From contig JBAZEY010000005.1 of NCBI GenBank assembly GCA_041653675.1, forward strand, positions 10,164-74,163: DNA of 64,000 nucleotides, in the 5' to 3' direction. The notes below the pieces were generated by a model. It made no database searches. It worked only from the letters and a program-made list of their open reading frames with translations, and was not told the DNA's origin. The stretch is from Patescibacteria group bacterium (GTDB lineage: Bacteria; Patescibacteriota; Patescibacteriia; XYB2-FULL-38-15). This document shows, piece by piece, positions 1-64,000 of this stretch. Made by a program: the position numbers and the translations under genes. Position 1 is the stretch's first letter, and the number at the start of each line of letters is the position of its first letter.

Positions 1-292
1 TACCGACCGGCAGAACTTGGCCAACTAAAATCACTTCAATTTTTTCCCGCCGAACCGTTCGCCACAAATGCCAAACAAGCGGCAACCACTTTGGCCAAAT
101 AAATTTAGAAAATAAATTTCGCCGGTAAATTTTATAAGATTGATGATTATCAAAAATTTCCACCCCACCGTGCCTCTCCGCCAAAACCACAACTCTATCC
201 ACCGGTAACGCTCCGGCCAGACCCGCCAAATAATTCGCTATCCCGCCTTTCTGCGGCGGAAATTCAATTGTCGCGATTAATAACTTTTTCAT
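1..292 (-). CDS. Glycosyltransferase (GT4/GT1-type), N-terminal fragment. The gene continues beyond the window start.
   Basis: Reverse-complement translation gives MKKLLIATIEFPPQKGGIANYLAGLAGALPVDRVVVLAE..., a typical GT4 N-terminus. Its ATG overlaps the stop of the upstream flippase as ATGA. It runs off the window at position 1. Confidence 0.55.
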   Translation of the reverse strand, partial: MKKLLIATIEFPPQKGGIANYLAGLAGALPVDRVVVLAERHGGVEIFDNHQSYKIYRRNLFSKFIWPKWLPLVWHLWRTVRREKIEVILVGQVLPVG

Positions 293-1770
293 ATTTCTTC
301 TCCCTTACCATCAATCATTTCTACTGCCTCTTCTTTTTTTAGGGCTTTAAAAATATTTAAAACGTCGCGCCACTCCATGCCACGAATTAAAAATAACAAT
401 CCAAAATAAGCCGCCGCGCCGATCGGAACTAAAAATATCCAATAAACATACGGCCGCAAATAAATTATTGCCGCGCTCATCACTCCGGCCGAGAGAACAA
501 TTTTAAACAGCGCACTGAAAATAAATTTTTTATTATAATCCACAATCCGTCCGGCAAAAATCAGGCCGATCGCGAAAAGCAGGGCGTGTGAGATAACCGC
601 GGAAATCGCCGCGCCGAGAAATGAGTACCGCGGTATCAAAATTACGTTTAAAACGACGTTTAAACCCATACAAACACCCATAATGGCAGTATTAGTCATC
701 TGGCGATCCGTAGCGTTTAAAAGCGAACCTACCGGGTAATTTAAGAAAATAAAAATCACGGTAAAAATAGCGACCTGAAGCGGTAAAACCGACGCGGCGT
801 AAGAAGCACCGTAAAGTTTTAAAATTAATGGTTCGGCCAAAGAAAAAATTCCGAAAGCAATCGGCACGGCTAAAATCGCAAGATAAAATAAGACGCGCTC
901 AAAAGTTTTCCGGAGCATGATTTTGTCAGAGACGAAATACGCGCTCATTGCCGGAAAAGCCGCCGCGGCAAAAGCCATGGGAATAAATTGAAAAGCGTAA
1001 GTCAGTTTATACGCCACACTCCAAAAACCGACTGCCGCGTCTCCCACCATTTTTGAAAGCAGAACAGAATCAAGATAAGAATAAACTTTTACAAAAATTC
1101 CGGCTAAGGCAAAGGGGTAAGCAATTTTAAAAAGGGAAATCAAAAGAGTTTTATCAAAACACAAACACGGCCGAACTTCGGTTTTTTTCCAAAGTAAAAT
1201 TGATGAAAAGAAAAAATTAAAAATACTGCCCGACATTAAGGCGAGCAATAAATAATATAGTGGCGCATGAAGTATCAAACTTACTCCGCCGACCGCAATT
1301 ATCAAAATTTCGCTCACCACCACGCCCATTGATTCGTAACGTAAATTTTGCTGGCCGCGAAAAACCGCGTAAAAAGTGACATTAAAGGAATCCAAAAGCA
1401 TCACAATCCCGGAAAGATAAACCATCAATTTCGTTGCCGGCGGATAACCCATCACGTTGATGGCGACAATCACCGCGAGATATGTCAAAACACCCAAAAC
1501 AACTTTTGCTCCCAAAATATTTCCCAAATATTTTCCCGCCATTTCGCGCTTCTTGGCCGTTTCACGAATTAGAACCGAGGAAAGTCCGAGGTCAACAAAA
1601 ATGGAAAAAATTGTTGTAAAAGAAACAACAAAAAAATACTTGCCCGTGCCTTCCACTCCGGCAAGCCGAGCGATTAAAATAAAATACAAAAAAGCCAGGG
1701 CTTTTTGCCCGACCGTGGCAATGGTTAAATAGATAGTATTTCTCGCGATTTTTCCCGATTCTTGAGCCAT
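289..1770 (-). CDS. Polysaccharide/oligosaccharide flippase (Wzx/PST family, MOP superfamily)
   Basis: 493-aa polytopic membrane protein. N-terminus (...LAFLYFILIARLAGVEGTGKYFFVVSF...) and 12+ hydrophobic segments match the PST-family flippase pattern. Adjacent to a glycosyltransferase. Confidence 0.7.
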   Translation of the reverse strand: MAQESGKIARNTIYLTIATVGQKALAFLYFILIARLAGVEGTGKYFFVVSFTTIFSIFVDLGLSSVLIRETAKKREMAGKYLGNILGAKVVLGVLTYLAVIVAINVMGYPPATKLMVYLSGIVMLLDSFNVTFYAVFRGQQNLRYESMGVVVSEILIIAVGGVSLILHAPLYYLLLALMSGSIFNFFFSSILLWKKTEVRPCLCFDKTLLISLFKIAYPFALAGIFVKVYSYLDSVLLSKMVGDAAVGFWSVAYKLTYAFQFIPMAFAAAAFPAMSAYFVSDKIMLRKTFERVLFYLAILAVPIAFGIFSLAEPLILKLYGASYAASVLPLQVAIFTVIFIFLNYPVGSLLNATDRQMTNTAIMGVCMGLNVVLNVILIPRYSFLGAAISAVISHALLFAIGLIFAGRIVDYNKKFIFSALFKIVLSAGVMSAAIIYLRPYVYWIFLVPIGAAAYFGLLFLIRGMEWRDVLNIFKALKKEEAVEMIDGKGEEI

Positions 1771-1804
1771 AAGTATTATCCAATTTTACCGCGATTTGGC
1801 AATC

Positions 1805-1836
1805 TTGACAATCGATTAAGATTATGATATTATAAT
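1805..1836 (+). promoter_or_regulatory. Sigma70-type promoter for GC island 1: TTGACA, 17-nt spacer, TATTAT(AAT)
   Basis: TTGACAatcgattaagattatgaTATTATaat read directly. It lies ~65 nt upstream of an AGGAGG RBS and a GTG start. Confidence 0.45.
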
Positions 1837-1899
1837 TTGTTGTACGCCGAAGTAGCGTTCCAGCCTGGCCACGAAAGAGTGGCTTAGAAGGAGGAAGTT

Positions 1900-2358
1900 G
1901 TGAAGAGGATTCGTAGGGAAACCGCCCGCGTCGCCCGTCAGATGAGCGACGACATGGACGAACCGAGCATCCGGACCTGCTACCTAACTCTCTGGCCGCC
2001 CATTCCCATTTTCCCGGACTGCGAAGAGTGCCTCCAGGAAGCGCATATGTGCGGCGAATGCTGCGTGGGGTACCCGGTCGTCCATCGGGTTGATCTCAAC
2101 GACGACTACGACGCCACGATCGACGAGCCGTGCGAGTGCTACCCGGGCGTCCAGGCCTGCGTCTCGACGCCGTTGATGCCGCTCCCGCTCGACGAGATCG
2201 ACGGCGATGGCGATGGCTTCCTGGGCTGCGAGGAGTGCAACCCGGGGACGTGCACCTTCGAGTGCGGCACGGGCGTCCAGGCCCTCTCGGCCAGCGACGC
2301 CGACTGGATCTTGGACAAACACGAGCCGTACGAGATCGACGACGAATTCCCCAGCTGA
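1900..2358 (+). CDS. Hypothetical acidic Cys-rich protein (GC island 1), ~152 aa
   Basis: AGGAGG RBS 5 nt upstream of a GTG start. Strongly acidic with multiple CxxC/CEEC/CEC motifs. Coding GC is far above the flanking AT-rich DNA. I recognise no domain. Confidence 0.5.
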   Translation: MKRIRRETARVARQMSDDMDEPSIRTCYLTLWPPIPIFPDCEECLQEAHMCGECCVGYPVVHRVDLNDDYDATIDEPCECYPGVQACVSTPLMPLPLDEIDGDGDGFLGCEECNPGTCTFECGTGVQALSASDADWILDKHEPYEIDDEFPS

Positions 2359-2386
2359 CGACTACCGCAACTCCGATGAGTTGCGT

Positions 2387-2424
2387 GACGGGCGAAACCT
2401 GCAGAGGTTGCCCGTCTTTTTTTA
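2387..2424 (+). terminator. Intrinsic terminator: GACGGGC-N16-GCCCGTC hairpin followed by T8
   Basis: Inverted repeat plus T-run directly after the island 1 ORF. It abuts the queA stop on the opposite strand. Confidence 0.6.
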
Positions 2425-3441
2425 TTATAAAATCAACATTGCATCACCAAACGAATAAAACCGATAACGTTTTTTAATTGCAATTTGATAGGCCTTATCT
2501 ATAAATTTCTTGCCAGCGAAAGCCGCGACGAGCATTATCAAAGTTGACTTTGGAACATGAAAATTAGTAATCAAAGCGTCAATAAATTTGAATCTGTAAC
2601 CGGGATAGATAAAGATATTTGTTTCGCCGCTTTTGGCGCGGACTTTCCCATCGCTGGCGCAGTGTTCCAAAACTCGCACTGTGGTTGTCCCGCAAGCAAT
2701 AATTCTTCGGCCATCTTGTTTCGCCCCATTCAATCGCAGAGCGGTTTTTTTATCCAATTCAAAATATTCGCTATGGATTTTGTGTTTTGTAATATCATTT
2801 TCTTTTACCGGCTGAAAAGTGCCGAGGCCGACGTGGAGCGTGATATATTCAATTCGCACACCCATCTTTTTTAATTTTGCCAATAATTTTTTTGTAAAAT
2901 GCATTCCGGCGGTTGGCGCGGCAACCGATCCCAATTTTTCCGCGAAGACAGTTTGATATTCCGTGCTTTTTGCCAGTCGCTTGATGTACGGCGGCGTGGG
3001 CGGCTGGCCAATTTTTAAAATTTTCTCCATCAGTTTCACACCACTTAAATTAAATTTTATAACCGCCGTGTCCCCTGCTCTTTTTACGATCTCTCCACCC
3101 AATCCGCGGCTAAATTTTATTTTCAAACCAATTTGTTTTACGACCGGAACAAAACCCACAAGACATTGCCACGATGCCGCTGAAATTTGTTTTAAAAGTA
3201 AAATTTCCACCTTGCCGCCGGTTTCCTTTTTTCCTATCAATCTCGCCGGCAAAACTTTGGAATTATTTAAAACCAAAACGTCGCCGGGACGTAAATATTT
3301 TCCGAGATTATAAAAGCTATCGTGAGCCATGGATTGCTCTCCACAATTAAGCACCATTAACCGGCAGGCGTCGCGCGGGTTGGCCGGTTTTTGGGCGATT
3401 AAATTTTTCGGAAGATTAAAATCAAATTCAGATAATTTCAT
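2425..3441 (-). CDS. queA: S-adenosylmethionine:tRNA ribosyltransferase-isomerase
   Basis: 338 aa. MKLSEFDFNLPKNLIAQKPANPRDACRLMVL... matches QueA over its full length. Confidence 0.9.
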   Translation of the reverse strand: MKLSEFDFNLPKNLIAQKPANPRDACRLMVLNCGEQSMAHDSFYNLGKYLRPGDVLVLNNSKVLPARLIGKKETGGKVEILLLKQISAASWQCLVGFVPVVKQIGLKIKFSRGLGGEIVKRAGDTAVIKFNLSGVKLMEKILKIGQPPTPPYIKRLAKSTEYQTVFAEKLGSVAAPTAGMHFTKKLLAKLKKMGVRIEYITLHVGLGTFQPVKENDITKHKIHSEYFELDKKTALRLNGAKQDGRRIIACGTTTVRVLEHCASDGKVRAKSGETNIFIYPGYRFKFIDALITNFHVPKSTLIMLVAAFAGKKFIDKAYQIAIKKRYRFYSFGDAMLIL

Positions 3442-3470
3442 ACGAAAAAGGGACGAATCAACGTCCCTTT
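3442..3470 (-). terminator. Hairpin AAAGGGACG-N7-CGTCCCTTT followed (minus strand) by T5, just upstream of the queA ATG
   Basis: 9-bp stem read directly. Probable terminator of the rplM-rpsI transcript. Confidence 0.45.
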
Positions 3471-3502
3471 TATTATAACATGTTTTATTTTTAACGTTTT
3501 TG

Positions 3503-3606
3503 CCAATGCGGCGTCGACGCTTCGCGTCTCCTTAAAACCCTTCGGTTTTAATATTTCCGCCACGGGAAAACTATCGTTTTCCCGACCCCTTTCCAGTCCT
3601 CGCGTC
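3503..3606. repeat. Structured repeat element, copy A (~105 nt; three hairpins). Second copy at ~35300-35415 in opposite orientation.
   Basis: Core TTAAAACCCtTCGGTTTTAATATTTCCGCcACGGGAAAACTatCGTTTTCCCGACCCCTTTCC is >90% identical to the reverse complement of 35335-35396. Hairpins are AAAACC/GGTTTT, GGGAAAAC/GTTTTCCC and GACGC/GCGTC. Confidence 0.6.
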
Positions 3607-3612
3607 AAAAGC

Positions 3613-4164
3613 TTAGCGCTTTTGCCACTGCGGTGCTCTTCTCGCGCGCTTGAGGCCCGGTTTCTTTCTTTCCTTTACTCTAGGATCGCGAGTTAAAAAT
3701 CCAGCCTTGCGTAAATTCTTTTTAAAATTAACATTTAAAAGAACCAGTGCGCGAGAAATACCAAGGCGCACCGCCTCAGCCTGGCCGCGTAAACCGCCGC
3801 CAGATGATTTCGCTTCAATATCAACTTTATCCGCTTGGCCGACTGATTTTAATGGTCCGGAAACAATTTGTTCCATCTCTTCGGTCGGAAAACATTCTGT
3901 GTATAATTTTCCGTTAACCGTAATTTTGCCCTTGCCATTTTTATGAAGTCTCACGGTGGCAACAGCTTCTTTGCGCCGACCAATAGCATAAATATATCCC
4001 GATTTTTTATCTTCGGATATTTTTTCTTCGGCAACCGCCACTGTTTCTTTCTTTTCTTCCAGCTCCGGTTTTTCTTCCACCACTTTCTTTTTAGCAACTC
4101 TTTTCGCGGCCGGTTTGGTAGTCGCAGTTTTTGTCTTTTTAGGTTTTTTTATTTCCTCAGTCAT
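3613..4164 (-). CDS. rpsI: 30S ribosomal protein S9 with ~55-aa K/E-rich N-terminal extension
   Basis: C-terminal ...GYIYAIGRRKEAVATVRL...RDPRVKERKKPGLKRARRAPQWQKR is canonical S9. Confidence 0.9.
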   Translation of the reverse strand: MTEEIKKPKKTKTATTKPAAKRVAKKKVVEEKPELEEKKETVAVAEEKISEDKKSGYIYAIGRRKEAVATVRLHKNGKGKITVNGKLYTECFPTEEMEQIVSGPLKSVGQADKVDIEAKSSGGGLRGQAEAVRLGISRALVLLNVNFKKNLRKAGFLTRDPRVKERKKPGLKRARRAPQWQKR

Positions 4165-4170
4165 AAATTA

Positions 4171-4536
4171 TTACTTGCTGATTTTTAACCTTTTGATTAT
4201 TTTTTTCCTTGTTCTGTTCGTCGGCAACATTCCCCAAACAGCTTTCCAAACAACTTTTTGCGGGCTTTTCTCGAACAATTCTTTAATCGTCGGCTGCTTG
4301 GCTCCGCCCGGATAGAAAGTGTGCCAGAAATATTTTTTATCAGTAAATTTCTTACCAGTGAATTTAACTTTAGTGGCGTTTATAACATTAACAAAATCTC
4401 CGCCGTCCACATCAAACCTAAAAGAGGGACTTCCTTTCCCGCGTAAAAGTAGAGCAACCTTTGTTGCGAGTCTCCCGAGCGGTACACCCGCCGCATCAAC
4501 TGTATGTGTTTGTCTTTTTATTATTTCTTTTGGCAT
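4171..4536 (-). CDS. rplM: 50S ribosomal protein L13
   Basis: 121 aa. MPKEIIKRQTHTVDAAGVPLGRLATKVALLLRGK... matches L13. Confidence 0.9.
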   Translation of the reverse strand: MPKEIIKRQTHTVDAAGVPLGRLATKVALLLRGKGSPSFRFDVDGGDFVNVINATKVKFTGKKFTDKKYFWHTFYPGGAKQPTIKELFEKSPQKVVWKAVWGMLPTNRTRKKIIKRLKISK

Positions 4537-4540
4537 AAAT

Positions 4541-4891
4541 TTACACTAATTCAATTTGAACAATTTCTGCCGCGTCTCCCTGCCGGCGGCCGACATTTAT
4601 AATTCTTGTATAACCACCTTTGCGATCTTTGTATCTTGGACCAATCTCTTCCAAAATCTTTTTAACCGCTGCTTCTTTGTACAAATATTTTAAGAGATAT
4701 CGTCTCGTCGCCAAAGTATTAATTTTACCGCGAGTAATTAATCTCTCAACAATCGGCTTTACGGTTTTTGCCTTAGCTTTCGTTGTCTGCATTTTTTCAT
4801 ACAAAATCAAACTTACCGCCAATCCTCGAAGCAAGGCAGTTCTTGGTCCCACTTTTCTATCTAAAATTTTTCCCTTTTTTCTGTGACGCAT
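4541..4891 (-). CDS. rplQ: 50S ribosomal protein L17
   Basis: 116 aa. MRHRKKGKILDRKVGPRTALLRGLAVSLI... matches L17. Confidence 0.9.
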   Translation of the reverse strand: MRHRKKGKILDRKVGPRTALLRGLAVSLILYEKMQTTKAKAKTVKPIVERLITRGKINTLATRRYLLKYLYKEAAVKKILEEIGPRYKDRKGGYTRIINVGRRQGDAAEIVQIELV

Positions 4892-4953
4892 AATGAATTT
4901 TACTATGACGTGTAATAAGTTTTAACAATTAAATTTTGCCAGTCAACAGCAAA

Positions 4954-5778
4954 CTATTTAGCCTTTTTAGGTCTTCCTCTTTTTTTCTTCTCTTTTTCTT
5001 CGGCTGGGGCTTCCCCCATTTCTTCTTCCGCGACTTCTTCTTTCACTTCCTCTTTTTCCTCAACTTTTTCCGGAACTTCTGCCCTTGAACCAACGCCATC
5101 CAAAAATAAATTAAAATGATCAATCAAAATCTGCGCGCTATGCTTTAATGCTTCTTCCGGAGTAGTTGTTCCGTCAGTTTCAATATCCAAAATCAAACGA
5201 TCGTAGTTTGTAATATCGCCAACGCGGACATTTTCTACTTTATACCCGATATTTTTAATCGGAGCAAAAATTGAATCAACGGCAATAGCTCCTAATTCCA
5301 ATTTTTCTTTTTCTCGCGCCTCAACCGGTAAAAATCCTCTACCCTGGCTTACAAAAATTTCCATTTCTAAATCGGCATTTTTGTTAGTCAAAGTAGCGAT
5401 GTGTAAATCTTTATTTATAATTTCTACATCAGATGATTCCAGAATATCCGCAGCAGTCGCTTCTTTTTCTCCCTTAGCTTTGAGGACTAGACGAACTGGT
5501 TCGGCTGAAAAAACTTTCAATCTAAGCTGTTTGATGTTTAAGAGAACTTCCACCACATCTTCTTTTACGTGTGGAATCGTGGAAAATTCATGCTGGACGC
5601 CTTTTATTTTAATAGCTGTCGCTGCCGCCCCCGGCAAAGAAGAAAGCATTACGCGCCGGATAGCGTTGCCCAAAGTCGTACCATAACCATAATAGCAAGG
5701 TTCAACTATAACCGTTGCTTCGTTTTTGTTTTTTCCTTTTTTGATTTCGATTTTGGACGGTAAAATAATTGGTTCCAT
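4954..5778 (-). CDS. rpoA: DNA-directed RNA polymerase subunit alpha, NTD only, with acidic/AT-hook-like tail
   Basis: The alpha-NTD (...GYGTTLGNAIRRVMLSSLPGAA...) is present. 274 aa. The C-terminus is EKVEEKEEVKEEVAEEEMGEAPAEEKEKKKRGRPKKAK instead of an alpha-CTD. Confidence 0.85.
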   Translation of the reverse strand: MEPIILPSKIEIKKGKNKNEATVIVEPCYYGYGTTLGNAIRRVMLSSLPGAAATAIKIKGVQHEFSTIPHVKEDVVEVLLNIKQLRLKVFSAEPVRLVLKAKGEKEATAADILESSDVEIINKDLHIATLTNKNADLEMEIFVSQGRGFLPVEAREKEKLELGAIAVDSIFAPIKNIGYKVENVRVGDITNYDRLILDIETDGTTTPEEALKHSAQILIDHFNLFLDGVGSRAEVPEKVEEKEEVKEEVAEEEMGEAPAEEKEKKKRGRPKKAK

Positions 5779-5805
5779 AAGACTTTATTAAACTCGTTTA
5801 AATTA

Positions 5806-6435
5806 TTAACGAGAATAAAATTCGATAATCATTTTAAGATCAAACTGCGTTTTCACGTCATTCTTGGTCGGTTTTCTTATGACTTTTCCTTCCATTTTTG
5901 CCGCATCAAGCGCAAGCCATGCCGGAGGTTCTAATTTTGCGAGCGTCTGCGGCAAATTCTCAAAAACTTTTTTAGCGGCGGCGTTTAATTTTATAGAAAC
6001 AATATCGCCGACTTTAACTTGATAAGAAGGAATCGTAACCTTTTTTCCATTTACGAAGAGCAAACCATGGCCGACAAGCTGTCTCGCCTGTTGACGTGAT
6101 TTTCCAATTCCAAGGCGATAAACAACATTATCAAAGCGCATTTCCAAAAGTTGGAGCAAGAATTCGCTCGTATCGCCGGTTTTTTTAATGGCTTTTTCAA
6201 AATAATTTCTAAACTGTCTTTCTAAAATTCCGTAAATACGTTTAGATTTTTGTTTTTCTCTAAGCTGTGTTCCGTAACCAGTTAATCTGATTTTTCCTTT
6301 CGGACCATGAACACCCGGCGGGTAACCCCTTCTGACCATGGCGCACTTGGTCAAATTACAACGATCCCCTTTTAAAAAAAGTTTTTCTCCCTCTCGACGA
6401 CATTGCGCGCATCTAGATTTTAAATATCTTCCCAT
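5806..6435 (-). CDS. rpsD: 30S ribosomal protein S4
   Basis: MGRYLKSRCAQCRREGEKLFLKGDRC... is the S4 zinc-ribbon N-terminus, followed by the S4 domain. Confidence 0.9.
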   Translation of the reverse strand: MGRYLKSRCAQCRREGEKLFLKGDRCNLTKCAMVRRGYPPGVHGPKGKIRLTGYGTQLREKQKSKRIYGILERQFRNYFEKAIKKTGDTSEFLLQLLEMRFDNVVYRLGIGKSRQQARQLVGHGLLFVNGKKVTIPSYQVKVGDIVSIKLNAAAKKVFENLPQTLAKLEPPAWLALDAAKMEGKVIRKPTKNDVKTQFDLKMIIEFYSR

Positions 6436-6442
6436 ATTTCAA

Positions 6443-6919
6443 TTACACTCTCCTTGGTTTTGGCGCCCGGCAACCGTTGTGCGGAATCGGGGTCATATCC
6501 TTAATTGATAAAACATTTAATCCATTGGCGTTTAGGGCGCGAACTGCCGCCTCCCGTCCGGAACCAACGCCTTTAACCAAAACATTCACTTCTTGCAAAC
6601 CATAATCAACGGCTTTTTCCGCTGCGTCTTTTACGACAAGACCCGCCGCGTAAGGCGTAGCTTTCTTCGGACCCTTAAAGCCGCAAAGTCCGGATGAAGA
6701 CCACGACAAAACATTACCATTCGGATCGGTTAAAGTAACTATAGTATTATTATAAGTAGCCTGAACATAAGCTCGGCCGCTCGGCACATGCCTCACGACT
6801 CTTTTCTTTTTCGCTTTTGCTTTTGGAGCTGCCTCGGTTTTTTCCGCATTTTTTTCCGTAGTCTTTTTTTCTTCTGGCCCGACGGCTGCCTCGGTTTTTA
6901 CAATTTGTTCTTCTGCCAT
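6443..6919 (-). CDS. rpsK: 30S ribosomal protein S11 with K/E/A-rich N-terminal extension
   Basis: ...[38 protein letters not shown]... matches the S11 core. Confidence 0.9.
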
Positions 6920-6946
6920 AAATTATTTTATTTTTGACTTTTTATA

Positions 6947-7339
6947 TTAAGTTTTTTGTCCCGCTGCCTTACGGCCGCTACCCATTGTTCTTCGAGTGTT
7001 GCCGCGAACGGTGCGAGAATTTGTCTTTGTTCGTTGTCCACGCGCTGGAAGGCCTCTTGCGTGCCGTGTTCCCCGATATGCTCCTATTTCTTTCAATCTT
7101 TTAATATTGCTAAATACATCTCTTTTCAAATCACCTTCAACTTTATAATTTTTTTCAATAAATTCTCTTAATTTGTTAACTTCTTCGTCAGTCAAAGCAT
7201 TAGTTCTTGTATCCGGACTAATTTTCGTGGCCACCAAAATTTTATTCGCCTGTGCCCGGCCAATACCATATAAATAACCCAATGCGATTTCTATTCTTTT
7301 GTTTTGTGGGAGGACTAAACCTGCAATTCTAACTACCAT
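6947..7339 (-). CDS. rpsM: 30S ribosomal protein S13
   Basis: [35 protein letters not shown]... matches S13. Confidence 0.9.
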
Positions 7340-7422
7340 ATATTGTTAAATTTGTTAAATTAATCTCTATCGATTTGTTGCGTGATAACAGCCCAAGCAG
7401 TTTTTACCACACACCGCGTCGG

Positions 7423-7536
7423 TTATCCTTGTCTTTGTTTATGTTTAGCTGTTTTACAAATTACAAAAATCCGCTTACCGCGTTTTATAACTTTGCATGA
7501 CGGACAAATTTTTTTAACCGAAGCCCTGACTTTCAT
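7423..7536 (-). CDS. rpmJ: 50S ribosomal protein L36 (37 aa; absent from the supplied ORF track)
   Basis: Reverse-complement translation gives [37 protein letters not shown], the canonical L36 zinc ribbon. It sits between infA and rpsM as in the alpha operon. Confidence 0.8.
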
Positions 7537-7542
7537 AATTTT

Positions 7543-7767
7543 TTAAAATCTATAAACAACTCTTCCCTTGGTTAAATCGTACGGCGTCATTTCCACTTTG
7601 ACCTTATCACCAGGAAGCAATCTGATTTTATTTAAACGCATCTTGCCGGAAAGATGGCCCATAATAACATGGCCGTCCTCCAGCTTGATTTTGAAAGTAG
7701 CCGCCGGCAAAAGTTCGAGAACCTGGCCAGTCACTTCAATAAAGTCTTTACTCGTGTCTTGCACCAT
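7543..7767 (-). CDS. infA: Translation initiation factor IF-1
   Basis: 74 aa. ...[38 protein letters not shown] matches IF-1. Confidence 0.9.
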
Positions 7768-7898
7768 AAGGTGTAGAATTTTTAATTTTCTCTTTGATAA
7801 CTAAAATAAAAACCGCAGAACCCGGAATCTCATACCCGAGTCCCCAGTCCTAAAATTTTGATTTCGTTATCGCTGGAATTATTGACAAGCGAGTGAGA

Positions 7899-7920
7899 GA
7901 AATGAAATTCATTTCATTTC
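7899..7920. promoter_or_regulatory. 22-bp perfect palindrome GAAATGAAAT-tc-ATTTCATTTC in the alpha-operon leader
   Basis: 10-bp arms read directly. Located ~90 nt downstream of the promoter at 7992-8020 and ~130 nt upstream of infA. Confidence 0.5.
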
Positions 7921-7991
7921 CGAGCGAGCGCAGTCAACACAGGGTTGATGCCCTTTATTATATTATTCCCCTTAAAAGGTGTCAAGTAGTA

Positions 7992-8020
7992 TTATACAGA
8001 ATCCCCTATTTTATGTCAAA
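7992..8020 (-). promoter_or_regulatory. Consensus sigma70 promoter (TTGACA-N17-TATAAT) for the infA/alpha operon
   Basis: The minus strand reads TTGACAtaaaataggggattctgTATAATac. This implies a ~220-nt 5' leader before infA. Confidence 0.55.
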
Positions 8021-8032
8021 TCAAAGGTCTTA

Positions 8033-9790
8033 TTACTCTAAAACCGCTTTAATTCGGCGAATTCCCGCGCTTGAAGCCTCTTCCTTTATAATCTTAAAAG
8101 TCCCTAGTTCTCCGATATTATCCACATGCGGCCCGCCACAAATTTCTTTGCTAAAGTCGCCAATCGTGTAAACCTTAACCTTATCGCCGTATTTATGCTC
8201 AAAAACTCCGGTTGCGCCAGCTGTTTTAGCTTCATCAACCGTCATTTCTTCCATTTGCACCGGCGTTTTTTTGCTGATTTCATTATTAACTATTTCTTCC
8301 ACTTTTTTAATTTCTTCCGGCGTTACCTTTTGCGGATGCGAAAAATCAAAACGCAATCGCTCGGCGGTGATATTACTCCCGCGCTGCACCACATGCTCGC
8401 CCAAAACTTTTCGCAGGGCCGCGAGCATCAAATGTGCCGCGGTGTGCAGCCGAGTTGTTTCCACTCCGGCATCAGCCAAGCCGCCCTTAAACTGCCCGGC
8501 CGAAGCGGTTCGAGAAAGTTCTTGATGTTTTTTAAATTCTTCTTCAAATTCTTTGACGTCAACTTTCACGCCTTTGTCTTGTGCTAATTCCATCGTAAGT
8601 TCCAAGGGAAAGCCGTAAGTAGTAAAAAGGTTAAACGCATCTTTTCCCGTTACATTTTCTAATTTTTCAAATTCTTTCAATCCTCTTTCCAAAGTTTTAT
8701 CAAATTTTTTTTCTTCTTTATCTAATTCTTGAGCTATAAATTCGCTATTTTCTTCTAATTCATGATATTCCTGCCCGTAATAACTAGCAATTACTTTACT
8801 AAGACCGTACATAAAAGTCCCCTCAATGCCGATCTTTCTTGCATGCCGAATAGCTCGGCGAATCAAACGACGTAAAATATAACCCTGACCGACGTTTGAC
8901 GGAACAATCCCAATCGGATCGCCCAAAATAAAAGTCGCGGCACGAATGTGATCGGCGATAATTCTAACTGATTTTTCCTCCGGATCGGCGTCCGCCATTT
9001 CTTTTATCTTGGCCACGAGCGGCGCGAACATTTCTGTTTCATAAACACTATTACAACCGTTCAAAACTCCGATTGTCCGCTCAAGCCCCATGCCAGTATC
9101 AATATTTTTCTGCGCAAGCGGTTCATATTTCCCGTCGGCGGTTTTATTATATTGCATAAAAACATCGTTCCATATTTCTACCCATTTTTCCGTTGAACTC
9201 TTTGTTGAATCTTCGGGATCAAATTTTTCAGGAGGTTTTCCTTCGCCTTTCCAATAAAACATTTCTGTATCTGGTCCACATGGTCCGGTTGTACCAGCTG
9301 GTCCCCACCAATTATCTTTCTTCGGCAGTTTGGCAATTCGTTCCGGAGCAACTCCGAGAGAGATCCAAATATCATAAGCTTCTTTGTCAAAAGGAGCATC
9401 TTCGTCTCCGGCAAAAACGGTAACAGCTAAATATTTTTTATCAAGTCCGAGCCTTTTTTTATCCGTTAAAAATTCCCAAGACATTTTTATGGCGTCTTCT
9501 TTAAAATAATCGCCAAGCGACCAATTTCCTAACATTTCAAAAAAGGTATTATGCCAATTATCGCCAACCTCATCAATATCTCCCGTGCGAATGCATTTTT
9601 GTACGCTCGTTAAACGTTTTCCGGCCGGATGCTTTTCGCCAAGCAAAAACGGAACGAGCGGATGCATCCCGGCGGTCGTAAACAAAACCGTCGGGTCATT
9701 TTCCGGGATTAAAGAAGCCGAAGGAAGAACTGCGTGGCCGCGCTCCTCAAAAAATTCCAAATATTTTTCTCTCAATTCTTTAGCTGTCAT
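8033..9790 (-). CDS. alaS: Alanine--tRNA ligase, compact form (catalytic plus editing domains; no C-Ala/DHHA1 region)
   Basis: The class II AlaRS N-terminus is present (MTAKELREKYLEFFEERGHAVLPSASLIPENDPTVLFTTAGMHP...). The editing-site HxxxH...CxxxH block is present (TAAHLM...CGGPHV). Only 585 aa. Confidence 0.85.
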   Translation of the reverse strand: MTAKELREKYLEFFEERGHAVLPSASLIPENDPTVLFTTAGMHPLVPFLLGEKHPAGKRLTSVQKCIRTGDIDEVGDNWHNTFFEMLGNWSLGDYFKEDAIKMSWEFLTDKKRLGLDKKYLAVTVFAGDEDAPFDKEAYDIWISLGVAPERIAKLPKKDNWWGPAGTTGPCGPDTEMFYWKGEGKPPEKFDPEDSTKSSTEKWVEIWNDVFMQYNKTADGKYEPLAQKNIDTGMGLERTIGVLNGCNSVYETEMFAPLVAKIKEMADADPEEKSVRIIADHIRAATFILGDPIGIVPSNVGQGYILRRLIRRAIRHARKIGIEGTFMYGLSKVIASYYGQEYHELEENSEFIAQELDKEEKKFDKTLERGLKEFEKLENVTGKDAFNLFTTYGFPLELTMELAQDKGVKVDVKEFEEEFKKHQELSRTASAGQFKGGLADAGVETTRLHTAAHLMLAALRKVLGEHVVQRGSNITAERLRFDFSHPQKVTPEEIKKVEEIVNNEISKKTPVQMEEMTVDEAKTAGATGVFEHKYGDKVKVYTIGDFSKEICGGPHVDNIGELGTFKIIKEEASSAGIRRIKAVLE

Positions 9791-9794
9791 AATT

Positions 9795-10853
9795 TTATTT
9801 TATAACTCCCCCGCCGAGCACTTCGTCTCCTTTGTAAAAAACCACCGACTGCCCCGCCGTAATAGCTCTCTGCGGCTTATCAAAAATTATTTTAAAATTA
9901 TTTTTTATTTTTTTAATCACGCACGGCGCTTCTTTATGTTTATATCGTATTTTTGCTTTGGCGCGCATCGGCAACTTTGGCGCGTGCCCGGCGATCCAGC
10001 TCACTCTTCCGGCTATTAATTCTTTTGATAATAATTTCTTTTGATCGCGGCTAACATATAAAACATTTTTTCCAGTATCAATTTTCACAACATACCACGG
10101 CCCGCCGCCGAGCGCCAATCCCCTTCTCTGGCCAATTGTATAGAATGGCAAACCGTCGTGCCCACCCAATTTCTTTCCACTTTCTAATTCTACAATTTTT
10201 CCACTTTTAACTTTCAAATATTTTTTCAAAAAACTTTTTAAACTTGCTCCCACAAAACAAACTTCCTGGCTGTCTTTTTTCGCGTGAACCGGCAAGCCGA
10301 ATTTTTTGGCCATCGCTCGCACTCGCGGTTTTACATAATCGCCTACCGGAAACAAAATCTGCTTTAATTTATCTTGCGTCAAAGTATAAAGAAAATACGA
10401 TTGATCTTTTTCTGGATCTTTTCCTTTTAATAATTTACCATTGATAACTCGCGCGTAATGTCCGGTCGCAACATATTCTGCACCCATTGCCCGCGCCTTC
10501 TTTAACAATTCTCCAAATTTTATAAACCTATTACACTCCACGCAAGGATTCGGCGTCCGTCCGGCCCGATATTCTTTCAAAAAATAATCTACCACCAATT
10601 TCTTAAACGGAACTTTCATGTTCAGCGTATAGATCGGAATTCCCAATTTTTGCGCCACGCGTCGCGCGTCGCTGTATGCCTCAAATGAACAACATTTATT
10701 CATCGCGCAACCTGCGCCGCTGGCCGACTCCGACCAAAACCGCATAAAAACGCCGACGACATCAAACCCCTGCTTTTTCAAAAGTGCGGCCGCGACCGAA
10801 GAATCAATTCCGCCCGACATTGCTACCATTACTTTTTCCTTTTTCTTCATCAT
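9795..10853 (-). CDS. mnmA: tRNA-specific 2-thiouridylase
   Basis: MVAMSGGIDSSVAAALLKKQGFDVVGVFM... has the PP-loop (SGGxDS) and MnmA-like length and body. Confidence 0.9.
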   Translation of the reverse strand: MMKKKEKVMVAMSGGIDSSVAAALLKKQGFDVVGVFMRFWSESASGAGCAMNKCCSFEAYSDARRVAQKLGIPIYTLNMKVPFKKLVVDYFLKEYRAGRTPNPCVECNRFIKFGELLKKARAMGAEYVATGHYARVINGKLLKGKDPEKDQSYFLYTLTQDKLKQILFPVGDYVKPRVRAMAKKFGLPVHAKKDSQEVCFVGASLKSFLKKYLKVKSGKIVELESGKKLGGHDGLPFYTIGQRRGLALGGGPWYVVKIDTGKNVLYVSRDQKKLLSKELIAGRVSWIAGHAPKLPMRAKAKIRYKHKEAPCVIKKIKNNFKIIFDKPQRAITAGQSVVFYKGDEVLGGGVIK

Positions 10854-10894
10854 AATAATTATCTAATCTTACAATAAATTATCTATAAAAACAA

Positions 10895-10940
10895 GAGATA
10901 AAAAACGCTGGCCATCGCGCCGTAACGCAATTTGGCCAGC
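10895..10940 (-). terminator. Intrinsic terminator after the GC island 2 ORF: CGCTGGCCA...TGGCCAGCG hairpin followed by T6 on the minus strand
   Basis: Inverted repeat and T-run read directly, downstream of the 10955 stop. Confidence 0.5.
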
Positions 10941-10954
10941 ACTTCGCCCTCCTC

Positions 10955-11785
10955 CTACTCGCCTTCCGCGATCTCCACGAGCCTGCGCTCGAAGGATCGC
11001 CGCTTCGGCTCCCGTTCGAGGTAACCGCACACGACCTTCTTGACGTTGAACATGTCGGGCAAATCGCCGACAAACCCGAAGAGCCCGCGGAGTCTTTCGA
11101 GCTGCACCTGCAGGGCGCGAGCGTAAACCAAGCCGTGCGAACGGCCCATGGTGAGAATCGTTGCCTCCGAGAAGCCGGGCCCCTTTTCCGGCATCTGCCT
11201 GGCCTCTGCGAGAATCAGGAGCGCCGCCCTTTCGGGATCCCCCGCCGACCCCCTCGGTGCGTAGCAGAAATTGATTGTGGCCGCACACTGGGCGTCGAAC
11301 CAATTTCCCGCCCGTGCTGCTTCCAGACAGTCCTCGCGTACTTGGGTCGCCCACTTCCCGAAAAACGTCTGCCGGTTCACCTTGGAGGTGTCGATCACCC
11401 ATTGCCAAGCGAAGACGGTCGGCGAGTTTGGGATGTCATAGACATGAATCAGGGCGTCACCCAACTCAGCCTTCATCGCCTCGAGGCGCGAATACGGCGA
11501 CAATCTCCAATAGTCCACCTTCTCGCAGCCTGCGATCTTGGCCTGGATTGCCGCCTCTTCCGGTGTAGCCCGCCGAAGCTTGGCCGACAGGTGGCCGTTT
11601 CCGGCGTCATGGCTCTCCACTTCCACTACAGGAAACCCCAGAGCTTTTCCCATGGCTTGGAGAACCTTGTGTTGATCGGCCGTGTACCATTCGAACCACG
11701 CGGCGGAGATCTCCTCTCCGACCGCACGGATCTCCCCGGAAATGTATTCACCTAGCGCGAACTTCACTTCACGATTTTCCGCCAT
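10955..11785 (-). CDS. Hypothetical protein (GC island 2), 276 aa
   Basis: AGGAGG RBS 8 nt upstream of the ATG (MAENREVKFALGEY...). ~60+% GC. The region is open in several frames, and this is the longest ORF with an RBS. No known domain recognised. Confidence 0.5.
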   Translation of the reverse strand: MAENREVKFALGEYISGEIRAVGEEISAAWFEWYTADQHKVLQAMGKALGFPVVEVESHDAGNGHLSAKLRRATPEEAAIQAKIAGCEKVDYWRLSPYSRLEAMKAELGDALIHVYDIPNSPTVFAWQWVIDTSKVNRQTFFGKWATQVREDCLEAARAGNWFDAQCAATINFCYAPRGSAGDPERAALLILAEARQMPEKGPGFSEATILTMGRSHGLVYARALQVQLERLRGLFGFVGDLPDMFNVKKVVCGYLEREPKRRSFERRLVEIAEGE

Positions 11786-11841
11786 TTTCTTTCCTCCTAA
11801 TGCTACTTTAATCTAAACAAACTTAAATTACAAATTTATTA

Positions 11842-11872
11842 AATAAAAAACAGCGGCGAAATGCCACCGCTA
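11842..11872 (-). terminator. Probable terminator after queH: AGCGGyG...CGCCGCT hairpin followed by T6ATTT on the minus strand
   Basis: Read directly. Stem is imperfect. Confidence 0.4.
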
Positions 11873-11883
11873 TATGAACCGGT

Positions 11884-12423
11884 CTATCTCATCGAATAAA
11901 TGCACCCGCAATAATTTTGCCGGTACAAACCCAAACGACGCGACTCTTTATCAGTTTCCACTTGCCCGCCGCCTTTTTTAAAATCTTCCGCCAAAAATTT
12001 TAGGCCAAATTGTTTTGCCCATTTTTCTCCGAGTGGATTTATTACCGCCGCTTTTTTATTCCGACCAACCGTCAGCGTTGAAGCAAAATACTCAAAATTA
12101 TTCTCTTTGGCATATTTTGCCGTTTCACCAAGCCGCAAACTAAAACACATCTCACATCTCTCGGAGCTTTCCGGATCGGCCTCATGGCCATGGACAAGCG
12201 CCAGCCACTCTTCCGGCTGATATTTTCCCTCGACCAATTCCACTTTCGCCTCGCCCGCCACCCGCCGCGCCGCTTCCAATCTTTTTTTATATTCTTCTTC
12301 CGGAGCGATATTTGGATTAAAAAAATATAACGTCACGTCAAAGTCAGCGGATAACTTTTTCGGTATCCACGCCCCGCAAACGCCGCAACATATATGTAAT
12401 AGTAATTTTGGCTTATCTTTCAT
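11884..12423 (-). CDS. queH: Epoxyqueuosine reductase QueH (DUF208 family)
   Basis: MKDKPKLLLHICCGVCGAWIPKK... has the N-terminal CCGxC cluster and C-terminal CGC, with QueH-like length. Confidence 0.75.
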   Translation of the reverse strand: MKDKPKLLLHICCGVCGAWIPKKLSADFDVTLYFFNPNIAPEEEYKKRLEAARRVAGEAKVELVEGKYQPEEWLALVHGHEADPESSERCEMCFSLRLGETAKYAKENNFEYFASTLTVGRNKKAAVINPLGEKWAKQFGLKFLAEDFKKGGGQVETDKESRRLGLYRQNYCGCIYSMR

Positions 12424-12473
12424 AACAAAAACATCTTAGCATAACAAAACAAGTCCTTCCAGGGGACTTGTTT

Positions 12474-14639
12474 TTATTTAAAACCGTTATTCTTCTGATT
12501 CTGGCCGCCCGTTTTCGGCGGAAAATTTTGTTTACCTCCGCCCCCGCCCCCATTTTTCTTTTTTGCCTGACGCTCTTTTTCTTTTTCAGTCTTAAGGCAG
12601 GCCTTACAATAAACCGGGCGATTCGGATCGGGGTTGAAAGAAACCCGGTCCGACTTCCCGCAGGCAGAACAAGTTATTTCATAAGGAAATTTTTCCTCGA
12701 ATGTTCTTTTATCATCGCCCTTTCCCTTTTCTTTTTCTTTTTTTCCCTCTTCTTTTTTGATGGACAGGGCGGGAGGAACGGGCAACGCGGCCGGAGCTGA
12801 TTTTTTTTCTTCAAGAACAGCGGGCAGATTTTGCGGAATAGGCGCAATTTTCTTCTCGTCCGGTTCATCCAGATTTAAGGGCGACGGGACGTCTTCTTCT
12901 ACGATTGATTTTTGAGGGATATTTTCTTCTTGTTTTTTAACCAACACTCTTTTTTCTTCTCTTACGGGCTTTGGAACAAGCGGCGGCTGCTTTATTTTGA
13001 TATCTATATCAATTTTTTCCTTTGGTTTAATCACAACTTTCGGTGGACGAACAATTACGGTAGGCACAATAACTTCTTTTTGCACCTCTCGCTCTTCATT
13101 AAATTTTTCTCTTTTTTCCGGCTCTGATTCAAAAATTTTTAAGAAATTAACAGCTTGTACTTTTGATTTTTCCAAAATTGCTTCACGAGCGGTGATGGCG
13201 CGCTCTTCAAGCTCGACTTGCGACATTTCTGGTTTTTTCTTTTCTTCTACCTCTACTGCTACCGCCCCGCTTTTTATGCCTTCCGCTTCTTGTTTTTTTT
13301 CTTCAATTAATTTTTTAATCTCCGCCTCCAGTTCTTCGTCGGATTTTTCTTCAGTGCCGATAACCTGCATTCCGCTCCAGCGAATAATCTTTTCCTCAAC
13401 GATTTCCTTCGGCTTGGCGTAACGTTCCCGGGAAACGCGAATGACTTTATCTCTATTATCAGTCGGTCCCGTAACCGGTGGGAGACCCGACGCAGAAAAA
13501 GGCGTTGATGATACGCCATCAATCATCAATTTCATGTACGTATCGTATTTGGTCAAATTTACTAAATCTTCGGCCGTGAAAGTCGGCAAAAATTCTTTTT
13601 CCAAAACCTCGGCATCGGCCGCGCCAATCCGGAAAGCAACAATTGTTCCGACGTTACCAAAAACGGCGGCGGCAACTTCTTCGGCCAACTGTTCAATATA
13701 TTGATGGGCTAAAACTAAATTCAAACGATATTTTCTGGCTTCAGACAAAATATTGGCAAAACTCAAAGTAGCAAAATTTTGAAATTCATCGACATAAAGA
13801 TAAAAATCTTTTCTTTGGGGTTCTGGAATGTCCACCCGGCCCATGGCCGCCAACTGAATTCTTGTAACAAGCATATTTCCCAAAAGGGCGCTCGCGTCCT
13901 CACCAATCCGGCCTTTAGCCAAATTCATTATAAAAATCTTCTGGCTGTCCATAATTTCGCGCATATCAATTGTGGATTTCACCTGGCCGACAATATTTCT
14001 AACAATTGATGCCGATAAAAATTGACCAACCTTATTTTGGATAGGCGCGATCGCTTCCGTGGCGAACCTTTCATTATATTTGGCAAATTCATCAACCCAA
14101 AAAGCTTTGACAACCGGGTCTTTCAGTTTAAGAATAACTTTTTTCCGATAATCCCGGTCGGCTAACATTCTGTTAATTCCAAGCATGGTCGATCCCGGAC
14201 AATCCAAAAGCGCGAGAATTGTGTTATTCAAAATATATTCCATTCTGGCTGACCAAACATCAGGCCATATTTTTTTGAAAACTCCCATCATGCCCGAAGC
14301 AACAAGGTGTTTATATCTTGGATCAATAGATTCCAAAATATTAAAAGCAATCGGCCAGTCCAAATCAGCCGGATTAAAATAAACCACGTCGTTGATTCTA
14401 TCCGCCGGGATAAAATCAAGAATTTTTTCCGCCAAATCGCCGTGTGGATCAACCACGCCTACGCCGCGTCCCGCCCGGATATCGGAGATAATTAAATTCT
14501 CCAGCGTGGTCGTTTTGCCCATGCCGGTTTTACCGATGATGTACATGTGCCGACGGCGATCGTCGGTTTTAATGCCGAAACGTTTTCGAGCTCCTCGAAA
14601 ATTTGTTTCAGCAAATAATGCTACCTCCTCGTTTTGCAT
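12474..14639 (-). CDS. TraD/TraG/VirD4-like coupling-protein-type P-loop ATPase, with a ~330-aa K/E/P-rich tail, C4 zinc ribbon and Gly6 C-terminus
   Basis: Walker A HMYIIGKTGMGKTT, VVDPHGDL, Walker B-like FYLYVDEFQNF. Tail has ...CSACGKSDRVSFNPDPNRPVYCKACL...GGGGGGK. Paralogous to the C-terminal half of 56533-59199. Confidence 0.6.
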   Translation of the reverse strand: MQNEEVALFAETNFRGARKRFGIKTDDRRRHMYIIGKTGMGKTTTLENLIISDIRAGRGVGVVDPHGDLAEKILDFIPADRINDVVYFNPADLDWPIAFNILESIDPRYKHLVASGMMGVFKKIWPDVWSARMEYILNNTILALLDCPGSTMLGINRMLADRDYRKKVILKLKDPVVKAFWVDEFAKYNERFATEAIAPIQNKVGQFLSASIVRNIVGQVKSTIDMREIMDSQKIFIMNLAKGRIGEDASALLGNMLVTRIQLAAMGRVDIPEPQRKDFYLYVDEFQNFATLSFANILSEARKYRLNLVLAHQYIEQLAEEVAAAVFGNVGTIVAFRIGAADAEVLEKEFLPTFTAEDLVNLTKYDTYMKLMIDGVSSTPFSASGLPPVTGPTDNRDKVIRVSRERYAKPKEIVEEKIIRWSGMQVIGTEEKSDEELEAEIKKLIEEKKQEAEGIKSGAVAVEVEEKKKPEMSQVELEERAITAREAILEKSKVQAVNFLKIFESEPEKREKFNEEREVQKEVIVPTVIVRPPKVVIKPKEKIDIDIKIKQPPLVPKPVREEKRVLVKKQEENIPQKSIVEEDVPSPLNLDEPDEKKIAPIPQNLPAVLEEKKSAPAALPVPPALSIKKEEGKKEKEKGKGDDKRTFEEKFPYEITCSACGKSDRVSFNPDPNRPVYCKACLKTEKEKERQAKKKNGGGGGGKQNFPPKTGGQNQKNNGFK

Positions 14640-14645
14640 ATTTGT

Positions 14646-16073
14646 TTATACTGTTGGTAATTTTTCCGGTGGTAATCCTTCTTTTTCTTCCTTTGACAAC
14701 TCCTCTTCCCCTCCGGTTTCCTTCATCGCTTTCATATAGTTCGGATATTCAAACGGCAAATTAATAGGCGGCACGCCACGTTTACTTTCCACGGTCTTAA
14801 CGGGCGGCGCCTTAATCCAAGCCGCTGGGAAGTGCCACATCGTAGCCAGCTCTTCAATATTTAAAACAAAGCCCTTTCCAATTCCCCTCGTTTGGCTGCG
14901 CCCCTTATAGGCCCGCAAAATTTTTTCTTTTTTCCACTTTAATCTTGTTTTTATAAAAATATAATGGGCGGCGGTGCCAACTTTTTTATATTCCGGCTTA
15001 ATACTCTGGCCATCCATAGTACTAAATTGTTTGATCGCGCCAACCATAGGATGCGCCGCGCGTGCTTTTTTGAAAATTTCCTTTTTCCCAAGATAAATCA
15101 TTCTTATCTTTGTTTGAAAACCGATCTTGGAAATTTTTCTTTCAATCGCCTCAACCAGGGTTTTTACTCCGGGCGAAAGATATTGCATCATGGACGCCTC
15201 TTTCTTTTCTTCTTTTTTCTTCACCGGCGCGTCTTCTCCACTGCTTAAAATCTGAGTCAAGGCCGTGTCCGCGACTTTTCCAGGCAGATCAACAATTTTA
15301 CTCAGCCAGGTCTCTTTCGCTTCAATCTTCGCACCAATTAATTTTTTAACCAAATTTACACCTTTCGTGGTCCATTCTTTCTGGCTAATCGGAGTGATAA
15401 TTATCTGAAACCAAATATGTTCGCCCTTTCCCATTTTGGACATCGTCTCAAGCATGGCCGCCAAAGGATCTTTAAACTCCTTAGTCGTTGGATCTTCAAA
15501 ATCATGATAAGTCCGTAAGGGATACGCGTCTTCTTTTTTAACCTTAACCCATTCCGTGCCAAATAACTCCCATTCGGCGTCTGGAAAAATTTTCGGCGCC
15601 CACTTTGTATAATCAACAACTTCCGTAATTTCTGCGGCGGGATATTGGGCGTAAACCGCTGCCTCAACTAAATCACGAAATTTATCGCGAGTGCGAATGA
15701 CAAACTGGATATACCCTTCAGTGCTTACAATTTCTAAGCTAAACCAATCCTGGGTTTTCCCTTCCCAATACTTTTCCCAAAGAGTATCTGTGCCGTGCGC
15801 GCCGTCCAGATGGGAAAAAATATTTTCTACGGCTAGGGGCGACTGTCCTGGTTCATCCAAAACAGCTTTCGGAATATCTATTGCTAAAAAAATCCAGCGG
15901 CGCTTTGCTTCGTAAAGATTCTGCCGCCAATTAACCCAAATTTCCCATGATCCCCAAAGAAAAACCCAAAGGATTATGGCCCATCCTCCGTCGGCGAAAA
16001 GCCGCCACATTATAGCAGGAGGCGACATTGTCGCTAATTTATCAAAATAACTCAAATCAATAGTGATCATCAC
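14646..16073 (-). CDS. Membrane-anchored partner protein: N-terminal TM segments plus large soluble domain. Paralog of the N-terminal half of 56533-59199.
   Basis: Shared motifs are FSLEIVSTEGYIQF vs LSFEIIADKGLISF, and ATMWHFPAAW...PPINLP vs ASLFHFPSPW...PPINMP. Stop lies 6 nt before the ATG of the ATPase ORF. Confidence 0.55.
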   Translation of the reverse strand: MMITIDLSYFDKLATMSPPAIMWRLFADGGWAIILWVFLWGSWEIWVNWRQNLYEAKRRWIFLAIDIPKAVLDEPGQSPLAVENIFSHLDGAHGTDTLWEKYWEGKTQDWFSLEIVSTEGYIQFVIRTRDKFRDLVEAAVYAQYPAAEITEVVDYTKWAPKIFPDAEWELFGTEWVKVKKEDAYPLRTYHDFEDPTTKEFKDPLAAMLETMSKMGKGEHIWFQIIITPISQKEWTTKGVNLVKKLIGAKIEAKETWLSKIVDLPGKVADTALTQILSSGEDAPVKKKEEKKEASMMQYLSPGVKTLVEAIERKISKIGFQTKIRMIYLGKKEIFKKARAAHPMVGAIKQFSTMDGQSIKPEYKKVGTAAHYIFIKTRLKWKKEKILRAYKGRSQTRGIGKGFVLNIEELATMWHFPAAWIKAPPVKTVESKRGVPPINLPFEYPNYMKAMKETGGEEELSKEEKEGLPPEKLPTV

Positions 16074-16123
16074 TACGCAAATTACTATTTTTAACTAATT
16101 TACAAATTTCCTTCCTCTGATAT

Positions 16124-16138
16124 TTATTATAGCACAAA
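16124..16138 (-). promoter_or_regulatory. Extended -10 promoter TTTTGTGCTATAATAAA (minus strand)
   Basis: Identical motif recurs at 33151-33165 and 34770-34784. TGn plus TATAAT. Confidence 0.45.
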
Positions 16139-16227
16139 AAATGAGTCAAGTTAATAACAAAAATAACCCTATTGCGGGTTCATTTTTAAAATTAAAATAA
16201 AAATCATCTTTTTTGCAAAATATGAGG

Positions 16228-17091
16228 TTATTTTCTGTATTGTTCGGGAAAATTAAGCCGGCTGACCAGAAATCTTACAACCATAATGCAGGCAAAAGGA
16301 AACATTCCCGTAAAAGCAATTAAAGCAAAAATTGGCTTATTAATATTTATGGCTGTTAAAATTGTAAAAAAACAAATCATGGCATATCCGATAACTGGAG
16401 CGTAATCAAATAAAGTCGCTTCTTCCGGCCGCTCGCGCTCGAAGAAAATTTTGTAAAGAAAAACTACTGAAAAAGAAATTGTCATCCAACCAAAAAAATT
16501 ATTAATTGGCACGCCAAAATATTCTCCGGGATGAAGCCATGACCACCATCCCATTTCTACCGCAAGCGGCTCAAGAGAAAAATCCCAAGCCACAACCACA
16601 AGCGAAGTTAAAAGCGCGCACCAAAAACTGACCCAAAATTTTTGCAAAAAAGGCGTATGCTTTGTAAACCTGAAATTCGTAATGTGCTCCGAAACTTGGT
16701 AAGAAAGATAAATAATCGCCGCCCACATCAAAATTATAAGCACCGGAATATTCAAAAATTTCCATCCTAAAAATTCAGAATATTTATAATACCCCTCAAA
16801 ATTATTGGCCAAATTCGCGCCGATAAATTCCGCCCCCAGACTGACCGACAAAACTAAAATGAGAAAAAGTATCGCGTTTCGCGCGCCAAATTTTCTAAAC
16901 GCGTGCCAGAGAGTAAAAATAAAAACCGATAAAGTAAAAAACGCCGTCAGAAAAAATCCCCCGATTTTTTGCCCTTGCCACAAGATAAAAATATAAAAAA
17001 GTATAATCGCGGCAAAAAATAAATTGGCGAGAAAAAAATTTAAATTTTTTGACTGCATAAATTTAAAATTATAACGCGCCCAATTCTTCAA
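16228..17091 (-). CDS. Polytopic integral membrane protein, unknown function
   Basis: 287 aa with ~8 hydrophobic segments. No motif I can name with confidence. Confidence 0.45.
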   Translation of the reverse strand: MKNWARYNFKFMQSKNLNFFLANLFFAAIILFYIFILWQGQKIGGFFLTAFFTLSVFIFTLWHAFRKFGARNAILFLILVLSVSLGAEFIGANLANNFEGYYKYSEFLGWKFLNIPVLIILMWAAIIYLSYQVSEHITNFRFTKHTPFLQKFWVSFWCALLTSLVVVAWDFSLEPLAVEMGWWSWLHPGEYFGVPINNFFGWMTISFSVVFLYKIFFERERPEEATLFDYAPVIGYAMICFFTILTAININKPIFALIAFTGMFPFACIMVVRFLVSRLNFPEQYRK

Positions 17092-17524
17092 GAGCGCGCC
17101 TGAATGTTTTTATGGCTCTTTGGGCCATGCCGTGGTCCAAAACAAAAGTTGCCTCGTGCACAAGCTGATTTCGAAGGACATGCGCCCACCAAACTTTGCG
17201 CAAGCGGCCATATTTAAAACTCGCGAAGCGGATTCTCTCGCCCATATCTTTTCCGGACATAGACATTGATTTCAAAACATAATCAAGCATTTTGTCCGCT
17301 TCCATTACGGCCAATTTATAATTCATCTCGCCGGGTCCATCCAACATTTTTTCTATCTCTTGCCAGCGTTTTTTTATACCAGTTTTATCAAGATCGTATT
17401 CTCTACTTTTAAAAAATACCGCGATAGCTTTGTACGCGCGATAAATTAAAAAAATAAAAGCAATGGCGGCCAGCGCCCCGCCGATAAATTTTAGTAAAGT
17501 AAAAATATCAATTTCAACTGTCAT
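17069..17524 (-). CDS. Hypothetical membrane-anchored protein
   Basis: 151 aa with a single N-terminal TM segment (FIGGALAAIAFIFLIY). Confidence 0.4.
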   Translation of the reverse strand: MTVEIDIFTLLKFIGGALAAIAFIFLIYRAYKAIAVFFKSREYDLDKTGIKKRWQEIEKMLDGPGEMNYKLAVMEADKMLDYVLKSMSMSGKDMGERIRFASFKYGRLRKVWWAHVLRNQLVHEATFVLDHGMAQRAIKTFRRALEELGAL

Positions 17525-17533
17525 ATTTTACGT

Positions 17534-17884
17534 TTATTCTAATTCAAAAACTAGAACCCCATATTTTTTGATCCGTTGTTCATATCCAGGAAACTCAGCA
17601 TACCTTTTCTTGAGCTCTTCGTACGAAGAAATCTCCGGATTGATTTCCTGAAACTTATACGCGGCGAATAAATCATCCAAATTTTTGTAGTGAGATATTT
17701 TTTTAACCCGTTTTATAATTTTTTCATCGCCGCAAGAAAACTCAATACTATCGTCTTTACGGATCTGAAAATATTCCGGATTTCCCGCCCGCGTTTCAAT
17801 CTTTTTCTTCCCCCGCCGTATCAACTCAAAATTTTTTCTGTCCGCCTCAAGAAATGGCAGCTTGTGGATAGTATTATTCCCCAT
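17534..17884 (-). CDS. ASCH-domain protein (PUA-like fold). The track ORF extends to 17947; the start at MGNNTIHKL is preferred.
   Basis: GxKxxExR signature IRRGKKKIETR and ~115-aa size. The upstream gene ends at 17893, so an internal start avoids a 55-nt overlap. Confidence 0.45.
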   Translation of the reverse strand: MGNNTIHKLPFLEADRKNFELIRRGKKKIETRAGNPEYFQIRKDDSIEFSCGDEKIIKRVKKISHYKNLDDLFAAYKFQEINPEISSYEELKKRYAEFPGYEQRIKKYGVLVFELE

Positions 17885-17892
17885 GGCACTTT

Positions 17893-18483
17893 TTATATTT
17901 CTTTCCTCGTCCACCGAACTCTCGCCGGCGCGTCTTCGGCCGACCATTTTATTTCCAATTTCCCGCCCTTGAAAGCGCTCGCTACTTGTTTGCCGATAGA
18001 AACGGCCAGCTGATTTTCCGTGGTCGTGACGCGCACCTTGCGGCCCATATCTTCAATTTTTATAATCTGATCTTCCGGATCGCGGACAAATGCGCGCTTA
18101 CCGACATTCCTCGCCAAATTTATAATTTCACTTTTTTCTTCAGGTACTAAATTTTCTAAAATCAACTCCCCTTCCCATCCGGTTTTTCCTTTGCCGCCCG
18201 TAATCCACTTGCATTCGGCGCAAAGTTCTTTCACGACCGGTTTTTTCGGCAACATTTTTTTATACATCGCCAAAAAATTTGGAATAGTGTGCCAATGCTC
18301 ATCAAAATAAACCGCGCCACAACGGGAACAAATACACAACGGTTTCTTCCCTTTCACTTCATACTCCCACCAACTCGGCGCGATGCGCGGCGTATGGCCG
18401 GCAGTCAGCTTATCTTTTTTTAACCCCGTAAGAACAGTCTGGCTCGTGAATTTCTTTCCTTTTTTGATATTAATTTTTCTCAT
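17893..18483 (-). CDS. Hypothetical zinc-ribbon protein (CxCxxC...CxxC)
   Basis: ...PLCICSRCGAVYFDEHWH...CAECKW... 196 aa. No confident family assignment. Confidence 0.4.
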   Translation of the reverse strand: MRKINIKKGKKFTSQTVLTGLKKDKLTAGHTPRIAPSWWEYEVKGKKPLCICSRCGAVYFDEHWHTIPNFLAMYKKMLPKKPVVKELCAECKWITGGKGKTGWEGELILENLVPEEKSEIINLARNVGKRAFVRDPEDQIIKIEDMGRKVRVTTTENQLAVSIGKQVASAFKGGKLEIKWSAEDAPARVRWTRKEI

Positions 18484-18489
18484 TGTATT

Positions 18490-19905
18490 TTAAATTAATT
18501 TTGCTAATTCTAATATTGTTTTTTCATCAAACCATTTCCCCATAATTTGTAGACCGACCGGCATTTTTTTTACTTCGCCGCAGGGCACGGAAATTGCTGG
18601 GAGACCAGCGATGTTTGCTGAAACCGTGAAAACATCAGATAAATACATTGTGAGCGGATCATCAATTTTTTCTCCAATCTTAAATGCCGTAGTCGGCGCA
18701 GTTGGCATTACTAAACAATCAACTTCTTTAAAAACATTTTCAAAGTCCTCGCGGATTAAAGTTCGCATTTTCTGCGCTTGTAAATAATACGCGTCATAAT
18801 ATCCAGCCGATAGAGTGTATGTTCCAAGCATTATCCGCCGCTTAACTTCATCGCCCAAACCTTCGGCTCGAGTTTTTAAATAAGTTTCCAAAAGAGTTTT
18901 AGATTTTTTTGTTTGATAACCATATCTCACGCCATCATACCTCGCTAAATTTGCCGAAACTTCGGCTGGCACGATTAAATAATAAACGGCGAGAGTGTAT
19001 TCGGCGTGCGGTAAACTTACATCTACAATCTTTGCCCCCATTTTTTTTAATTTATCCACTGTATCGCGCACACATTTCTCTACTTTCGGATCCATTCCAG
19101 AGACAAAATATTCTTTTGGAATCCCTATCTTTAATTTTTTGATATCAATTTTCCCTTTTTTATTTTTATTTTCGACCGTAGTTGAATCCATTTCGTCTTT
19201 CCCTCGAATAGTTTCAAAAACAATTTCCGCGTCTTCTGCAGTTTTTGTAATCGGTCCGATCTGATCCAAGCTTGAAGCCATGGCCATCAAACCATAGCGC
19301 GAAACCGCGCCATAAGTCGGCTTTAAACCAGTCACGCCACAAAATGACGCCGGCTGGCGCACTGAACCGCCGGTATCAGAGCCAAGCGCGTAAATACACA
19401 TATTTGCCGCGACTGCCGCCGCTGAACCGCCGGAAGAGCCGCCCGGCACGCGAGCCGTATCATGTGGATTTTTTGTCGGACCAAAATAGGAAGTTTCGGT
19501 TGAAGCACCCATGGCGAATTCATCCAAATTCGTTTTCCCTAAAATAACCGCACCGGCGATGCGCAATTTTTCCACCGCAGTCGCGTCGTATGAGGCGACG
19601 TAATTTTCTAAAATTTTTGAACCTGAAGTCGCGCGAATATCTTTAACTAAAATATTGTCTTTTAGCGCCATCGGCACGCCCTCCAAAATTCCTATTTCTT
19701 TTCCCGCGGAAATTTTTTTATCAACCGCCTTCGCCTGCTCCAGGGCTTCTTTTTCAGTGACAGTAATAAAAGCATTCAATTTTTTATTCGACTTTTTTAT
19801 CTCCGCCAAACATGCCTTAGTCAAATCAACCGAAGTAAATTTCTTGGCCACTAATCCTTCGTGCGCTTGTTTAATTGTCAATTCATTCAATTTCATATTA
19901 TTCAA
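18490..19905 (-). CDS. gatA: Glutamyl-tRNA(Gln)/Aspartyl-tRNA(Asn) amidotransferase subunit A
   Basis: Amidase signature GGSSGGSAAAVA. N-terminus is MNNMKLNELTIKQAHEGLVAKKF... 471 aa. Confidence 0.9.
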   Translation of the reverse strand: MNNMKLNELTIKQAHEGLVAKKFTSVDLTKACLAEIKKSNKKLNAFITVTEKEALEQAKAVDKKISAGKEIGILEGVPMALKDNILVKDIRATSGSKILENYVASYDATAVEKLRIAGAVILGKTNLDEFAMGASTETSYFGPTKNPHDTARVPGGSSGGSAAAVAANMCIYALGSDTGGSVRQPASFCGVTGLKPTYGAVSRYGLMAMASSLDQIGPITKTAEDAEIVFETIRGKDEMDSTTVENKNKKGKIDIKKLKIGIPKEYFVSGMDPKVEKCVRDTVDKLKKMGAKIVDVSLPHAEYTLAVYYLIVPAEVSANLARYDGVRYGYQTKKSKTLLETYLKTRAEGLGDEVKRRIMLGTYTLSAGYYDAYYLQAQKMRTLIREDFENVFKEVDCLVMPTAPTTAFKIGEKIDDPLTMYLSDVFTVSANIAGLPAISVPCGEVKKMPVGLQIMGKWFDEKTILELAKLI

Positions 19906-20191
19906 AAACCGCTTTTACTTTTACTAAATTATCAATTTTCTCCGGCGCCGCCGCAACCAATTTTTTCATTGTCTCTTCGTCGCATTTTTTGACCTCGTCT
20001 GGCCGCGCCACGTTTTCTAATCCCGTCACCTGCGCCGTGGGTTCCACTTTTTTCAAATCAACTTTCTGCAGTTCTTTAAAGTATCCCAAAATCGCGGACA
20101 ATTGTCCGCCAAATTTCTCCTTTTCTTTTTCGGTTAATTCTAACCGCGCCAAAGTGGCGATGTGCTCAACTTCTTGTTTCGTTAATTTCAT
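19898..20191 (-). CDS. gatC: Glu/Asp-tRNA amidotransferase subunit C
   Basis: 97 aa. MKLTKQEVEHIATLARLELTEKEKEKF... Overlaps the gatA start by 8 nt. Confidence 0.85.
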   Translation of the reverse strand: MKLTKQEVEHIATLARLELTEKEKEKFGGQLSAILGYFKELQKVDLKKVEPTAQVTGLENVARPDEVKKCDEETMKKLVAAAPEKIDNLVKVKAVFE

Positions 20192-20221
20192 ACTTAGTTA
20201 TTATACTGCGCCAGCCACAAA

Positions 20222-22433
<2,212 letters not shown>

Positions 22434-23291
22434 TTACGGACAAACAGCCTCGTCCCCTTTCACGAGCGAACGCTCGCTGAAAAGAACATAATCATAAAGT
22501 CCCGACATCGGCGATCTGCGAGGCATTGTTACTCTAATCGCCTGGCGCACCGTGCTATATTTACCAGTTGAACTTAAAACAATTCTCGCAGGAATTGCTA
22601 CCTGCGGCAAAGCGGCATTATCGGCTCCCCAAGCTGTAATTATAACATTATTAATGTCACAATAAAGTGCTTTGACGCGAAGCCGATAAGATTTGACGCT
22701 AGAAAATCCGTTATTAATCGCCGGACTCGCGAGTGCCGAATATTTAAATTTTTGTTCCACCGCGTCCGACCAACCAACTACCGGATCCCATGCAATGTAG
22801 CCAACTTCAATCATCGAAACTGCCGGCGCGATACAATTTGGTGTCCATTCGATTTTAACGGATTCTATCCCCGCGGCAACGGCATTTTCCGGATCAAAAA
22901 GATCAATTTGCATTGAATTATCTTTATCAATTTTTCCGTAGATTTGTTGTTCTCGATCAACGATTGTTCTTGCCCAAGAGGATTGATTATCTAAATTTCC
23001 CTCCGTCGTAAGGCACGCCTCCTTTTCTCCGCCCGAACAAAATCCGTTCTCCTCGCAAGTTCCCACCGGGCAAACCAAAACCGCGTTTTCTTTTCTTAAT
23101 TTATAAATCGCCTGTTCAACGCCCGCCTCGGCGGCATAATAAGCCACGGCGGAAAAATCAATATTCCTCGCTTGTTTAATTTCACTTAAAATAATCGCGC
23201 CAATACCAAGCCCAGCCGTCATAATCACAGCCATTACAAGGAGCGCCAAAAGCAGCACATTACCTTCTTCATTTTTAAAACATTTAAACAT
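22434..23291 (-). CDS. Type IV pilus minor pilin/assembly protein, PilX-like N-terminal domain
   Basis: N-terminus NVLLLALLVMAVIMTAGLGIGAIILSEIKQARN...AYYAAEAGVEQAIY resembles the PilX_N domain. Confidence 0.5.
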   Translation of the reverse strand: MFKCFKNEEGNVLLLALLVMAVIMTAGLGIGAIILSEIKQARNIDFSAVAYYAAEAGVEQAIYKLRKENAVLVCPVGTCEENGFCSGGEKEACLTTEGNLDNQSSWARTIVDREQQIYGKIDKDNSMQIDLFDPENAVAAGIESVKIEWTPNCIAPAVSMIEVGYIAWDPVVGWSDAVEQKFKYSALASPAINNGFSSVKSYRLRVKALYCDINNVIITAWGADNAALPQVAIPARIVLSSTGKYSTVRQAIRVTMPRRSPMSGLYDYVLFSERSLVKGDEAVCP

Positions 23292-23292
23292 T

Positions 23293-23880
23293 TTATCTTC
23301 TATAAATTCTGCTTGACACAGTTGTTTCTAAATAAATTGTTTGTTGTTCTTCCACCCGACCACCGATGCCTTTAGTCGCCAAAACAATCGTCACTCTCGG
23401 CTGATTATCGGAATCATAAGTATTTCCCGCATTCATTAAAAACGGATCAACTGCCGGATCGATATAAAATTTTAAATCTTCCACATTATTTCCCTTTGAA
23501 GTAATACTTGCCCAGGTTACTCCCCCGTCGATACTAACCGTGAGACATTTAGCCGTTCCCGCCGGACAATTATCCGCACTTTTTTTAAAAATAATTGAAT
23601 TATTATCCGCGTCCAAAAGCGCCAGCTCGTCTTCGGGCAAAGTTATTCCGGCGGCGTAACCAGCCCAACCATAATCAATCATATCCATTTTTATTTCTTT
23701 AGACATTGCCTCCATGGAGTAACGCGCGTCAGATTGAATTTTTTCTATCGCCAAGGTTCGGCGCTGTGCCTTGCCCGCCATCATAAAAATATCAATAATA
23801 ACAACCGTTGCCACGGAAAAAATTGCGAGTACAACCATCATTTCAACTAATGTAAAACCTTTTTTATTCATAAGAGACAT
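23293..23880 (-). CDS. Type IV minor (pseudo)pilin with prepilin leader
   Basis: MSLMNKKGFTLVEMMVVLAIFSV... is a class III signal (G/FTLVE). Confidence 0.55.
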   Translation of the reverse strand: MSLMNKKGFTLVEMMVVLAIFSVATVVIIDIFMMAGKAQRRTLAIEKIQSDARYSMEAMSKEIKMDMIDYGWAGYAAGITLPEDELALLDADNNSIIFKKSADNCPAGTAKCLTVSIDGGVTWASITSKGNNVEDLKFYIDPAVDPFLMNAGNTYDSDNQPRVTIVLATKGIGGRVEEQQTIYLETTVSSRIYRR

Positions 23881-24041
23881 TTTGGAGAATAATTTTTCGT
23901 TGCGAAACGAAGCAGTTTTGAGCGAAAAAGGCGAACAAACTACGACGTTTAATAAATTTAAATTAAGCGGAGAAGTTTTGAGCCTTTTGCAGCCAAAAAT
24001 GTGAGTTGCAGTAGAAAAGATTATTCTTCAAAGGGTCTCAA

Positions 24042-24644
24042 CTACCGCCAATTATAAATTTTGTCTTCTAGCGTCACATCTCGCGGACGGCCGGAAATAG
24101 TCCATCTTACTTCCGACCTAACCCTGATGCCAATTTTTTCTTCTCCCCCGCCGCAAGGATTTCCAGTAATCGTTTCCGTCTCTGTCGCCGCGTTAAAACA
24201 AATCGGATCAAGGGTGATGATTCGTGAATAAAGAGTTGCCGTGCCAGCCGGCGGCGCTACGTCTTGTAAATATAAATTTTCCGGACTGCGATATAATTTT
24301 GCCGCGGGATCGGAAACGACGTTCGGCGTAAAATCAAGGCTCCATTTATTCGTTGCCGGTTTAAAAACCGCAATTGCCGTAAAATCGTTTCCCAAAAAAA
24401 GTCCCGAATCCCAAACTAAATTTTTCAACCAATTAGCGTCTCGAAAATTGCGAACAACTTCCGCGCCTTCTTTCGCAAGATTTGAAGCCACCACTCTTGT
24501 CCCAGCTTCGTCTACTCCTTTCAGATTAGAAATGGTAAGTGAAAGGGCCCCCACCAAACCGGTTAAAATTATAGAGATGGCAACAATCATCTCCACCAAA
24601 CTTTGACCCTTTTCCGATTTTAAATTTTGAAAATTAAAAAGCAT
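24042..24644 (-). CDS. Type IV minor pilin (PilV-like)
   Basis: ...KGQSLVEMIVAISIILTGLVGAL... prepilin-type N-terminus. Confidence 0.5.
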   Translation of the reverse strand: MLFNFQNLKSEKGQSLVEMIVAISIILTGLVGALSLTISNLKGVDEAGTRVVASNLAKEGAEVVRNFRDANWLKNLVWDSGLFLGNDFTAIAVFKPATNKWSLDFTPNVVSDPAAKLYRSPENLYLQDVAPPAGTATLYSRIITLDPICFNAATETETITGNPCGGGEEKIGIRVRSEVRWTISGRPRDVTLEDKIYNWR

Positions 24645-24656
24645 AACTCAAATTTT

Positions 24657-25172
24657 TTATTCAACATCAATTCTCCCCGAAACCCGATTGACTAAAATTT
24701 TTCTGATCTTGCCGCTAATATTGTGCTTCAAATCTACTTCTAAAACATTGTCGGCTGTGCCGCCATTAATATAAGCTGTCGGCTTTGGTGGTTTAAAAAC
24801 CACACTGGAATTAGCAAGCGGCTGCACTCCCGTGATGACAACATTCTTTGCGAGAATAATTTTTCCATCCAATAAATCTTCACCCAAATCATATTTTTGA
24901 TTGCCGTTAAAATCAGCAAAAACAATATATTGAAGCGGCGTACCAAGAGTAAAATAAACTCCATATCCTCCTGGGGGCGTTATCCCACCTACCTGCTCTC
25001 CAGCCAAAGCCATATTCTGTGCTTTGCGTAAATTGGAAACAAGGGTATCGGCCGCGATTTTTAATTCATCGCTCTGACTTCCTCCCCGAAAATTTGTAAC
25101 AACCATGGCCGTCACAACGACAAAAATTCCCAAAGAAACAAGAAGTTCAATTATCGTAAAACCTTTTTTCAT
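24657..25172 (-). CDS. Type IV pilin / GspH-FimT-like pseudopilin
   Basis: MKKGFTIIELLVSLGIFVVVTAMVV... prepilin N-terminal methylation motif. Confidence 0.55.
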   Translation of the reverse strand: MKKGFTIIELLVSLGIFVVVTAMVVTNFRGGSQSDELKIAADTLVSNLRKAQNMALAGEQVGGITPPGGYGVYFTLGTPLQYIVFADFNGNQKYDLGEDLLDGKIILAKNVVITGVQPLANSSVVFKPPKPTAYINGGTADNVLEVDLKHNISGKIRKILVNRVSGRIDVE

Positions 25173-25173
25173 T

Positions 25174-25950
25174 TTAAAAATTTAAATACCAACTTAAAAC
25201 CGACGTACCAAAAAACATAGCAAAAATCGTTCCGGCAGCAAGAAATGTTCCAAATGGTACTTGGCTTTTCATTGTTTTCTTTTTGGAAACTACTAAAGCC
25301 AGACCGACAATCGCGCCCACTACGTAAGCAAAAAATAATGCCACGCCAAGTCCGCCCAACCCCAAAATCAATCCCATCAACGCTCCCAATTTTATATCTC
25401 CTCCACCAATCCATTTTCCTTTTGAAATTATATATTGCAAAAGAAAAAATCCGCCGCCGAGTACGCCCGCGATAAGTGGATCAAAAAGTCCGGCCCAGGA
25501 AATTTCTCCGCCATAAATTAACGGCAGCGTCACGAGAACAACGGCCGCCGCGGGATAAATAATTTTATCTGGAATTAAATAATATTTTAAATCTGAAACA
25601 AAAATCACGATTAGGGTAGCAATGATAAACCAGGTTCTTGCCAAAAGAAAAAAATCATAAGTTGTAAACCGCAGATCGTGAGGCAAATACGCGAATAAAA
25701 ATAAAATCGCCGTAGAAAGTTCCACGAGCGGATATTGCCAAGAAATTGGCTTCCCACAGTGCCGACATTTCCCTTTCTGAATTAAAAAACTCAAAACTGG
25801 AATGAGTTCAAATGGCCCCAAAACGTGGCGGCATTTTGGGCAATGGGACCGGCCGGTTAAAATTGATTCTCCGGCGTGTAGCCGCCAAATTACAACATTC
25901 AAAAAACTGCCGAAAATTAAGCCAAAAATAAAAACAATAACGTGTGCCAT
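25174..25950 (-). CDS. pilD: Prepilin peptidase (A24 family)
   Basis: N-terminal CPKCRH...CRHCGKPISWQYPLVEL zinc motif and multi-TM peptidase body. 258 aa. Confidence 0.85.
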   Translation of the reverse strand: MAHVIVFIFGLIFGSFLNVVIWRLHAGESILTGRSHCPKCRHVLGPFELIPVLSFLIQKGKCRHCGKPISWQYPLVELSTAILFLFAYLPHDLRFTTYDFFLLARTWFIIATLIVIFVSDLKYYLIPDKIIYPAAAVVLVTLPLIYGGEISWAGLFDPLIAGVLGGGFFLLQYIISKGKWIGGGDIKLGALMGLILGLGGLGVALFFAYVVGAIVGLALVVSKKKTMKSQVPFGTFLAAGTIFAMFFGTSVLSWYLNF

Positions 25951-25956
25951 ATTCGA

Positions 25957-25970
25957 GAATTATAACACGA
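25957..25970 (-). promoter_or_regulatory. Extended -10 (cGTGTTATAAT) only ~8 nt upstream of the pilD ATG: leaderless configuration
   Basis: The minus strand reads TTTCGTGTTATAATTCTCGAATATG. Confidence 0.4.
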
Positions 25971-25989
25971 AAACTAACAAAAACCAAAC

Positions 25990-26016
25990 AAAAAACTCCC
26001 GCGCGGGAGTTTTTTG
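25990..26016 (-). terminator. Palindromic intrinsic terminator CTCCCGCGCGGGAG flanked by A6/T7 (bidirectional), after pilA
   Basis: Perfect 14-nt GC-rich palindrome with U-runs on both strands. Confidence 0.7.
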
Positions 26017-26042
26017 ATCTCTCAAAATTTTGAGACTAAATT

Positions 26043-26522
26043 TTACTGCAGGCCTGCCGGAGTAACTTTGTGAGCTCCCTTTAGCAAATCTCCAGTATTT
26101 CCTTCCAAGTAAAAACAGAATTCGTAAGTAGTAGCCGTCGGGACTACTTTGACGGAATAATTACAAGGAGCTTGGACTGTCGCGTCACAAGCGGCGGCGC
26201 AAGCGGCTGCACCATTCGGATCTTTCAAATTAAGTATCCCTGGCAAAAATTCCGTAATTGGAGTCGCAGGAAGGACTGGACCATTACAAGAGCTAAGCAA
26301 AGCGCCCGGAGCGGCACAACCCGCCATCACGTAAGAATTATTGGCGCTAAACATCAATTCCATGGCTGTCTGAACCTGCTTCATATCTGAAACTCTCTTT
26401 GAGTCTCTTGATTTCTGTCTGGCTGAACTCAAAGCAACGACCGCCAAAGTTGAAAGCAAGCCGATAATGGCGATAACCACCAACAATTCAATCAAAGTGA
26501 AACCTTTTTTATTTTTAAACAT
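26043..26522 (-). CDS. pilA: Type IV major pilin
   Basis: MFKNKKGFTLIELLVVIAIIGLLSTLAVVALSSARQKSRDSKRVSDMKQ... is a classic type IVa pilin N-terminus. 159 aa with C-terminal Cys pairs. Confidence 0.8.
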   Translation of the reverse strand: MFKNKKGFTLIELLVVIAIIGLLSTLAVVALSSARQKSRDSKRVSDMKQVQTAMELMFSANNSYVMAGCAAPGALLSSCNGPVLPATPITEFLPGILNLKDPNGAAACAAACDATVQAPCNYSVKVVPTATTYEFCFYLEGNTGDLLKGAHKVTPAGLQ

Positions 26523-26580
26523 TATTTCACCCCCTTCCAGAAGCCGCGGGGAAACCGCGACTCAAAAGATTAATTTTATT

Positions 26581-26594
26581 TATTATAACACATT
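26581..26594 (-). promoter_or_regulatory. pilA promoter: extended -10 TGTGTTATAAT, then a GC hairpin and GGAAGGGGGTGA RBS
   Basis: The minus strand reads TTTTAAATGTGTTATAATAAATAAAATT...GTCGCGGtttccCCGCGGC...GGAAGGGGGTGAAATAATG. Confidence 0.55.
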
Positions 26595-27679
26595 TAAAAC
26601 TGCGTCGCCATGCTATACATTGGCAAAATAACTGCCGCAACCATAATACCAACGCCTATACCCATCAAAAGCATAATGAGCGGTTCCATAATCGTGGTTA
26701 AATTTCTCACCATGTTTTCCGTTTCCCGCGTGTAGAAATCCGTAATGCGCTCTAAGATGACGTCGATTTTTCCGGTTTGCTCGCCAATACCCAACATCTG
26801 CGTCACCATTACGGGAATTTCTTTACTCTTCGCGAAAACTGTCGTAATTGGATTTCCATCTTCCACCTCCCGCATGGTTTCCAAAATCAGATCTTTATAA
26901 ACCGCGTTACCGGTAATTTCCGCAACAATCTTTAAACTCCCGACGGTTTCCACCCCGCCGGTAAGAAGCGTTGTCAGGCCGCGAGTAAAACGAACTATAT
27001 AAATCCTTTTAAACAATTGTCCAAAAATTGGTAATTTTAATTTTAAAGTATCCCAATATTTTCTACCCAAGGGATATGAAATAAGATATCTTATTCCCAT
27101 AACAATTCCAATGATGAGAATCGCGAGCGCCCACCAATAATTTGTCATTACATCCGAAGTTCCAATAAGAATTCTCGTAGAAAGCGGCAATGTCCCTCCC
27201 GTCTCCTGTAAAATATCTGTCAGTTTAGGAATAACAAAAATCATCATTACCACACCGACAGCTACTAAGCTTAATAAAATAAACGCCGGGTAAATCATGG
27301 CGCCTTTTATTTTGCTTTGCAGGTCATAATCTTTTTCTCTTTGTGTCGCGAGATAATCCAAAACTTCATCCAGCTTCCCTGTCGTTTCTCCGGAGCGGAT
27401 TATATTAACAAAAAAATCATCAAAAATATGGGGGTACCGGCCAAGCGCGATAGAAAGTTTTGTTCCCCCTTCTACGTCAGCAGCGAGATTGGCCACAACT
27501 GTCCGTAAACTTTTATTAGTTGTTTGCCGGATTAAAACCTTTAAAGACTGAACAACCGGCACGTCGGCGGAAATCATCACGGAAAGCTGACGAGCAAAAA
27601 TAACCAAGTCCTTCGCCGGAACTCGGTTTAAAAAAGGTATTTTCGCAATATATTTGTCGAGGTTTATATCCATTGCCAT
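26594..27679 (-). CDS. pilC: Type IV pilus inner-membrane platform protein (GspF/PilC family)
   Basis: 361 aa with two GspF-type repeats and three TM segments. ...IIRSGETTGKLDEVLDYLATQ... Confidence 0.85.
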   Translation of the reverse strand: MAMDINLDKYIAKIPFLNRVPAKDLVIFARQLSVMISADVPVVQSLKVLIRQTTNKSLRTVVANLAADVEGGTKLSIALGRYPHIFDDFFVNIIRSGETTGKLDEVLDYLATQREKDYDLQSKIKGAMIYPAFILLSLVAVGVVMMIFVIPKLTDILQETGGTLPLSTRILIGTSDVMTNYWWALAILIIGIVMGIRYLISYPLGRKYWDTLKLKLPIFGQLFKRIYIVRFTRGLTTLLTGGVETVGSLKIVAEITGNAVYKDLILETMREVEDGNPITTVFAKSKEIPVMVTQMLGIGEQTGKIDVILERITDFYTRETENMVRNLTTIMEPLIMLLMGIGVGIMVAAVILPMYSMATQF

Positions 27680-27741
27680 AATTTTTCATCTATCACAACT
27701 GGGTAAAAACACAGAGTGTATTCAATATTTCTTAAATAAAA

Positions 27742-28302
27742 TCATCCTTCATCTTCAAATTTAACAACATTTTTTCCCCGCCGCTGGTTTTCTGATTCAA
27801 GTGTTTTAAGCATGCCGAATAAATCTGAGGAGTGTTTAATTTTGTTGAATGTGCCCTCATCTACGAAAAATACTTGCACACCATTTTCTATCATCGCCTC
27901 AAGAGCCGAAGGGACTTCAGTTTTTTCAACCGGAGCAACCGGCTTTTTACTAACCCACTCGTCCTCGCCCATGCCTTTGTGCGGGTCAAAAGAAAAACTG
28001 TCGCTATTAAATTTATAAATTGAACCGCCCTTGTCACACTTTAAAAAACGTTCTTTATCTTTGATTACTACATAAGGAATATCATTTATCTTTCCAATTA
28101 GAGACCATCTATCATCTGTTTCGCTAACTAAAAATGCTGTGGCAAGCGCTAAATCGGGAGTAGCGAAAATTACAGGCCCTTCTTTTGGATCACGGGTGCT
28201 TTTTGCCCGAGGTTCAAATTTCTTAATGTCCCTATTTGATGAAGCATGATATAAAAATGGCGGTTTTTTCTTTTCGGGAGAAAAATGTTGTTCACCTTCC
28301 AT
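27742..28302 (-). CDS. Hypothetical protein embedded between pilB and pilC
   Basis: 186 aa, soluble, no motif I recognise (…PPFLYHASSNRDIKKFEPR…). Co-oriented and tightly spaced within the pilus operon. Confidence 0.4.
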   Translation of the reverse strand: MEGEQHFSPEKKKPPFLYHASSNRDIKKFEPRAKSTRDPKEGPVIFATPDLALATAFLVSETDDRWSLIGKINDIPYVVIKDKERFLKCDKGGSIYKFNSDSFSFDPHKGMGEDEWVSKKPVAPVEKTEVPSALEAMIENGVQVFFVDEGTFNKIKHSSDLFGMLKTLESENQRRGKNVVKFEDEG

Positions 28303-28347
28303 AAAAATAAATTTTATTTGAACGAACTTTCGTCAAATACTGTACCG

Positions 28348-30081
28348 CTACTCCTGCGTCGCGCGCAAAACTTCTTCTACCGTCGTCAATCCTTCAAGCA
28401 CCTTTAAAAATCCATCTTGCTTCATATTGACCATGCCCTGATTTTTTCTTTCCTCATTAAAATTTTTGATATTAAATCCCTCGGCGATAATTCTTTTTAA
28501 ATTATCCGTAACTTCCAGAACTTCCGAAATTACAACTCGGCCAATATAACCTTCATTATTACAACGAGTGCAGCCTGCTCCGTGCCAAAGCTTAAGAGAA
28601 GAATCTAAATCAACTCCTGGCGGAAAAAATTTCTTCGGCATAGAAGCTAATTCTTTTTTGATATTTTCCGTGACCTCGGCGGGTACAGTAATCTCTTCCT
28701 TGCAATAAGAACAAATTTTTCTAACTAATCGCTGCGCGATGACTACGTTTAAAGTCGATGACAACAAAAATGGTTCTACTTTCATATCAATCAAACGCGG
28801 AATAGATCCAGCGGCGTCATTTGTATGCAGAGTAGAAAAAATTAAATGGCCAGTAAGCGCCGCGTGAATCGCGAGTTCAGCTGTTTCATTATCGCGAATT
28901 TCACCAACCATAATTATATTTGGATCCTGGCGCAAAAGAGAACGAAGCCCGGCCGCAAAAGAAAATCCAATTTCTGGCCTAATTTGCGATTGGTTTATCC
29001 CGCTAATATAATATTCTATCGGGTCTTCTAGGGTAACAATATTAATTCCCTCGCGGTTCACCATAGAAAGCGCCGTATAGAGGGTCGTTGATTTACCAGA
29101 ACCAGTCGGACCAGTAACGAGCAACAATCCATGCGGCCTTTTTATTTCTCGGCTGATAATTTCCACCGCCTGCCCACGAAACCCAAGATCTTCAAGAGAA
29201 ATAGCTTTTGTTGCTGTCTCCAAAACTCTCATCACAACTTTTTCTTGATCCATTAAGGGCAAAGTAGAAATACGAAAATCAACATTGCGGCCATTTATTA
29301 CCTGCCTGATTCTGCCGTCCTGCGGAATTCTCGTCTCGTCCAATTTTAAATTCGCCAAAACTTTGATTCTCGCAATCACGGCCGCGTGAATATAAGCCGG
29401 CAACGCGAGGCGAGGCCGAAGAACACCGTCAATTCTATAGCGAACTCTTGATTCTTTAAACGCGGGTTCAATATGAATATCTGAAGCCTTATTATCAACC
29501 GCATATTTCATAATCATCGCGACCATTTTGGAAACAGGCGCTTTTTTAATCGCTTCCGCCACCTCACCCACCGGAATCTCTTCAATTTCCTTTTCCTCCT
29601 CCCTAAATCTTTCTTCTGCTATTTCCAAAACCTTTTCTACCTCTTTTTTCAAAATCTCATATTTTTTTACGGCGTCCCGGAAACTAGCTGGGGAAATTAT
29701 AAAATATTTAACGGAGAAATTTTTTTCTTTAGCCAAAAAATTAATCGATTCCATGGCTGCAATATTTCCAGGATTTATCATGCCAACATTTACCGTACCA
29801 TCGAGTTTTTCAAAAGCAACGACATGGTTATTCTCCGCGACATCTTTCGAAATAATATTTAAATCTTCATATTTTATTTCTTTGCCAACCAAATTAACAT
29901 AAGGCAAATTAAAAACACGGCCCTTCATTTCGGCCAGCTTTTCTTCCTCAATCTGGCCAGATTCATCAATAAGGGCTTCTATGCTTTTTCCTGTTTTTTG
30001 GCTCTCCTCCATTAATACACCCGCTTTTGCGCCATCAATTAACTTCTCTTGGAGCAGAACACTGAGCAAGGGACTGTCCAT
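28348..30081 (-). CDS. pilB: Type IV pilus assembly ATPase (GspE/PilB family)
   Basis: N-terminal T2SSE_N-like domain. Walker A LLVTGPTGSGKSTT. C-terminal tetracysteine CSYCKEE...CTRCNNEGY. 577 aa. Confidence 0.9.
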   Translation of the reverse strand: MDSPLLSVLLQEKLIDGAKAGVLMEESQKTGKSIEALIDESGQIEEEKLAEMKGRVFNLPYVNLVGKEIKYEDLNIISKDVAENNHVVAFEKLDGTVNVGMINPGNIAAMESINFLAKEKNFSVKYFIISPASFRDAVKKYEILKKEVEKVLEIAEERFREEEKEIEEIPVGEVAEAIKKAPVSKMVAMIMKYAVDNKASDIHIEPAFKESRVRYRIDGVLRPRLALPAYIHAAVIARIKVLANLKLDETRIPQDGRIRQVINGRNVDFRISTLPLMDQEKVVMRVLETATKAISLEDLGFRGQAVEIISREIKRPHGLLLVTGPTGSGKSTTLYTALSMVNREGINIVTLEDPIEYYISGINQSQIRPEIGFSFAAGLRSLLRQDPNIIMVGEIRDNETAELAIHAALTGHLIFSTLHTNDAAGSIPRLIDMKVEPFLLSSTLNVVIAQRLVRKICSYCKEEITVPAEVTENIKKELASMPKKFFPPGVDLDSSLKLWHGAGCTRCNNEGYIGRVVISEVLEVTDNLKRIIAEGFNIKNFNEERKNQGMVNMKQDGFLKVLEGLTTVEEVLRATQE

Positions 30082-30082
30082 A

Positions 30083-30325
30083 TTAAAACTTCATAAAAGG
30101 ATCAATTTTTCCTTTTTGGCCAACTTCAATTGGCAATGTGATATTTTGTTTTAGATCGTTAAATTTTTCTTCAGAAAAAATTTTGGTATCAAAACTAGTA
30201 TCGATAGTTTTTCCGGCGCTCAAAACACTTTCCGTCTCGCCGATTATTAGCATGCTATACAAAAAATATCCGCCTCCGGCAATAATGAACAATATAACTA
30301 TTAAAATAAGTGCTCTCTTTTTCAT
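30083..30325 (-). CDS. Small single-TM protein in the pilus operon
   Basis: 80 aa. MKKRALILIVILFIIAGGGYFLY... Confidence 0.4.
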   Translation of the reverse strand: MKKRALILIVILFIIAGGGYFLYSMLIIGETESVLSAGKTIDTSFDTKIFSEEKFNDLKQNITLPIEVGQKGKIDPFMKF

Positions 30326-30336
30326 AAAATTAATTT

Positions 30337-30966
30337 TTAAAAACTAACCGCCGCAGAACTGCTTTGTGCCGGCACCACCCGATAAGTTTTTAAATTTAAA
30401 GTATAAGAAGTTGTTTCTGGCGTATAATTTATCGATATTAGGTCTATCAATCTTAAATTTTCTTCCAGGTCGGCTAAAAAATTTTTAAAATCTCCGTATG
30501 CATTTTCCGAATCAGGGCTCGCAGTTAAATTCAAAGAAACCTGGACTTCACTGACCCCTAAATTTTTTAAATCCCCCGCCGCTTCTTTTTCACTTATATC
30601 AACTGCCAAAACAATAATTTTGTTTTTTTGAGCCAAGGATTCAAACAAGGAAAATAACCCCGCCTCATCAACTTCACTGGGCAGCATCGTTTCTATTTTT
30701 TCCCTTTTTTCAGAAGAAATATCAGCGTAATTTTCTAATAATTTATTTGTGCCGCGAAAAAAATTAGACTCATCTTCCAATGCCTTCTTTTGCGAAATAA
30801 TTTTTTCTTGAGCGTCAACTAATCGGCCATATTCCGGCCAAACTAAAATATATCCCGCAACCGCGAAAATTACTATCAATAAAATTAAGAGCAACGACGA
30901 AGATGTTTTTTTCTTCATCTCCGGCTCTTCCTTTGGTTTGGGCTTTGTTTCTTCTACCTTCGCCAT
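30337..30966 (-). CDS. PilO-like pilus assembly protein (N-terminal TM plus coiled-coil plus periplasmic domain)
   Basis: Architecture and position between the PilN-like gene and pilB. 209 aa. Confidence 0.45.
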   Translation of the reverse strand: MAKVEETKPKPKEEPEMKKKTSSSLLLILLIVIFAVAGYILVWPEYGRLVDAQEKIISQKKALEDESNFFRGTNKLLENYADISSEKREKIETMLPSEVDEAGLFSLFESLAQKNKIIVLAVDISEKEAAGDLKNLGVSEVQVSLNLTASPDSENAYGDFKNFLADLEENLRLIDLISINYTPETTSYTLNLKTYRVVPAQSSSAAVSF

Positions 30967-30984
30967 AACTATTTTATTCTACAA

Positions 30985-32016
30985 TTATTTCAAAAAAATT
31001 TCCGAACTAAGCTGCAGTTTCGCATCAAAATTAACCTCCACCACGTTCCCCTCGGTATCAACGCTTGCCGAGGCAGACATAATAGAAACTTTAGAAACTC
31101 GGTCGTCGGCCCGGAAGGAAACGATCTGTCTTGCCATTGCTCTATAACTTTTCGCCACGCCCGACAGAACAACCTGTCCATCGCTTCCTCCAATTAAATT
31201 AACAAAATAAACATCTGCCACGGTATTTTTTTCCAAAAAGGAGAAAAAGTTTGTCCAATAAATATGGCTTCCTAAAAGTTTATCCGCTGTTTTTAATTTT
31301 TTTTGAAAAAATTGCGCCTGATCTTTTTCCAGGGCTAGTTCCCTATTTTTTTTATCCATCACTTCCAAATCTGCTTCAACTTTTTGTAAAACTAACTCTG
31401 TTTTATTTTCATACCATTTCAATGCCAAATATGCTCCCACTCCGATAAATGCCAAAATAACTGCCACGACGACAAGGAGAATTATCTGCCTTGATTTTCC
31501 CCTTTTTTCTTTTACGGCTACTTCCTCCACTGGAATTAAAGTAATATCAGTTTTTTTATCAGTGGAAATTTTTTCCCCGGACGGCTTTGATAAATTTGTC
31601 TTTGGGGCGGAGTTTTGCGGCCGCTTCATTTCAATTTTCTGCGGCGGTCTTTGTTCTATAATTGGTCTTGGTGGAGGCAAAATTGGTTTTAGCGGGAGCG
31701 GCGGAGAAAACCGAGTTGGCGGAGGGGGAGAAACCGGAGCAGCTTTTGGAACCTCTTTTTGCATCTTAAAAACAGAAAGGTCTGATTCTTCAGCCTGACC
31801 TGTTTGTTTTGGCGGAGGAGAAATTGGCTTTAGTGTTTGTTTTGAACTAAAAAATTTCCCCATGAAAGTTGATTTTTGGGGCTTCTCCTCCGTTTCGGGA
31901 ACGAATAATTTTACTTCTGGCCGCTCTTCCTTTTTTCTTTTTTCTTCCGGCCTCTGAAGTTCTAGAGGCAGCAACTCAATATCATCGTTCCCGTTGTTTT
32001 TGTTGCCGTTTGGCAT
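30985..32016 (-). CDS. PilN-like pilus assembly protein with Pro-rich N-terminal region
   Basis: Single TM (IILLVVVAVILAFIGVGAYLAL) followed by a PilN-like domain. Lies immediately downstream of pilM. Confidence 0.45.
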   Translation of the reverse strand: MPNGNKNNGNDDIELLPLELQRPEEKRKKEERPEVKLFVPETEEKPQKSTFMGKFFSSKQTLKPISPPPKQTGQAEESDLSVFKMQKEVPKAAPVSPPPPTRFSPPLPLKPILPPPRPIIEQRPPQKIEMKRPQNSAPKTNLSKPSGEKISTDKKTDITLIPVEEVAVKEKRGKSRQIILLVVVAVILAFIGVGAYLALKWYENKTELVLQKVEADLEVMDKKNRELALEKDQAQFFQKKLKTADKLLGSHIYWTNFFSFLEKNTVADVYFVNLIGGSDGQVVLSGVAKSYRAMARQIVSFRADDRVSKVSIMSASASVDTEGNVVEVNFDAKLQLSSEIFLK

Positions 32017-32068
32017 AACTTCAAAAATACCAGCGCAAAAACTAAGTATTTAATTTTTTATCTTTAAT

Positions 32069-33121
32069 TTATTCTAATTCACGCATTGCGAGTCCTATCG
32101 CCACGGAAAATTTTGGTCCGACTTGGTCTAAAATGGGACGTAATTCTTCGGGATAAATTATTCTCGCCCAAGGATTTCCAGCATAAACTCTCATACTAAG
32201 CGCGCCCGAAAGATATTCAACAAAATTCGGAAGAAGCGCTCCCCCGCCGGTCAAAATAACTTTTTCAATTTTTTTGCCCGACCCACCCTCTTGATTTTGA
32301 TAAATATTCGCGCAATATTTAATTTCATTCAAAAGCATCGAGAGTGCTCTTTCTACGATTTTAGAAACCCCTCCGCCCGCGCCCGGCGACATTCCAGCGT
32401 CGTATTTCATCTGCTCAGCCTGATTAAAATCAATTCCAAGGCTCGCGGCAATTTCTTTAGTAATATTTATTCCACCGACATTTAAAGAACGATTTAAAAA
32501 TGGAACTCCATTTTCAATAATAGAAATCGCAGTGCTCGCCGCGCCCATATCCACTACAATTACCGTAGATTTATCAACGCCCACCAGCGCGCGGACCAAA
32601 GCAAAAGTTTCCGTTTCCAAACTCACAAGATTCAACCCGGCGCCTTTAAAAATATCCAAATATTTTTTGACCAAATTTTTAGCCGCCGCAGTAAGAAGAA
32701 CTCTTGTCGTTTTTTGTGGCACAGCGGGCGTTACGGCGCCGACTGCAGCTTCGGCAGTCAAAACCTTCCAGTCTAAAATCATCTCTTCTAAGGGCAAAGG
32801 GATAATTTTTTTCGCCTCCCACCGCACTGCTTCAGCTAAATCTTTTCCCGGCGCGGATGGAATGTTTATTACTGAACTAAAAACCGACGCGGAAGGCAAT
32901 GCCGCTACTGCTTGTTTTGAAACCGTTCTCGCCTTAGCACAAATTTTTTTAATCAAATCAATTGACCGTTCCGGGGTTTCCGTAAATTCTTTCTCTGGAT
33001 AACCAACACTTTGTTCCGTGTAACCGTAAGTCAAAAGCCTCGCCCTCCCGGCTTCTTCTTTTAATTCTACAATTTTGATGCTCGTCGCGCCCAAATCAAC
33101 GCCCAAAAAACTTTTGGTCAT
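32069..33121 (-). CDS. pilM: Type IV pilus assembly protein PilM (actin-like ATPase fold)
   Basis: MTKSFLGVDLGATSIKIVELKEEAGRARLL... plus the downstream ...ILTGGGALLPN... match PilM/FtsA-like motifs. 350 aa. Confidence 0.8.
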   Translation of the reverse strand: MTKSFLGVDLGATSIKIVELKEEAGRARLLTYGYTEQSVGYPEKEFTETPERSIDLIKKICAKARTVSKQAVAALPSASVFSSVINIPSAPGKDLAEAVRWEAKKIIPLPLEEMILDWKVLTAEAAVGAVTPAVPQKTTRVLLTAAAKNLVKKYLDIFKGAGLNLVSLETETFALVRALVGVDKSTVIVVDMGAASTAISIIENGVPFLNRSLNVGGINITKEIAASLGIDFNQAEQMKYDAGMSPGAGGGVSKIVERALSMLLNEIKYCANIYQNQEGGSGKKIEKVILTGGGALLPNFVEYLSGALSMRVYAGNPWARIIYPEELRPILDQVGPKFSVAIGLAMRELE

Positions 33122-33150
33122 ATTTTAACAATTAACTCTTAACAATTATT

Positions 33151-33165
33151 TTATTATAGCACAAA
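33151..33165 (-). promoter_or_regulatory. Extended -10 promoter TTTTTGTGCTATAATAAA upstream of pilM
   Basis: Same 17-mer as at 16124 and 34770. Confidence 0.45.
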
Positions 33166-33184
33166 AATAAACCCATAACCAATT

Positions 33185-34765
33185 CTACGGCGCCGCCTCC
33201 CGCCAAATAGGCAAAGCACTCATTAAATCAGCCATTCCTGGCGGCGTATTGGCAATTACTCGGCCGTCATAAATAACTTGTTCTGAACCTCGTTCCGCTG
33301 ACTGCCAAAGCCTTTCAAATCTAAACATTTTAGTCAGCATCAGCCCACGCACCGTAAGAGGTTCATCTGTCCGGCGGTTATTGGTTGTTCCAGTACTAAT
33401 TTCTTGCTCCGCGTAAAATGCTCCCACCATCTTTTTAACCGCGGGATTTACTATAATTTTCCCCTTTGTGCCGGAACCATCATCAACTACAAGCCATCCG
33501 ACCGAAGCTAAATTTTTTAAATTGGAAACCGCACCGACTTGATAGGAAAGATCGCCCGTGATAGTTAAATTTCCCTTAACAACAATTAAACCCGAACCGT
33601 CCTGCCTTCCTGAACCATTACTAAAAGTTTTGGCGCCAACTGTTAAATCGCCATTTTTATAATAAACCTTTCCGGCGAGTAAATTCGGGATGTCTGCTTC
33701 ATTATTAATATTTTGCACGGTTCCATATTTTCCAGCTAAAATTCCCGCCAAATCAATTTTCCCGAAAACATTTGTGTAGAGATTCCCCGTCTTGGGAAAA
33801 TTAAAATTTTCAAAAGGAGTTCTGACGCATCCTTCGCCGCTTCTGAAATTAGTAATCGCGCCAGTAGATAAAATACAATAAGTCGCGTTATATTTTCCAA
33901 TCAATTCCACAAAAGCGCTTGGCGATTCAACTGAAAGTTTGCCATAAATTTCTCCGTATTTTGTTTCAAGCCAAGGTGAGGCTAAACCAAGCCCGCCCGG
34001 CGTAGGAGAAAAATTAATCCATCCGGCTCCGACAGCCGGATCATTATTTCCATTCCACGCCCAACCAACAATTCTCCCATTTTGCCGATCAACCGAAACG
34101 CCGTATTTATCGCAAAAAGTACAAGAGTTACAGGTGTCTTCCGATGCCCCGCGCACGCAGTCAAAACACATGTCACAAATATTTCCGATTCCTGTTTCTG
34201 ACGGATCGGGAAATTTATCAGTAAAACAAATATTACATTGATAATCAATAACTGGCGGATCTCCAGGAATTTCCACGTCTTGGCAATCAGTGCAAGCCCG
34301 ATATGGACCGCCCGGCATTCCGGCATCCGGCCCACGGAGTTTTAACCATCCCTCATCGCCCAACGCTAAAACTTTTGCCCAACCCGTAATTCTGCCGCGC
34401 ACTTTATCATAAATCGCGCGCGCCACGTCTCCGCCCGGCGCGAGTTCTCCGTCGGGATTTCCAAAACGCACCCAACCAATATTTTCTGACCAAAGATAAC
34501 CATCAACTGTTCCGTCATCTTCCACATTCATGCCATAATCAATTCTCCCGGCATCAGGACATAATCCTAAATTAGAACAATTCGCCGAAAACCAACCAAA
34601 ATTATCCGACGACCACGCCCAACCAGCTACGTTGTCTTCCTCCCCGGCTTGAGCTTCCTTGTTTTTTTCTTTTACTAACAAAAAAGCACTGATTAAAAAA
34701 AGAAAAACAAAAATCAGCGCCAATTTAAAAATTTTGCTGCCAAGGATTTTTCTTGCCTTTTCCAT
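33185..34765 (-). CDS. Secreted/anchored Cys-rich protein with repeated GWxW motifs. First gene of the pilus cluster and a candidate pilus-associated adhesin.
   Basis: N-terminal signal/anchor (IFKLALIFVFLFLISAFLLV). Central region has >20 Cys (CTDCQD, CNICF, CDMCFDCV, CNSCTFC). Repeated GWAWSS/IGWVRF/VGWAWNG motifs. Confidence 0.5.
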   Translation of the reverse strand: MEKARKILGSKIFKLALIFVFLFLISAFLLVKEKNKEAQAGEEDNVAGWAWSSDNFGWFSANCSNLGLCPDAGRIDYGMNVEDDGTVDGYLWSENIGWVRFGNPDGELAPGGDVARAIYDKVRGRITGWAKVLALGDEGWLKLRGPDAGMPGGPYRACTDCQDVEIPGDPPVIDYQCNICFTDKFPDPSETGIGNICDMCFDCVRGASEDTCNSCTFCDKYGVSVDRQNGRIVGWAWNGNNDPAVGAGWINFSPTPGGLGLASPWLETKYGEIYGKLSVESPSAFVELIGKYNATYCILSTGAITNFRSGEGCVRTPFENFNFPKTGNLYTNVFGKIDLAGILAGKYGTVQNINNEADIPNLLAGKVYYKNGDLTVGAKTFSNGSGRQDGSGLIVVKGNLTITGDLSYQVGAVSNLKNLASVGWLVVDDGSGTKGKIIVNPAVKKMVGAFYAEQEISTGTTNNRRTDEPLTVRGLMLTKMFRFERLWQSAERGSEQVIYDGRVIANTPPGMADLMSALPIWREAAP

Positions 34766-34769
34766 GCTT

Positions 34770-34784
34770 TAATTATAGCACAAA
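34770..34784 (-). promoter_or_regulatory. Extended -10 TTTTGTGCTATAATTAAAGC directly abutting the ATG (leaderless) of the 526-aa gene
   Basis: The -10 hexamer ends 6 nt before the ATG at 34765. Confidence 0.45.
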
Positions 34785-34885
34785 ATTACCGATCCGTATG
34801 CTGACCTGCCACGTACGAATTAAAGATTTTTGATGTTTTCAATGACAATTAATTTTACCTCCGTTGCTCCGCCGGAAACATTAAT

Positions 34886-35302
34886 TTATTTAAACTTCGT
34901 ACTGTGGTCAATCGCCTCATTAACCAATTTATCCGCTTCTTTATTTTTTTCCCGCGGCACATGAGTAAAAGTCGCTTTTTTAAAACCCATGCTCAAATTC
35001 CAAACCTGAACAAAAAGCGCCGCTAAATCTTTATCCTTAACTTTATATTCGCGATTTATTTGTTTCACAACCAGCTCGCTATCCAGAAAAAAATTTAATT
35101 CCTCTGCGCCAATTTTTTTTACCTCTTCAAGCGCCAAAATCACGGCTTTGTACTCTGCTTGATTATTTGTCGCCTCGCCAATATATTTTTTGTGCTGCCC
35201 AACCAACTCGTTGCCATTCCAAATCACAACGCCAATTCCCGCCGGTCCGGGATTTCCCCGCGCCCCACCATCGGTAAAAATTTGAAGTTTGTTATAAATC
35301 AT
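34886..35302 (-). CDS. rnhA: Ribonuclease HI
   Basis: MIYNKLQIFTDGGARGNPGPAGIGVV...EYKAVILALEE... is an RNase H fold. The track ORF extends to a TTG at 35332. An alternative duplicated start exists 170 bp upstream. Confidence 0.85.
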   Translation of the reverse strand: MIYNKLQIFTDGGARGNPGPAGIGVVIWNGNELVGQHKKYIGEATNNQAEYKAVILALEEVKKIGAEELNFFLDSELVVKQINREYKVKDKDLAALFVQVWNLSMGFKKATFTHVPREKNKEADKLVNEAIDHSTKFK

Positions 35303-35460
35303 AATGTTAAATAAAATTAACGCCCGGACCAAGGAAAGGGGTCGGGAAAACGCAGTTTTCCCGTAGCGGAAATATTAAAACCGAGGGGTTTTAAAGAGGC
35401 GTGAAGCGCCGATGGTCTGGGATTTCCCCGCGCCCCACCATCGGTAAAAATTTGAAGTTT
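35244..35460. repeat. 42-47-bp direct repeat (35244-35290 and 35414-35460), each containing codons ~4-18 of rnhA, flanking repeat element copy B
   Basis: AAACTTCAAATTTTTACCGATGGTGGGGCGCGGGGAAATCCC(A/G)GACC occurs twice, 170 bp apart. The upstream copy follows its own ATG (MAYQKLQIFTDGGARGNP...). Confidence 0.6.
35300..35415. repeat. Structured repeat element, copy B (reverse complement matches 3503-3606)
   Basis: Reverse-complement core is TTAAAACCCcTCGGTTTTAATATTTCCGCtACGGGAAAACTgcGTTTTCCCGACCCCTTTCC. Stems are conserved and loops differ. Flank hairpin GGCG/CGCC vs GACGC/GCGTC in copy A. Confidence 0.6.
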
Positions 35461-35473
35461 TTGATATGCCATA

Positions 35474-37198
35474 TTATTCACTCATTTTTAAATCAATAAT
35501 TTTCATCTGCAACTCCCTATTTCCATTCCACTCATTGACATCTACTTCAAAAACTACGTCAACTTTATCTCCCACTTTTAATTTCTGGCACCACTCACCA
35601 AAACAAAAACCGATAAATTTTTTCCGAACACCATTCCCCTGACTTAAACTTATTCTTAAATGATTTCCGTTTGTGCCCACACTCTCAAAACTTTCCACCG
35701 CAAAACCTCTCCCCAAATACTTTGGCCGCTCATTTGCCCTACCAAACGGAGCGAATTTTTCTAAAAGTTCAAACAACTCCCAATTTATTTTTTCCAAACG
35801 CACTTCTGCGTCAATATTCAACGTCCGTACAAGTTCCATGCCGGCTAATTTTTTTTCCGCGATTTTTTTTAATATTTTTTCAAATTTTTTTAAATCTTTT
35901 TTATTCTTTAAAGTAAACCCGCAGGCTCCGGCGTGTCCGCCATAATGGGATAAAAGTTCTCTTGTCTCGTGGAGGCTTTCGGTAATATCAAATTCAGGAA
36001 TACTTCTGCCTGAACCCATAATATCTTCTTCCCTTTCGGTCATGATAAAAGTCGGCCGCCAAAAATTTTCGGCAATTTTCCCAGCAACTAAACCCACAAT
36101 CCCGACTGGCCATCCTTCTCCCTTGGCAAATAAAATTTTCTGTTCACCAATGTCTTCTCCAATTTGCGCCTTTGCCTCGGCCATAACCCGCTCGCTCAAA
36201 CTCTGCCGTCCTTCATTAGTCTTATTTAGAGAACTAACCAATTCATCAACTTCATTTGCGTCATCCGTTTTTAAAAGTTCGTAAGCTTGATTCGCGTGGT
36301 CAATTCTGCCAGCGGCATTCAGGCGCGGCCCGATTTGAAAAGCTACATTCTTTGCGTCAAGATCTTTATTTTTATTTAATCCCAAGGACTCAATTAACTT
36401 TTTTAAACCAATCCGTTGTGTTTTATTCAAAACTAAAAGACCGTATTTTACCAAAGTGCGATTCTCTCCCAAAAGCGGCATAATATCAGTAATCGTTGCG
36501 ATTGCTACTAAATCCAACAGCCATTTTTCAAATCCTTCGGGATCAATTTTAAAATCCAAAGTTTTAAATTTGGGGCTTCGAAGAATTGCTTGCACCAATT
36601 TAAAAGCCACTCCCGCCCCAGCTAATTCGCGAAATGGGTATTTTTCGCGAGCAAGATGCGGATCAATAATCGCGAAAGCAGCTTCTGGTAAATTTGGCGG
36701 CTCGGCGTGATGGTCGGTAATAATCACATCCATACCAAGTTCCGTGGCTCTTTTTATTTCCAGCCGGTTACTAATTCCGCAGTCCGTTGTGATTATTAAA
36801 TTTACTCCATTTTTCCCAAGTTCTTCCACGGTTTGCATATTAAGTCCATAACCTTCAAGCTCGCGATGAGGCAAATAAACCTGGGCGTCAGCACCCATTG
36901 CCGAAAGAGTAGCTACCATAACCAACGCCGAACAAACTCCATCGGCGTCGTAATCACCATGAACTGTAATTTTTTCCTTTTTCTCTATGGCTAGAAAAAC
37001 CCGATCCACTGCTTTTTCCATATCTAAAAATAAAAACGGATCGTGAATATCCTGGCTATAATCGGGATATAAAAATTCATCAATCTTTTCCTGAGTCTTA
37101 ACACCCCGGTTAGCAAGCAATTGCAAAATTACCGGATCAATCTCCGGAAATTTATTTTTAAATTCTTCGCTGATTGTTTCGGCTACCCGCCACTTCAT
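35474..37198 (-). CDS. recJ: Single-stranded-DNA-specific exonuclease RecJ
   Basis: DHH motifs (...TVHGDYDADGVCS..., ...ITTDCGIS..., ...IITDHH...) and a DHHA1 C-terminal domain. 574 aa. Confidence 0.9.
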   Translation of the reverse strand: MKWRVAETISEEFKNKFPEIDPVILQLLANRGVKTQEKIDEFLYPDYSQDIHDPFLFLDMEKAVDRVFLAIEKKEKITVHGDYDADGVCSALVMVATLSAMGADAQVYLPHRELEGYGLNMQTVEELGKNGVNLIITTDCGISNRLEIKRATELGMDVIITDHHAEPPNLPEAAFAIIDPHLAREKYPFRELAGAGVAFKLVQAILRSPKFKTLDFKIDPEGFEKWLLDLVAIATITDIMPLLGENRTLVKYGLLVLNKTQRIGLKKLIESLGLNKNKDLDAKNVAFQIGPRLNAAGRIDHANQAYELLKTDDANEVDELVSSLNKTNEGRQSLSERVMAEAKAQIGEDIGEQKILFAKGEGWPVGIVGLVAGKIAENFWRPTFIMTEREEDIMGSGRSIPEFDITESLHETRELLSHYGGHAGACGFTLKNKKDLKKFEKILKKIAEKKLAGMELVRTLNIDAEVRLEKINWELFELLEKFAPFGRANERPKYLGRGFAVESFESVGTNGNHLRISLSQGNGVRKKFIGFCFGEWCQKLKVGDKVDVVFEVDVNEWNGNRELQMKIIDLKMSE

Positions 37199-37335
37199 AA
37201 AAATATTATTCTACTAAAACATTGGCGCTACCGTCCAAATAACCATGGATAAAACAATCATGGCGCTTAAAATTATCCAAACGATTTTTAATAAATTTCT
37301 TTTTTTCATAAATAAATTAAAAAATAAATATTGGA

Positions 37336-37350
37336 CTATTATAACACATC
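37336..37350 (-). promoter_or_regulatory. Extended -10 promoter AGATGTGTTATAATAG upstream of a 32-aa hydrophobic mini-ORF and recJ
   Basis: Same TGTGTTATAAT as the pilA promoter. A possible 32-aa ORF (MKKRNLLKIVWIILSAMIVLSMVIWTVAPMF) lies at ~37217-37312. Confidence 0.4.
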
Positions 37351-37353
37351 TTT

Positions 37354-37380
37354 TAAAACAAAAACACCGCCAGAAGGCGG
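37354..37380 (-). terminator. Intrinsic terminator CCGCC-AGAA-GGCGG followed by TGTTTTTGTTTT on the minus strand, terminating the island 3 transcript
   Basis: Read directly. Confidence 0.6.
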
Positions 37381-37589
37381 AGTTCTTGTGTGGGATTTAA
37401 AGATAGTCAAAAATGACTAAAATTTTGTTTTTGTTATTAATCCCTTTTCTCTAAACCATTTCGCTGATTTAGAGGAAAGGGACTTGGAGCAAGATCCTGT
37501 CACGCCTCGATTTCTCGATTTGTGAACAGTGTCTGCATTGCACAGACTACTTGCTCCAAGAAAATGTTGGAAGGAACGAACTGGCAGAA

Positions 37590-38522
37590 CTAGCGCTTCT
37601 TGCCGCCGCCGTTCGAGCCCTTCTGGCCGCCCTTGTGGCGCTTGCCGGCACCGAAGCGCGTGTTGCCCACGGCCAGGGCGAGTTTCCGGCGACGGTCCCA
37701 ACGCCGCGCTTCCCGCTCGGCGCGGCTGAGCTGCGGCTTCACCTCGGTCGCGACCGCCGGCTTCTTCGGCTCGGGCTGCTTCGGGGGCGAAACGACCTGG
37801 TCCGCGTCCTTCTTGTTCCGCCGCTCGATCTCCATCTGGGCGCCGCGGTAGTCGAAGAGTTGGATGCTCCTCAACGCCCCGGCCTTGATCAGGACGGCGT
37901 ACTGCTCGCGACAGATCCCGGCGACCGCGCGCTTGCCGTCCTTGTCCTTCACGATCGCGTAGCGCGTTACGAACTCGTCGTCGCGGTGGAGTAGGCAGTT
38001 CGGCACGCCGCAAACCACCCTACCCTTCTCGTCCCGGAGCGCCTGGAGCGGCTCGGCCGTGCCGACCACGACCGCCTTCCAGTAGTCCACGGCGGCGGCC
38101 TCGGCGCGGATCGCGGCGTTCCTCACGCCGACGATCCCGTAGAGCGCCCCGATCTTCATCAGGTGGCGGCGCTCTTCGGGCGACATCCGCCCCTCGGCGC
38201 AGGGGTTGCAGATCGGCTCGAAGCCCCAGAGCTTCAGACCGTCCCGCTCGATCTGGACGAGGAGAGCGAGCTTGATCTTGCCGACGGAGTTCCCGTCGGC
38301 GTGCCCGCACTTCGAGCAGACCCGCTTCGGCTTCGGCGCTTCGGTCACGACGATCGGGTCGTCGACCGGCTTCTCCGGCTCGACCGCGACCGGCTCCGCC
38401 ACCTCCGTCGTCATGGACGGCATGGCGGCGAGGACCATCTCTTCGTACTCTTCATCGGTCAGGTTCCCGAGGCCCGCCGACACCGGCACCACGATTCCCA
38501 TCGTCGTCTCCGCCATGTTCAT
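37590..38522 (-). CDS. Hypothetical zinc-finger protein with basic C-terminal tail (GC island 3), 310 aa
   Basis: AAGGAGA RBS 1-2 nt before the ATG (MNMAETTMG...). CSKCGH...CNPC and CGVPNC motifs. C-terminal ...RRWDRRRKLALAVGNTRFGAGKRHKGGQKGSNGGGKKR. ~65-70% GC by eye. Confidence 0.5.
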   Translation of the reverse strand: MNMAETTMGIVVPVSAGLGNLTDEEYEEMVLAAMPSMTTEVAEPVAVEPEKPVDDPIVVTEAPKPKRVCSKCGHADGNSVGKIKLALLVQIERDGLKLWGFEPICNPCAEGRMSPEERRHLMKIGALYGIVGVRNAAIRAEAAAVDYWKAVVVGTAEPLQALRDEKGRVVCGVPNCLLHRDDEFVTRYAIVKDKDGKRAVAGICREQYAVLIKAGALRSIQLFDYRGAQMEIERRNKKDADQVVSPPKQPEPKKPAVATEVKPQLSRAEREARRWDRRRKLALAVGNTRFGAGKRHKGGQKGSNGGGKKR

Positions 38523-38547
38523 TCTCCTTATTCTCTTGGCAGTTACG

Positions 38548-38572
38548 AAAAATCAGACCGGAAACCGATCTG
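38548..38572 (-). terminator. Attenuator-like hairpin CAGATCGG-TTT-CCGGTCTG followed by T5, ~25 nt upstream of the island 3 RBS
   Basis: Read directly on the minus strand. An intrinsic-terminator shape placed inside the 5' leader. Confidence 0.4.
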
Positions 38573-38853
38573 ACCTTGGCTTCCCGAAACTGTCGGGATG
38601 TGCCAGAGGAATTTGGAGGCGAGTTGGCCTGTTCTGATAGCACAGAACTGGCCGGTGGCATTTTGGTCAATTTACTTTTAGTAATCCAAGGCGGACAACC
38701 GAAAGTTAATTGAACCTCATGCCGGATCCCGCGGTCACCAATTAATGGTCCGCGAAGATTTTCCTCCTCCAAGTTTCTCTGGCACTATTTTGTAAGGAAC
38801 TAGCACGACAAGCACTTTTTTTAATCTTTAAGCCTATTTCAGCTTAACAAATA

Positions 38854-38882
38854 AGTATAACATATATTCCGTATTTTGTCAA
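38854..38882 (-). promoter_or_regulatory. Promoter TTGACA-N17-TATACT with TG extension, driving the island 3 gene through a ~320-nt leader
   Basis: The minus strand reads CCCCTTGACAaaatacggaatatatgtTATACTtatttg. Confidence 0.45.
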
Positions 38883-38956
38883 GGGGTTTTGACACTATTT
38901 CTTAAATAATTCAATATTTTGCTTTATTTTAGCCAAAATAAATTGTCATAAATAAA

Positions 38957-38986
38957 CAAAAAATCACCACTTTAAGGTGATTTTTC
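38957..38986. terminator. Bidirectional terminator ATCACC-ACTTTA-GGTGAT flanked by A6 and T5 (lepA terminator)
   Basis: Read directly, 20 nt downstream of the lepA stop. Confidence 0.6.
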
Positions 38987-39005
38987 CTGTTTATCTATTT
39001 ATTCT

Positions 39006-40790
39006 CTATTTCTTCAAAACTGCTAAAAATGCCGCTGGAGGAATATCAACTTTGCCCAAAGCCTTCATTTTTTTCTTGCCTTTTTTCTGTTTTTCCAAAA
39101 GTTTATTTTTTCTAGTCACGTCTCCCCCGTAAAGTTTGGCTGTCACATCTTTTTTCATGGCCGGCAGGTGTTCTGAAGCAATAATTTTTCCGCCGAGCGC
39201 CGCCTGAATTTTAACTTCAAACATTTGCCGCGGTAAAACTTTTTTTAATGACGAAACAATCCTCCGCCCGACATCCTGCGCCGTGTCGCGATAAACAATT
39301 GTGGCCAAGGCTTCAACCGGCTCGCTCGCGACCAAAATATCCATCTTCAAAACATCGGCTTCCCTATATCCAAAAAATTCATAGTTCAACGAAGCATAAC
39401 CAGAACTCACACTTTTTAACTTATCATAAAAATCCACAAGAATCGCCGAGAGCGGAATTTCATAATGTAAAATTACGCGGTCAGCGTCGAGATATTCCGT
39501 ATTAAAATATATTCCTCTTTTTTCCTGAACCATCTGCATAATACCGCCGATGTAGTTACTCGGAGATACTACATCAATTTTAATCCATGGTTCTTCAATC
39601 ATTTTTATGCGCGAGAGATCTGGCAATTCCGACGGACTTTTAATAATCGCTACTTCATTTTTTTGATTTGTAATCCGGTAAGCCACGGAAGGAACCGTGA
39701 CAATAACATCGAGATTGTGTTCCCGCCGCAATCGTTCTTCTACAATTTCAAGATGGAGTAATCCCAAAAGCCCGCAACGAAAACCAAACCCGAGCGCCTT
39801 GGATTGCTCTGTTTCAAAAGTGAGCGAGGCGTCGTTTAATTTTAATTTTAAAATCGCATCGCGGAGTTTTGGAAAATCGTCCCCCTCTTTGCAAAAAATT
39901 CCCGCAAAAACCATTGGCTTAACTTCTTTATATCCAGGCAAGCTTCGCACCATAGATTCTGAATTCTTGCTTGTTACCGTATCGCCAACGCGGCATTTTT
40001 CAATTTCCTTAAGACCGGTAACAATATAACCAATTTCTCCAGCCAGTAATTTTTCCGCCGTCTGAAATTTTGGTTTAAAATATCCAACCTCCAGAACTTC
40101 GCTTTCAGTTTTTGTCGCCATCAAGAACATTTTATCACCGCGACGCACTTCACCGTCAACAACTCTAACGTAAGCCACCACCCCTTTATAATCATCGTAT
40201 TTGGAATCAAAAATAAGAGCGCGAAGAGGTTCGTCTATTTTTCCGCGCGGCGAAGGGACTTTTTCTACTACCGCTTCCAAAATTTCCGGCACGCCGACAC
40301 CGGTTTTCCCTGAGGCAAGAATTACTTCTTCTTTTTTGCAACCAACAAGAGCTACAATTTCCTGAACCGTTTTTTCCACTTCCGCATTTTTTAAATCAAC
40401 TTTATTAACAACTGGAATAATCGTAAGATTTTGTTCTAATGCTAAATATAAATTTCCTAAAGTTTGCGCCTGGACTCCCTGAGTCGCGTCGACCAAAAGA
40501 AGCGCGCCTTCAACGGCGGCGAGCGACCGCGAAACTTCATAATTAAAATCAACGTGGCCGGGAGTATCAATTAAATTCAAAATAAAATCTTTATAATTCA
40601 TTCTGACCGGCTGTAATTTTATCGTAATCCCCCGCTCCCGTTCCAAATCCATCATATCAAGCAGTTGATCTTTCATTTCTCTTTTTGAAACCGTTCCGGT
40701 AAATTCCAAAAGCCTATCGGCGAGCGTCGACTTTCCGTGGTCAATGTGAGCGATGATACAAAAATTTCTGATTTTATTTTGAATTTCCAT
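39006..40790 (-). CDS. lepA: Elongation factor 4
   Basis: MEIQNKIRNFCIIAHIDHGKSTLADRLLEFTG... GTPase plus LepA C-terminal domain. 594 aa. Confidence 0.9.
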   Translation of the reverse strand: MEIQNKIRNFCIIAHIDHGKSTLADRLLEFTGTVSKREMKDQLLDMMDLERERGITIKLQPVRMNYKDFILNLIDTPGHVDFNYEVSRSLAAVEGALLLVDATQGVQAQTLGNLYLALEQNLTIIPVVNKVDLKNAEVEKTVQEIVALVGCKKEEVILASGKTGVGVPEILEAVVEKVPSPRGKIDEPLRALIFDSKYDDYKGVVAYVRVVDGEVRRGDKMFLMATKTESEVLEVGYFKPKFQTAEKLLAGEIGYIVTGLKEIEKCRVGDTVTSKNSESMVRSLPGYKEVKPMVFAGIFCKEGDDFPKLRDAILKLKLNDASLTFETEQSKALGFGFRCGLLGLLHLEIVEERLRREHNLDVIVTVPSVAYRITNQKNEVAIIKSPSELPDLSRIKMIEEPWIKIDVVSPSNYIGGIMQMVQEKRGIYFNTEYLDADRVILHYEIPLSAILVDFYDKLKSVSSGYASLNYEFFGYREADVLKMDILVASEPVEALATIVYRDTAQDVGRRIVSSLKKVLPRQMFEVKIQAALGGKIIASEHLPAMKKDVTAKLYGGDVTRKNKLLEKQKKGKKKMKALGKVDIPPAAFLAVLKK

Positions 40791-40792
40791 AA

Positions 40793-42424
40793 TTATCTCG
40801 GTCCTTCTTCGACATTAATAATCGGCCGTTTTATTTTGAACAATTTATATTTTACGGCGTCCCGCACGGCATTCATCTCGCGCGAGCCAAGCGCCAAAGC
40901 AACAACGGAAAAAATAAAAATCCCGACCGATCCGGCGCCAAGCCCTTGTCCAAACACCCCTAAAAAAGTCTGCATATCAACATAAGGCGCGAGAATTGCT
41001 TTCATTGTCTGAACAGCAAAGGCCATGAGCGATGCCGCCGCGGAAATTTTAAAAGTAGATCTTAGAATATTTCCTTCATCAAGCGGCCCAAATTTTATTC
41101 GAAGCATTATCCAAAGCAAACAAAAATTCAAAACGGAGGCAAGCGAAAATGCCATTGCAAGGCCCACAACTCCCCACGATTTTACCAAAAAAACCGCGGC
41201 TAAAATATTTACTACTGCCGAAACCAAACCAATAAGAAACGGCGTCTTAGTATCCTGAAGAGCGTAAAAAAATCTAGCCAGAAGCGGAATCAACGCTTGG
41301 GCAAATAAACTCAAAACAAAATAAGCGAGCGTGTCAGCGGTCAAAATTGTGTCTTCCCAATTAAAATAACCTGATCCGAAAACAACACGAACAATCTGGG
41401 CGCGGAGGACCAAAAGCAAAACAGAGGCAGGCACAATAAAAAAAATAATCTGCCGCGTGGTATGAGAAAAACTTTTTACCATTTCTTCTTTTTTCCCGGC
41501 GGCGGAAAATTCTCCCAAAAGAGGAAAAGCGGCCACGGCGAAAGAAATGCCAATGATACCAACTGGAAAATATTGTAAATTATTTGCTAAGCTAAAAATA
41601 GCTAAACTCCCCGGGATCAAAGTTGAGGCAATTATCGTCATCACGACAAGATTAATTTGAGAAACTGCAAGACCAAGCGTTCTTGGGATCATCATTTTCC
41701 CAATCGCTCTGACTTTTTTATTTGCTAAATCAAAAATCCATCGATAGCGGTAACCAAGTTGCCAGGCGGCCGGCGCCTGAATCAACATATGCGCCACGGC
41801 ACCCAAAACCACACCGCCGGCCAACCCATAAATCCCCCACCATTTTGTAAAAAATAAAGCGCCGACGATTATACCGATGTTGTAAAAAATCGGGGCCAGG
41901 GAATAAATAAAAAATCTTTTGAATGATTGAAGAACGCTGCCCAAAATATTAGAAAGTCCCAAAAATATCGGGGAGAGCATCATAATTTGCGTCATCGTGA
42001 CAGTCATAGACATTTTTTCCGGGCCAAACCCTGGCGTAATCAAAGGAACGATCCAGGGAGCAAGAATAATAAATAAGCCACAAAGCACAACTAGCGCTAC
42101 GCCCATAATATTCATTGCGCTATTCACTATTCCCCAGGCTTCTTTCGGTTCTTCTTTTTTTTCTCGGGCTCCACAAAGTGCGGCGGTAAAAATTGGAATG
42201 AAACCGGCGGAAAGCGCTCCCAAAATTAATAAATTAAAAACCAAATCCGGAATCCGGAAAGCGGCATAATAAACATCGAGTATGTCGCCCGCGCCAAACT
42301 CACCGGCCAAAACACGATCTCTAAGTACGCCCAAAAAACGAGACGCCAAAGAAGCTGCTCCCAAAAGAAGAGCAGCTCCGGTAATCGTTTTAGATTCTCC
42401 GTTTAAAATATTCCCGAGTGCCAT
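40793..42424 (-). CDS. murJ: Lipid II flippase MurJ (MviN)
   Basis: ...LASRFLGVLRDRVLAGEFGAGDILDVYYAAFRIPDL... with 14 TM segments. 543 aa. Confidence 0.85.
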   Translation of the reverse strand: MALGNILNGESKTITGAALLLGAASLASRFLGVLRDRVLAGEFGAGDILDVYYAAFRIPDLVFNLLILGALSAGFIPIFTAALCGAREKKEEPKEAWGIVNSAMNIMGVALVVLCGLFIILAPWIVPLITPGFGPEKMSMTVTMTQIMMLSPIFLGLSNILGSVLQSFKRFFIYSLAPIFYNIGIIVGALFFTKWWGIYGLAGGVVLGAVAHMLIQAPAAWQLGYRYRWIFDLANKKVRAIGKMMIPRTLGLAVSQINLVVMTIIASTLIPGSLAIFSLANNLQYFPVGIIGISFAVAAFPLLGEFSAAGKKEEMVKSFSHTTRQIIFFIVPASVLLLVLRAQIVRVVFGSGYFNWEDTILTADTLAYFVLSLFAQALIPLLARFFYALQDTKTPFLIGLVSAVVNILAAVFLVKSWGVVGLAMAFSLASVLNFCLLWIMLRIKFGPLDEGNILRSTFKISAAASLMAFAVQTMKAILAPYVDMQTFLGVFGQGLGAGSVGIFIFSVVALALGSREMNAVRDAVKYKLFKIKRPIINVEEGPR

Positions 42425-42681
42425 TATTTTTCTCCAACCTTCTCCTTTAATTTATTGACCACCTGGCCGAATTTGATAGTAATGCAAACAACCAAAACCG
42501 TCACGATCACTGCGTAAAGAATTTTAGCCACTAACGTCCCCTGCTCACCGAAAATCTTTTTAAATACTTCCAAAATCGCTTCGTTCCAAGCCAGCGCCGC
42601 AATCAATCCTAAACTGGCCGTGGCTAAGCTCGAAATTTTTTCAACGACTTCCAATTTTAAAGATGTCTTTTTGTCTTCCAT
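42424..42681 (-). CDS. Small hydrophobic protein (two predicted TM segments)
   Basis: 85 aa. Start overlaps the murJ stop. Confidence 0.4.
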   Translation of the reverse strand: MEDKKTSLKLEVVEKISSLATASLGLIAALAWNEAILEVFKKIFGEQGTLVAKILYAVIVTVLVVCITIKFGQVVNKLKEKVGEK

Positions 42682-42685
42682 AATT

Positions 42686-43834
42686 TTATCTTAAATTTTT
42701 TAGCTTACGCGCGATCATTAATTCTTCGTTAGTCGGAATGGCTAAAATTTTCGGCTGGGCGGAAATTTTTATATCTTTCATTATCAAGTCTCTGACTGTT
42801 TTGTTTCTCTCGCCAATACCGGCCGTAAAAACTATGGCGTCAACTTTTCCCAAAACTGCGGCATATGCTCCGAGATATTTTTTAATACGATAGACAAAAA
42901 CCTGTAACGCAAGTTTTGCTAATTTCTTTTTTTCCGCGCTGACTTTTTTACCTTTAAATCCCAGAACACTATAACCCGCGGCCGTAAGTACTTCGCGCAT
43001 ATCGGAAAATCCCGAAAGACCGAGCAGACCAGATTTCTTATTTAAAATATTATCAACTTCTTCTGGCTTGATTTTTAATTCCCGAATTAAATAAAGTGGA
43101 ATAGCCGGATCAAGATCTCCTGAACGAGTTGACATCGCGAGCCCTTCAAGCGGCGTAAAACCCATGCTCGTGTCCACTGCCCGACCGCCGCGGATTGCCG
43201 TGATGCTCGCGCCACTCCCCAGGTGACAAGTTATCAAATTTAATTTCGCGAGCGGTTTTTTCAAAATTCTTGCCGCTTCATTCGCCACATATTCGTGTGA
43301 GATTCCGTGAAAACCGTAACGCCGAATTCCGTGTTTTTTATAAAAATCAATCGGAATGGCGTAAGTGTAGGCGTAATCAGGTAGAGTTTTATAAAAACCT
43401 GTATCAAAGACTGCGACATTTTTTGCGCCCGGTAAAAGCTTCTGGCAAGCCCTAATCCCCATTAAATTCGCCGGGTTATGTAACGGCGATAACTTATCAT
43501 ATTTTGCCAATTTTTTCAAGGTTTCCGGCGTGACGAGCGTCGGCTTTGTAAACTCTTCGCCGCCATGGACCACGCGATGTCCGACAAGATAAATTTCAGA
43601 TTTTAGATTTGAGATTTTTGATAATTGATTTAAAACTAATTTAAAAGCTTCCTCGTGATTATGAACCGCGTGATTTATTTTCAATTCCCGTTTTGAAATT
43701 TTAAATTCCAAAAAACTTCCGGCCAAACCGATGCGTTCAACAATCCCGCTTGCCACACTTTTCAAACTTTTCGATTCAAACAATTTAAATTTCAAAGTTG
43801 CGCTGCCGGAATTGATAACTAAAATATATTTCAT
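42686..43834 (-). CDS. ackA: Acetate kinase
   Basis: MKYILVINSGSATLKFKLF...VGHRVVHGG... The track ORF starts 11 codons earlier at 43867; the MKYILVIN start is preferred. Confidence 0.85.
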   Translation of the reverse strand: MKYILVINSGSATLKFKLFESKSLKSVASGIVERIGLAGSFLEFKISKRELKINHAVHNHEEAFKLVLNQLSKISNLKSEIYLVGHRVVHGGEEFTKPTLVTPETLKKLAKYDKLSPLHNPANLMGIRACQKLLPGAKNVAVFDTGFYKTLPDYAYTYAIPIDFYKKHGIRRYGFHGISHEYVANEAARILKKPLAKLNLITCHLGSGASITAIRGGRAVDTSMGFTPLEGLAMSTRSGDLDPAIPLYLIRELKIKPEEVDNILNKKSGLLGLSGFSDMREVLTAAGYSVLGFKGKKVSAEKKKLAKLALQVFVYRIKKYLGAYAAVLGKVDAIVFTAGIGERNKTVRDLIMKDIKISAQPKILAIPTNEELMIARKLKNLR

Positions 43835-43836
43835 AA

Positions 43837-44418
43837 TTATTCCAAAATCAATTCGCCAAAACCGCAAACTTTTCCGCAGCCCGAGGCGTTGGCTTCGTCA
43901 GTATCAATATGAATTGAGGCGTGAAAACTTGGTTTGATGCGAACGACAACATTTTCAAAAATCAATCCCCGCTCGCCCGCGACTTTCACTTTTACCAAAT
44001 CATCGTTTTTAATCCCGAGTTCGTCGGCTTCTTTTTGATTAATATGTAAATGGCGTTTGGCGATAATAATTCCTTCAGCTAAATCAACTTCGCCCGCCGG
44101 ACCGATAATTTTCGCGCCAGCTGAACCAGCTACATCTCCGGAAATCCGAAGCGGCGCGTCAAAGCCGAGCGAGAAAGCATCGGTATAAGCTAACTCAATT
44201 TGCGTCGCCGGTCGAACCGGTCCAACTACTCTTAAATTTTCCAATTTTCTTTTCGGTCCAACGAGTGTTACCGTTTCCTCCGCCGCGAACTCCCCTTCTT
44301 GCGATAAATCTTTTAGTTTTTTCAACTCATATCCCGCGCCAAAAAGTTTTTCCAAATCAGATTGATTTAGATGAATGTGTCGCGCGGAAATTTCTACTTT
44401 TACTTTTATAGTTTTCAT
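43837..44418 (-). CDS. PduL/EutD-type phosphate acyltransferase (phosphotransacetylase)
   Basis: Two PduL repeats with ISARHIHL and IAKRHLHI motifs. 193 aa. Adjacent to ackA. Confidence 0.65.
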   Translation of the reverse strand: MKTIKVKVEISARHIHLNQSDLEKLFGAGYELKKLKDLSQEGEFAAEETVTLVGPKRKLENLRVVGPVRPATQIELAYTDAFSLGFDAPLRISGDVAGSAGAKIIGPAGEVDLAEGIIIAKRHLHINQKEADELGIKNDDLVKVKVAGERGLIFENVVVRIKPSFHASIHIDTDEANASGCGKVCGFGELILE

Positions 44419-44419
44419 A

Positions 44420-45421
44420 TTATTTCCCTATTAATTTTGTGGCCGTTGTCCAAGCTAAAAGCGGCTCTTGGGCTCCGATGCCGGTCAAATTATACGCGCT
44501 GTTTAAGGCGGCGAGTTTCGCGGCTTTCAAAACATTTCCGCAATAGCGAATATAGCCGGCAAGAAAACTTGAACAAAATGCGTCTCCCGCGCCGGTCGTG
44601 TCCACAACTCTTTTGCTTAAAGAAGCTTGATGATAAATTTTTCCGCGAAGATAAATGTACGCGCCTTTCGCGCCGTCAGTAATTACTAAAATTCCCAGAC
44701 AAAATTCCGCCAAAACTCCAAAAAGATTTTTGGGCTGATTTAGCCACGCCGTGCCAGCTTTTTTATATTTTGGCAGAGACATAACAAGTTCAATCGCTTC
44801 ATCTTTATTTACAAAAAATATCGCCGTCTTTGCCATGTATTTTTTTAAACCAAAAAGACCCGTCGCGAGCTGTTTATTTCCTGGATTCCAAGCCAGCCGC
44901 GTTTCTTTTTTCGCAACCACAGAATCCAACACGCTTCGCCATCCTTCACCCGAAAGCGACGCGACATAAAACCAATCCGTTTTAAATTTCAAATCGCGCG
45001 CCGCAAGTCTTAAATTATTATTCGCTCCGCGAAATAAAAATGCCGTATGCTCAACTTCCGGACCAAAAGTTACAATAAAAGAAAAACCTGTCTTTAGAGC
45101 CGGATCAGTTTGAATAAATTTTATGTCAATTTTATTTTTTACTAAATTCGCGATGACCGCCCGACCGTCTTCGTCTTTTCCAACTCGCGCGATTGTTGCG
45201 GTCTTTAAACCTAAACGCGCTAAAGCCACGGCCGCGTTCGCCGCTCCGCCGCCAAAAGTTTGAAATGATTTTTCAATATTAATTTTCGCGCCGTATTCAA
45301 ATCCCAAAAGTTTCTGCCGCAACGGATCTTTCATTTGGGCAACTAATTTTCCTTCTTTAGTATAAAAAGTTATATCCCGCGCCGCTCCGCCAATCGTCAC
45401 GACGTCAAAATTTTTTGCCAT
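44420..45421 (-). CDS. PfkB-family carbohydrate/nucleoside kinase
   Basis: N-terminal VVTIGGAARD and C-terminal VVDTTGAGDAF motifs. 333 aa. Confidence 0.75.
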   Translation of the reverse strand: MAKNFDVVTIGGAARDITFYTKEGKLVAQMKDPLRQKLLGFEYGAKINIEKSFQTFGGGAANAAVALARLGLKTATIARVGKDEDGRAVIANLVKNKIDIKFIQTDPALKTGFSFIVTFGPEVEHTAFLFRGANNNLRLAARDLKFKTDWFYVASLSGEGWRSVLDSVVAKKETRLAWNPGNKQLATGLFGLKKYMAKTAIFFVNKDEAIELVMSLPKYKKAGTAWLNQPKNLFGVLAEFCLGILVITDGAKGAYIYLRGKIYHQASLSKRVVDTTGAGDAFCSSFLAGYIRYCGNVLKAAKLAALNSAYNLTGIGAQEPLLAWTTATKLIGK

Positions 45422-45423
45422 AG

Positions 45424-45720
45424 TTATCTTTTTAATTTCTTTAATTGCGTAATCAATTTGTCTTTTGCCAAATCAATTGCCTCAACAATCGTGTGATCGT
45501 CTTCACTTACGAGAAAACTTTGTTTTGGCAATTTTAAATCAAAAGTAATTTTGTAAGCGCTTTTGCTGGCAAACTTTTCTGCCTTAATCCGGAGCGAGAC
45601 TGAATCTTCCGCCTGCCGGTGAATTAATTTCTCCAATTGCGGAATTTTTGTCTCCACATATTCTTCGCACCATTTCTTTTCATTCGGAGTTAAATTTTTG
45701 AAAAAATAATCAATTTGCAT
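45424..45720 (-). CDS. hpf: Ribosome hibernation promoting factor / RaiA family
   Basis: 98 aa. ...VSLRIKAEKFASKSAYKITFDLKLP... matches the YfiA/HPF fold. Confidence 0.75.
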   Translation of the reverse strand: MQIDYFFKNLTPNEKKWCEEYVETKIPQLEKLIHRQAEDSVSLRIKAEKFASKSAYKITFDLKLPKQSFLVSEDDHTIVEAIDLAKDKLITQLKKLKR

Positions 45721-45746
45721 ATGTAAAAAATTAATGATTAATTGTT

Positions 45747-45762
45747 AAATTATAACATAAAA
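45747..45762 (-). promoter_or_regulatory. Extended -10 (TATGTTATAAT) promoter for hpf
   Basis: The minus strand reads TTTTATGTTATAATTTAAC, ~30 nt upstream of the ATG. Confidence 0.35.
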
Positions 45763-45787
45763 CTAAGAGAAAGCGAAACCGTTTCTA

Positions 45788-45837
45788 TTGACAAGTTACT
45801 AAATATATTCTATTATTAAAAGTCCACAATTTTGTGG
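45788..45837 (+). promoter_or_regulatory. Island 4 cassette 1 promoter TTGACA-N17-TATTAT plus operator-like palindrome CCACAA-tt-TTGTGG (45824-45837)
   Basis: TTGACAagttactaaatatattcTATTATtaaaagtCCACAATTTTGTGG read directly. Followed by AGGAGA RBS and an ATG at 45862. Confidence 0.55.
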
Positions 45838-45861
45838 GATGGGATAGAGGAGAAAGAGTCC

Positions 45862-46194
45862 ATGAAACTCAAGCCGACCGTCTTAGAATTGCAGGTGTTG
45901 GAGCTGACTGAGTACATGAGACTCAAGCCGACCAACATCACCTTGGGCGCGGGTTGCGTGATCGGTTTCTACCGGAACGAACGTTGCATCGTGGTTATGC
46001 CCGAATCGGGCAGCGGAGTTCGGATCGACTGGCCGGGCACAAACGACGACAAGCGGATCGCGCCTCCGTGCATCAAGACGGAGAAGGATTTTCTCGACGT
46101 CGTCAATCTCTTCGCCGCGATGCTCGGTCTCCAGGCCGTCCCCGACAGCTTCGAGCGGCCGTACGGGATCGCCCTTCGCCTCGTCAAGCGGTAG
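45862..46194 (+). CDS. Hypothetical protein (GC island 4, cassette 1), ~110 aa, with duplicated N-terminal MKLKPT/MRLKPT
   Basis: RBS GAGGAGAaagagtccATG. 21-nt repeat ATGAAACTCAAGCCGACC / ATGAGACTCAAGCCGACC in frame 54 nt apart. GC-rich. No domain recognised. Confidence 0.45.
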   Translation: MKLKPTVLELQVLELTEYMRLKPTNITLGAGCVIGFYRNERCIVVMPESGSGVRIDWPGTNDDKRIAPPCIKTEKDFLDVVNLFAAMLGLQAVPDSFERPYGIALRLVKR

Positions 46195-46240
46195 CGGACA
46201 GAACAAGTCGTAAAACGGTTTGCAAACATGCGAACTGACC

Positions 46241-46268
46241 GAGAGCCTTCGACAAGCTCTCTTTTTTA
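46241..46268 (+). terminator. Terminator GAGAGC-CTTCGACAA-GCTCTC followed by T6. Identical copy at 46890-46919.
   Basis: Read directly. Preceded by the shared 15-mer AACAAGTCGTAAAAC. Confidence 0.65.
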
Positions 46269-46281
46269 TTTAAAGCCGATC

Positions 46282-46331
46282 TTGACAATTTGCTAAATAT
46301 CTGATATTATTCAATGTCACAATTTCGTGAC
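46282..46331 (+). promoter_or_regulatory. Island 4 cassette 2 promoter TTGACA-N17-TATTAT plus operator-like palindrome GTCAC-aatttc-GTGAC (46316-46331)
   Basis: TTGACAatttgctaaatatctgaTATTATtcaatGTCACAATTTCGTGAC read directly. Near-identical in layout to 45788-45837. Confidence 0.55.
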
Positions 46332-46869
46332 TAGAAAGAAGGAGGCCGTGCGCTACTTGTTCATTCCGAGTTGCGAAGTGGCGATGAAGAATGTGCTGAC
46401 TGGCACGACTACCGAAAAGCGCCTCATCCGCGGCCTCGATCTTTGGCGGGCAGGCGGCTACGACGCCATCATCGTGACGGGCGGCATCTATTTGCCGCCA
46501 GAACAACAGACGATCCCCTCGGGAATCTTGATGGAATACTGGCTCATCGAGCACGGTGTGCCAGAGAAGGCCATCATCTGCGAAGATCACTCACGCGATA
46601 CCTTCGAAAACATTTCTGGCGCCCTGACACTCATCGCCGACGACCCCGCGCCAGAATTCACGGTCGTGACCCACTGGCAGCACGCGCTGCGGTTCTGGGT
46701 AACCTTCCACCTCGCGCACCGGCGCAAGATTCGCCTCGTGCCGATGTGGTACTGGACCGATCTCAAGGGTTTTGTGTTGGAGTGGGCATTCCTGCTCGTA
46801 CATCTTCTCGATCGAAACGGAACCGGCCGGATCGCCACTCGGAACCGCGACAGTCACAACAAGTCGTAA
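46327..46869 (+). CDS. DUF218 (YdcF/ElyC/SanA-like) domain protein (GC island 4, cassette 2). True start probably downstream of the AAGGAGG at 46339-46345 (TTG 46356 or ATG 46384).
   Basis: DUF218 hallmarks ...YDAIIVTGGI... and ...CEDHSRDTFEN... GC-rich. The coordinates given are the track ORF. Confidence 0.5.
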   Translation: MTRKKEAVRYLFIPSCEVAMKNVLTGTTTEKRLIRGLDLWRAGGYDAIIVTGGIYLPPEQQTIPSGILMEYWLIEHGVPEKAIICEDHSRDTFENISGALTLIADDPAPEFTVVTHWQHALRFWVTFHLAHRRKIRLVPMWYWTDLKGFVLEWAFLLVHLLDRNGTGRIATRNRDSHNKS

Positions 46870-46889
46870 AACAATTCGGCCACGGCCGG

Positions 46890-46919
46890 ATAGAGCCTTC
46901 GACAAGCTCTCTTTTTTTA
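46890..46919 (+). terminator. Second copy of the AGAGCCTTCGACAAGCTCTC plus T7 terminator
   Basis: 19/19 identity of the stem-loop with 46241-46261. Confidence 0.65.
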
Positions 46920-47519
46920 TTTTAATTTTTTAAAAAAATCATCTATCGGAGGCTTAAAATATTCTTTGAATAACGGATCAATAAATTTATATTTTTCTCC
47001 CCTCTTTTGCATTTTGTATTTTTTCGGCCCGACTATGTCGGCCATAATTGAATCAACGATTCTTTCTTTTTCATTTTGATTTATTTTGTATTTTTGAATA
47101 TATGACTCAATCGCGAGGTGGACAATCTCGTGCAAAAGTGTGTTCAGCGGCGACACCGCGTTTATATTAAGAATGATTTTGTCTGGCGGAACATAAGATC
47201 CACCGACTCCGTATTTCGTGAGAATTAATTGATAACTTTTTCTTATTTTTTTACCGCATATTTTTCCTAGTCGGCCGTAGAAATCTTTTTCTATTTTTGA
47301 AAAATTTTTCTTGGCCGCGTCCGCGGCTTTTTTATAATCTCTTTCTTTGTATTCTTTTCTGAGTGCGGTGTATATTTTTTCCAAACTATCAATTTTTGGA
47401 TTAATATTTTTTGGAAAACAGGGAATATATCCAAATTTTTTATACCAGGAAAATTTTTTTACGGCACTTTGAATCCGTTGTTTCTCCGTATTAATGTTGT
47501 ATTTTATCTCTAGCGGCAT
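46917..47519 (-). CDS. Hypothetical protein with HExxH motif (possible metallopeptidase-like)
   Basis: ...NTLLHEIVHLAIESY... 200 aa, K-rich. No confident family. Confidence 0.35.
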   Translation of the reverse strand: MPLEIKYNINTEKQRIQSAVKKFSWYKKFGYIPCFPKNINPKIDSLEKIYTALRKEYKERDYKKAADAAKKNFSKIEKDFYGRLGKICGKKIRKSYQLILTKYGVGGSYVPPDKIILNINAVSPLNTLLHEIVHLAIESYIQKYKINQNEKERIVDSIMADIVGPKKYKMQKRGEKYKFIDPLFKEYFKPPIDDFFKKLK

Positions 47520-47527
47520 GCTATTTT

Positions 47528-48094
47528 TTATCTAAATTTAATCGGCACAATTAGCGAATCGGCGTGTTCCGGAAGGCCGGAGGGATTGTCTTTTTCCAAA
47601 ACTAAAGTACCGGTCGCTGTCGTCGGCGCGGCAAATTCCAAAGTTGCTTTGAATGGCACAAAATTTTCTGTCATCCATTCGCCTTGCGCTTGGGCCGGAA
47701 TAGCAGCAAGTTGCACGCCATTTGCGTCAAAAAGTTTGACCGGAAAACTGGCTTCAAAATACCAAGTGCCGCGTGCCTCGCCGGTAATTTCTAATGGGCT
47801 CGTGATAATTGCATTCGGTCGCGGCGCGTCAATCCTGATTAAATCTGTTTTTTCTAATTCATTTCCAATGTATTCTACAAAATTTTTGTCGCCTGCCCGG
47901 CATTGGCGCGGATAAGATTCCATAACCGGATTTCCGGCGGCAACGCATTCTTCAAAGTTTGTGACTGTGATAACTGGCGTATTTTGATTTTCATTTCCAA
48001 CCGGCGGAGTTGTTTTATAAAAATTGTAGTAATAAAATACTCCGCCCAAAAGTAGAATGAGAACGATTAATAAAAGCGCGATTCTTGTTTTCAT
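47528..48094 (-). CDS. Secreted protein with N-terminal TM/signal and Ig-like (Gmad2-type?) domain
   Basis: MKTRIALLLIVLILLLGGVFYYY... then a beta-rich domain. The family guess is weak. Confidence 0.35.
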   Translation of the reverse strand: MKTRIALLLIVLILLLGGVFYYYNFYKTTPPVGNENQNTPVITVTNFEECVAAGNPVMESYPRQCRAGDKNFVEYIGNELEKTDLIRIDAPRPNAIITSPLEITGEARGTWYFEASFPVKLFDANGVQLAAIPAQAQGEWMTENFVPFKATLEFAAPTTATGTLVLEKDNPSGLPEHADSLIVPIKFR

Positions 48095-48100
48095 AGTTTT

Positions 48101-48319
48101 TTAAATTATTTCTAAAACCTTTTGTCGTGAAGTAAATCCAGAGACAATTCTAACGCGCGACGGCGCGATTTTAAAATATTCAGCGACAGCTTTAATAATC
48201 GCTTGATTTGCCAAACCCTTAACTGGCGGCGCGGTAACTGAAACATTAAAATTGTTTTCGCGAACGCGCTCCACCAAATCCTCATGCGCTCTCGGTTTTG
48301 CATTTATAAAAATTTTCAT
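48101..48319 (-). CDS. DUF167 (YggU) family protein
   Basis: 72 aa. MKIFINAKPRA...VSVTAPPVKGLANQAIIKAVAEYFKIAPSRVRIVSG... Confidence 0.65.
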   Translation of the reverse strand: MKIFINAKPRAHEDLVERVRENNFNVSVTAPPVKGLANQAIIKAVAEYFKIAPSRVRIVSGFTSRQKVLEII

Positions 48320-49033
48320 TTAATTTTTTGCCGAGGCGGCGAGATAACTCGCGACAATCGCCGCGGTCTCGGCCCGCAAGGTTAATTTTCCTAAACTTAC
48401 AATCTGAAAATTTTTCTCTTGAACTAATTTAACTTCTTCCTCATCCCAGCCGCCTTCCGGACCAATCCAAATTCCCACTCGCCGACCGACATCAACTGTT
48501 AATTTTCTTTGTTCAAACTTTGGCGCGTGAATTTCAAAAAATAAATTGGAATCATTTTCTTCGGCGTGATGAATTGCTTCACTAAATTTTAAAATCTTTC
48601 CCACGACTGGCAAAATTCCACGGCCAGACTGTTCAGCCGCTTCACGGACAATTTTTTCCAACCGGTCCGTCCGTAAATTTGTTTTTATGGTTTTCGCGGT
48701 TATAACCGGAATAATTTCCGCCACTCCGGCTTCTACTGCTTTTTCTGCCACAAATTCAAAATTTTCTTTTTTTAAAATTGCCGCGTAAAGAATTGGTTTC
48801 ATTTCCGGCTCGGCGACATTTGCTTCCACTTTTAAAATATTTACTCCCACGCTTTGTTTTCCAAAACTCATAATTTCCGCGCGAGCCTCTCTCCCCTTTC
48901 CGTCACCCAAAATTATTTCTTCGCCCGCCCGAAGCCGCAAAACATTTTTTATTTGGTTATAAATTTCTTTATTGGCAATTGATGATATTTTTTTATCAAA
49001 ATCAAAATTACCGATAAATCTGTGCACTTTCAT
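48320..49033 (-). CDS. rsmE: 16S rRNA (uracil1498-N3)-methyltransferase
   Basis: N-terminal PUA-like region followed by a SPOUT domain. Length and profile fit RsmE. 237 aa. Confidence 0.75.
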   Translation of the reverse strand: MKVHRFIGNFDFDKKISSIANKEIYNQIKNVLRLRAGEEIILGDGKGREARAEIMSFGKQSVGVNILKVEANVAEPEMKPILYAAILKKENFEFVAEKAVEAGVAEIIPVITAKTIKTNLRTDRLEKIVREAAEQSGRGILPVVGKILKFSEAIHHAEENDSNLFFEIHAPKFEQRKLTVDVGRRVGIWIGPEGGWDEEEVKLVQEKNFQIVSLGKLTLRAETAAIVASYLAASAKN

Positions 49034-49036
49034 AAA

Positions 49037-49510
49037 TTATTTATTGATTAGATTAAAGGCCACGATCCCGAATGCCACGGCGACATTTAGGGATTCCTTT
49101 TTGCCGCGCATGGGAATTTCCAAAATTTTATCAGCCCGACGTAAAATTACCGGCGGCAAACCTTTTATTTCATTACCGGCGATAAGTGCCGTTTTTACCA
49201 AATCTTTTTTAGTTAATTTTATTTTTTGATATGGCACAGAGCGGCGTGATTGTTCAATGGCCAAAATTTTATATCCCTCTTTTTTTATTTTATCAATCAA
49301 CCTTGTCGTTTGACCAACCTTTTCCCACGCGATCCAGTTTTCCGCGCCCAGGGCTACTTTACTAATTTTTTCATTCGCCCGGCCAAAACGATCAACTGGC
49401 GCCGGCGTTATGCCGCATAAATAAATTTTCTCACACCCTGCCGCGTCGGCCGTTCGGAAAATTGAACCGACATTATGCGTACTTCTGACGTTGTGAAGAA
49501 TAACTATCAT
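49037..49510 (-). CDS. SpoU/TrmH-family RNA 2'-O-methyltransferase
   Basis: MIVILHNVRSTHNVGSIFRTADAAGCEKIYLCG...LIAGNEIKGLP...LNVAVAFGIVAFNL SPOUT motifs. Confidence 0.75.
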   Translation of the reverse strand: MIVILHNVRSTHNVGSIFRTADAAGCEKIYLCGITPAPVDRFGRANEKISKVALGAENWIAWEKVGQTTRLIDKIKKEGYKILAIEQSRRSVPYQKIKLTKKDLVKTALIAGNEIKGLPPVILRRADKILEIPMRGKKESLNVAVAFGIVAFNLINK

Positions 49511-49977
49511 CTATTCAAGCTCCAAATCACGTAAGTTAAATAAGTAGCGAAAGTCGTCCAGGCGGCGTACGGCATTATAAGTGTTGATGCTAAACGAGAA
49601 ACTGGCCAGATTAAAATAATCAAAACAATGACACTCGCGCCTAAAAATCCGGCTTCCCAGACCGCGGCGCCAAGCCAATGGCGATTAAAAAATAAGTAAC
49701 TCCAAAAAATATTGAACGCGCCGTTCAAAATAAAAAATGTCGCGGTCCAGGAGAAACGTTTATCGCGCGGCGCCTTTTGCCAAAAAATAAGCGCGGAAAT
49801 CGCCGTCAAAATAAAAATAATCGTCCAAACCGTACCGATTACCGAGCCTGGTGGCGTAAAACTAGGAAGGTTGATAGTTTTATACCAATCCATTCCTCCG
49901 CCCGTGAGCCAAGAGCCGAACGCGGCGACTCCAAAAACCGCAAGCGGAATAAAAATGAAACTCATTTTCATTCTCAT
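49507..49977 (-). CDS. tspO: TspO/MBR tryptophan-rich sensory protein
   Basis: Five TM segments and W-rich segments (…GSWLTGGGMDWYKTINLPSFTPPG…). 156 aa. Confidence 0.7.
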   Translation of the reverse strand: MRMKMSFIFIPLAVFGVAAFGSWLTGGGMDWYKTINLPSFTPPGSVIGTVWTIIFILTAISALIFWQKAPRDKRFSWTATFFILNGAFNIFWSYLFFNRHWLGAAVWEAGFLGASVIVLIILIWPVSRLASTLIMPYAAWTTFATYLTYVIWSLNR

Positions 49978-49987
49978 CTTTTTAAAT

Positions 49988-50992
49988 TTAATAATTTTTT
50001 CCGGCTAACTGTCCGCAAGCGCCTTTTACTCCTCGACCGAAGCGATATCTCTCGGTTGTGGAAATTCCCGCGCGGCGCAAAGTTTCTTTAAATTTAATAA
50101 CGTCTTCTTTTTTTGACGGCAGAAAATCACCCGTCGGATTATATAAAATTAAATTAACAAAAATTAAATGGCGCGGAAGCTGGCTCAAGAGCGCAATCAG
50201 TTCTCTCGCGTACTCCGGCTTATCATTAAAATTTTTAATCATCAAATATTCAAACATCACCTTGCGGCTTGTCGCCTCAAGATATTCTCCAACCGCCGCC
50301 ATAATTTTTTTAATACTATATTTTTTTCCAACCGGCATAATTTCATTTCTCAATTTGTCGTTTGGCGCGTGAAGAGAAATTGCCAAATTAATCTGCATTG
50401 ACTCTTTGGTAAGTTTTCTTATTCCTTCCACTACTCCGGCCGTGGAAATAGAGATGTGCCGAGCGCCAATTCCAAAACCGCTCGGATCATTCAAAATTTT
50501 TATCGCAGACAAGACATTTTCATAATTCAAAAACGGTTCACCCATTCCCATAAAAACAACGCTATCTACTTTTTGTTTTTCCCTTTTCAAAAATCTCGCC
50601 GAGCATATTATTTGCTCAATAATTTCTCCCGGCAAAAGATTCCTTTTAAACCCCATCTTCCCCGTGGCGCAAAAAGCGCAAGCCAAGGGACAACCGACTT
50701 CTGATGAAACGCAAACTGTATTCCGTTCTTCATGGCGCATTAGGACAGATTCAATTTTAAAACCATCAGCGAGTGTAATCAAAAATTTTATCGTCGCGCC
50801 GTCGTTAGAAATAAATTTTTTAAAATCAATCTGGAGCGAACATTCTTTATTTAATTTTTCGCGCAACGCTGCCGGCAAATTCGTCGCCTCATTCCAATTT
50901 TCAATCAACTTAGAAAAAACCGCCTCCCGCGCCTGTTTTAAGCGATAAGCCGGTTCATCCGCAAAAATTTTTTCTAGTTTTTCTAAATTCAT
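49988..50992 (-). CDS. rlmN: 23S rRNA (adenine2503-C2)-methyltransferase (radical SAM)
   Basis: Radical SAM CPLACAFCATG motif, the RlmN N-terminal domain, and C-terminal ...GACGQL... 334 aa. Confidence 0.9.
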   Translation of the reverse strand: MNLEKLEKIFADEPAYRLKQAREAVFSKLIENWNEATNLPAALREKLNKECSLQIDFKKFISNDGATIKFLITLADGFKIESVLMRHEERNTVCVSSEVGCPLACAFCATGKMGFKRNLLPGEIIEQIICSARFLKREKQKVDSVVFMGMGEPFLNYENVLSAIKILNDPSGFGIGARHISISTAGVVEGIRKLTKESMQINLAISLHAPNDKLRNEIMPVGKKYSIKKIMAAVGEYLEATSRKVMFEYLMIKNFNDKPEYARELIALLSQLPRHLIFVNLILYNPTGDFLPSKKEDVIKFKETLRRAGISTTERYRFGRGVKGACGQLAGKNY

Positions 50993-51630
50993 ATTTTAAT
51001 AGCGTTACTCTTTTTAAACTTCCCAACTCTTGTCCTCTCAAGTTCCGTCAAATATCCTCCGACTTTTAATTTTTTCCCTAAATCGCGAGCGAGCGAGCGA
51101 ACATAAAATCCCGGACCGCACACAATTTTTATTTTTAAATCCGGCCAACGATATTTTAAAATTTTTATTTTTTTCACTTCGACCGGACGCTTTGTTAATT
51201 TTGGCGTTTCTCCGCGCCTCGCCATTTTATAAGCTCGCACGCCGTGAATTTTAATCGCGCTGAAATTCGGCGGCAATTGCATAATTTTTCCGCTAAATTT
51301 GACTAATGCTTTTTCAACATTTTGACGCGACGGTTTTTTTGTAAATTTCACGACTGATTTTTCTCCGCCTTCGTCATCGGTTGTACTTTCCGCTCCAAAT
51401 CGCACCGTAGCTAAATATTCTTTTTCCGTTTCCACAATTTCACGCAATTTTCTTGTCGCGTCACGACCAATTCCGACCACCAGAACTCCGCTAGCCAATG
51501 GATCGAGTGTTCCGGCGTGGCCGATTTTTTTAACACCCGTAAGTTGCCGCAATTTATGGATTATATCAAAAGATGTCGGGCCTTTTGGCTTCCAGACCGC
51601 GACGATCCCATTTTTTATTTTATTTTCCAT
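50989..51630 (-). CDS. truB: tRNA pseudouridine(55) synthase
   Basis: GIVAVWKPKGPTSFDIIHKLRQLTGVKKIGHAGTLDPLASGVLVVGIG catalytic-Asp motif. Confidence 0.85.
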   Translation of the reverse strand: MENKIKNGIVAVWKPKGPTSFDIIHKLRQLTGVKKIGHAGTLDPLASGVLVVGIGRDATRKLREIVETEKEYLATVRFGAESTTDDEGGEKSVVKFTKKPSRQNVEKALVKFSGKIMQLPPNFSAIKIHGVRAYKMARRGETPKLTKRPVEVKKIKILKYRWPDLKIKIVCGPGFYVRSLARDLGKKLKVGGYLTELERTRVGKFKKSNAIKI

Positions 51631-51632
51631 TT

Positions 51633-52214
51633 TTATGGTTGCAAAATATCTTCAGTTCGCCCATTGATAGAAATTATCACGTCCGTCACGGTCGGAAATT
51701 GTTTTAGTGTTTCCCTAATTTGCGAAGCAATCGCCGCCACCCGGCAAGAACCTCCAACTTGGAATTCCAACTGTTCGTCAAAATCAACATTAGCTATTCC
51801 GCCGGCGACAACTAAACTTTGAACCTTTACTCCCGGATTAATGCTCGTAAAATATCCTTCTGTTTTTTCGGCGTCAGTCGGCCCGGCGAGCAATTGTTCT
51901 AGTGCTGCCCGTCCCACTGCTTCAGTTTTCGGAATTATTCTTTCCACTGCAAAATTTTTCTGGCAATCTAAAACTTCCGGATCAAAAATACTATTGCCGA
52001 AAAAGACTTTAACGGTCATCGTTTCTTCTGTGTTTGTATTTATATTCGCCCCACCACATGGCTCGGTTGGTTTTGCCGCGCTCGGATTTCCGTGTTTTAC
52101 CCATTCGCCATCATCACAAATCCAATCGTCTTCGCCGCTCAAAAAACGCACACCTAAAACCACCGCACCAATCGCCATGACTACTACCAAAATAGTTAAA
52201 ATTGTTTTGTTCAT
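51633..52214 (-). CDS. GerMN-like secreted/lipoprotein
   Basis: Signal/anchor followed by a GerMN-type domain (…VKVFFGN…FDPEVLDC…). Weak call. Confidence 0.4.
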   Translation of the reverse strand: MNKTILTILVVVMAIGAVVLGVRFLSGEDDWICDDGEWVKHGNPSAAKPTEPCGGANINTNTEETMTVKVFFGNSIFDPEVLDCQKNFAVERIIPKTEAVGRAALEQLLAGPTDAEKTEGYFTSINPGVKVQSLVVAGGIANVDFDEQLEFQVGGSCRVAAIASQIRETLKQFPTVTDVIISINGRTEDILQP

Positions 52215-52225
52215 AATTTTTAAAG

Positions 52226-52918
52226 TTAAATATTTTTCATTTTATAAATTACGTCTTTTCTTTCCACCACAATTTCCCATCCAGCCTGCCGCGCATGATC
52301 GTATAATTTTTTATTCGGATTAAAACAAATCGGCCGGTCCACCATTTTTAAAAATCTAATATCGCTTTCCGTATCGCCAACCCCGACTGAACCGCGAAGC
52401 GTCAAATTTTCTTTTTCTACCGCCCGTGATAAAACTTTTGCCTTATCGGAAATCAAATCAAGATAAAGCATTTCGCCGGTAAATTTTCCGCGCTTATCCA
52501 CGTTATAAATCCGGCCGTAAACTTTGCTGAAACCAAGTTTCTTAGCAAACGCTTCCACAATTTCCCGCGGCGAGTGCGATATCGCGAGTAAATAATAATT
52601 CTTCTTTTTTAAATCGCGGACCAAATCACGGGTAAAACGATAAACGCGGTTATGATGGAAAGCGATAACTTTTTTTGCGACTTTTAAAAATTTATCGCGA
52701 CTAACGCCTTTAATATTTTTATTGTAAGCCAAAACTACTCCGTTAATATATTTATCATAAATATCTTTTCTATCCAGCCAATTTTTATAATCCCGCGCGT
52801 AAATTTTTCGTAAATGCTGGGGAAATAAACCTTCAGCAATCATTGCTTCAACTAATTCAATTAATAAACTTGATCTAAAAATTGTCCCATCAATATCAAA
52901 TATCGCGACTTTTTTCAT
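52226..52918 (-). CDS. HAD-superfamily hydrolase (subfamily IB-like)
   Basis: MKKVAIFDIDGTIF DxDGT motif and later HAD motifs (…GVGDTESD…). Confidence 0.7.
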   Translation of the reverse strand: MKKVAIFDIDGTIFRSSLLIELVEAMIAEGLFPQHLRKIYARDYKNWLDRKDIYDKYINGVVLAYNKNIKGVSRDKFLKVAKKVIAFHHNRVYRFTRDLVRDLKKKNYYLLAISHSPREIVEAFAKKLGFSKVYGRIYNVDKRGKFTGEMLYLDLISDKAKVLSRAVEKENLTLRGSVGVGDTESDIRFLKMVDRPICFNPNKKLYDHARQAGWEIVVERKDVIYKMKNI

Positions 52919-52930
52919 ATATTTTAAATT

Positions 52931-53686
52931 TTATTTTTCCACGCCCCGCGCCGCCCGCCGATAATTGCAATAATCACAATCGGCCGCTGGCTCAGGAATT
53001 TTTTCGCCGGACAAACATTTATGGGCATCGCTGATTGCTTGCTCAATCCATGAGTCATCTCCGGTATAAGAAATCAACCTGACATCAAACTCCAATTTAC
53101 CGTCAAAAGCTTCTTTGTCAGTGTCGCCGTTGCAATAAACAAAATATCCCGTGTCGGAAACTTGAAATCCATTTTTGCGAAACAACCATTGATAAATTTC
53201 CATTTGACGCTTATATCCAATCTGCCAGTCGGCATCAAGACTGACTTCTCCGTTTTTGGACGTTGCCTTATAATCCACAATAATTAATTCCCCGCTTGGA
53301 TTTACCCAAACATCATCAACTCCGCCGGTAATCAGCAGATTTGTTTTTTTATGCAAAAATTGAATCCCGCGGCGAAGTGAGTCGCGCCATTCTTCCATTT
53401 TCTCGTGTTCGAACGGGACAGCGTCAATGCCATATTTTTCCATCAATGGATGCGCGGTTTTTGCCGTGCGGTGAATATCAAATTCTTTTTTCAAAAGAGT
53501 ATCCACGGCCGAGTTTAAACTAAAAGGAAATCCCGGAGGACGCCCGATTCCCAACCGGCGATCCAGATAAAAACATCTCTCGCAATTCAAAAATAAATCA
53601 ATTTTCGATCGGCTGACCCTGAACGGTTCGCTTGATTTTGGATCAAAGATGTTTCGTGTTCGTATTGCTTTGTAATATTCTGACAT
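52931..53686 (-). CDS. PD-(D/E)XK nuclease-superfamily protein with 4-Cys cluster (Cas4/RecB-nuclease-like)
   Basis: N-terminal CERC, core ...VDDVWVN...GELIIVDYK..., C-terminal CDYCNY. 251 aa. Confidence 0.45.
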   Translation of the reverse strand: MSEYYKAIRTRNIFDPKSSEPFRVSRSKIDLFLNCERCFYLDRRLGIGRPPGFPFSLNSAVDTLLKKEFDIHRTAKTAHPLMEKYGIDAVPFEHEKMEEWRDSLRRGIQFLHKKTNLLITGGVDDVWVNPSGELIIVDYKATSKNGEVSLDADWQIGYKRQMEIYQWLFRKNGFQVSDTGYFVYCNGDTDKEAFDGKLEFDVRLISYTGDDSWIEQAISDAHKCLSGEKIPEPAADCDYCNYRRAARGVEK

Positions 53687-53785
53687 ATAAAAAATAATTC
53701 AAACTTGAATTAGTATTTGCTCCTTAAATTTAACATAAAAACAATAAATAAGAAAGACTCAATAAATTAAAAAGCAGCTTCACTT

Positions 53786-53806
53786 CTCGGGGACTTGGAT
53801 TTGAAG
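53786..53806. repeat. Partial direct copy (20/21 nt) of the tRNA-Gln 3' region, 127 bp from the tRNA
   Basis: CTCGGGGACTTGGATTTGAA vs CTCGGGGACTTGGATTCGAA in the tRNA. Confidence 0.5.
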
Positions 53807-53909
53807 ACTCCTCGGCGCAAAATTGGCAAGAACGGCCTTACAGGGCGTTGGTTCTTTCCTAATTCCCAAACAGAACAAAAAACTCAACGCAAAGTTGAAT
53901 TTTTTGTTT

Positions 53910-53983
53910 TGGCTCGGGGACTTGGATTCGAACCAAGATTACCAGGGCCAGAACCTGGCGTCCTGCCATTAGACGATCCCCGA
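53910..53983 (-). tRNA. tRNA-Gln (anticodon CUG), 74 nt, CCA encoded
   Basis: Manual fold: acceptor TCGGGGA/TCCCCGA, D-arm CGTC-TAATGGCAG-GACG, anticodon arm CCAGG-TTCTGGC-CCTGG, T-arm CTTGG-TTCGAAT-CCAAG, discriminator G plus CCA. Confidence 0.8.
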
Positions 53984-53994
53984 ATAATTATTTT

Positions 53995-55578
53995 TTAACT
54001 TACCACCGTGCCCCCAAATTCTTCCAAAACTTTCCCCACTTCAAGCGGCGGCGGGCCCGGCGGCTCCGGCAAGTCAGCCACAATCCCGCTCACCCTAACA
54101 TCGCCTCCCATTATCTCTTTAATCAAATTTCTTAAAACCAAATTATTTTTGCTTTCATTAATTCTCTCTTTGTGAAAACGATATTTAAATCCAATCTGCA
54201 ATGTTCCATTTTCAACCGCCACCGGCTGACCAACTCGAAGAACGAAAACTAATGCCGGGCTTCGGTCTGCCACAACCCGCAAAAGATCAAACCATTTTTC
54301 TTTTATCTGCTCTAAAGTTAAAGTCGTGGTAATCGGCGCGGCGTCCGTTAAAGCTTCGTCATTTTTTTTTACGATTTCTTTTCCGGGCAGAGGTTTAATT
54401 TTTGGCCTTTCTTCGGTCGCTCTTGGCGTGGGCGGAATTTTAGATGTTGAAATTGTCGCCGGCGAGCTAACCGCGGAAAATCCTCCAACAATTTCCACGA
54501 CTGCCATTTCAAGCGGCAGCTGGGCAATATCGGAAAATCTTAATTCTTGTTTTTTCTCTATAAAAAGTTCAAGCCAATCAATCAATTTTCGCGGTTCAAT
54601 GTCTTTCGCGAACTGAATAATTTTTTTCTCGGAATCTTCATCTAGGTCAAAAGAAAATTCCGCCAAACTTCCGCTTACGCTGGCAAGTAAAATTTTTCTT
54701 AAAAATTCCACGAGATCCGCGGTAAATTGCGACAAATCAATCCCCTCTTCAACTAGCTTATTCACGAGCCGCAAAGCTTTTTCCGCGTCGCGCATGGCGA
54801 GATGCCCGACGAAATCTCCGACCAAATTAAAATCTGATTTTGGAATAACAAGTTCCGCCTGTTCGCGGCTGATTTTATTTTTCGCATCACGGAGCGCGAG
54901 TACTTGGCCGAGCAGACTTTCCGAATCGCGAACGCAGCCTTCCGAAGCGCGGGCAATACTTTCCAAAATACTTTCATCAACTTCAACCCGCTCCAAACCC
55001 AGAACATACTTCAATCTTTCCACGATTTCCCGGCGGGAAATTTTTTTAAAATCAAATCGCTGGCAGCGGGAAATTATAGTAGCCGGAACTTTGTGAATCT
55101 CGGTCGTGGCCATGATAAAAATTACTCTCGGCGGCGGTTCTTCAATAGTTTTCAAAAGCGCGTTAAAAGCCGACGTAGAAAGCATGTGCACTTCATCAAT
55201 GATGAAAACTTTGTATTTCCGGCGGCTCGGAGAAAACTTGGCGTTCGTCACGATATTTTCGCGGACATTATCAACTCCAGTGTGGCTCGCGGCGTCAATT
55301 TCCACAATATCCAAATCTCGACCAGAGGTAATTTCCTCGCACGAACTGCATTTATTGCACGGCTCTGATTCGCCTTCTTTTCTCTTTTCGCAATTTATGG
55401 CTTTAGCCAAAAGCCGGGCGGCAGTAGTTTTTCCAATCCCGCGCGGTCCGCAAAATAGATATGCATGAGCGACCTTGTCGGTTTCAATTTCATTTTGGAT
55501 GGCAATCTTAATATGATTCTGACCGGTCATCTCGCCCCATTTCTGCGGCCGATATTTTCTATATAATGTTGTAGACAT
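53995..55578 (-). CDS. dnaX: DNA polymerase III subunit gamma/tau
   Basis: MSTTLYRKYRPQKWGEMTGQNHI...AHAYLFCGPRGIGKTT..., Zn module CEKRKEGESEPCNKCSSCEE, SRC arginine finger (IISRCQRF). 527 aa. Confidence 0.9.
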   Translation of the reverse strand: MSTTLYRKYRPQKWGEMTGQNHIKIAIQNEIETDKVAHAYLFCGPRGIGKTTAARLLAKAINCEKRKEGESEPCNKCSSCEEITSGRDLDIVEIDAASHTGVDNVRENIVTNAKFSPSRRKYKVFIIDEVHMLSTSAFNALLKTIEEPPPRVIFIMATTEIHKVPATIISRCQRFDFKKISRREIVERLKYVLGLERVEVDESILESIARASEGCVRDSESLLGQVLALRDAKNKISREQAELVIPKSDFNLVGDFVGHLAMRDAEKALRLVNKLVEEGIDLSQFTADLVEFLRKILLASVSGSLAEFSFDLDEDSEKKIIQFAKDIEPRKLIDWLELFIEKKQELRFSDIAQLPLEMAVVEIVGGFSAVSSPATISTSKIPPTPRATEERPKIKPLPGKEIVKKNDEALTDAAPITTTLTLEQIKEKWFDLLRVVADRSPALVFVLRVGQPVAVENGTLQIGFKYRFHKERINESKNNLVLRNLIKEIMGGDVRVSGIVADLPEPPGPPPLEVGKVLEEFGGTVVS

Positions 55579-55706
55579 AAAAAAATATTATTACTTGCCA
55601 TATCTTATACCATTTTCCTGATTTTGGCAAATAGTACTTTTTCTTATTATTTCAAAAGGCTGCTCATTTAGAACAGCCCTAGAATTAATTTATTTTTTAA
55701 AAAATT

Positions 55707-56501
55707 CTATACCTCGTTTCTCTTAATCACATTCTCCACCGCTGCCCATTTTGACGGCGTATTTTTAGGAATCAAAATTACTGCCTCATCACCCATTTCA
55801 CCTTTAAAGTATGTCACCGGCGCCGCGAGGACTCTCCATTTTTTCCCGCCGGAAGCAACTGTCCAGCCGCCAGATTCTGCTTCTTCAAGCATTCCGACTA
55901 CCCGATTTCGTTCCATTGGTCCGATTTGTTTAAAAAGAAAATTGCCGCGGGCATTAATCGTAAGTTTTAAAATATCTCCTTCGACCAATTTTGATTTTGA
56001 AGCGTAGTTCGACGGCACAAGATATTCTTTGCCATCGGCGCCAATCATATTCTGGCCGTTAAAAACCCCTTCCATAATTCTCTCGCCCGATTCGCCATAG
56101 GCCACATCCGGCTGGGAAACGGTTTTTAATCCTGAAAACATCGGGGCAATTGAAGGCGCGGTGGCGATAATATCGGAATCAAGAAAACTTTGTTTAATTT
56201 TTTCTTCAAACTTTGGCGCGTCCTCACCCAAAAGACAATTTATCCGCCGCAAATTATCCTGCGTTTCTTTAACTATTTTTTTAATCAATTCTATTTTTTC
56301 AAAATTGAAAGAAATTTCCAAATCTTTGAGTTCAGTCTTCGCCGGCGCGTCATAAATTTTCGGCGTCACCTCAAACGGCACGGCTTCAGCGGGCATAGCC
56401 ATTGGTTCCGCCGACTCCATCATTTCTTGTCTTGAATCTGTCTGATTTTCTACCGGTCCATCAATATTTTGAAAAAGATCGTTTTGATTTTGTCCCAACA
56501 T
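55707..56501 (-). CDS. Hypothetical protein (downstream of the fused coupling-protein-like ATPase)
   Basis: 264 aa, no recognised motif. Preceded upstream by a probable terminator hairpin at ~55655-55685. Confidence 0.4.
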   Translation of the reverse strand: MLGQNQNDLFQNIDGPVENQTDSRQEMMESAEPMAMPAEAVPFEVTPKIYDAPAKTELKDLEISFNFEKIELIKKIVKETQDNLRRINCLLGEDAPKFEEKIKQSFLDSDIIATAPSIAPMFSGLKTVSQPDVAYGESGERIMEGVFNGQNMIGADGKEYLVPSNYASKSKLVEGDILKLTINARGNFLFKQIGPMERNRVVGMLEEAESGGWTVASGGKKWRVLAAPVTYFKGEMGDEAVILIPKNTPSKWAAVENVIKRNEV

Positions 56502-56532
56502 AACTTTTTTATTTTAATTATTTGTTATCTTT

Positions 56533-59199
56533 TTATAATGACCTTTCCCCCACCATTGGCCCGGCAACTCCCTCTGGCACGCCGAGCTGCGTTCTCTCGG
56601 AAATTTCCGCTTCCACGATACTTTTATCGCGGCCGTATTTTAATCTGGCAAGTTGTTTCAAGGCTTGGGCTAATTCCGCGTCACCTTTTTGCGGCGCAAG
56701 AGTTTGCATATTAAACGCTTTGGAAGCCGCGTTATCAATTAAAAGTTTAATGTAGGCTGTGTATTTTTCCACATTCAACAAATCGTATTCGTTAACGGTC
56801 GGCGCGAATTCTTTGGCAATTGTTTCCACGTCATCCACGCCAATTCTGAAAGATATCATCGTCCCGGCATTGCCGAAAACCGCGTCGCGAATTTTTGTGT
56901 CATTATTTTTTACCAACTGCCCGACATACTGATGGGCAATCGTAAGGCACAGCCGATATTTTCGAGCTTCAGATAAAATTGTGGCGATGCTGTCGGTAAT
57001 AAAATTTTGGAACTCATCAATATAAAGATAAAAATCATGGCGCTCGGCTTCGGGCAATTCGGCCCGGCTCATCGCAGCCATCTGAAGTTTTGAAACAATA
57101 ATCAAGCCCAAAAGTTCGCTGTTCACTTCACCGGTTTTGCCTTTTGCCAGATTCACAAGCAAAATTTTCTTCTTATCCATTATTTCCCTAAAATCAAAAC
57201 CTGAACGGGATTGTCCAATAATATTTCTTATCATTTCGTTTTCCACAAATCGGCCGACTTTGGAAATCAAGTAACCCAACATTTCTGATTTATGAAAATC
57301 CGAAGTCTTGGCCATTTCTTTTTCCCAAAAAGAGCGGACAACCGGATCTTTGACTTTCGCCACCCAAGATTTTTGAAATTCATTATCGGAAAACATTCTT
57401 GGAATTTCCGCGATTGTGCCGGGATTTGCCAAATCCGACATCAAAGTCAACATCACATTTCTCATGTTATGCTCAAACATCGGACCGATCATTTCTGGCG
57501 GGAAAAGTTTATAAAAAATAGCGATCATTTCCTGGACGGCAAAATCTTTTTGCGATTCATCTTTGGCCTCAAGCATATTTAGACCAATCGGCCGGTCCGC
57601 GTCTGACGGATCAAAAATAATTACGTCGTCCAACCGTTCTTTCGGTATGCCAGTCAAAATTTCTTCAATCAAATCGCCGTGCGGATCAACTACGGCTACG
57701 CCTTCGCCATTAGCAATATCCTGCTTAACCATATTGGCAAGCAAGACAGATTTACCAACGCCGGATTTACCAATGACATAAACATGGCGGCGGCGGTCTT
57801 CTCTTTTAATTTTAACCATTACTTCCGTTCCGCGGAAAGTGGATTTCCCAAGCGTCACTCCTTCTTTTGGCATATTAATCGGCGGCGCGGCTTTTTTTGC
57901 CAAAAGCCACTGGATATTGGGCGCTTCGGTCCAGGGCGAAGGAAAATGAAAGAGACTTGCCATTTCTTCCGAGTTCAAAACAACTTTTTTCTTTTCATGA
58001 AAACCTCTATGGATAAAATCTCTAATCAATTTTTTCAAATGACGGCCGCCCGGTGCCGTACGCGCGAAACTATTTCCGTATTGATAAATATTATACTGGG
58101 AAAAAGCGTTCGAAATATTATCCAAATTCATTTTTGCCCGCGCGCTATTTGGTGATGATGAGATGATTCTAACATTGACATCAACTCCAGCCTTACTCGC
58201 CTTTTCTTCAAGACCCTTTACCATTTCCTCTTCCATCGGCGAAAGACGATAAATTTCCGGTTGAGGCTTTAATTGATCTTCTGGTTTCTTTTTCGTTCCG
58301 CCGGCAAACATTTTTCCCAATTCTCCCAATATTTTCATGAAGATATTTCCGCTAACCGATGACATTGCTTCGCCAAGCTTCTTTCCTTGTTGCATTTCCT
58401 GGGCAATTTTTATGCCTGGCCGGCGCCATTCTTTACGCGCTGAGCGTATTACAAATTGAATAGCCGCGCCTTCATTTTTTTCCAACTTTGAGAGGACGTT
58501 TGTCAGACCGTTCATCGGGTCTGTCTCCATTTTTTTATAAGTTTTTATCGGGAAAAAATGCGGGCGCTTGAAAGTTAAATAAGCGCCGCGGATATCTCCG
58601 GTCGGCGTAAAAATATTATAATCTTTGATTTCTTCAATAAAAGCCTCGTGATAATTCGCTCTGATTTGCTGTTCAATATATTCCTGCAAATATTTTGGCA
58701 CGGCTACATAAAAAGAAATTAACCCTTTGTCGGCGATAATTTCAAAAGAAAGATAATCTGTCCGTCCGGTAAGCCAGGCGCCAATTCCTTTTTGCGCTTT
58801 TAATCCGCCAATCGACGCGAAAAGAGCTTCGGCCGTGGCAACACCCTCTTGAATAGTTTGGACGGTAATCTCTCTTTTTTCCTGAGCTTGGGCCCTTTCC
58901 GCTGATTCTTTGGGAACCGTAACGAGCAAAACTATATTTTTAAAAGAGGTGGACATCTTTGTCCGATGATGCAAAAATTTTCTAAGCAGAGAAATTAAAA
59001 ACCACGATCCTAAAAAAATCGCGGCAAGCGTAAAAATCATTATGCCAATCGGACTCTCCGCAAAACTTCCGACTTCTTCAGGAATTTCCGGAGTCGGCAG
59101 GGTAATTTGATAAAAGGAAAAAACGAAAAGCGCGGCGAGCGCAGTGCTCGGTAGCCATCTTTTTATTTTATGCCAATTTTTTTTCTCTACATCCTCCAT
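56533..59199 (-). CDS. Fused membrane-anchored TraD/VirD4-like coupling-protein-type ATPase (888 aa). N-half resembles 14646-16073 and C-half resembles 12474-14639.
   Basis: Two N-terminal TM segments. Walker A HVYVIGKSGVGKSV, VVDPHGDL, FYLYIDEFQNF. Linker ...APPINMPKEGVTLGKSTFRG... is continuous where the other locus is split. Confidence 0.6.
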   Translation of the reverse strand: MEDVEKKNWHKIKRWLPSTALAALFVFSFYQITLPTPEIPEEVGSFAESPIGIMIFTLAAIFLGSWFLISLLRKFLHHRTKMSTSFKNIVLLVTVPKESAERAQAQEKREITVQTIQEGVATAEALFASIGGLKAQKGIGAWLTGRTDYLSFEIIADKGLISFYVAVPKYLQEYIEQQIRANYHEAFIEEIKDYNIFTPTGDIRGAYLTFKRPHFFPIKTYKKMETDPMNGLTNVLSKLEKNEGAAIQFVIRSARKEWRRPGIKIAQEMQQGKKLGEAMSSVSGNIFMKILGELGKMFAGGTKKKPEDQLKPQPEIYRLSPMEEEMVKGLEEKASKAGVDVNVRIISSSPNSARAKMNLDNISNAFSQYNIYQYGNSFARTAPGGRHLKKLIRDFIHRGFHEKKKVVLNSEEMASLFHFPSPWTEAPNIQWLLAKKAAPPINMPKEGVTLGKSTFRGTEVMVKIKREDRRRHVYVIGKSGVGKSVLLANMVKQDIANGEGVAVVDPHGDLIEEILTGIPKERLDDVIIFDPSDADRPIGLNMLEAKDESQKDFAVQEMIAIFYKLFPPEMIGPMFEHNMRNVMLTLMSDLANPGTIAEIPRMFSDNEFQKSWVAKVKDPVVRSFWEKEMAKTSDFHKSEMLGYLISKVGRFVENEMIRNIIGQSRSGFDFREIMDKKKILLVNLAKGKTGEVNSELLGLIIVSKLQMAAMSRAELPEAERHDFYLYIDEFQNFITDSIATILSEARKYRLCLTIAHQYVGQLVKNNDTKIRDAVFGNAGTMISFRIGVDDVETIAKEFAPTVNEYDLLNVEKYTAYIKLLIDNAASKAFNMQTLAPQKGDAELAQALKQLARLKYGRDKSIVEAEISERTQLGVPEGVAGPMVGERSL

Positions 59200-59205
59200 A
59201 AAATT

Positions 59206-59727
59206 CTATTCTATTTTTTGTTTTTCTTTTTCCGCCATCGCCATCACCTTGTCTGTTTTAATTTTTGCTTCCTGCTCCAGAAAAAATTTATTAACTCCGG
59301 GAATAATTTTGAGCCAACTACGTATTAATTTTAAAATTTTTCGGGCAACATTCCTCCCCGTCTCCACCATTTTTTCTATTTTTGAAGCCGTTTCTTCTCC
59401 CTTTTCTTTAAATGCCTGCTGACGCGCCGGCGGCATGGAAAAATAAAATGACTCCAGGTCTTCCTCCAGAATTTTTTCTATTTTAATCAACGTCCCGCTT
59501 TTTTCCGGCTTCTCCGTGATCGGATGGACCACGGCCGAAACAAGCGGTTTTTTTCCGTTTTTTTCTTCGGCCGGAATGACTTTTTCCCATTCTGGCTTCG
59601 GCGCCGCCTCCGCTTCAACTTTTTTTTCAGGAACAATCGCCTGCTCCTTCTCCGGAACCATTTTTTCTAAGCCGCCGATTTTTTCTGTTTTATCTTTTAT
59701 ATCCATGTATACAAAAATTACGCTCAA
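59206..59727 (-). CDS. Hypothetical K/E-rich protein upstream of the fused ATPase
   Basis: 173 aa. Stop is 6 nt before the ATPase ATG. Confidence 0.35.
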   Translation of the reverse strand: MSVIFVYMDIKDKTEKIGGLEKMVPEKEQAIVPEKKVEAEAAPKPEWEKVIPAEEKNGKKPLVSAVVHPITEKPEKSGTLIKIEKILEEDLESFYFSMPPARQQAFKEKGEETASKIEKMVETGRNVARKILKLIRSWLKIIPGVNKFFLEQEAKIKTDKVMAMAEKEKQKIE

Positions 59728-59764
59728 TCCGTTGTTAATTTCTCAATTGTATCATAATTTATAA

Positions 59765-59778
59765 ATTTGTGCTAAAAT
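59765..59778 (+). promoter_or_regulatory. Extended -10 promoter TTTGTGCTAAAAT for corA, followed by AGGAGGAG RBS
   Basis: Plus strand reads aaaTTTGTGCTAAAATgaag...tctAGGAGGAGtATG. Confidence 0.45.
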
Positions 59779-59822
59779 GAAGTTGTTGATAACTTTTACA
59801 TTACACAATATCTAGGAGGAGT

Positions 59823-60734
59823 ATGATAAAAAACGTTCTAGAATTTCGAGGTTCAAAGTTTTCTTGGACAAATGTAACAAAAAATAGCAAAAAGGAAATT
59901 GAATATCTCGGAAAAAAATTCGGTTTTCACGAAATTGATTTGAAAGATTGTCTGCCGCCTCTTCAGCGGCCAAAATTGGTGGTCCGGCCGGATTACCTCT
60001 TCATGATTTTGCTTTTTCCTGTTTTTGACAGAAAAACCAGAATTCTCCACGCTTCGGAAGTGGATTTTTTTATTACCCGCGGAACGCTTGTTACCGTGAA
60101 TTCAGATAATATTGCCCCGCTTCAAGAAATTTTTGACAAATGCCGCGCGAAAAAAAATAAATGTTCCAATATCCCCGATCTTTTGCATGAAATTCTCCAC
60201 GAACTTCTTCTTTCCTGTTTTCCCATGCTTGTCCATATTTCCACTGATATTGATAATGTGGAAAATCAGCTGCGTTCCGAATTTGAAAAAGGAACTATCA
60301 CGGAAATTCTGCGCATCAAAACCAATATCGTAAATTTCCGCAAAGCGATGCAGCCCCACAAGCAAGTCATCAGGGCTCTTGTTTCTGAAGCGCCGAAATT
60401 TTTCCCGACGCAAAAAATGAAAATTTATTTTGAAAATCTTGTCAACAATACAAAAGAAATTTGGGATCTTCTGGATAACTATAAAGACACGATCGACGCC
60501 CTTCATGAAACAAATGTTTCCTTGATTGACTTCCGCATCAATGAAATCATGAAGACTCTAACTATTTTTTCTGTGATTGTTTTTCCGTTGACGCTCTTGG
60601 CTGCGATTTTTGGCATGGACACCCCCGGCATGCCGCTCGCCAACCATCCTTATGGATTTTGGATAATTCTTACCTCTATGCTTTTTAGCGCCCTTGGACT
60701 GCTCTGGTTTTTTGAAAAGAAAAAGTGGCTGTAA
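59823..60734 (+). CDS. corA: CorA-family divalent cation transporter with GMD in place of the canonical GMN motif
   Basis: C-terminal ...AIFGMDTPGMPLANHPYGFWIILTSMLFSALGLLWFFEKKKWL parallels the CorA YGMNFxxMPEL...KKKWL two-TM C-terminus. 303 aa. Confidence 0.75.
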   Translation: MIKNVLEFRGSKFSWTNVTKNSKKEIEYLGKKFGFHEIDLKDCLPPLQRPKLVVRPDYLFMILLFPVFDRKTRILHASEVDFFITRGTLVTVNSDNIAPLQEIFDKCRAKKNKCSNIPDLLHEILHELLLSCFPMLVHISTDIDNVENQLRSEFEKGTITEILRIKTNIVNFRKAMQPHKQVIRALVSEAPKFFPTQKMKIYFENLVNNTKEIWDLLDNYKDTIDALHETNVSLIDFRINEIMKTLTIFSVIVFPLTLLAAIFGMDTPGMPLANHPYGFWIILTSMLFSALGLLWFFEKKKWL

Positions 60735-60735
60735 A

Positions 60736-62172
60736 TTAATTCTTGCTTTTTACTTTCTGCCCTTCGGCCGTGTCTTCTACCGTAAACCCGAGTTTCTCAA
60801 TTTCTCCACGCACCTCGTCCGCCCGTTTCCAATCCTTCGCGCCTCTTGCCTGCTCGCGTTCTGTGAGCAGCTTTTTTATTTCTTCCGGAATTTTCTCCGC
60901 TTTAATTTTTTCTAAACCAAAACCAAGTACGTCGTCCATTTCCCGCAAGACTTTTTTTGCCGCGGCTAATTCTTTTTTTGAAACGCCGGCCGCCAAACCG
61001 ACGTTAATCTGCCGGATAAAATTAAATAAAACCGCGAGTGCTCCGGAAATATTTAAATCATCGTCAAGCGCCGCCTCAAATTCTTTTTTCGCCATCTCCG
61101 CCGCGGCGACGAGATTTCCGCTTCCCCCACTTTTGGGCGCGGTCTCATTAATTTTTGTCCAAACTTCATCAATTTTCGCAATATTTTTTTCCGCCACCCC
61201 TAGCCCATCAAAAGTAAAATTCAACGAATCGCGATAATGCGAAGTCAAAAGTAGATAGCGCAACGCTCGCGGCGAATAACCTTTTTCTGTAATTTGTGCC
61301 AAAGTATAAAAATTATTTTTTGACTTGCTCATTTTCTCGCCGTCCACCATCAAATGCTTTACGTGCAGCCAAAAACGGACAAATTGTTTGCCGGTCGCGC
61401 CTTCGGATTGGGCAATCTCTGATTCGTGATGCGGAAATTTGTTATCTTCACCGCCGGTATGAATATCAATCGTCTCGCCCAAATATTTCGTGGACATCGC
61501 GGAACATTCAATATGCCAACCCGGGTAGCCCTTTCCCCAAGGAGAATTCCATTGCATAATATGCGACGGATTTTTTATCCATAAAGCAAAATCGTAAGGA
61601 TTTTTTTTCTCGGAAATTACTTCCACCCGCGCGCCCGCGATTAAATCTTCGAGTTTGTTTCCGGAAAGTTTTCCCCAACCGGAAAATTTTGACAAATCAA
61701 AATAAACCGAACCGTTTACCTCGTAGGCGTAACCGTTTTTTATCAACTTCAGAATTATTTTTATCATCTCTTTCACGTGATCGGTTGCTTTGGGATATTT
61801 CCACGCTTTTTCAAAATTCATTTTCTTTATATCCGCGAAAAATGCTTTAGTAAAAAAATCGGCAATCTGCCAGGGATCTTTTTTCTCGCGACGCGCCGCG
61901 GCTTCCATTTTATCTTCCCCAATATCGGCATCAGCCACCATATGCCCGACATCAGTAATATTCATCACCTGCTTCACTTTATATTTTTTAAATTCTAAAA
62001 AACGCCGCAGCAAATCGGCAACTAAAAAAGACCGAAGGTTTCCGATATGGACATAATCATAAACCGTCGGTCCGCAAGTGTACATTGTCACCAACTTTTT
62101 TTTATTTTTTTCCTCAACTAGAGACTGAAAATTTTCTTTTTGTTTTGTAAGAGAATTGTAGAGTTTTAGCAT
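60736..62172 (-). CDS. cysS: Cysteine--tRNA ligase
   Basis: HIGN (VHIGNLRSF), KMSKS, and Zn ligands (CGPT, ...HIEC...). 478 aa. Confidence 0.9.
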   Translation of the reverse strand: MLKLYNSLTKQKENFQSLVEEKNKKKLVTMYTCGPTVYDYVHIGNLRSFLVADLLRRFLEFKKYKVKQVMNITDVGHMVADADIGEDKMEAAARREKKDPWQIADFFTKAFFADIKKMNFEKAWKYPKATDHVKEMIKIILKLIKNGYAYEVNGSVYFDLSKFSGWGKLSGNKLEDLIAGARVEVISEKKNPYDFALWIKNPSHIMQWNSPWGKGYPGWHIECSAMSTKYLGETIDIHTGGEDNKFPHHESEIAQSEGATGKQFVRFWLHVKHLMVDGEKMSKSKNNFYTLAQITEKGYSPRALRYLLLTSHYRDSLNFTFDGLGVAEKNIAKIDEVWTKINETAPKSGGSGNLVAAAEMAKKEFEAALDDDLNISGALAVLFNFIRQINVGLAAGVSKKELAAAKKVLREMDDVLGFGLEKIKAEKIPEEIKKLLTEREQARGAKDWKRADEVRGEIEKLGFTVEDTAEGQKVKSKN

Positions 62173-62232
62173 TTTGTTTTAATAACTTTTTTTATTTTGA
62201 TTACTCCGCACGATGACACTTTTTTATTTTAA

Positions 62233-64000
62233 TTAGTTTGCCCGCAATCCAGTGTCGGAAAAAGTTCCGGCCCCGCCACAAAAAGCTTTTGCTTCACCGC
62301 CGCCGTAGTCAGCAATCAACCTTCCTTCGTTCGCCGCGCCGTCATTACACCTATAAACAATAAATACCCCGGCGCCAGCGGGACAATTTGTTCCATCTTG
62401 TAAACAAACATTCTTCCCGGAAACTGTAGCGTTGCCGACTACCGTCAATGAACCAGACACTTGCAGTTCATCATTCACATAAACGTAATTAGCCGGATAA
62501 TCAATATCTGCCCGGAGAGTAAGGTTCCCCGCGTTAACGCCCGGAATAGAAGAATCCGTGGACAGAAGCCCCGTTGTACCATCGTGTCTTAAAACTACTG
62601 CCTTTGTATTGCTTACATCGCTCGTCTGCAGGGTACCGCCTCCGTAAGCATTGACGCTGCTTCCACTTACTTGTCCATCACTAAAAAATGAACTGCTGGA
62701 ATAGAACCTTCCCATCATATCTTCCCATTTTATATATTTTGTCCCATCATCAAAATAAATATAATCATCATTTCCCGCCGCAGCCACTCCAACATTTAAA
62801 TTTCCACCGACCGTAAGCGCATCCGCAGCTTTATCAAAAGTTAAACCAGCATCACCCGTAAAAATTCCGCCGTCGTTAAACTGAATCTGTCCTGCCACGC
62901 CCCCGGGCGTAACTCCCGCCGGCCACGCGCCAAGACAATTTCCTTGAATACAAAGTTTCACGACATTTAATGTTCCAGCTCCTCGATATCCACCCGCTGC
63001 CGCGCCCACGACTTCAGCCTCAGCATAAACTCCTTTCCCGCCCAAAAAATATCCGCCCCAACCATCAGCCGCGCCAGCTTCTCCATAAACCGCCGTACTG
63101 CCCGCGCCAGATGCCTGAAAAAATCCGCCATAACTTGCCCCGTTGCCCTTGACTCCGACCCCCAAAGCGCCAGCTGCCGTAAAATAACCGCCATAATTTG
63201 CCACTGCTCCATTTGATGTCGCTTCACCATAAACGCCCATCACACTACCAGCACCAGACGCCTCACCGTAAACGCCACGGGCAAAATTAGTCGCGCTTAA
63301 AGTTTTTCCGTGAACGCCGTAATTAATTCCCGCGACGGCCGTCGCTTCGCCATAAATTCCTTTACCGTTGCCCGCCGAACTGGATCCCTGAATCGCCGGC
63401 GTTAAATTTGTATTCGCGTTTATTTGGCCAGCCACGTCAAGCTTGTAGGTTGGAATTATTGTGCCAATGCCTACGCTTCCGTCGCTTGTTACAATCAACC
63501 TGTTTGTTTCTCCCACTCCAGCTTTCCAAAAACGCAACTGATCAGTTCCCGTATCGCGGTAAATCGCCCAGTGCGTATCCATTGCCGGACTGCCAAAATC
63601 CAATTCTGGATTGCTGCCAGGCGTTGGGAGAAGATAAATTCTTGGCGCTACGCCACCAACCATTAAATTGAAGGCTGTATTTGTTGTCCCAATTCCCACA
63701 TTGCCGGCGGCGCCAATCATTATCCGACCAACTCCGTTTGTTTCAAAAGACATGGGTACATTATCATTGGTTCCTAAAACCGCGGTCGGACCAAAGCCAA
63801 TATTTCCTTCATCAACAAAAGCACTCACCGCTTCGGGCCAATTATTGCGACAATTTCCTTGAATACAAAGTTGCTCGGCATTCAATGTTCCCACACCCAT
63901 ATTTCCTCCGGCTGGCACGCCGACAATCTGCCCTTGACCCACGGAAAAATTTCCGCCGATAGTTAAATCGCCGGTTTTAATTTGCGCCCCGGCGCCAACA
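62233..64000 (-). CDS. Large Gly/Ala/Val-rich repeat surface protein (beta-helix/fibre-like), 5' end beyond the window
   Basis: Repeats GVYGEA(T/S), two LCIQGNC(x)WP modules, many GxG tracts. The reading frame stays open upstream of the M at 63942 to the window edge. Confidence 0.45.
   Translation of the reverse strand, partial: VGAGAQIKTGDLTIGGNFSVGQGQIVGVPAGGNMGVGTLNAEQLCIQGNCRNNWPEAVSAFVDEGNIGFGPTAVLGTNDNVPMSFETNGVGRIMIGAAGNVGIGTTNTAFNLMVGGVAPRIYLLPTPGSNPELDFGSPAMDTHWAIYRDTGTDQLRFWKAGVGETNRLIVTSDGSVGIGTIIPTYKLDVAGQINANTNLTPAIQGSSSAGNGKGIYGEATAVAGINYGVHGKTLSATNFARGVYGEASGAGSVMGVYGEATSNGAVANYGGYFTAAGALGVGVKGNGASYGGFFQASGAGSTAVYGEAGAADGWGGYFLGGKGVYAEAEVVGAAAGGYRGAGTLNVVKLCIQGNCLGAWPAGVTPGGVAGQIQFNDGGIFTGDAGLTFDKAADALTVGGNLNVGVAAAGNDDYIYFDDGTKYIKWEDMMGRFYSSSSFFSDGQVSGSSVNAYGGGTLQTSDVSNTKAVVLRHDGTTGLLSTDSSIPGVNAGNLTLRADIDYPANYVYVNDELQVSGSLTVVGNATVSGKNVCLQDGTNCPAGAGVFIVYRCNDGAANEGRLIADYGGGEAKAFCGGAGTFSDTGLRAN

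Follow-up and report, generated by a model that had tools for sequence, protein, structure and literature searches.

GC-rich islands as probable single-gene cassettes in conserved intergenic slots of low-GC Patescibacteria

The DNA analysed here (the window) spans 64,000 nt of the forward strand of contig JBAZEY010000005.1, positions 10,164 to 74,163, in assembly GCA_041653675.1 of a Patescibacteria group bacterium, a low-GC member of the candidate phyla radiation. The GC content was 0.53-0.70 in the 400-nt intervals at 2001-2400, 10801-11600, 37601-38800 and 46001-46800, and approximately 0.41 elsewhere. These four islands carry five ORFs with GC3 values of 0.86 (I1), 0.74 (I2), 0.94 (I3), 0.82 (I4a) and 0.75 (I4b), while the 59 other genes of the window had a mean GC3 of 0.39 (sd 0.042, maximum 0.50). 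Calculated from these 59 genes, the island ORFs lay at z = 8.4-13.1, with nothing intermediate, and their GC1 and GC2 were likewise elevated. Codon usage was correlated among the five island ORFs (r 0.46-0.83), which share a preference for CTC, but showed no correlation with host usage (r -0.06 to -0.19). The island ORFs are compositionally alien to their genome: the high GC seen by eye in an earlier note on this DNA was borne out (GC3 0.74-0.94 against 0.39 ± 0.04), and per-gene GC3 and codon usage, among the checks which that note had proposed, separated them clearly from the host genes. The UTRs, which together with the promoters had been described as AT-rich like the host, proved richer in GC (0.42-0.62 vs. 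0.32 ± 0.08 in other intergenic DNA). In four-fold codon families, the preference for C or G correlated with that of the host at r = 0.72 (window islands) and r = 0.90 (sister islands; n = 8), and less with that of a phage-like contig described below (r = 0.30 and 0.58, n = 8), which is only suggestive of a host-like choice.

An AGGAG-type RBS precedes all five ORFs, and terminators (hairpin plus U-tract, z -2.2 to -6.0 against shuffled sequences) were predicted for all of them. Promoter-like sites with 11/12 matches (TTGACA-17-TATxxT) were found for I1, I3, I4a and I4b. No good promoter was found for I2, where a 4/6 + 4/6 candidate was seen by eye between the QueH terminator and the I2 RBS. 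The RBSs, terminators and near-consensus promoters, and the unresolved promoter of the second island, are as previously described, and Pfam confirmed the flanks: a Wzx-type flippase and QueA, MnmA and QueH, RecJ and LepA, and Hpf with an unknown protein. The description of the islands as single- or double-ORF modules stands as a general layout but was incomplete for I3, which also has a structured leader and a structured 3' element. As had been noted, DUF218 is the only family recognised (I4b, Pfam 4e-18); I1, I2, I3 and I4a had no match in Pfam, NCBIfam, PHROG or PADLOC. Strong promoters (four of the five ORFs) and RBSs (all five) would suit a reading in which very high expression raises the GC as a side effect, through transcription-coupled mutation or repair or through optimal codons. 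We consider this very unlikely, as GC3 reaches its window minimum (0.28-0.40) in the cluster of infA, rpmJ and ribosomal-protein genes, which lies behind two 12/12 promoters, so that island codon usage is opposite to that of the genes expected to be most expressed here, and synonymous codon choice cannot explain the raised GC1 and GC2.

I1 (1900..2358, + strand; 152 aa, acidic and Cys-rich) has an AGGAGG RBS at 1889-1894, a predicted 11/12 promoter with a TG extension (TTGACA-17-TATTAT, 1805..1833) and a predicted terminator (hairpin plus U-tract) at 2387..2424 (-19.3 kcal/mol, z -3.6). Its family comprises four proteins in total among 5.8 billion searched. Syntenic orthologues lie downstream of the flippase gene in lineages L136 and L137 (GC3 0.81-0.85). 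Compared with L137, the 3' 200 nt (2220-2420) are 88-100% identical and the middle of the ORF 53-78%; dN/dS is 0.58-1.0. I2 (10955..11785, - strand; 276 aa) has an alpha/beta N-terminal domain, a helical-repeat C-terminal domain and a predicted terminator (hairpin plus U-tract) at 10899..10945 (-24.5 kcal/mol, z -3.2). Its syntenic orthologues in L094, L138 and L139 lie between QueH and MnmA (GC3 0.64-0.74), and dN/dS is 0.14-0.24.

The very sharp GC boundaries, near-consensus promoters and vector-like layout could suggest chimeras from assembly or binning, or DNA that was engineered or spiked in, and the earlier note had allowed for non-native insertions. However, three independent assemblies contain the I2 locus, with the same neighbours and the exact I2 protein, at a nucleotide identity of 99.5-100%, and the I3 and I4 loci recurred in many others, including contigs of 396 kb, 567 kb and 886 kb. 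The same junctions occur in different samples and pipelines (Logan, ENA, JGI, NCBI), with graded divergence rather than identity. This refutes an artefact, to which we give practically no credence: the window is a natural Patescibacteria genome.

The same note had raised the possibility that the islands make up one accessory system, scattered over the genome and taken up recently from a high-GC donor, and had named old orthologues in sister genomes as evidence to the contrary. Layout and codon usage (the CTC preference) are indeed alike among the islands, and homologues are confined to a narrow group. Nevertheless, sister species whose LepA is 89-93% identical to that of the window carry orthologues of I1, I2, I3 and I4b in the same flanks, still GC-rich, at a flanking-gene dS of 0.75-1.9, and I2 shows the amelioration series described below. 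The islands are present or absent independently of each other; the analysis revealed neither mobility genes nor tRNA targets nor matches to defence systems, and no family or defence-system match is common to them. One recent system is extremely unlikely and is ruled out by the sister-genome comparison. These comparisons covered 5-7 sister lineages, with small four-fold site counts for I1 and I4b. The cassettes are natural and were in place before at least 5-7 sister species diverged, and the evolutionary rate of their proteins is 3-6 times that of the flanking-gene proteins.

The most distant I2 homologue (P0018, 42% identical) sits on contig L092, which is uniformly 63% GC, has small, tightly packed ORFs and matches PHROGs and large phages. 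From this homologue the GC3 of I2 falls from 0.88 to 0.74, 0.71, 0.68 and 0.64, and four-fold S<>W exchange (0.31-0.37) equals that of its flanks (0.28-0.45). I2 is ameliorating towards host composition, in agreement with the model which Lawrence and Ochman reportedly proposed for horizontally acquired genes; the model is also compatible with I4b and I1, which are probably ameliorating too. Given the phage-like, 63% GC contig that carries this homologue, the islands could plausibly derive ultimately from a mobile pool of high-GC genes. The foreign origin of I1, I3 and I4a is read from their composition, because none of them could be traced to a donor or reservoir genome. From the earlier proposal of a foreign high-GC origin, the alien composition and a plausible mobile-pool source are retained, but not the recency and unity of the import.

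At the hpf-adjacent site, I4a (45862..46194, + strand; 110 aa) follows a predicted 11/12 promoter (TTGACA-17-TATTAT, 45788..45816) and a 5'-UTR palindrome, GTCCACAATTTTGTGG, at 45822-45837. An 18-nt duplication, ATGA(A/G)ACTCAAGCCGACC, occurs at 45862 and 45916, and homologues align from residue 19-25 approximately. The ORF reported earlier as a 110-aa protein exists, but it probably starts at 45916, after the duplication (92 aa). Nineteen relatives, mostly of 78-132 aa, were found among 1.84 billion representatives. I4b (46327..46869, + strand; at most 180 aa, likely start GTG 46348 or TTG 46357) has its own predicted 11/12 promoter (TTGACA-17-TATTAT with TG, 46282..46310). It resembles DUF218 proteins (PF02698; YdcF/SanA/ElyC-like), with a weak match to ElyC, and differs from usual members in being short, single-domain and carried as a mobile GC-rich cassette; its function is putative. 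Orthologues approximately 80% identical lie beside hpf in L086, L099 and L111 (GC3 0.75-0.83), with a dN/dS of 0.19-0.30. L097, the closest relative, and L104 lack both genes and have an empty site. L086 and L099 carry I4b but not I4a, and L111 carries I4b with an unrelated ORF at the I4a position. Unrelated ORFs also occupy the site in L084, L101, L102, L103, L105 and L106. The site is a variable cassette array that is empty or holds one or two cassettes or unrelated ORFs, each closed by a common 3' element of approximately 70 nt. In the window the first copy (46203..46268, + strand) consists of ACAAGTCGTAAAAC, a variable hairpin and AGAGCCTTCGACAAGCTCTC with a T-run, and the second, with the same motif and terminator, lies at 46859..46918 (+ strand). 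AGTCGTAAAAC was present at the cassette 3' end in every array read, followed by the AGAGCCTTCGACAAGCTCTC terminator wherever the contig reaches; it codes for an NKS* terminus in three unrelated proteins, and the NKS* end of I4b is coded by the conserved AACAAGTCGTAA.

The hpf-adjacent site resembles sedentary chromosomal integrons, such as the VCR arrays of Vibrio: its orphan ORFs, from none to two or more, are unrelated and point the same way, each ends in the common hairpin-forming 3' element, and the content varies between close relatives. By contrast, no integrase adjoins the hpf-site array, the RYYYAAC and GTTRRRY core sites are missing from its 3' element (by eye), and every cassette brings a promoter of its own; ordinary homologous recombination could account for the exchange.

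I3 (37590..38522, - strand; 310 aa) has an acidic N-terminus, zinc-type motifs (CxxCGH...CNxC and CGVPxC) and a basic tail ending in RHKGGQKGSNGGGKKR. Its predicted 11/12 promoter with TG (TTGACA-17-TATACT, 38854..38882, - strand) is conserved in L086 and L106. A structured leader of 240-325 nt approximately follows (38549..38787, - strand), in which a 20-bp helix closes a three-hairpin junction and a predicted terminator hairpin plus U-tract (~38549-38585) lies just upstream of the RBS. In the leader alignment 96.8% of the cells are paired and 23 pairs show compensatory change (0/500 shuffles). The leader had no Rfam 15 match at E<=10, and no second copy was found in 1.56 Mb of related loci. 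Because an intrinsic terminator directly precedes the RBS, the leader is read as a cis-acting candidate attenuator or riboswitch-like element. Known attenuating leaders (riboswitches and ribosomal-protein autoregulatory leaders) share the covariation-supported multi-helix fold and the pre-RBS terminator, whereas this one has no Rfam 15 family and serves one orphan gene at one locus in one clade. Transcription of I3 would thus start at the consensus promoter and run through the leader, whose terminator would gate expression; a ligand may act as the effector, or I3 may do so through its own basic protein with the zinc-type motifs. Downstream, a structured element (37432..37563, - strand) with the closing stem CUUGGAGCAAG/CUUGCUCCAAG, two hairpins and then a long hairpin has 47 pairs, 16 of them with compensatory change. 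It had no Rfam match and closes both cassettes of L106. The predicted terminator of the unit lies at 37355..37389 (- strand; -19.3 kcal/mol, z -5.8).

Twelve I3 homologues were found in 5.8 billion proteins. Each one with readable context sits between LepA and RecJ, and I3 occupies every readable LepA-RecJ junction. GC3 was 0.91-0.94 in five lineages in which that of the flanking genes was 0.37-0.53, and 0.89 and 0.94 in L098 and L106. The G<>C fraction at four-fold sites (both orthologues G or C) was similar in I3 (0.14-0.35) and in LepA, RecJ and MurJ (0.15-0.36), but S<>W differences accounted for 8-18% of four-fold sites in I3 and 31-46% in the flanks. For I3, a crude two-state neutral model, calibrated on the flanks and assuming vertical descent, gave a GC of 0.57-0.71 at four-fold sites and an S<>W share of 0.38-0.48, against an observed GC3 of 0.91-0.94 and an observed S<>W share of 0.08-0.18, so that amelioration fails here: I3 is not decaying as the model expects and retains approximately 93% GC at silent sites. 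The assumed vertical descent is at odds with I3 alleles that have demonstrably been exchanged. Since silent G<>C exchange proceeds as in the flanks and yet A/T alleles do not reach fixation, GC3 would be held near 0.93 by an active bias. Selection or biased gene conversion may be responsible for the high GC, as may re-import from a reservoir of high GC.

Re-import would mean that the slots are old and that the ORFs, above all I3, are repeatedly overwritten from a high-GC phage, plasmid or host of the symbiont. If I3 alleles pass time in such a replicon outside the sample, in-situ bias becomes unnecessary: GC3 near 0.9 would be the mutational equilibrium of the outside replicon, with no maintenance in Patescibacteria. 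Low S<>W with normal G<>C divergence is expected inside a high-GC genome. Furthermore, I3 alleles are mosaic (N-terminus and tail conserved, middle variable) and incongruent with the host tree (LepA 0.93 and I3 0.375 identical between the window and L098; 0.90 and 0.68 for L084), the hpf-site content turns over among close relatives, an I2 homologue sits on the 63% GC phage-like contig, and the I2 N-terminal domain weakly and non-significantly resembles small actinophage proteins in structure. On the other hand, 12/12 I3, 4/4 I1 and 5/6 I2 relatives among the 5.8 billion proteins come from this low-GC clade, all those with context read lie at the same site, and no relatives were found in IMG/VR or GenBank phages. 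It would be uncommon for a phage of 65-70% GC to infect a host of 41% GC, the C-versus-G choice is nearer to the host than to the phage-like contig, and replacement requires homology, while the flanks track the host tree, including the I3 leader, unlike the I3 alleles. Both re-import and its equilibrium corollary are possible but rather doubtful.

We regard as fairly probable that the islands are old, independent cassettes in fixed slots, with I3 under a bias. The four islands would be five autonomously transcribed single-gene accessory cassettes in fixed intergenic slots across a genus-level clade of Patescibacteria. The ORFs would stem from a mobile pool of high-GC genes, probably carried by phages, and would have arrived prior to the radiation of the clade. 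Identity is 85-97% in the flanks in cases where it is 30-87% in the ORF: the regulatory flanks, comprising promoter, UTR or leader, 3' element and terminator, are host-inherited, and ORFs are swapped, gained and lost. Present turnover may proceed by recombination within the conserved flanks and ORF ends. Two composition regimes would coexist, with I2 (probably also I4b and I1) decaying to the host and I3 held near 0.93 by selection for GC-rich mRNA or DNA, or by GC-biased gene conversion at a recombination hot spot.

Phage morons, reportedly described by Hendrix and colleagues as promoter-ORF-terminator units of deviant GC between conserved genes, are similar to the islands: single ORFs, mostly of unknown function, with a sigma-70 promoter and intrinsic terminator of their own (predicted in the islands), odd composition and undisrupted syntenic neighbours; the I2 family also has a relative on a phage-like contig. 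However, the islands lie among housekeeping genes of a cellular chromosome rather than in a prophage, at sites kept across species, in host-like, conserved flanks reused for different ORFs. Mouse Fxy at the pseudoautosomal boundary is a hot spot of GC-biased gene conversion, a process which Lassalle et al. 2015 are said to have described in bacteria. I3 resembles such hot spots in its sharp local GC3 rise, raised GC1 and GC2, accelerated amino-acid change and signs of frequent recombination, but its conserved flanks, where crossovers are expected, stay AT-rich. We know of no bacterial precedent for GC selection or GC-biased gene conversion of this magnitude (0.94 vs. 0.39).

The dN/dS of I3 was 0.61-0.83, compared to 0.05-0.08 in LepA and RecJ. 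Values near 1 in I1 and I3 cast doubt on how constrained both proteins are; against this doubt, three-base GC periodicity is strong (GC3 0.94 vs. GC2 0.44), the ORFs are open in all lineages, and the Cys/His motifs are invariant.

The GC-rich islands of the window are old, independently evolving accessory cassettes in conserved expression sockets (slots with a conserved promoter and 3' element), and their reading as a recent or unitary insertion, offered in the earlier note on this DNA, was not supported. GC of the window is approximately 41% on average, and four stretches reach 0.53-0.70. These stretches hold five ORFs: I1 (1900-2358, + strand, GC3 0.86), I2 (10955-11785, - strand, GC3 0.74), I3 (37590-38522, - strand, GC3 0.94), I4a (45862-46194, + strand, GC3 0.82) and I4b (46327-46869, + strand, GC3 0.75). 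The other 59 genes of the window have a GC3 of 0.39 ± 0.042 (maximum 0.50), and the five island ORFs stand at z = 8-13 against them, with no intermediate values. GC1 and GC2 were also elevated. Codon usage (RSCU) was correlated among the five island ORFs (r 0.46-0.83) and uncorrelated with host usage (r -0.06 to -0.19). The islands, first recognised by eye, were thus confirmed as atypical in composition and codon usage.

The layout described in the earlier note was also right. AGGAG-type ribosome-binding sites precede all five ORFs, and a predicted terminator (hairpin and U-tract, folding better than shuffles) follows each of them. Promoter-like sites (11/12) lie upstream of I1, I3, I4a and I4b; for I2 there was no convincing candidate, as the note had stated. 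Pfam agreed with it on the flanking genes: a Wzx-type flippase and QueA at I1, MnmA and QueH at I2, RecJ and LepA at I3, and Hpf and a protein without known family at the site shared by I4a and I4b. It also agreed on I4b as a DUF218 protein (PF02698, 66.1 bits vs. a gathering cut-off of 27.6). At its 5' end, I4a carries an 18-nt direct repeat, ATGA(A/G)ACTCAAGCCGACC (45862-45933, copies 54 nt apart), which looks like a junction duplication adding 18 residues absent from homologues.

The QueH-I2-MnmA stretch was present in three independent assemblies at 99.5-100% nucleotide identity. The islands are therefore natural, neither assembly nor design artefacts, and the suggestion of a non-native insertion was not supported. 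A homology search found identical I2 and I3 proteins in a metagenome-assembled genome at NCBI, recorded as Patescibacteria group bacterium. Among species representatives, the top matches of the window LepA were only 58-67% identical and came from Falkowbacteria, Buchananbacteria and Parcubacteria-type genomes. The locus L002, of a nearly identical strain, shows 11 differences from the window, all outside I2. Seven of the 11 fall within 18 nt at the mnmA 3' end (window 9864-9881), a cluster that suggests a short recombination tract.

Recent acquisition was refuted: orthologues of I1, I2, I3 and I4b occupy the same flanks in sister species, an outcome that the earlier note itself had named as incompatible with this reading. 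Only 12 relatives of I3 were found among 5.8 billion proteins, and all those with readable context sit between LepA and RecJ. The I3-bearing genomes (loci L084/L085, L086 on an 886-kb contig, L087, L090, L098 and L106) have LepA proteins 89-93% identical to that of the window. GC3 of the I3 orthologues was 0.89-0.94 in every such genome, and that of their neighbours was 0.37-0.53 in the five lineages measured. I1 has four relatives, and its orthologues lie 3' of the flippase gene (91-94% identical) with a GC3 of 0.81-0.85. Four of the six I2 relatives are syntenic orthologues (GC3 0.64-0.74). The I4b orthologues, approximately 80% identical, adjoin hpf in L086, L099 and L111. Among the island loci, variable presence was limited to the hpf-site cassettes. 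Signatures of mobility were not found: the neighbours are housekeeping genes, with no recombinase among the flanking genes scanned, the cassette 3' element present twice in island 4 is the only repeat, and the window has a single tRNA (53910-53983). At the gathering threshold, this tRNA was all that Rfam matched.

The 80 more distant Patescibacteria loci analysed contained approximately five comparable GC-rich ORFs in 1.48 Mb (approximately one isolated GC-rich ORF per 300 kb vs. one per 13 kb in the window), so the high density is clade-specific rather than phylum-wide. Isolated GC-rich single ORFs in these distant loci, with GC3 of 0.75-0.82, included L038 773-1312, L059 7835-8356, L114 2472-2783 and L116 12082-12447. 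We found no account of such cassettes in Patescibacteria in the literature.

The I4a and I4b cassettes have similar promoters and 5' UTRs, and each closes with ACAAGTCGTAAAAC, followed by a variable hairpin and an identical terminator. AGTCGTAAAAC closes every hpf-site cassette in the window and in 10 sister loci, with the AGAGCCTTCGACAAGCTCTC terminator 3' of it in all cassettes whose contig reaches that far. The ORFs at this site are mutually unrelated: DUF218, a family of approximately 120 aa, small Cys-rich proteins and small membrane proteins, the last three without Pfam matches. The shared 3' motif encodes NKS*, the C-terminus of three unrelated hpf-site proteins. The site is empty, with the terminator alone remaining, in L097 (the closest relative, 94% nucleotide identity) and L104, and L101 carries a different ORF inside the same promoter, UTR and 3' element. 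The array resembles an integron in that variable ORFs each end in a conserved recombination-site-like repeat; likewise, the I3-site 3' element closes both cassettes of the two-cassette locus L106. Integrons are characterised by attC sites with the core RYYYAAC ... GTTRRRY and by a neighbouring IntI integrase with attI. However, the hpf-site motifs are off the attC core consensus (by eye), and no integrase or recombinase was present among the neighbouring genes scanned. With neither attC core sites nor an adjacent integrase, the integron reading was rejected. L097 differs from the window in two further places: approximately 800 nt are extra near window 49500 (L097 1473-2289), and unalignable sequence (L097 4272-4724) replaces the 200-aa HExxH gene at window 46917-47519.

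The island proteins evolve faster than LepA and RecJ. dN/dS was 0.58-1.0 in I1, 0.61-0.83 in I3, 0.19-0.30 in I4b and 0.14-0.24 in I2, and it was 0.05-0.08 in LepA and RecJ. Despite the high dN/dS, the island ORFs are coding: their three-base GC periodicity is extreme, and no lineage has lost the open frame. In I3, the CxxCGH, CNxC and CGVPxC motifs are invariant and the basic tail is conserved. Identity at the I3 locus was 85-97% in the flanks and 30-87% in the ORF. In the comparison of I1 with L137, the final 200 nt, including the terminator, were 88-100% identical, and the middle of the ORF was 53-78% identical. The I1 slot of sister genomes holds three more tandem, paralogous GC-rich small ORFs of 57-67 aa (L136 1443-2003 and L137 1509-2107, - strand), absent from the window. 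With acidic N-termini and a common C-terminal motif, YD[FY]xLP[LF][FW], they look like peptide precursors.

The I3 locus resists amelioration and is framed by two structured RNAs without Rfam match. If transcribed from the predicted consensus promoter, the I3 leader is approximately 325 nt long. Its fold (window 38549-38787, - strand) consists of three hairpins within a 20-bp closing helix, followed by a predicted terminator before the ribosome-binding site. The structure is conserved and covarying (82 pairs, 96.8% of cells paired, 23 pairs with compensatory change); none of 500 shuffles was as good, and slid controls gave 0-4. In this respect, and in the position of the terminator (a conserved 12-bp hairpin and U-tract ending approximately 27 nt before the I3 start codon), the leader resembles a riboswitch or attenuator. 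However, it belongs to no described Rfam 15 class: neither the gathering threshold nor a limit of E<=10 gave a match. A covariance model searched against 1.56 Mb of related loci brought up no other copy. The I3 3' element, beyond the stop codon (37432-37563, - strand), also folds in a conserved way (47 pairs, of which 16 show compensatory change). The second GC-rich cassette at the I3 site of L106 (18657-19451) ends in a second copy of this element and possibly encodes an 80-aa zinc-ribbon protein (CGHC...CC). A 31-aa hydrophobic ORF (37214-37309, - strand, MKKRNLLKIVWIILSAMIVLSMVIWTVAPMF), which five sister loci also have in conserved form, is located between the I3 unit and recJ and has an extended -10 of its own (TGTTATAAT).

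The age of I3 was analysed by comparing four-fold degenerate sites between orthologues within identical codon families. At sites with G or C in both orthologues, the G<>C fraction was 0.14-0.35 in I3 and 0.15-0.36 in LepA, RecJ and MurJ. By this measure, I3 is the same age as its flanks. Exchanges between strong and weak bases (S<>W, G or C vs. A or T) amounted to 8-18% of four-fold sites in I3 and to 31-46% in LepA, RecJ and MurJ. The flanks served to calibrate a two-state neutral model, which, with ancestral four-fold GC set at 0.95, predicts for I3 a four-fold GC of 0.57-0.71 and an S<>W of 0.38-0.48 between lineages. The observed values were a GC3 of 0.91-0.94 and an S<>W of 0.08-0.18, off the expectation of Lawrence-Ochman amelioration. 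I2, by contrast, decays toward the host at the neutral rate (S<>W 0.31-0.37 vs. 0.28-0.45 in its flanks), with a GC3 series from 0.88 in its most distant, phage-like relative down to 0.64 within the clade, and is an ordinary case of amelioration. Slow decay would also fit I4b and I1, on small counts.

High expression was rejected as the cause of the GC, because no genes of the window have a lower GC3 than the presumed infA-rpmJ/ribosomal-protein cluster, which lies behind two predicted promoters that match the consensus perfectly. Synonymous-codon selection by itself leaves the raised GC1 and GC2 unexplained. We favour an in-situ bias as the explanation of the held GC of I3: it would be held by selection for nucleic acid rich in GC, or by biased gene conversion where recombination is frequent. 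A serious rival is an unsampled high-GC reservoir that repeatedly overwrites the I3 alleles. These alleles are of at least three types, discordant with the host tree, and the leader upstream of them tracks that tree. The choice of C vs. G in four-fold codon families was closer to the host (r 0.72 and 0.90) than to the phage-like contig L092, although with n = 8 this is weak evidence. In the loci L118, L121 and L128, whose overall GC is 62-66%, hpf adjoins MurJ, and in L121 LepA follows downstream. These loci may come from high-GC relatives in which gene order is partly similar, and they are possible candidates for a GC-rich pool of donors.

The only relative outside the clade, P0018 (42% identical to I2), is encoded on L092. 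This contig is uniformly 63% GC, with closely packed small ORFs and PHROG matches, and one of its genes has relatives in large phages only. This suggests that I2 stems from a high-GC gene pool of phage type. IMG/VR had no relative, whether searched with I2 itself or with its alignment, and GenBank phages had none of P0018. For I1, I3, I4a and I4b, we infer a high-GC origin from composition only. Like phage morons, the islands are single ORFs of deviant GC with their own predicted promoter (I2 excepted) and terminator, by consensus and folding, but they are flanked by QueA, MnmA, QueH, RecJ, LepA and Hpf rather than by phage genes.

The five proteins matched nothing in Pfam, NCBIfam, PHROGs and PADLOC except DUF218 in I4b. 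No PADLOC model of a known anti-phage defence system matched any island protein at E<=0.1. I3 had no fold match; a PDB profile search with its alignment returned zinc-finger noise only (E>0.1). I2 has a confident predicted fold, with matches limited to generic helical repeats. The I4a family is small, its members being mostly 78-132 aa. P0025, a protein of 5143 aa, matches I4a via 16 separate stretches, the best covering I4a residues 19-52, and I4a may share a repeat module with this giant protein.

The loci could represent an undescribed cassette system, although we consider this rather unlikely. The promoters and structured 3' elements of fixed sockets (in I3 also the 5' element) would anchor recombination of hypervariable orphan genes, and an active GC-favouring process would hold GC3 at approximately 0.9 vs. 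a mean of 0.39 in the genes of the genome. Within the sockets, either GC-biased gene conversion at hot spots of bacterial recombination or selection acting directly on transcripts, in favour of high GC, would be at work. If true, this would be the clearest bacterial case of locally maintained composition, and 'foreign' GC would be unreliable as a clock of horizontal transfer. Compositional outliers are routinely taken as recent horizontal transfers and dated by the extent of amelioration. I3, the strongest outlier here, dates back at least to a genus-level radiation and is undecayed, so this dating fails for I3. Whether bacteria have GC-biased gene conversion of any strength, or selection on GC as such, has long been disputed, and a real bias here would offer a compact natural test system for both.

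The loci also show a variable accessory repertoire in ultra-small, gene-poor CPR genomes, with reusable promoter/terminator sockets and cassette turnover between close relatives. To our knowledge, almost no regulatory RNAs have been described in the phylum Patescibacteria, and the two RNA motifs flanking the orphan zinc-motif protein I3, one of them attenuator-like, are a concrete candidate.

Another leader lies elsewhere in the window. Two tandem predicted promoters (12/12, TTGACA-17-TATAAT; 7957-8019, - strand) precede a leader of approximately 150 nt with its own terminator-like hairpin (7817-7844, - strand). A permissive Rfam scan of the gap at 7300-8060 gave nothing credible. The small ORFs behind this leader (approximately 7423-7767, - strand) are, as we read them from the sequence, presumably infA (IF-1) and rpmJ (L36), and we take them to head a cluster of small genes resembling ribosomal-protein genes. 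The leader is a possible attenuator.

Follow-up and report, generated by a model that had tools for sequence, protein, structure and literature searches.

Small dispersed repeats of bacteria, such as MITEs and the Correia/NEMIS, ERIC, RUP, BOX and REP/BIME sequences, are non-coding, multi-copy, hairpin-forming and intergenic, lie in either transcriptional orientation and show occupancy polymorphism among relatives. Integrative elements that replace a gene end, such as islands in tRNA genes and e14 or phage 21 at icd, are much larger, with a junction fixed near the end of the gene and repeats running from it to that end, an orphaned original end, mainly synonymous differences between the two ends and a fixed orientation relative to the gene. 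The T-loop of tRNA genes is the classical crossover site of integrases, and at the icd site of e14 and phage 21 the two copies differ mainly synonymously. In the integron attC and CTX-phage attP(+) (XerCD) sites, the substrate is a folded strand in which two inverted segments recreate a duplex. A folded scaffold carrying a short target-complementary segment is found in IS200/IS605 and PATE elements, TnpB omega RNA, IS110 bridge RNA and the EBS of group II introns, with base triples or triplexes present in several of these guide-bearing scaffolds. Triple helices also protect the 3' ends of transposon RNAs, and intramolecular triplexes, including ENE-type RNA triple helices, have a defined order of three strands with a short linker and a third strand that covaries with the duplex. 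The element described here recalls each of these systems in some of the traits named, its recreated duplex and its triplex being predictions from sequence. It was found in a member of the CPR (Patescibacteria), a group which makes up a large share of bacterial diversity and for which, to our knowledge, almost nothing is known of non-coding or mobile DNA.

The window, meaning the whole 64-kb stretch of DNA that was analysed, contains two copies of the element: copy A (positions 3514–3612, plus strand) and copy B (35321–35413, minus strand). Copy B is the reverse complement of copy A and can be aligned with it over approximately 3514–3594 against 35413–35333, with 59 of 63 aligned positions identical (94%) from hairpin 1 to the tail (3532–3594 against 35333–35394). 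The pair was returned by a repeat finder as the longest inverted repeat of the window, and core words of 28 and 20 nt each occur in it exactly twice, where shuffles predict 0.00–0.02 occurrences. A covariance model searched against the window with filters off recovered only A and B (90.6 and 84.9 bits), the next match scoring 15.6 bits. An earlier sequence-only reading had described a structured repeat at these two places with three shared hairpins; the repeat is real, its identity is 94% over a 63-nt core, and all three hairpins were predicted by folding as well, with the right boundary lying at approximately 3612, past the 3606 given in that reading. The same reading was correct in placing the copies in opposite orientations relative to the genes around them, all of them minus-strand genes. 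The gene content of the window resembles that of a CPR/Patescibacteria genome, and its close homologues carry Patescibacteria labels. The neighbours of copy A are rpsI (ribosomal protein S9, 3613–4164) and queA, those of copy B recJ and rnhA, and the orientations are opposite because copy A targets the 3' end of rpsI and copy B the 5' end of rnhA. The tRNA-Gln gene of the window is without an element.

Each copy is flanked by a duplicated gene end, at 3491–3513 and 3613–3635 for copy A and at 35414–35472 and 35244–35302 for copy B. Read in the plus-strand sense of copy A (E+; the opposite strand is E−), both copies have the order T' (an orphan duplicate of the gene end), hairpin 3, hairpin 1, linker, hairpin 2, tail, invT (an inverted copy of the target), an optional spacer, T (the functional gene end) and gene body. 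In copy A, T' is a duplicate of the rpsI 3' end (TTAACGTTTTTGCCAATGCGGCG, 3491–3513, minus strand, reading ..PHWQKR-stop), which matches 3613–3635 as a direct repeat at 21 of 23 nt. It lies in its native downstream context, adjoining a terminator-like hairpin and queA, and the arrangement in locus L129 is alike. On the plus strand follow the variable hairpin 3 (GACGC-TTC-GCGTC, 3516–3528), which was found by reading and fold prediction and forms the left end of the element, and hairpin 1 (TTAAAACC-CTTC-GGTTTTAA, 3532–3551), which is predicted by folding and has compensatory changes at all 8 pairs across the family. The opposite strand of hairpin 3 carries GCGAAGC. Next are the conserved single-stranded linker TATTTCCGCCAC (3552–3563), whose alignment columns are nearly invariant, hairpin 2 (GGGAAAAC-TATC-GTTTTCCC, 3564–3583), which has both fold prediction and covariation behind it, and the tail GACCCCTTTCC (3584–3594), which mirrors the 3' strand of hairpin 2 and, from its covariation with that hairpin, is a candidate triplex third strand. 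Positions 3595–3612 are invT, a degenerate inverted rpsI end (reverse complement GCTTTTG-ACGCG..) that abuts the rpsI stop codon and is predicted to form a long-range helix with T' (3496–3513 pairing with 3603–3613). The functional 3' end of rpsI (TTAGCGCTTTTGCCACTGCGGTG, ..PQWQKR-stop, 3613–3635, minus strand) is contiguous with the gene body (3613–4164).

Copy B lies wholly on the minus strand. Its T', identified by a repeat search and by comparison with the relative L188, is 59 nt of orphan native rnhA 5' end (MAYQKLQIFTDGGARGNPRP.., 35414–35472) and begins 1 nt past the recJ stop codon (35474–35476). Reading and fold prediction place hairpin 3 (GGCG-CTTCA-CGCC) at 35398–35410; hairpin 1 (TTAAAACC-CCTC-GGTTTTAA, 35375–35394) and hairpin 2 (GGGAAAAC-TGC-GTTTTCCC, 35344–35362) were identified by reading, folding and alignment, and the linker TATTTCCGCTAC between them (35363–35374) by alignment. 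The tail GACCCCTTTCC (35333–35343), assigned by alignment and by its covariation with hairpin 2, is followed by the 12-nt invT TTGGTCCGGGCG (35321–35332), which on sequence comparison repeats, inverted, the CCCGGACC of the functional rnhA. An AT-rich spacer (35303–35320), also present in the filled relative L187, stands ahead of the working rnhA start codon, and the functional 5' end (MIYNKLQIFTDGGARGNPGP.., 35244–35302) is contiguous with the gene (34886–35302).

Relatives of the element were collected by exact-word scans, using the 22-nt word GGTTTTAATATTTCCGCNACGGG in species-representative genomes and the 18-nt word TTTTCCCGACCCCTTTCC in metagenome contigs. The first word was found at 59 loci in 48 species-representative CPR genomes, nearly all of these loci being labelled Patescibacteria (Gribaldo-, Colwell-, Jorgensen-, Wolfe-, Uhr-, Falkow- and Azambacteria, Paceibacteria and 'Saccharibacteria'), and the second in at least 120 metagenome contigs. 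A covariance model built from 64 cores recovered 66 copies in the genome loci and, among the matches listed, at least 105 in the metagenome contigs, with at least six copies in some genomes among the loci fetched. A search with Rfam gathering thresholds of the window and 20 loci returned only tRNA, rRNA and one group I intron, none overlapping the element, and at E<=10 the best sub-threshold match was RAGATH-17 (28.7 bits against a gathering score of 102.3). No tRNA or tmRNA was predicted at the element by ARAGORN, a word search of IMG/VR gave no true copy (two 19-mer matches are chance occurrences inside a phage gene), blastn of phage and plasmid collections gave no match, and no description of it turned up when the literature was searched by topic and by sequence words. 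The family is widespread in Patescibacteria and apparently undescribed.

The core opens with a hairpin of 8 bp, continues through a conserved pyrimidine linker into a second hairpin and closes with a 3' tail. Hairpin 1 had been read earlier as a stem of 6 bp; it is present, and measures 8 bp. The compensatory changes which that reading reported between the two copies are confined to hairpin 3, and across relatives they are overwhelming. In the genome set, 96.6% of hairpin 1 and hairpin 2 positions are paired, with 71 double-sided changes against 10.7 in shuffles (reached in 0 of 500). Among the matches listed for the metagenome set the values are 97.1% and 182 double changes against 33.8 (0 of 500), and slid-pairing controls all fell far below the hairpin pairings. 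Compensatory change was seen in 10–14 of the 16–17 pairs of the two hairpins (14 of 16 among the matches listed for the metagenome set). The sequence sets were gathered by exact core words and a regular expression, so core conservation is inflated and the variants seen may be biased; such sampling biases conservation and does not create compensatory pairs. The covariation of hairpins 1 and 2 across relatives bears out the suggestion that this is a structured repeat family selected for pairing; instead of just two copies, none in relatives and no covariation, there are many copies in relatives and the covariation is strong.

The tail, which follows hairpin 2 and a GA or GAC linker of 2–3 nt, is a parallel complement of the 5' (purine) strand of hairpin 2. 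This relationship is kept as both change, the strand and tail pairs including GGGAAAA/CCCTTT, GGGAGAGAA/CCCTCTCTT, GGGGGAGAA/CCCCCTCTT, GGGGAAA/CCCCTTT and GGGGAGAT/CCCCTCT. In 18 variant types the rule is obeyed at 122 of 151 positions, compared with 106.6 ± 3.5 when tails are shuffled (reached in 0 of 20000). Tail and purine strand covary in the polarity that a triple helix requires of its third strand, and the order of the strands (purine, loop, pyrimidine, short linker, pyrimidine) matches an intramolecular triplex. Hairpin 2 and its tail fit a candidate intramolecular triplex, although in comparison with the described triplexes a pyrimidine motif on one strand and a purine/GT motif on the other would both agree with the covariation, and the runs of 3–5 C+.G-C triples would be unfavourable at neutral pH. 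In three variants an A in the tail faces an A-T pair, which is better fitted by the purine/GT motif on the complementary strand than by the pyrimidine motif. Mismatches in the stems show no bias between G-T and A-C (16 against 11 and 9 against 5), so that they settle neither the strand nor whether it is RNA or DNA. Circularly permuted minimal versions were also found, opened at the loop of hairpin 2 and lacking hairpin 3 and the closing helix, with the order hairpin 2 3' strand, tail, hairpin 1, linker and hairpin 2 5' strand. Such permutation favours a folded single strand over a duplex protein-binding site. Hairpin 3 differs even in the orthologous copy at L129 (GTCCCGC-ACG-GCGGGAC).

The position of the element follows a rule, with the junction lying 15–100 nt inside a conserved gene end, either in the T-loop of a tRNA or in the first or last codons of a housekeeping gene. 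Among the matches listed, direct repeats of 15–100 nt were found around 102 of 163 copies, and of the 168 copies with enough flank to score, 92 have their tail side towards a tRNA 3' end no more than 200 nt away, the tRNA being encoded on the E− strand; the opposite tRNA orientation occurs once. At least 19 tRNA amino-acid specificities serve as targets. Protein 3'-end targets include S9 (at least 12 loci, at the same codon boundary), gyrB, L33 and others, and the 5'-end targets EF-G, L11, TypA/LepA, a TrxR-like gene and RNase H. The orientation is constant: hairpin 3 joins the displaced original end, which as T' is a decaying orphan, and on the other side the tail, invT and spacer lead into the intact replacement end T. 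The gene remains functional because the complete replacement end continues into it. As in the larger integrative elements, the direct repeats run from the crossover to the gene end and the gene is restored.

The inverted segment is specific to its own target, with a mean local score for invT of 11.2 against that target and 5.4 against others, and where T and T' differ it is closer to the functional T in 65 loci and closer to T' in 3. At tRNA sites invT reaches the junction and crosses it (..GAAC of the T-loop), and T' near the junction often has TCAC, a changed A58 position or a 9–10-nt CGCTTCGCT insertion, so that T' is old and decaying there. The stop codon directly adjoins invT at protein 3' ends, an AT-rich spacer of 17–37 nt stands ahead of the ATG at protein 5' ends, and at tRNAs invT is separated from the tRNA by 20–70 nt of spacer containing a terminator-like hairpin. 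The distance from T' to T is 60–130 nt in most loci and under approximately 450 nt in 95%, giving a whole insert of 100–200 bp. The edges of the duplicated segment fall within a few nt of a start or stop codon even in identical pairs (L163 and L031), which is not predicted by a purely mechanical staggered-cut duplication. The left end (GTCGC.. or hairpin 3) does not recur in inverted form at the right end (tail GACCCCTTTCC); the one pair in inverted arrangement is T' and invT, which is derived from the target and different at every site.

To investigate the history of the recJ–rnhA insertion, contigs of RNase H homologues at 88–93% identity were compared. In five of them (L185, L186, L188, L189 and L190) the site is empty and the rnhA ATG follows the recJ stop codon by 1–24 nt, while L187 is filled at the same nucleotide as the window (after ..AATCCNGGNCC) and has the same spacer. 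T' of the window and its upstream context are identical to the empty L188 (ATGGCATATCAA, MAYQ), and T starts with ATGATTTATAAC (MIYN), the native start of the L187/L189 lineage, which implies that the element and its replacement start entered the lineage of the window by recombination. These comparisons of sequence show that the replacement end was imported horizontally, through recombination. The two ends T and T' of any one filled genome have lineage-specific synonymous variants in common, a sign of concerted evolution. In L029, L113, L160, L155 and L077 the two differ almost only synonymously (in L029, 17 identical codons with approximately 11 nt differences), so that both served as functional gene ends until recently. 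L157 and L132 carry the whole unit duplicated in tandem; these duplications and the clean empty sites are the expected products of recombination between T' and T. At five unrelated intergenic sites, spread over three species-level genomes, the minimal variant is identical across approximately 73 nt; it lies there in either orientation with respect to the adjoining genes, and this identity is a mark of recent movement. Natural competence and recombination of linear DNA have been described in Patescibacteria (PMC10633639).

Among the 1115 ORFs of the flanking loci no recurrent integrase, transposase, recombinase or reverse-transcriptase family was detected, the neighbours being housekeeping genes. 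A search for an autonomous parent revealed no long T'–T interval with ORFs, except for one ORF of 130 aa in L152. The lack of a recurrent enzyme and of a long version suggests that the family is non-autonomous. On balance, and with moderate confidence, copies A and B are taken to be members of a small (approximately 85–130 nt) non-autonomous family of CPR insertion elements which duplicates gene ends.

The preference of the sequence-only reading for inserted DNA over a cis-regulatory RNA of one gene agrees with the clean empty sites, the dozens of insertion sites and an orientation set by the gene end. Its comparison with MITEs does not hold in the strict sense. Like them the element has multiple dispersed copies with occupancy polymorphism, but it has no fixed terminal inverted repeats, and the target-site duplication looked for turned out to be neither short nor of fixed length, being instead a 15–100-nt duplication of the gene end accompanied by a target-derived inverted segment at one end. 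A superphylum-wide core with triplex-type covariation is a further difference from MITEs. The element works most like a gene-end-replacing integrative element, shrunk to approximately 100 nt and without an enzyme of its own. From the larger elements of that kind it differs in its insert of approximately 100–200 bp, with no integrase between the repeats, in the use of one core at dozens of unrelated targets and in the extra inverted target copy. Whereas the recombinase and site of attC and attP are known and the sequence is not target-derived, the stem of this element changes with each target, and the duplex it would recreate copies the target site, in many cases with a small bubble of mismatches by the junction (TCAC opposite GTTC). 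Unlike the guide-bearing elements, it is associated with no transposase, nuclease or reverse-transcriptase gene and has no Rfam match; those elements, moreover, do not duplicate 15–100 nt of target.

The insertion-element reading starts from what the sequences show, namely a covarying fold, the architecture, the rule of orientation, occupancy polymorphism with clean empty sites, the concerted evolution of T and T' and the horizontal import of the replacement end. Under it, a single strand of DNA or RNA would fold into a helix junction made up of the variable hairpin 3, the 8-bp hairpin 1, the pyrimidine-rich linker and hairpin 2, with the purine strand of hairpin 2 probably also read by the 3' tail as the third strand of an intramolecular triplex. 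The usual closing helix would be formed by the orphan T' pairing with its inverted copy invT. It is expected that the element and its replacement end spread between genomes through DNA uptake and homologous recombination in the conserved flanking genes, and that recombination between T' and T leads to loss or tandem amplification. New sites may be colonised by a trans-acting enzyme working on the folded strand, with the T'/invT stem mimicking the target duplex in the manner of integron attC or CTX-phage attP substrates, and the gene-attached T may be element-borne, by analogy with the replacement ends of integrative elements. We more tentatively propose a new class of mobile element which carries its own target mimic, an inverted target copy presented by a triplex-containing folded single strand and rewritten at each site, and whose enzyme would place it in the ends of essential genes and restore the gene end as it does so, a programmable and gene-sparing integration restricted to the ultrasmall CPR bacteria; this broader proposal is possible rather than probable. 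The core could be a new ribozyme or a new recombinase scaffold, and the chance of a new mechanism is substantial.

Other explanations centre on RNA. A structured RNA serving the host, whether as a 3'-end stabiliser, terminator, processing signal or leader, with the duplications as by-products of copying, is judged unlikely but is the strongest of the alternatives. Its core would be expected to be conserved with compensatory changes across CPR classes, as it is; orthologous copies at S9 and rnhA persist across species, with a new hairpin built in place of hairpin 3. Very divergent lineages have the element at one and the same S9 codon boundary, and its core is highly conserved, as would be expected too of an old element that the host has kept for a function. 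Approximately 85% of classified copies are downstream of, and co-oriented with, a tRNA or gene 3' end, a placement in which the same strand would be co-transcribed, and the functional gene end has its complement in invT, with which it could pair once transcribed. Circular permutation is likewise typical of folded RNAs. However, the transcribed strand flips between 3'-end and 5'-end targets and is mixed in the minimal variant, the stems have no G-U bias, and close relatives lack the element at the same locus. There are only two copies in the 64 kb, with none at the tRNA-Gln gene of the window, and simple scans found no promoter or terminator signal on the relevant strand around the window copies. 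The orphan gene ends, furthermore, are not accounted for by a host RNA. An independently transcribed family of sRNAs is possible, but nothing points to one: the strand relative to neighbouring genes is inconsistent and neither strand has a G-U bias.

Somewhat less probable again than a host RNA is an RNA-mediated, SINE- or retrozyme-like element, in which the core would be a ribozyme or the recognition fold of a reverse transcriptase, and target-primed reverse transcription with template switching or fold-back would produce invT and a duplication of variable length. The duplications do vary from 15 to 100 nt, with one junction precise and the other variable; the circularly permuted cores recall small self-cleaving ribozymes, the triple-helix signature is like that of the protectors of transposon-RNA 3' ends, and the targets are highly expressed genes. 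Against this, no reverse transcriptase was found near any copy (1115 ORFs) and no Rfam ribozyme was matched even at E<=10. The T' copies of tRNA ends are without a consistent CCA and some include unprocessed trailer, and the mainly synonymous differences between T and T', together with the imported start codons, point to recombination of DNA. A last alternative is that the copies are scars, i.e. residual attL/attR junctions of larger integrative elements (prophages or islands) that carried replacement ends. Features of such junctions seen here are direct repeats that extend from one constant crossover position as far as the end of the gene, the use of the tRNA T-loop as by integrases and mainly synonymous T/T' differences as at icd. 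That reading is nevertheless very improbable, with the same folded core of approximately 65 nt lying between the repeats at dozens of unrelated targets, a T'–T distance of only 60–130 nt in most loci, no integrase nearby (1115 ORFs) and no match in phage, plasmid or viral collections.

A number of narrower candidates were also tried and rejected. A tRNA-like gene was dismissed, as the T-loop-like words by many copies are duplicated tRNA 3' ends, and so was a retro-copy of mature tRNA, with CCA following T' in one case only and trailers included in others. For the template and variable repeats of a DGR, the T/T' differences are mostly synonymous and not adenine-specific, and there is no reverse transcriptase nearby. 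The linker TAATATTTC resembles TAATATTAC, the nick site of a CRESS-like Rep, but is not conserved in variant subfamilies, while a phage or plasmid origin found no true matches in IMG/VR or in the phage and plasmid collections.

Under the insertion-element reading the family has several uses. A conserved and covarying element in tRNAs and core translation genes of many CPR classes offers a CPR-wide marker and explains orphan gene fragments and spurious small ORFs in annotation. It also serves as a natural record of recombination and of gene flow among CPR lineages, and it poses the problem of how an inverted target copy and a replacement gene end arise. If it is true that a dedicated enzyme recognises the target-mimic stem and the triplex core, this would be a new and naturally retargetable integration system, an idea made testable by the cultivated, transformable Saccharibacteria. 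It should also be noted that at the recJ–rnhA locus the orphan rnhA start and copy B are called together by gene finders as a protein of 51 aa, a 51–54-aa 'gene' between recJ and rnhA.

A circularly permuted minimal variant of the element recurs, identical over ~73 nt, at five intergenic positions that are unrelated to one another and belong to three species-level genomes (loci L135, L149, L165, with two sites, and L174). The order in this variant is hp2 3' strand, tail, hp1, linker and hp2 5' strand, without hp3 and the closing helix, and each copy is followed by a terminator-like hairpin that is different at each site. Nested and partial forms were also observed, with an extra linker-hp2-tail module at L010 (a nested or partial tandem copy) and a divergent family member at L050 lying ~150 nt away from the first element copy. 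In the element copies of L020, L041 and L166, the hp1 loop or the tail harbours nested small palindromes that are rich in GC (CCTGCC..GGCAGG type), and these may represent a second miniature hairpin repeat family.

Many copies target tRNA T-loops, with the tRNA on the tail side. At locus L024, a group I intron (11083-11320; Rfam, 67 bits) was located ~110 nt away from an element copy. As no intact tRNA was detected at the intron site by ARAGORN, this intron probably interrupts the tRNA gene targeted by the neighbouring element. The sole copy with a long element-to-tRNA interval was that of L152 (3620-4010), and the interval contains an ORF of ~130 aa (MESEKSDMDGKLEQLALRIEEEE...) with no function assigned. 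A single canonical copy was also present in a MAG labelled as Nanoarchaeota (L162, JAUYPG010000071.1), which may reflect mis-binned CPR DNA or transfer between co-occurring ultrasmall organisms.

Within the window, the element between recJ and rnhA (copy B) has a single open frame on the minus strand, namely the frame entered from the orphan rnhA start. The resulting ORF of 51-54 aa (MAYQKLQIFTDGGARGNPRPSALHASLKPLGFNISATGKLRFPDPFPWSGR; 35317-35481, minus strand) continues from this start through the element and is listed as a gene in the public annotation. Its counterpart in L187, a filled recJ-rnhA relative, is 57 aa in length and overlaps the true rnhA start.

Other repeats were also detected in the window. 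A 61-nt repeat occurs three times at a spacing of ~1.3 kb (23805-23865, 25109-25169 and 26450-26510), and its reverse complement encodes prepilin-type N-termini (KKGFTL(V/I)E..); these probably mark three pilin-like paralogues in tandem. Two diverged direct repeats, 13726-13969 with 56954-57197 (70% identity) and 62934-63009 with 63849-63924 (79% identity), are probably paralogous coding segments. Four short GC-rich islands were found at 2001-2500 (58% GC), 11001-11500 (61%), 37501-38500 (64-69%) and 46001-47000 (51-55%), whereas the window elsewhere averages ~41% GC. In the ORF lists, these islands show low-complexity Arg/Pro-rich reading frames on both strands (e.g., 1900-2477 and 37417-38013).

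Follow-up and report, generated by a model that had tools for sequence, protein, structure and literature searches.

A horizontally acquired orphan-gene cassette between queH and mnmA in a Patescibacteria clade and its suggested link to conflicts over tRNA damage

The cassette and its expression signals

In a Patescibacteria contig, two tRNA-modification genes, queH and mnmA, are separated by a GC-rich block with a single gene of no recognisable kind, which raises the question of where this gene came from, whether it is maintained and what it might do. The window, i.e., the whole stretch of 64,000 nucleotides that was analysed, holds one copy of the gene. It was called as a 276-aa ORF with an ATG start on the minus strand at 10955-11785, and its protein starts with MAENREVKFALGEYISGEIRAVGEE. 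The GC content of the gene is 60.4% compared to 42.0% for the remainder of the window, and in 200-nt windows it reaches 0.55-0.65 over 10900-11800 and falls to 0.38-0.44 in both flanks. GC3 amounts to 74% in the orphan gene and 43-44% in mnmA and queH. Other long ORFs of 179, 206, and 97 aa overlap the 276-aa frame, which is taken as the genuine one because homologs and dN/dS point to it.

All features of the locus lie on the minus strand. The upstream core gene queH (epoxyqueuosine reductase; 11884-12423; PF02677, E = 1.1e-62) is separated from the cassette by its own intrinsic terminator at 11840-11873, which was located by the terminator scan and consists of a 10-bp stem, a tetraloop, and a T-run. 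A putative promoter of the cassette (TTGTAA, 17 nt, TAAAGT; 11805-11833) was read from the sequence alone and not called by the consensus scan. It is followed by an AGGAGG RBS at 11793-11798, 7 nt 5' of the ATG, the ORF, and an intrinsic terminator at 10900-10940, so that the cassette proper extends from about 10900 to 11833. Immediately downstream of this terminator, the scan placed an mnmA promoter-like site (TAGATA, 16 nt, GATAAT; 10858-10885), and the core gene mnmA (tRNA 2-thiouridine(34) synthase; NF001138, E = 1.3e-133) occupies 9795-10853.

The preliminary description of this DNA had pointed to an abrupt GC-rich block with an AGGAGG RBS, ORFs in several frames, and a CTGGCCA...TGGCCAG plus T6 terminator, flanked by mnmA and queH with the queH terminator directly upstream, and each of these elements was recovered, the two flanking genes by profile match. 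Its view of a foreign self-contained gene is borne out by the GC and GC3 values, which also make the gene an outlier in codon usage, by its own signals, and by its absence in relatives. The island that it had drawn at 10869-11800 corresponds to a real cassette, but position 10869 is where an alternative-frame ORF ends, and the borders had to be revised to those given above.

The cassette terminator is a two-tier hairpin with its stem at 10940-10907 and a U6 tract at 10905-10900, 14 nt past the stop codon; a stable stem-loop and a U-tract thus follow the stop codon on the sense strand, as in intrinsic terminators. Its folding energy is -24.5 kcal/mol (z = -4.2), with none of 200 shuffles folding equally well, and the complete pattern occurs once in the window versus zero times expected from shuffles. 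Across eight related copies, 96% of cells were paired, compared to 15-42% with slid partners. Compensatory changes occur at three pairs, and six of the eight copies carry a U-G pair that is valid on the sense strand only. This comparison of eight copies suggests, with moderate confidence, that structure rather than sequence is conserved. The same element lies downstream of three cassettes in lineage L014, and the terminator is a module common to the cassettes of the queH-mnmA slot. The idea that the hairpin is a mobile repeat scattered over many loci, or a site akin to attC, was rejected. When metagenome contigs were scanned with the 5' half of the hairpin, true copies were found only in the L014 contig, and nine other matches, all without the 3' arm and T-run, lay inside GC-rich coding sequence encoding LAKLRxG. 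No Rfam match was obtained over 10700-12000.

A variable slot in one Patescibacteria clade

The orphan gene is an accessory gene in a variable cassette slot of one clade of the ultra-small Patescibacteria (CPR). The flanks of the slot, virD4-queH on one side and mnmA-alaS-ribosomal genes on the other, are conserved across the clade, with identities of 77-89% for queH and 79-89% for mnmA in relatives. The slot itself measures 0.3-2.7 kb and holds one to four single-ORF cassettes, namely orf99, one or two diverged copies of the orphan family, and orf72. Most often the slot is occupied by orf99, whose small protein is unrelated to the family. In at least six related lineages (L020-L023, L062/L063, and L065/L066), the gene order is queH-orf99-mnmA and the orphan gene is absent; in the four of these for which mnmA is in hand, mnmA is 79-85% identical. 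The gene suspected in the preliminary description to be an insertion is thus not universal at this position. It is present in L001, L002, L003, L014, and L008 with differing slot contents, either one copy or two diverged copies together with small ORFs, and the tandem diverged paralogs Xa and Xb are 28-33% identical. TTGACA or TTGTAA promoter-like sites are found upstream of each ORF of the slot. The 5' region of the window's cassette is shared with L003, while L001, L002, and L014a have TTGACA, 17 nt, TAAAGT instead, and the junction sequence at the mnmA promoter-like site is kept in L001, L002, and L014.

What lies between queH and mnmA here is a self-contained expression cassette of horizontal origin, with a promoter-like site, a strong RBS, the 276-aa ORF, and an intrinsic terminator. 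As in genomic islets, deviant composition and codon usage coincide with presence or absence among close relatives with conserved flanks. No mobility signatures were found at the cassette borders, neither flanking direct repeats in the junction alignments nor a recombinase in the Pfam lists of flanking genes. Integration at a tRNA gene was rejected, as the sole tRNA of the window is situated at 53910-53983, far from the cassette. Horizontal transfer of single genes has been documented in Patescibacteria (PMC12455944).

Judging by its substitution pattern, the gene is functional and under purifying selection. Its dN/dS is 0.13-0.24, and in the comparison of the window with L001 its dS of 0.66 matches that of mnmA, 0.68. 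Between genomes, mnmA remains 82-89% identical, and the orphan protein drops to 81, 72, 68, 41, and 31%. When L001 was compared to L014a, identity was 79% in the promoter region, 77% in the terminator, and 61% in the CDS over a shuffle baseline of 55-57%. Cassette coding sequences diverge or are replaced much faster than the core flanks and the cassette promoter and terminator. The slot represents a compact form of cargo turnover, in which promoter and terminator modules are kept and the intervening coding sequences are replaced or diverge. Monophyly of the CPR copies received a bootstrap value of 44% only, and the paralog L014b, which has lost many conserved residues, branches outside the phage copies.

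These data bear on two doubts about the locus itself. An assembly or binning error that fused GC-rich foreign reads to a CPR contig could be suspected in a MAG with such abrupt GC boundaries, but it is effectively refuted, as the same junctions and orthologous flanks recur independently in assemblies from JGI, Logan, NCBI, and ENA that were made from different samples and the synonymous divergence of the orphan gene tracks that of mnmA. That the gene is a neutral or decaying passenger of a past transfer, functionless in its CPR host, would agree with its orphan status, its strongly atypical codon composition, and its absence from many relatives. Such a passenger is nevertheless highly improbable, given that the low dN/dS holds across dS values of 0.66 to >1.5 and that five of five CPR lineages retain an intact frame, RBS, and terminator, the last of these with compensatory changes.

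Several known systems resemble the slot in part. Morons, as Hendrix and colleagues use the term, are self-contained extra genes in lambdoid phages, and the cassette shares with them the single ORF, its own terminator and promoter (the latter again recognised from sequence), the unlike base composition, the position between two genes that in relatives are direct or close neighbours, and the association with a phage gene pool. However, the cassette is part of a bacterial chromosome, flanked by core genes of tRNA modification and outside any phage or prophage, and it belongs to a multi-cassette slot with common promoter and terminator modules. Integron gene cassettes carry an attC site, have an IntI integrase nearby, and lack a promoter of their own. 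Tandem single-ORF cassettes, each ended by a conserved imperfect hairpin, are reminiscent of integron arrays, but the hairpin of the slot is a terminator with a U-tract and sense-strand-only G-U pairs, lacks attC core sites, and was not found at other loci, and each cassette of the slot has its own promoter-like site. No integrase was found within about 10 kb of the slot in L014. Variable accessory or defence hotspots at conserved core genes likewise combine conserved flanks with fast-evolving, compositionally foreign cargo that varies in content and copy number, whereas this slot is tiny, contains no known defence domain (negative in PADLOC), and has borders without recombinase, tRNA gene, or direct repeats.

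An orphan protein family and its RNA-ligase neighbours

The family of the orphan protein is very small, with seven representative clusters among 1.84 billion, and has no recognisable domain or fold relative. None of nine family members matched Pfam or NCBIfam, and the orphan protein gave no match to PHROG, PADLOC (0 families at E up to 1), or PDB sequences. No further members were found by profile search of IMG/VR, GTDB representative genomes, annotated phages, and plasmids, and an alignment search returned nothing new. An AF2 model with a pLDDT of 88.8 predicts an N-terminal alpha/beta domain at about residues 1-135 and a C-terminal all-helical domain at about 138-274, for which Foldseek returned no fold relative. 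The earlier impression that the protein carries no placeable motif therefore stands, with no housekeeping homolog in Pfam, NCBIfam, or PDB and none suggested by the structure. Invariant or near-invariant residues include E77, D132, S134, R215, Q226, S67, R71, T74, K83, K144, and D152. About 20 polar or aromatic positions are conserved, which would leave room for an enzymatic role. The protein is mildly acidic (pI 4.8-7.0), which is atypical for RNA binders.

Three candidate assignments were rejected. A weak NCBIfam match to MnmH (E = 0.055) scored 12 bits against a cut-off of 266 and is regarded as noise. A 2H phosphoesterase was considered for the HxS at residues 65-67, where H65 is not invariant; a second 2H-type motif and a fold match are absent. 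The APH/choline-kinase fold resembles the protein in size and gross layout and in recurring weak Foldseek matches, but with TM values of at most 0.31, E of at least 0.09, and catalytic motifs absent from the nine-sequence alignment, the orphan protein is not a member of this fold.

Outside the CPR slot, distant homologs with informative context were found in only two unrelated phage-like elements, which have no other gene in common. In one of them, the homolog overlaps by ATGA with a 271-aa ORF, and RtcB (E = 1e-88) comes next after a gap of 6 nt; this 271-aa ORF was considered as a relative of the coupled homolog and found to be unrelated. The element also carries at least 22 tRNA genes (15 + 7), cRec, and R2K. 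In the other, a T4-type Rnl1 (E = 5e-23; phrog_562, E = 3e-51) overlaps by ATGA with an 86-aa ORF, and the homolog follows after a 10-nt gap. In 50,697 phage records, RtcB occurs in 448 and Rnl1 of this type in 43. Both elements are probably phages, as suggested by PHROG matches, an integrase, and tRNA arrays; the orphan family was not found in IMG/VR or annotated phage records. A third non-CPR context, L007 (3 kb), contains no ligase, nor do the CPR loci in hand, so that an operon with an RNA ligase is found for the phage-like homologs and not for the window copy. An all-against-all BLAST of neighbours across CPR and phage contexts yielded no conserved partner gene. Phage RtcB and Rnl ligases, cRec, and tRNA arrays counter host attack on tRNA (PMC7824862). 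The family resembles RlaP, cRec, Archease, and PNK-HAD (PMC7824862, PMC12776372) in its operon linkage to RtcB and the ATP-grasp ligase Rnl1, in elements with tRNA arrays and cRec, but differs in that the orphan protein has no sequence or fold similarity or catalytic motif and is ligase-free in CPR chromosomes. Searches of Pfam/NCBIfam, PDB, and Foldseek gave no match for membership in Archease, RlaP, cRec, 2H, or PNK/HAD.

Possible roles in conflicts over tRNA damage

Known countermeasures to tRNA cleavage comprise ligases for repair, enzymes that heal the ends, and tRNAs encoded by phages. Cleavage of tRNA is itself a widespread immune and toxin strategy of bacteria (PMC12409363, PMC7824862). 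Gene context makes it somewhat probable that the horizontally acquired cassette belongs to a family with ties to the damage and repair of tRNA and acts in conflicts over such damage. Phages would use the family, together with the repair and provisioning of tRNA, against anticodon nucleases of the host, and the CPR lineage would have captured the gene from a GC-rich mobile pool and kept it, shielding its own tRNAs from tRNA-cutting toxins. The favoured mechanism would be a cytoplasmic, non-catalytic protein that binds tRNA or nuclease and acts alone, by shielding the tRNA or blocking the nuclease. A non-catalytic binder is favoured because the gene is ligase-free in CPR, is paired with two mechanistically different phage ligases, and shows no recognisable catalytic motif. 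If this is correct, the countermeasures against tRNA cleavage would gain a new component, structurally unclassified and linked to two ligase types, and a phage-type tRNA-conflict gene would be held under selection in a CPR bacterium. Little is known of the repertoire for defence and toxin resistance in CPR bacteria, whose genomes are minimal.

The same context can be read in other ways. A conflict protein unrelated to tRNA, i.e., an immunity, anti-toxin, or anti-defence binder in an arms race, would account for the presence/absence polymorphism, the tandem diverged paralogs, the rapid CDS turnover in a conserved regulatory frame, the stand-alone cassette without a conserved partner gene, and the absent catalytic signature, and the proximity to ligases and tRNAs would then be mere clustering of accessory genes in phage genomes. 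This is unlikely, since at base rates of <= 1% chance would hardly place the homologs in operons, with ATGA overlaps and gaps of 0-10 nt, beside two RNA ligases that are not homologous to each other and lie in otherwise unrelated elements; PADLOC was negative, and no toxin-like gene adjoins in any context. The orphan protein could also be an enzyme that heals RNA ends or modifies tRNA, e.g., a kinase- or phosphoesterase-like one that prepares broken tRNA ends or alters the anticodon loop. Rnl1 requires 5'-P/3'-OH ends, and its operon with the homolog lies in an 11.6-kb contig in which no PNK is visible; invariant or near-invariant residues such as E77, D132, S134, and R215 also fit an enzyme, as do the beta-rich N-domain followed by a helical C-domain in about 280 aa, a layout shared with APH(4)-Ia, NahK, and choline kinases, and the repeated weak local Foldseek similarity to the N-lobe of these proteins. 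Yet the best Foldseek E is 0.09, no invariant Lys occurs in the N-domain strands, neither a HxDxxxxN nor a DFG-type motif is present, and the C-domain has no beta-strands; the HxS of H65-S67 is not invariant and, as noted, unpaired. As RtcB requires no end healing and many conserved residues are gone in the paralog L014b, a catalytic role is considered distinctly improbable.

An extended form of the tRNA-conflict reading can be offered tentatively, being doubtful as a whole. The orphan protein would found a new fold family, whose members protect tRNA or inhibit anticodon nucleases on their own and are deployed by phages beside tRNA-repair ligases, and the ultra-small CPR lineage would have captured it and would swap its alleles in a fixed promoter-terminator frame between Q34 and s2U34 wobble-modification genes.

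Q34 and s2U34 are features of tRNAs targeted by classical anticodon nucleases. Colicin E5 acts on Q-modified tRNAs, and binding by the tRNA-Lys anticodon nuclease is affected by anticodon-loop modifications (PMC7466049). That the gene lies between queH and mnmA may be a coincidence, as the unrelated orf99 is the usual occupant of the slot.

The GC-rich gene between queH and mnmA

The gene lies on the minus strand at window positions 10955-11785, starts with ATG, and encodes 276 aa with the N-terminus quoted in the preliminary description. It occurs as a single copy in the window, in the order virD4-like gene, queH, cassette, mnmA, and alaS. Its flanks, queH (11884-12423; PF02677, E = 1e-62) and mnmA (9795-10853; NF001138, E = 1e-133), are also on the minus strand, and these profile matches bear out their earlier naming. 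In 200-nt windows, GC content shifted abruptly, as had been described, from 0.38-0.44 to 0.55-0.65 over approximately 10900-11800 and back. Codon usage likewise marked the gene as an outlier, with a GC3 of 74% compared to 43-44% in neighbouring genes. The long ORFs noticed in other frames are present and are by-products of the high GC. An AGGAGG ribosome-binding site was located at 11798-11793, 7 nt before the ATG, and the terminator described as CTGGCCA...TGGCCAG plus T6 was recovered as a two-tier hairpin (10940-10907) followed by U6, with a folding energy of -24.5 kcal/mol (z = -4.2). The full hairpin and T6 pattern occurred once in the window, compared to an expectation of zero from shuffled sequence. 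The terminator previously ascribed to a neighbouring tRNA-modification gene was identified by the terminator scan as that of queH (11873-11850). With 60.4% GC against 42.0% in the remaining window, its own RBS and terminator, and a patchy presence among relatives, the gene is a foreign, selected, self-contained cassette from an orphan family in a variable slot, in agreement with the earlier reading of a foreign insert.

The gene directly upstream of queH (12474-14639, minus strand) encodes a 721-aa homolog of VirD4/TrwB-type coupling proteins, whose C-terminal part holds a zinc-finger region; the family assignment is borrowed from the Pfam list of its ortholog at L014, a related CPR locus. It occupies this position in all relatives with 71-80% identity and belongs to the core synteny, not to the island cargo.

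Compared with four CPR orthologs (66-88% protein identity), the cassette gene had a dN/dS of 0.13-0.24, while its dS between the window and the L001 locus was 0.66, matching the 0.68 of mnmA in the same pair. From these values, the gene is translated in the 276-aa frame, is subject to purifying selection, and, at least in this closest pair, has co-diverged with its flanks. An assembly chimera was excluded, as the same junctions recurred in assemblies produced independently (JGI, Logan, NCBI, and ENA).

The absence of a recognizable motif was upheld, as Pfam, NCBIfam, PHROGs, and PADLOC gave no match, nor did PDB sequences, by single sequence or by profile. The family comprised six clusters among 5.8 billion (word-indexed search) and seven representatives at E <= 1e-3 among 1.84 billion (exhaustive phmmer), annotated as hypothetical in every source. 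Alignment-based search yielded no further members, and none was found in IMG/VR, GTDB representatives, annotated phages, or plasmids. The protein is mildly acidic (pI 5.9), and no membrane segment was predicted by inspection. AlphaFold2 predicted two domains with confidence (pLDDT 88.8, pTM 0.81): an N-terminal alpha/beta domain at approximately residues 1-135 (beta3-alpha-beta2-alpha-beta-alpha-beta2), whose topology was unchanged when predicted in isolation (pLDDT 86.5), and an all-helical C-terminal domain. E77, D132, S134, W145, R215, and Q226 were invariant in nine out of nine members, and about 15 more polar or aromatic positions were kept in eight. This is a new, unclassified protein family without a detectable fold relative.

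The variable slot and the turnover of its cargo

A scan of GTDB species representatives with the window MnmA retrieved four close relatives (L020-L023; MnmA 79-85% identical), in which the order was virD4-queH-orf99-mnmA-alaS and the cassette gene was missing from the slot. Four further loci of like arrangement (L062, L063, L065, and L066) also lacked it. L020 (OZ246416.1, an 886-kb chromosome) and L022 (CAYZNO010000022.1) are titled 'uncultured Gammaproteobacteria bacterium'; these labels look wrong, since the MnmA identity of 79-85%, the virD4-queH-orf99-mnmA synteny shared with Patescibacteria MAGs, and the size of 0.89 Mb fit CPR.

The small ORF orf99 stood alone in at least six lineages, and the 276-aa gene alone in the window, L001, and L002. 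L003 carried both. In L014, orf99 was accompanied by paralogs of 284 and 275 aa and by orf72, an ORF of 72 aa, and L008 held the 284-aa paralog with orf72. GC content was 57-61% in the family, 60% in orf72, and 52-56% in orf99, compared to 40-47% in the host. At the slot borders, neither a tRNA gene nor a recombinase was found, and direct repeats were likewise absent.

In this clade, orf99 is the usual occupant of the gap, yet it is absent from L001, L002, and the window, a search of which also found no orf72. Located at 8575-8874 in L014 and 2300-2605 in L003, and present in L020-L023 and L062-L067, it encodes a protein that is confined to the clade, measures about 99 aa, and shows a CxC...H...C pattern, whose invariant residues C45, C47, H59, and C63 are possibly zinc-binding. 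All of its 34 clusters measured 66-102 aa, the source names given being Patescibacteria only. It has its own terminator and a TTGACA promoter-like site. L022 has a MITE-like insertion between queH and orf99 (5307-5438), in which 20-nt inverted repeats (90% complementary) surround 92 nt, and another 20-nt inverted pair at 5442-5545. This adds to the evidence that the gap between the genes can take up inserted DNA.

Three out of four L014 cassettes end in a 42-nt near-copy of the window terminator (GCUGGCCAAAUUGCGYWACGGCGYRAUNGGCCAGC followed by U6-7), while a hairpin of another kind follows orf99, the fourth cassette; TTGACA follows every cassette terminator except the last. Across eight terminator copies, 96% of cells were paired, compared to 15-42% with partners slid. 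Three stem pairs had changes on both sides, and six out of eight copies contained a U-G pair whose opposite-strand counterpart, C-A, is a mismatch. Because of this conserved pairing, the two-sided changes, and the sense-strand U-G pair, the hairpin is best read as an RNA-level intrinsic terminator and not as a DNA recombination site. Rfam gave no match for the element, and a metagenome scan with its 5' half found true copies in the L014 contig only, the remaining matches being coding-sequence coincidences.

Between L001 and the L014a paralog, identity was 79% over 75 nt upstream and 77% over 60 nt downstream, compared to 61% in the CDS (shuffle baseline 55-57%). Between the window and L001, the CDS was 82% identical and the upstream region 64%, and the 5' region of the window cassette was shared with L003 but not L001. 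By these comparisons, regulatory frame and coding sequence have separate histories. A palindromic module upstream of the L002 family gene recurs upstream of the second L014 paralog; the common stretch of about 55 nt (L002 4275-4330, L014 9876-9932) is about 86% identical, and its L014 core is a perfect 12-nt inverted repeat (GGAAATAAAATT / AATTTTATTTCC).

MnmA identity to the window was 89, 85, and 82% in L001, L003, and L014, and QueH identity 79 and 77% in L003 and L014, respectively. The cassette protein reached 81% in L001, 68% in L003, and 41 and 31% in the L014 paralogs. Neighbour-joining supported the window group and the pairing of L014a with the P0008 cluster with 100% bootstrap each and their joining with only 44%, and placed L014b outside all other members, phage-context copies included. 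CPR copies were as distant from each other (28-43% identity) as from non-CPR copies (35-44%). Two readings fit: recombination within the conserved frame keeps exchanging alleles for others from an outside GC-rich pool, or the CDS changes in place at an extreme rate. The former, with recurrent input from such a pool, is favoured, because all cargo stays high-GC although low-GC members exist (38-40%, L007, L009). Islands and single-gene transfer are already documented in Patescibacteria (PMC12455944), and moron-like cassettes and variable hotspots, to which the slot is comparable, are known kinds; new is that, within a compact slot of CPR genomes, coding sequences turn over between promoter and terminator modules that are kept.

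Distant homologs beside RNA-repair ligases

Homologs outside CPR are 36-44% identical, and those of two elements sit in operons with RNA-repair ligases. The P0006 cluster belongs to a GC-63% element found in several samples (stretches L005 639-4051, L058 15-3427, and L057 5132-7703), with the order 59-aa ORF, homolog, 271-aa ORF, RtcB (PF01139, E = 1e-88), and UDP-glucose dehydrogenase, and a tyrosine integrase further on. The TAG stop of the 59-aa ORF directly abuts the homolog ATG, the homolog and the 271-aa ORF overlap by ATGA, and 6 nt separate the latter from RtcB. The element also encodes a cRec-domain protein (PF20274), an R2K ATP-grasp, one ORF with a strong PHROG match, and two sets of tRNA genes, one of 15 upstream and one of 7 downstream; these at least 22 tRNA genes include Ser x4, Leu x3, Arg x4, Pro x3, Lys x2, and Gln x2. 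It resembles a large temperate phage or an integrative element equipped with a complete module for tRNA provisioning and repair, and was not found in a pattern scan of IMG/VR. The translationally coupled 271-aa ORF (L057 953-1768; L058 9914-10729) combines a transmembrane segment at the N-terminus with a coiled-coil-like middle part and a Cys-rich C-terminus, and gave no family match; kinship with the cassette protein was ruled out (hhalign probability 0.3%).

The contigs of the P0009 cluster (GC 40%) carry a DNA-ligase fragment, an ORF of head-closure/HNH-like type, and an operon in the order T4-type Rnl1 (PF09511, E = 5e-23; phrog_562, E = 3e-51), 86-aa ORF (ATGA overlap), and, after 10 nt, homolog. 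The third non-CPR context, L007, covers 3 kb only, in which no ligase was seen. Operon linkage to both ligases by coincidence is very unlikely, since the two elements have no other detectable gene in common, RtcB and Rnl1 are non-homologous, and both are rare among 50,697 phage records (448 RtcB-like, 43 relatives of the P0009 Rnl1). This double linkage is new. Comparative genomics has described RtcB or Rnl ligases together with cRec and tRNA arrays as the phage answer to host nucleases cutting tRNA anticodon loops (PMC7824862; see also PMC12409363). The family probably acts in tRNA-damage conflicts.

In the 64-kb window and related CPR loci, no RNA ligase was found and the gene stands alone. 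It lies between genes for the last queuosine-34 step and U34 2-thiolation, near alaS. Colicin E5 targets Q-modified tRNAs, and the tRNA-Lys anticodon nuclease is modulated by anticodon-loop modifications (PMC7466049); gamma-toxin cuts tRNAs with mcm5s2U34, the mcm5 group being required for efficient cleavage (PMC2275089). The fit of the slot with a tRNA theme is suggestive but may be incidental, because its usual occupant is orf99. As the family pairs with two mechanistically different ligases, lacks a ligase partner in CPR, and has no catalytic signature, a non-catalytic role is favoured, putatively tRNA binding and shielding, or blocking of a tRNA nuclease. Enzymatic healing or modification is placed second, and a conflict role unrelated to tRNA is a serious rival.

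Other GC-rich islets in the window

A sharp island of about 64% GC at 1900-2358 (plus strand) holds one very acidic 152-aa ORF (pI 4.05, 13 Cys) without a Pfam match and directly adjoins a gene at 2425-3441 (minus strand), putatively queA by sequence inspection; a gene of the queuosine pathway would then, for the second time, have a foreign islet next to it. Of all islands in the window, the one at 37590-38522 (minus strand) is the strongest in GC, with 69-70% over about 900 bp, and encodes a basic 310-aa ORF (pI 9.4) without a significant Pfam match (PknG rubredoxin, E = 0.026, below threshold). Together with another GC-rich patch (53-60%) at 45832-46869 (plus strand), which contains a 120-aa ORF and a 180-aa DUF218 protein (PF02698, E = 4e-18), these islets suggest that single genes acquired from GC-rich donors are scattered over the genome.
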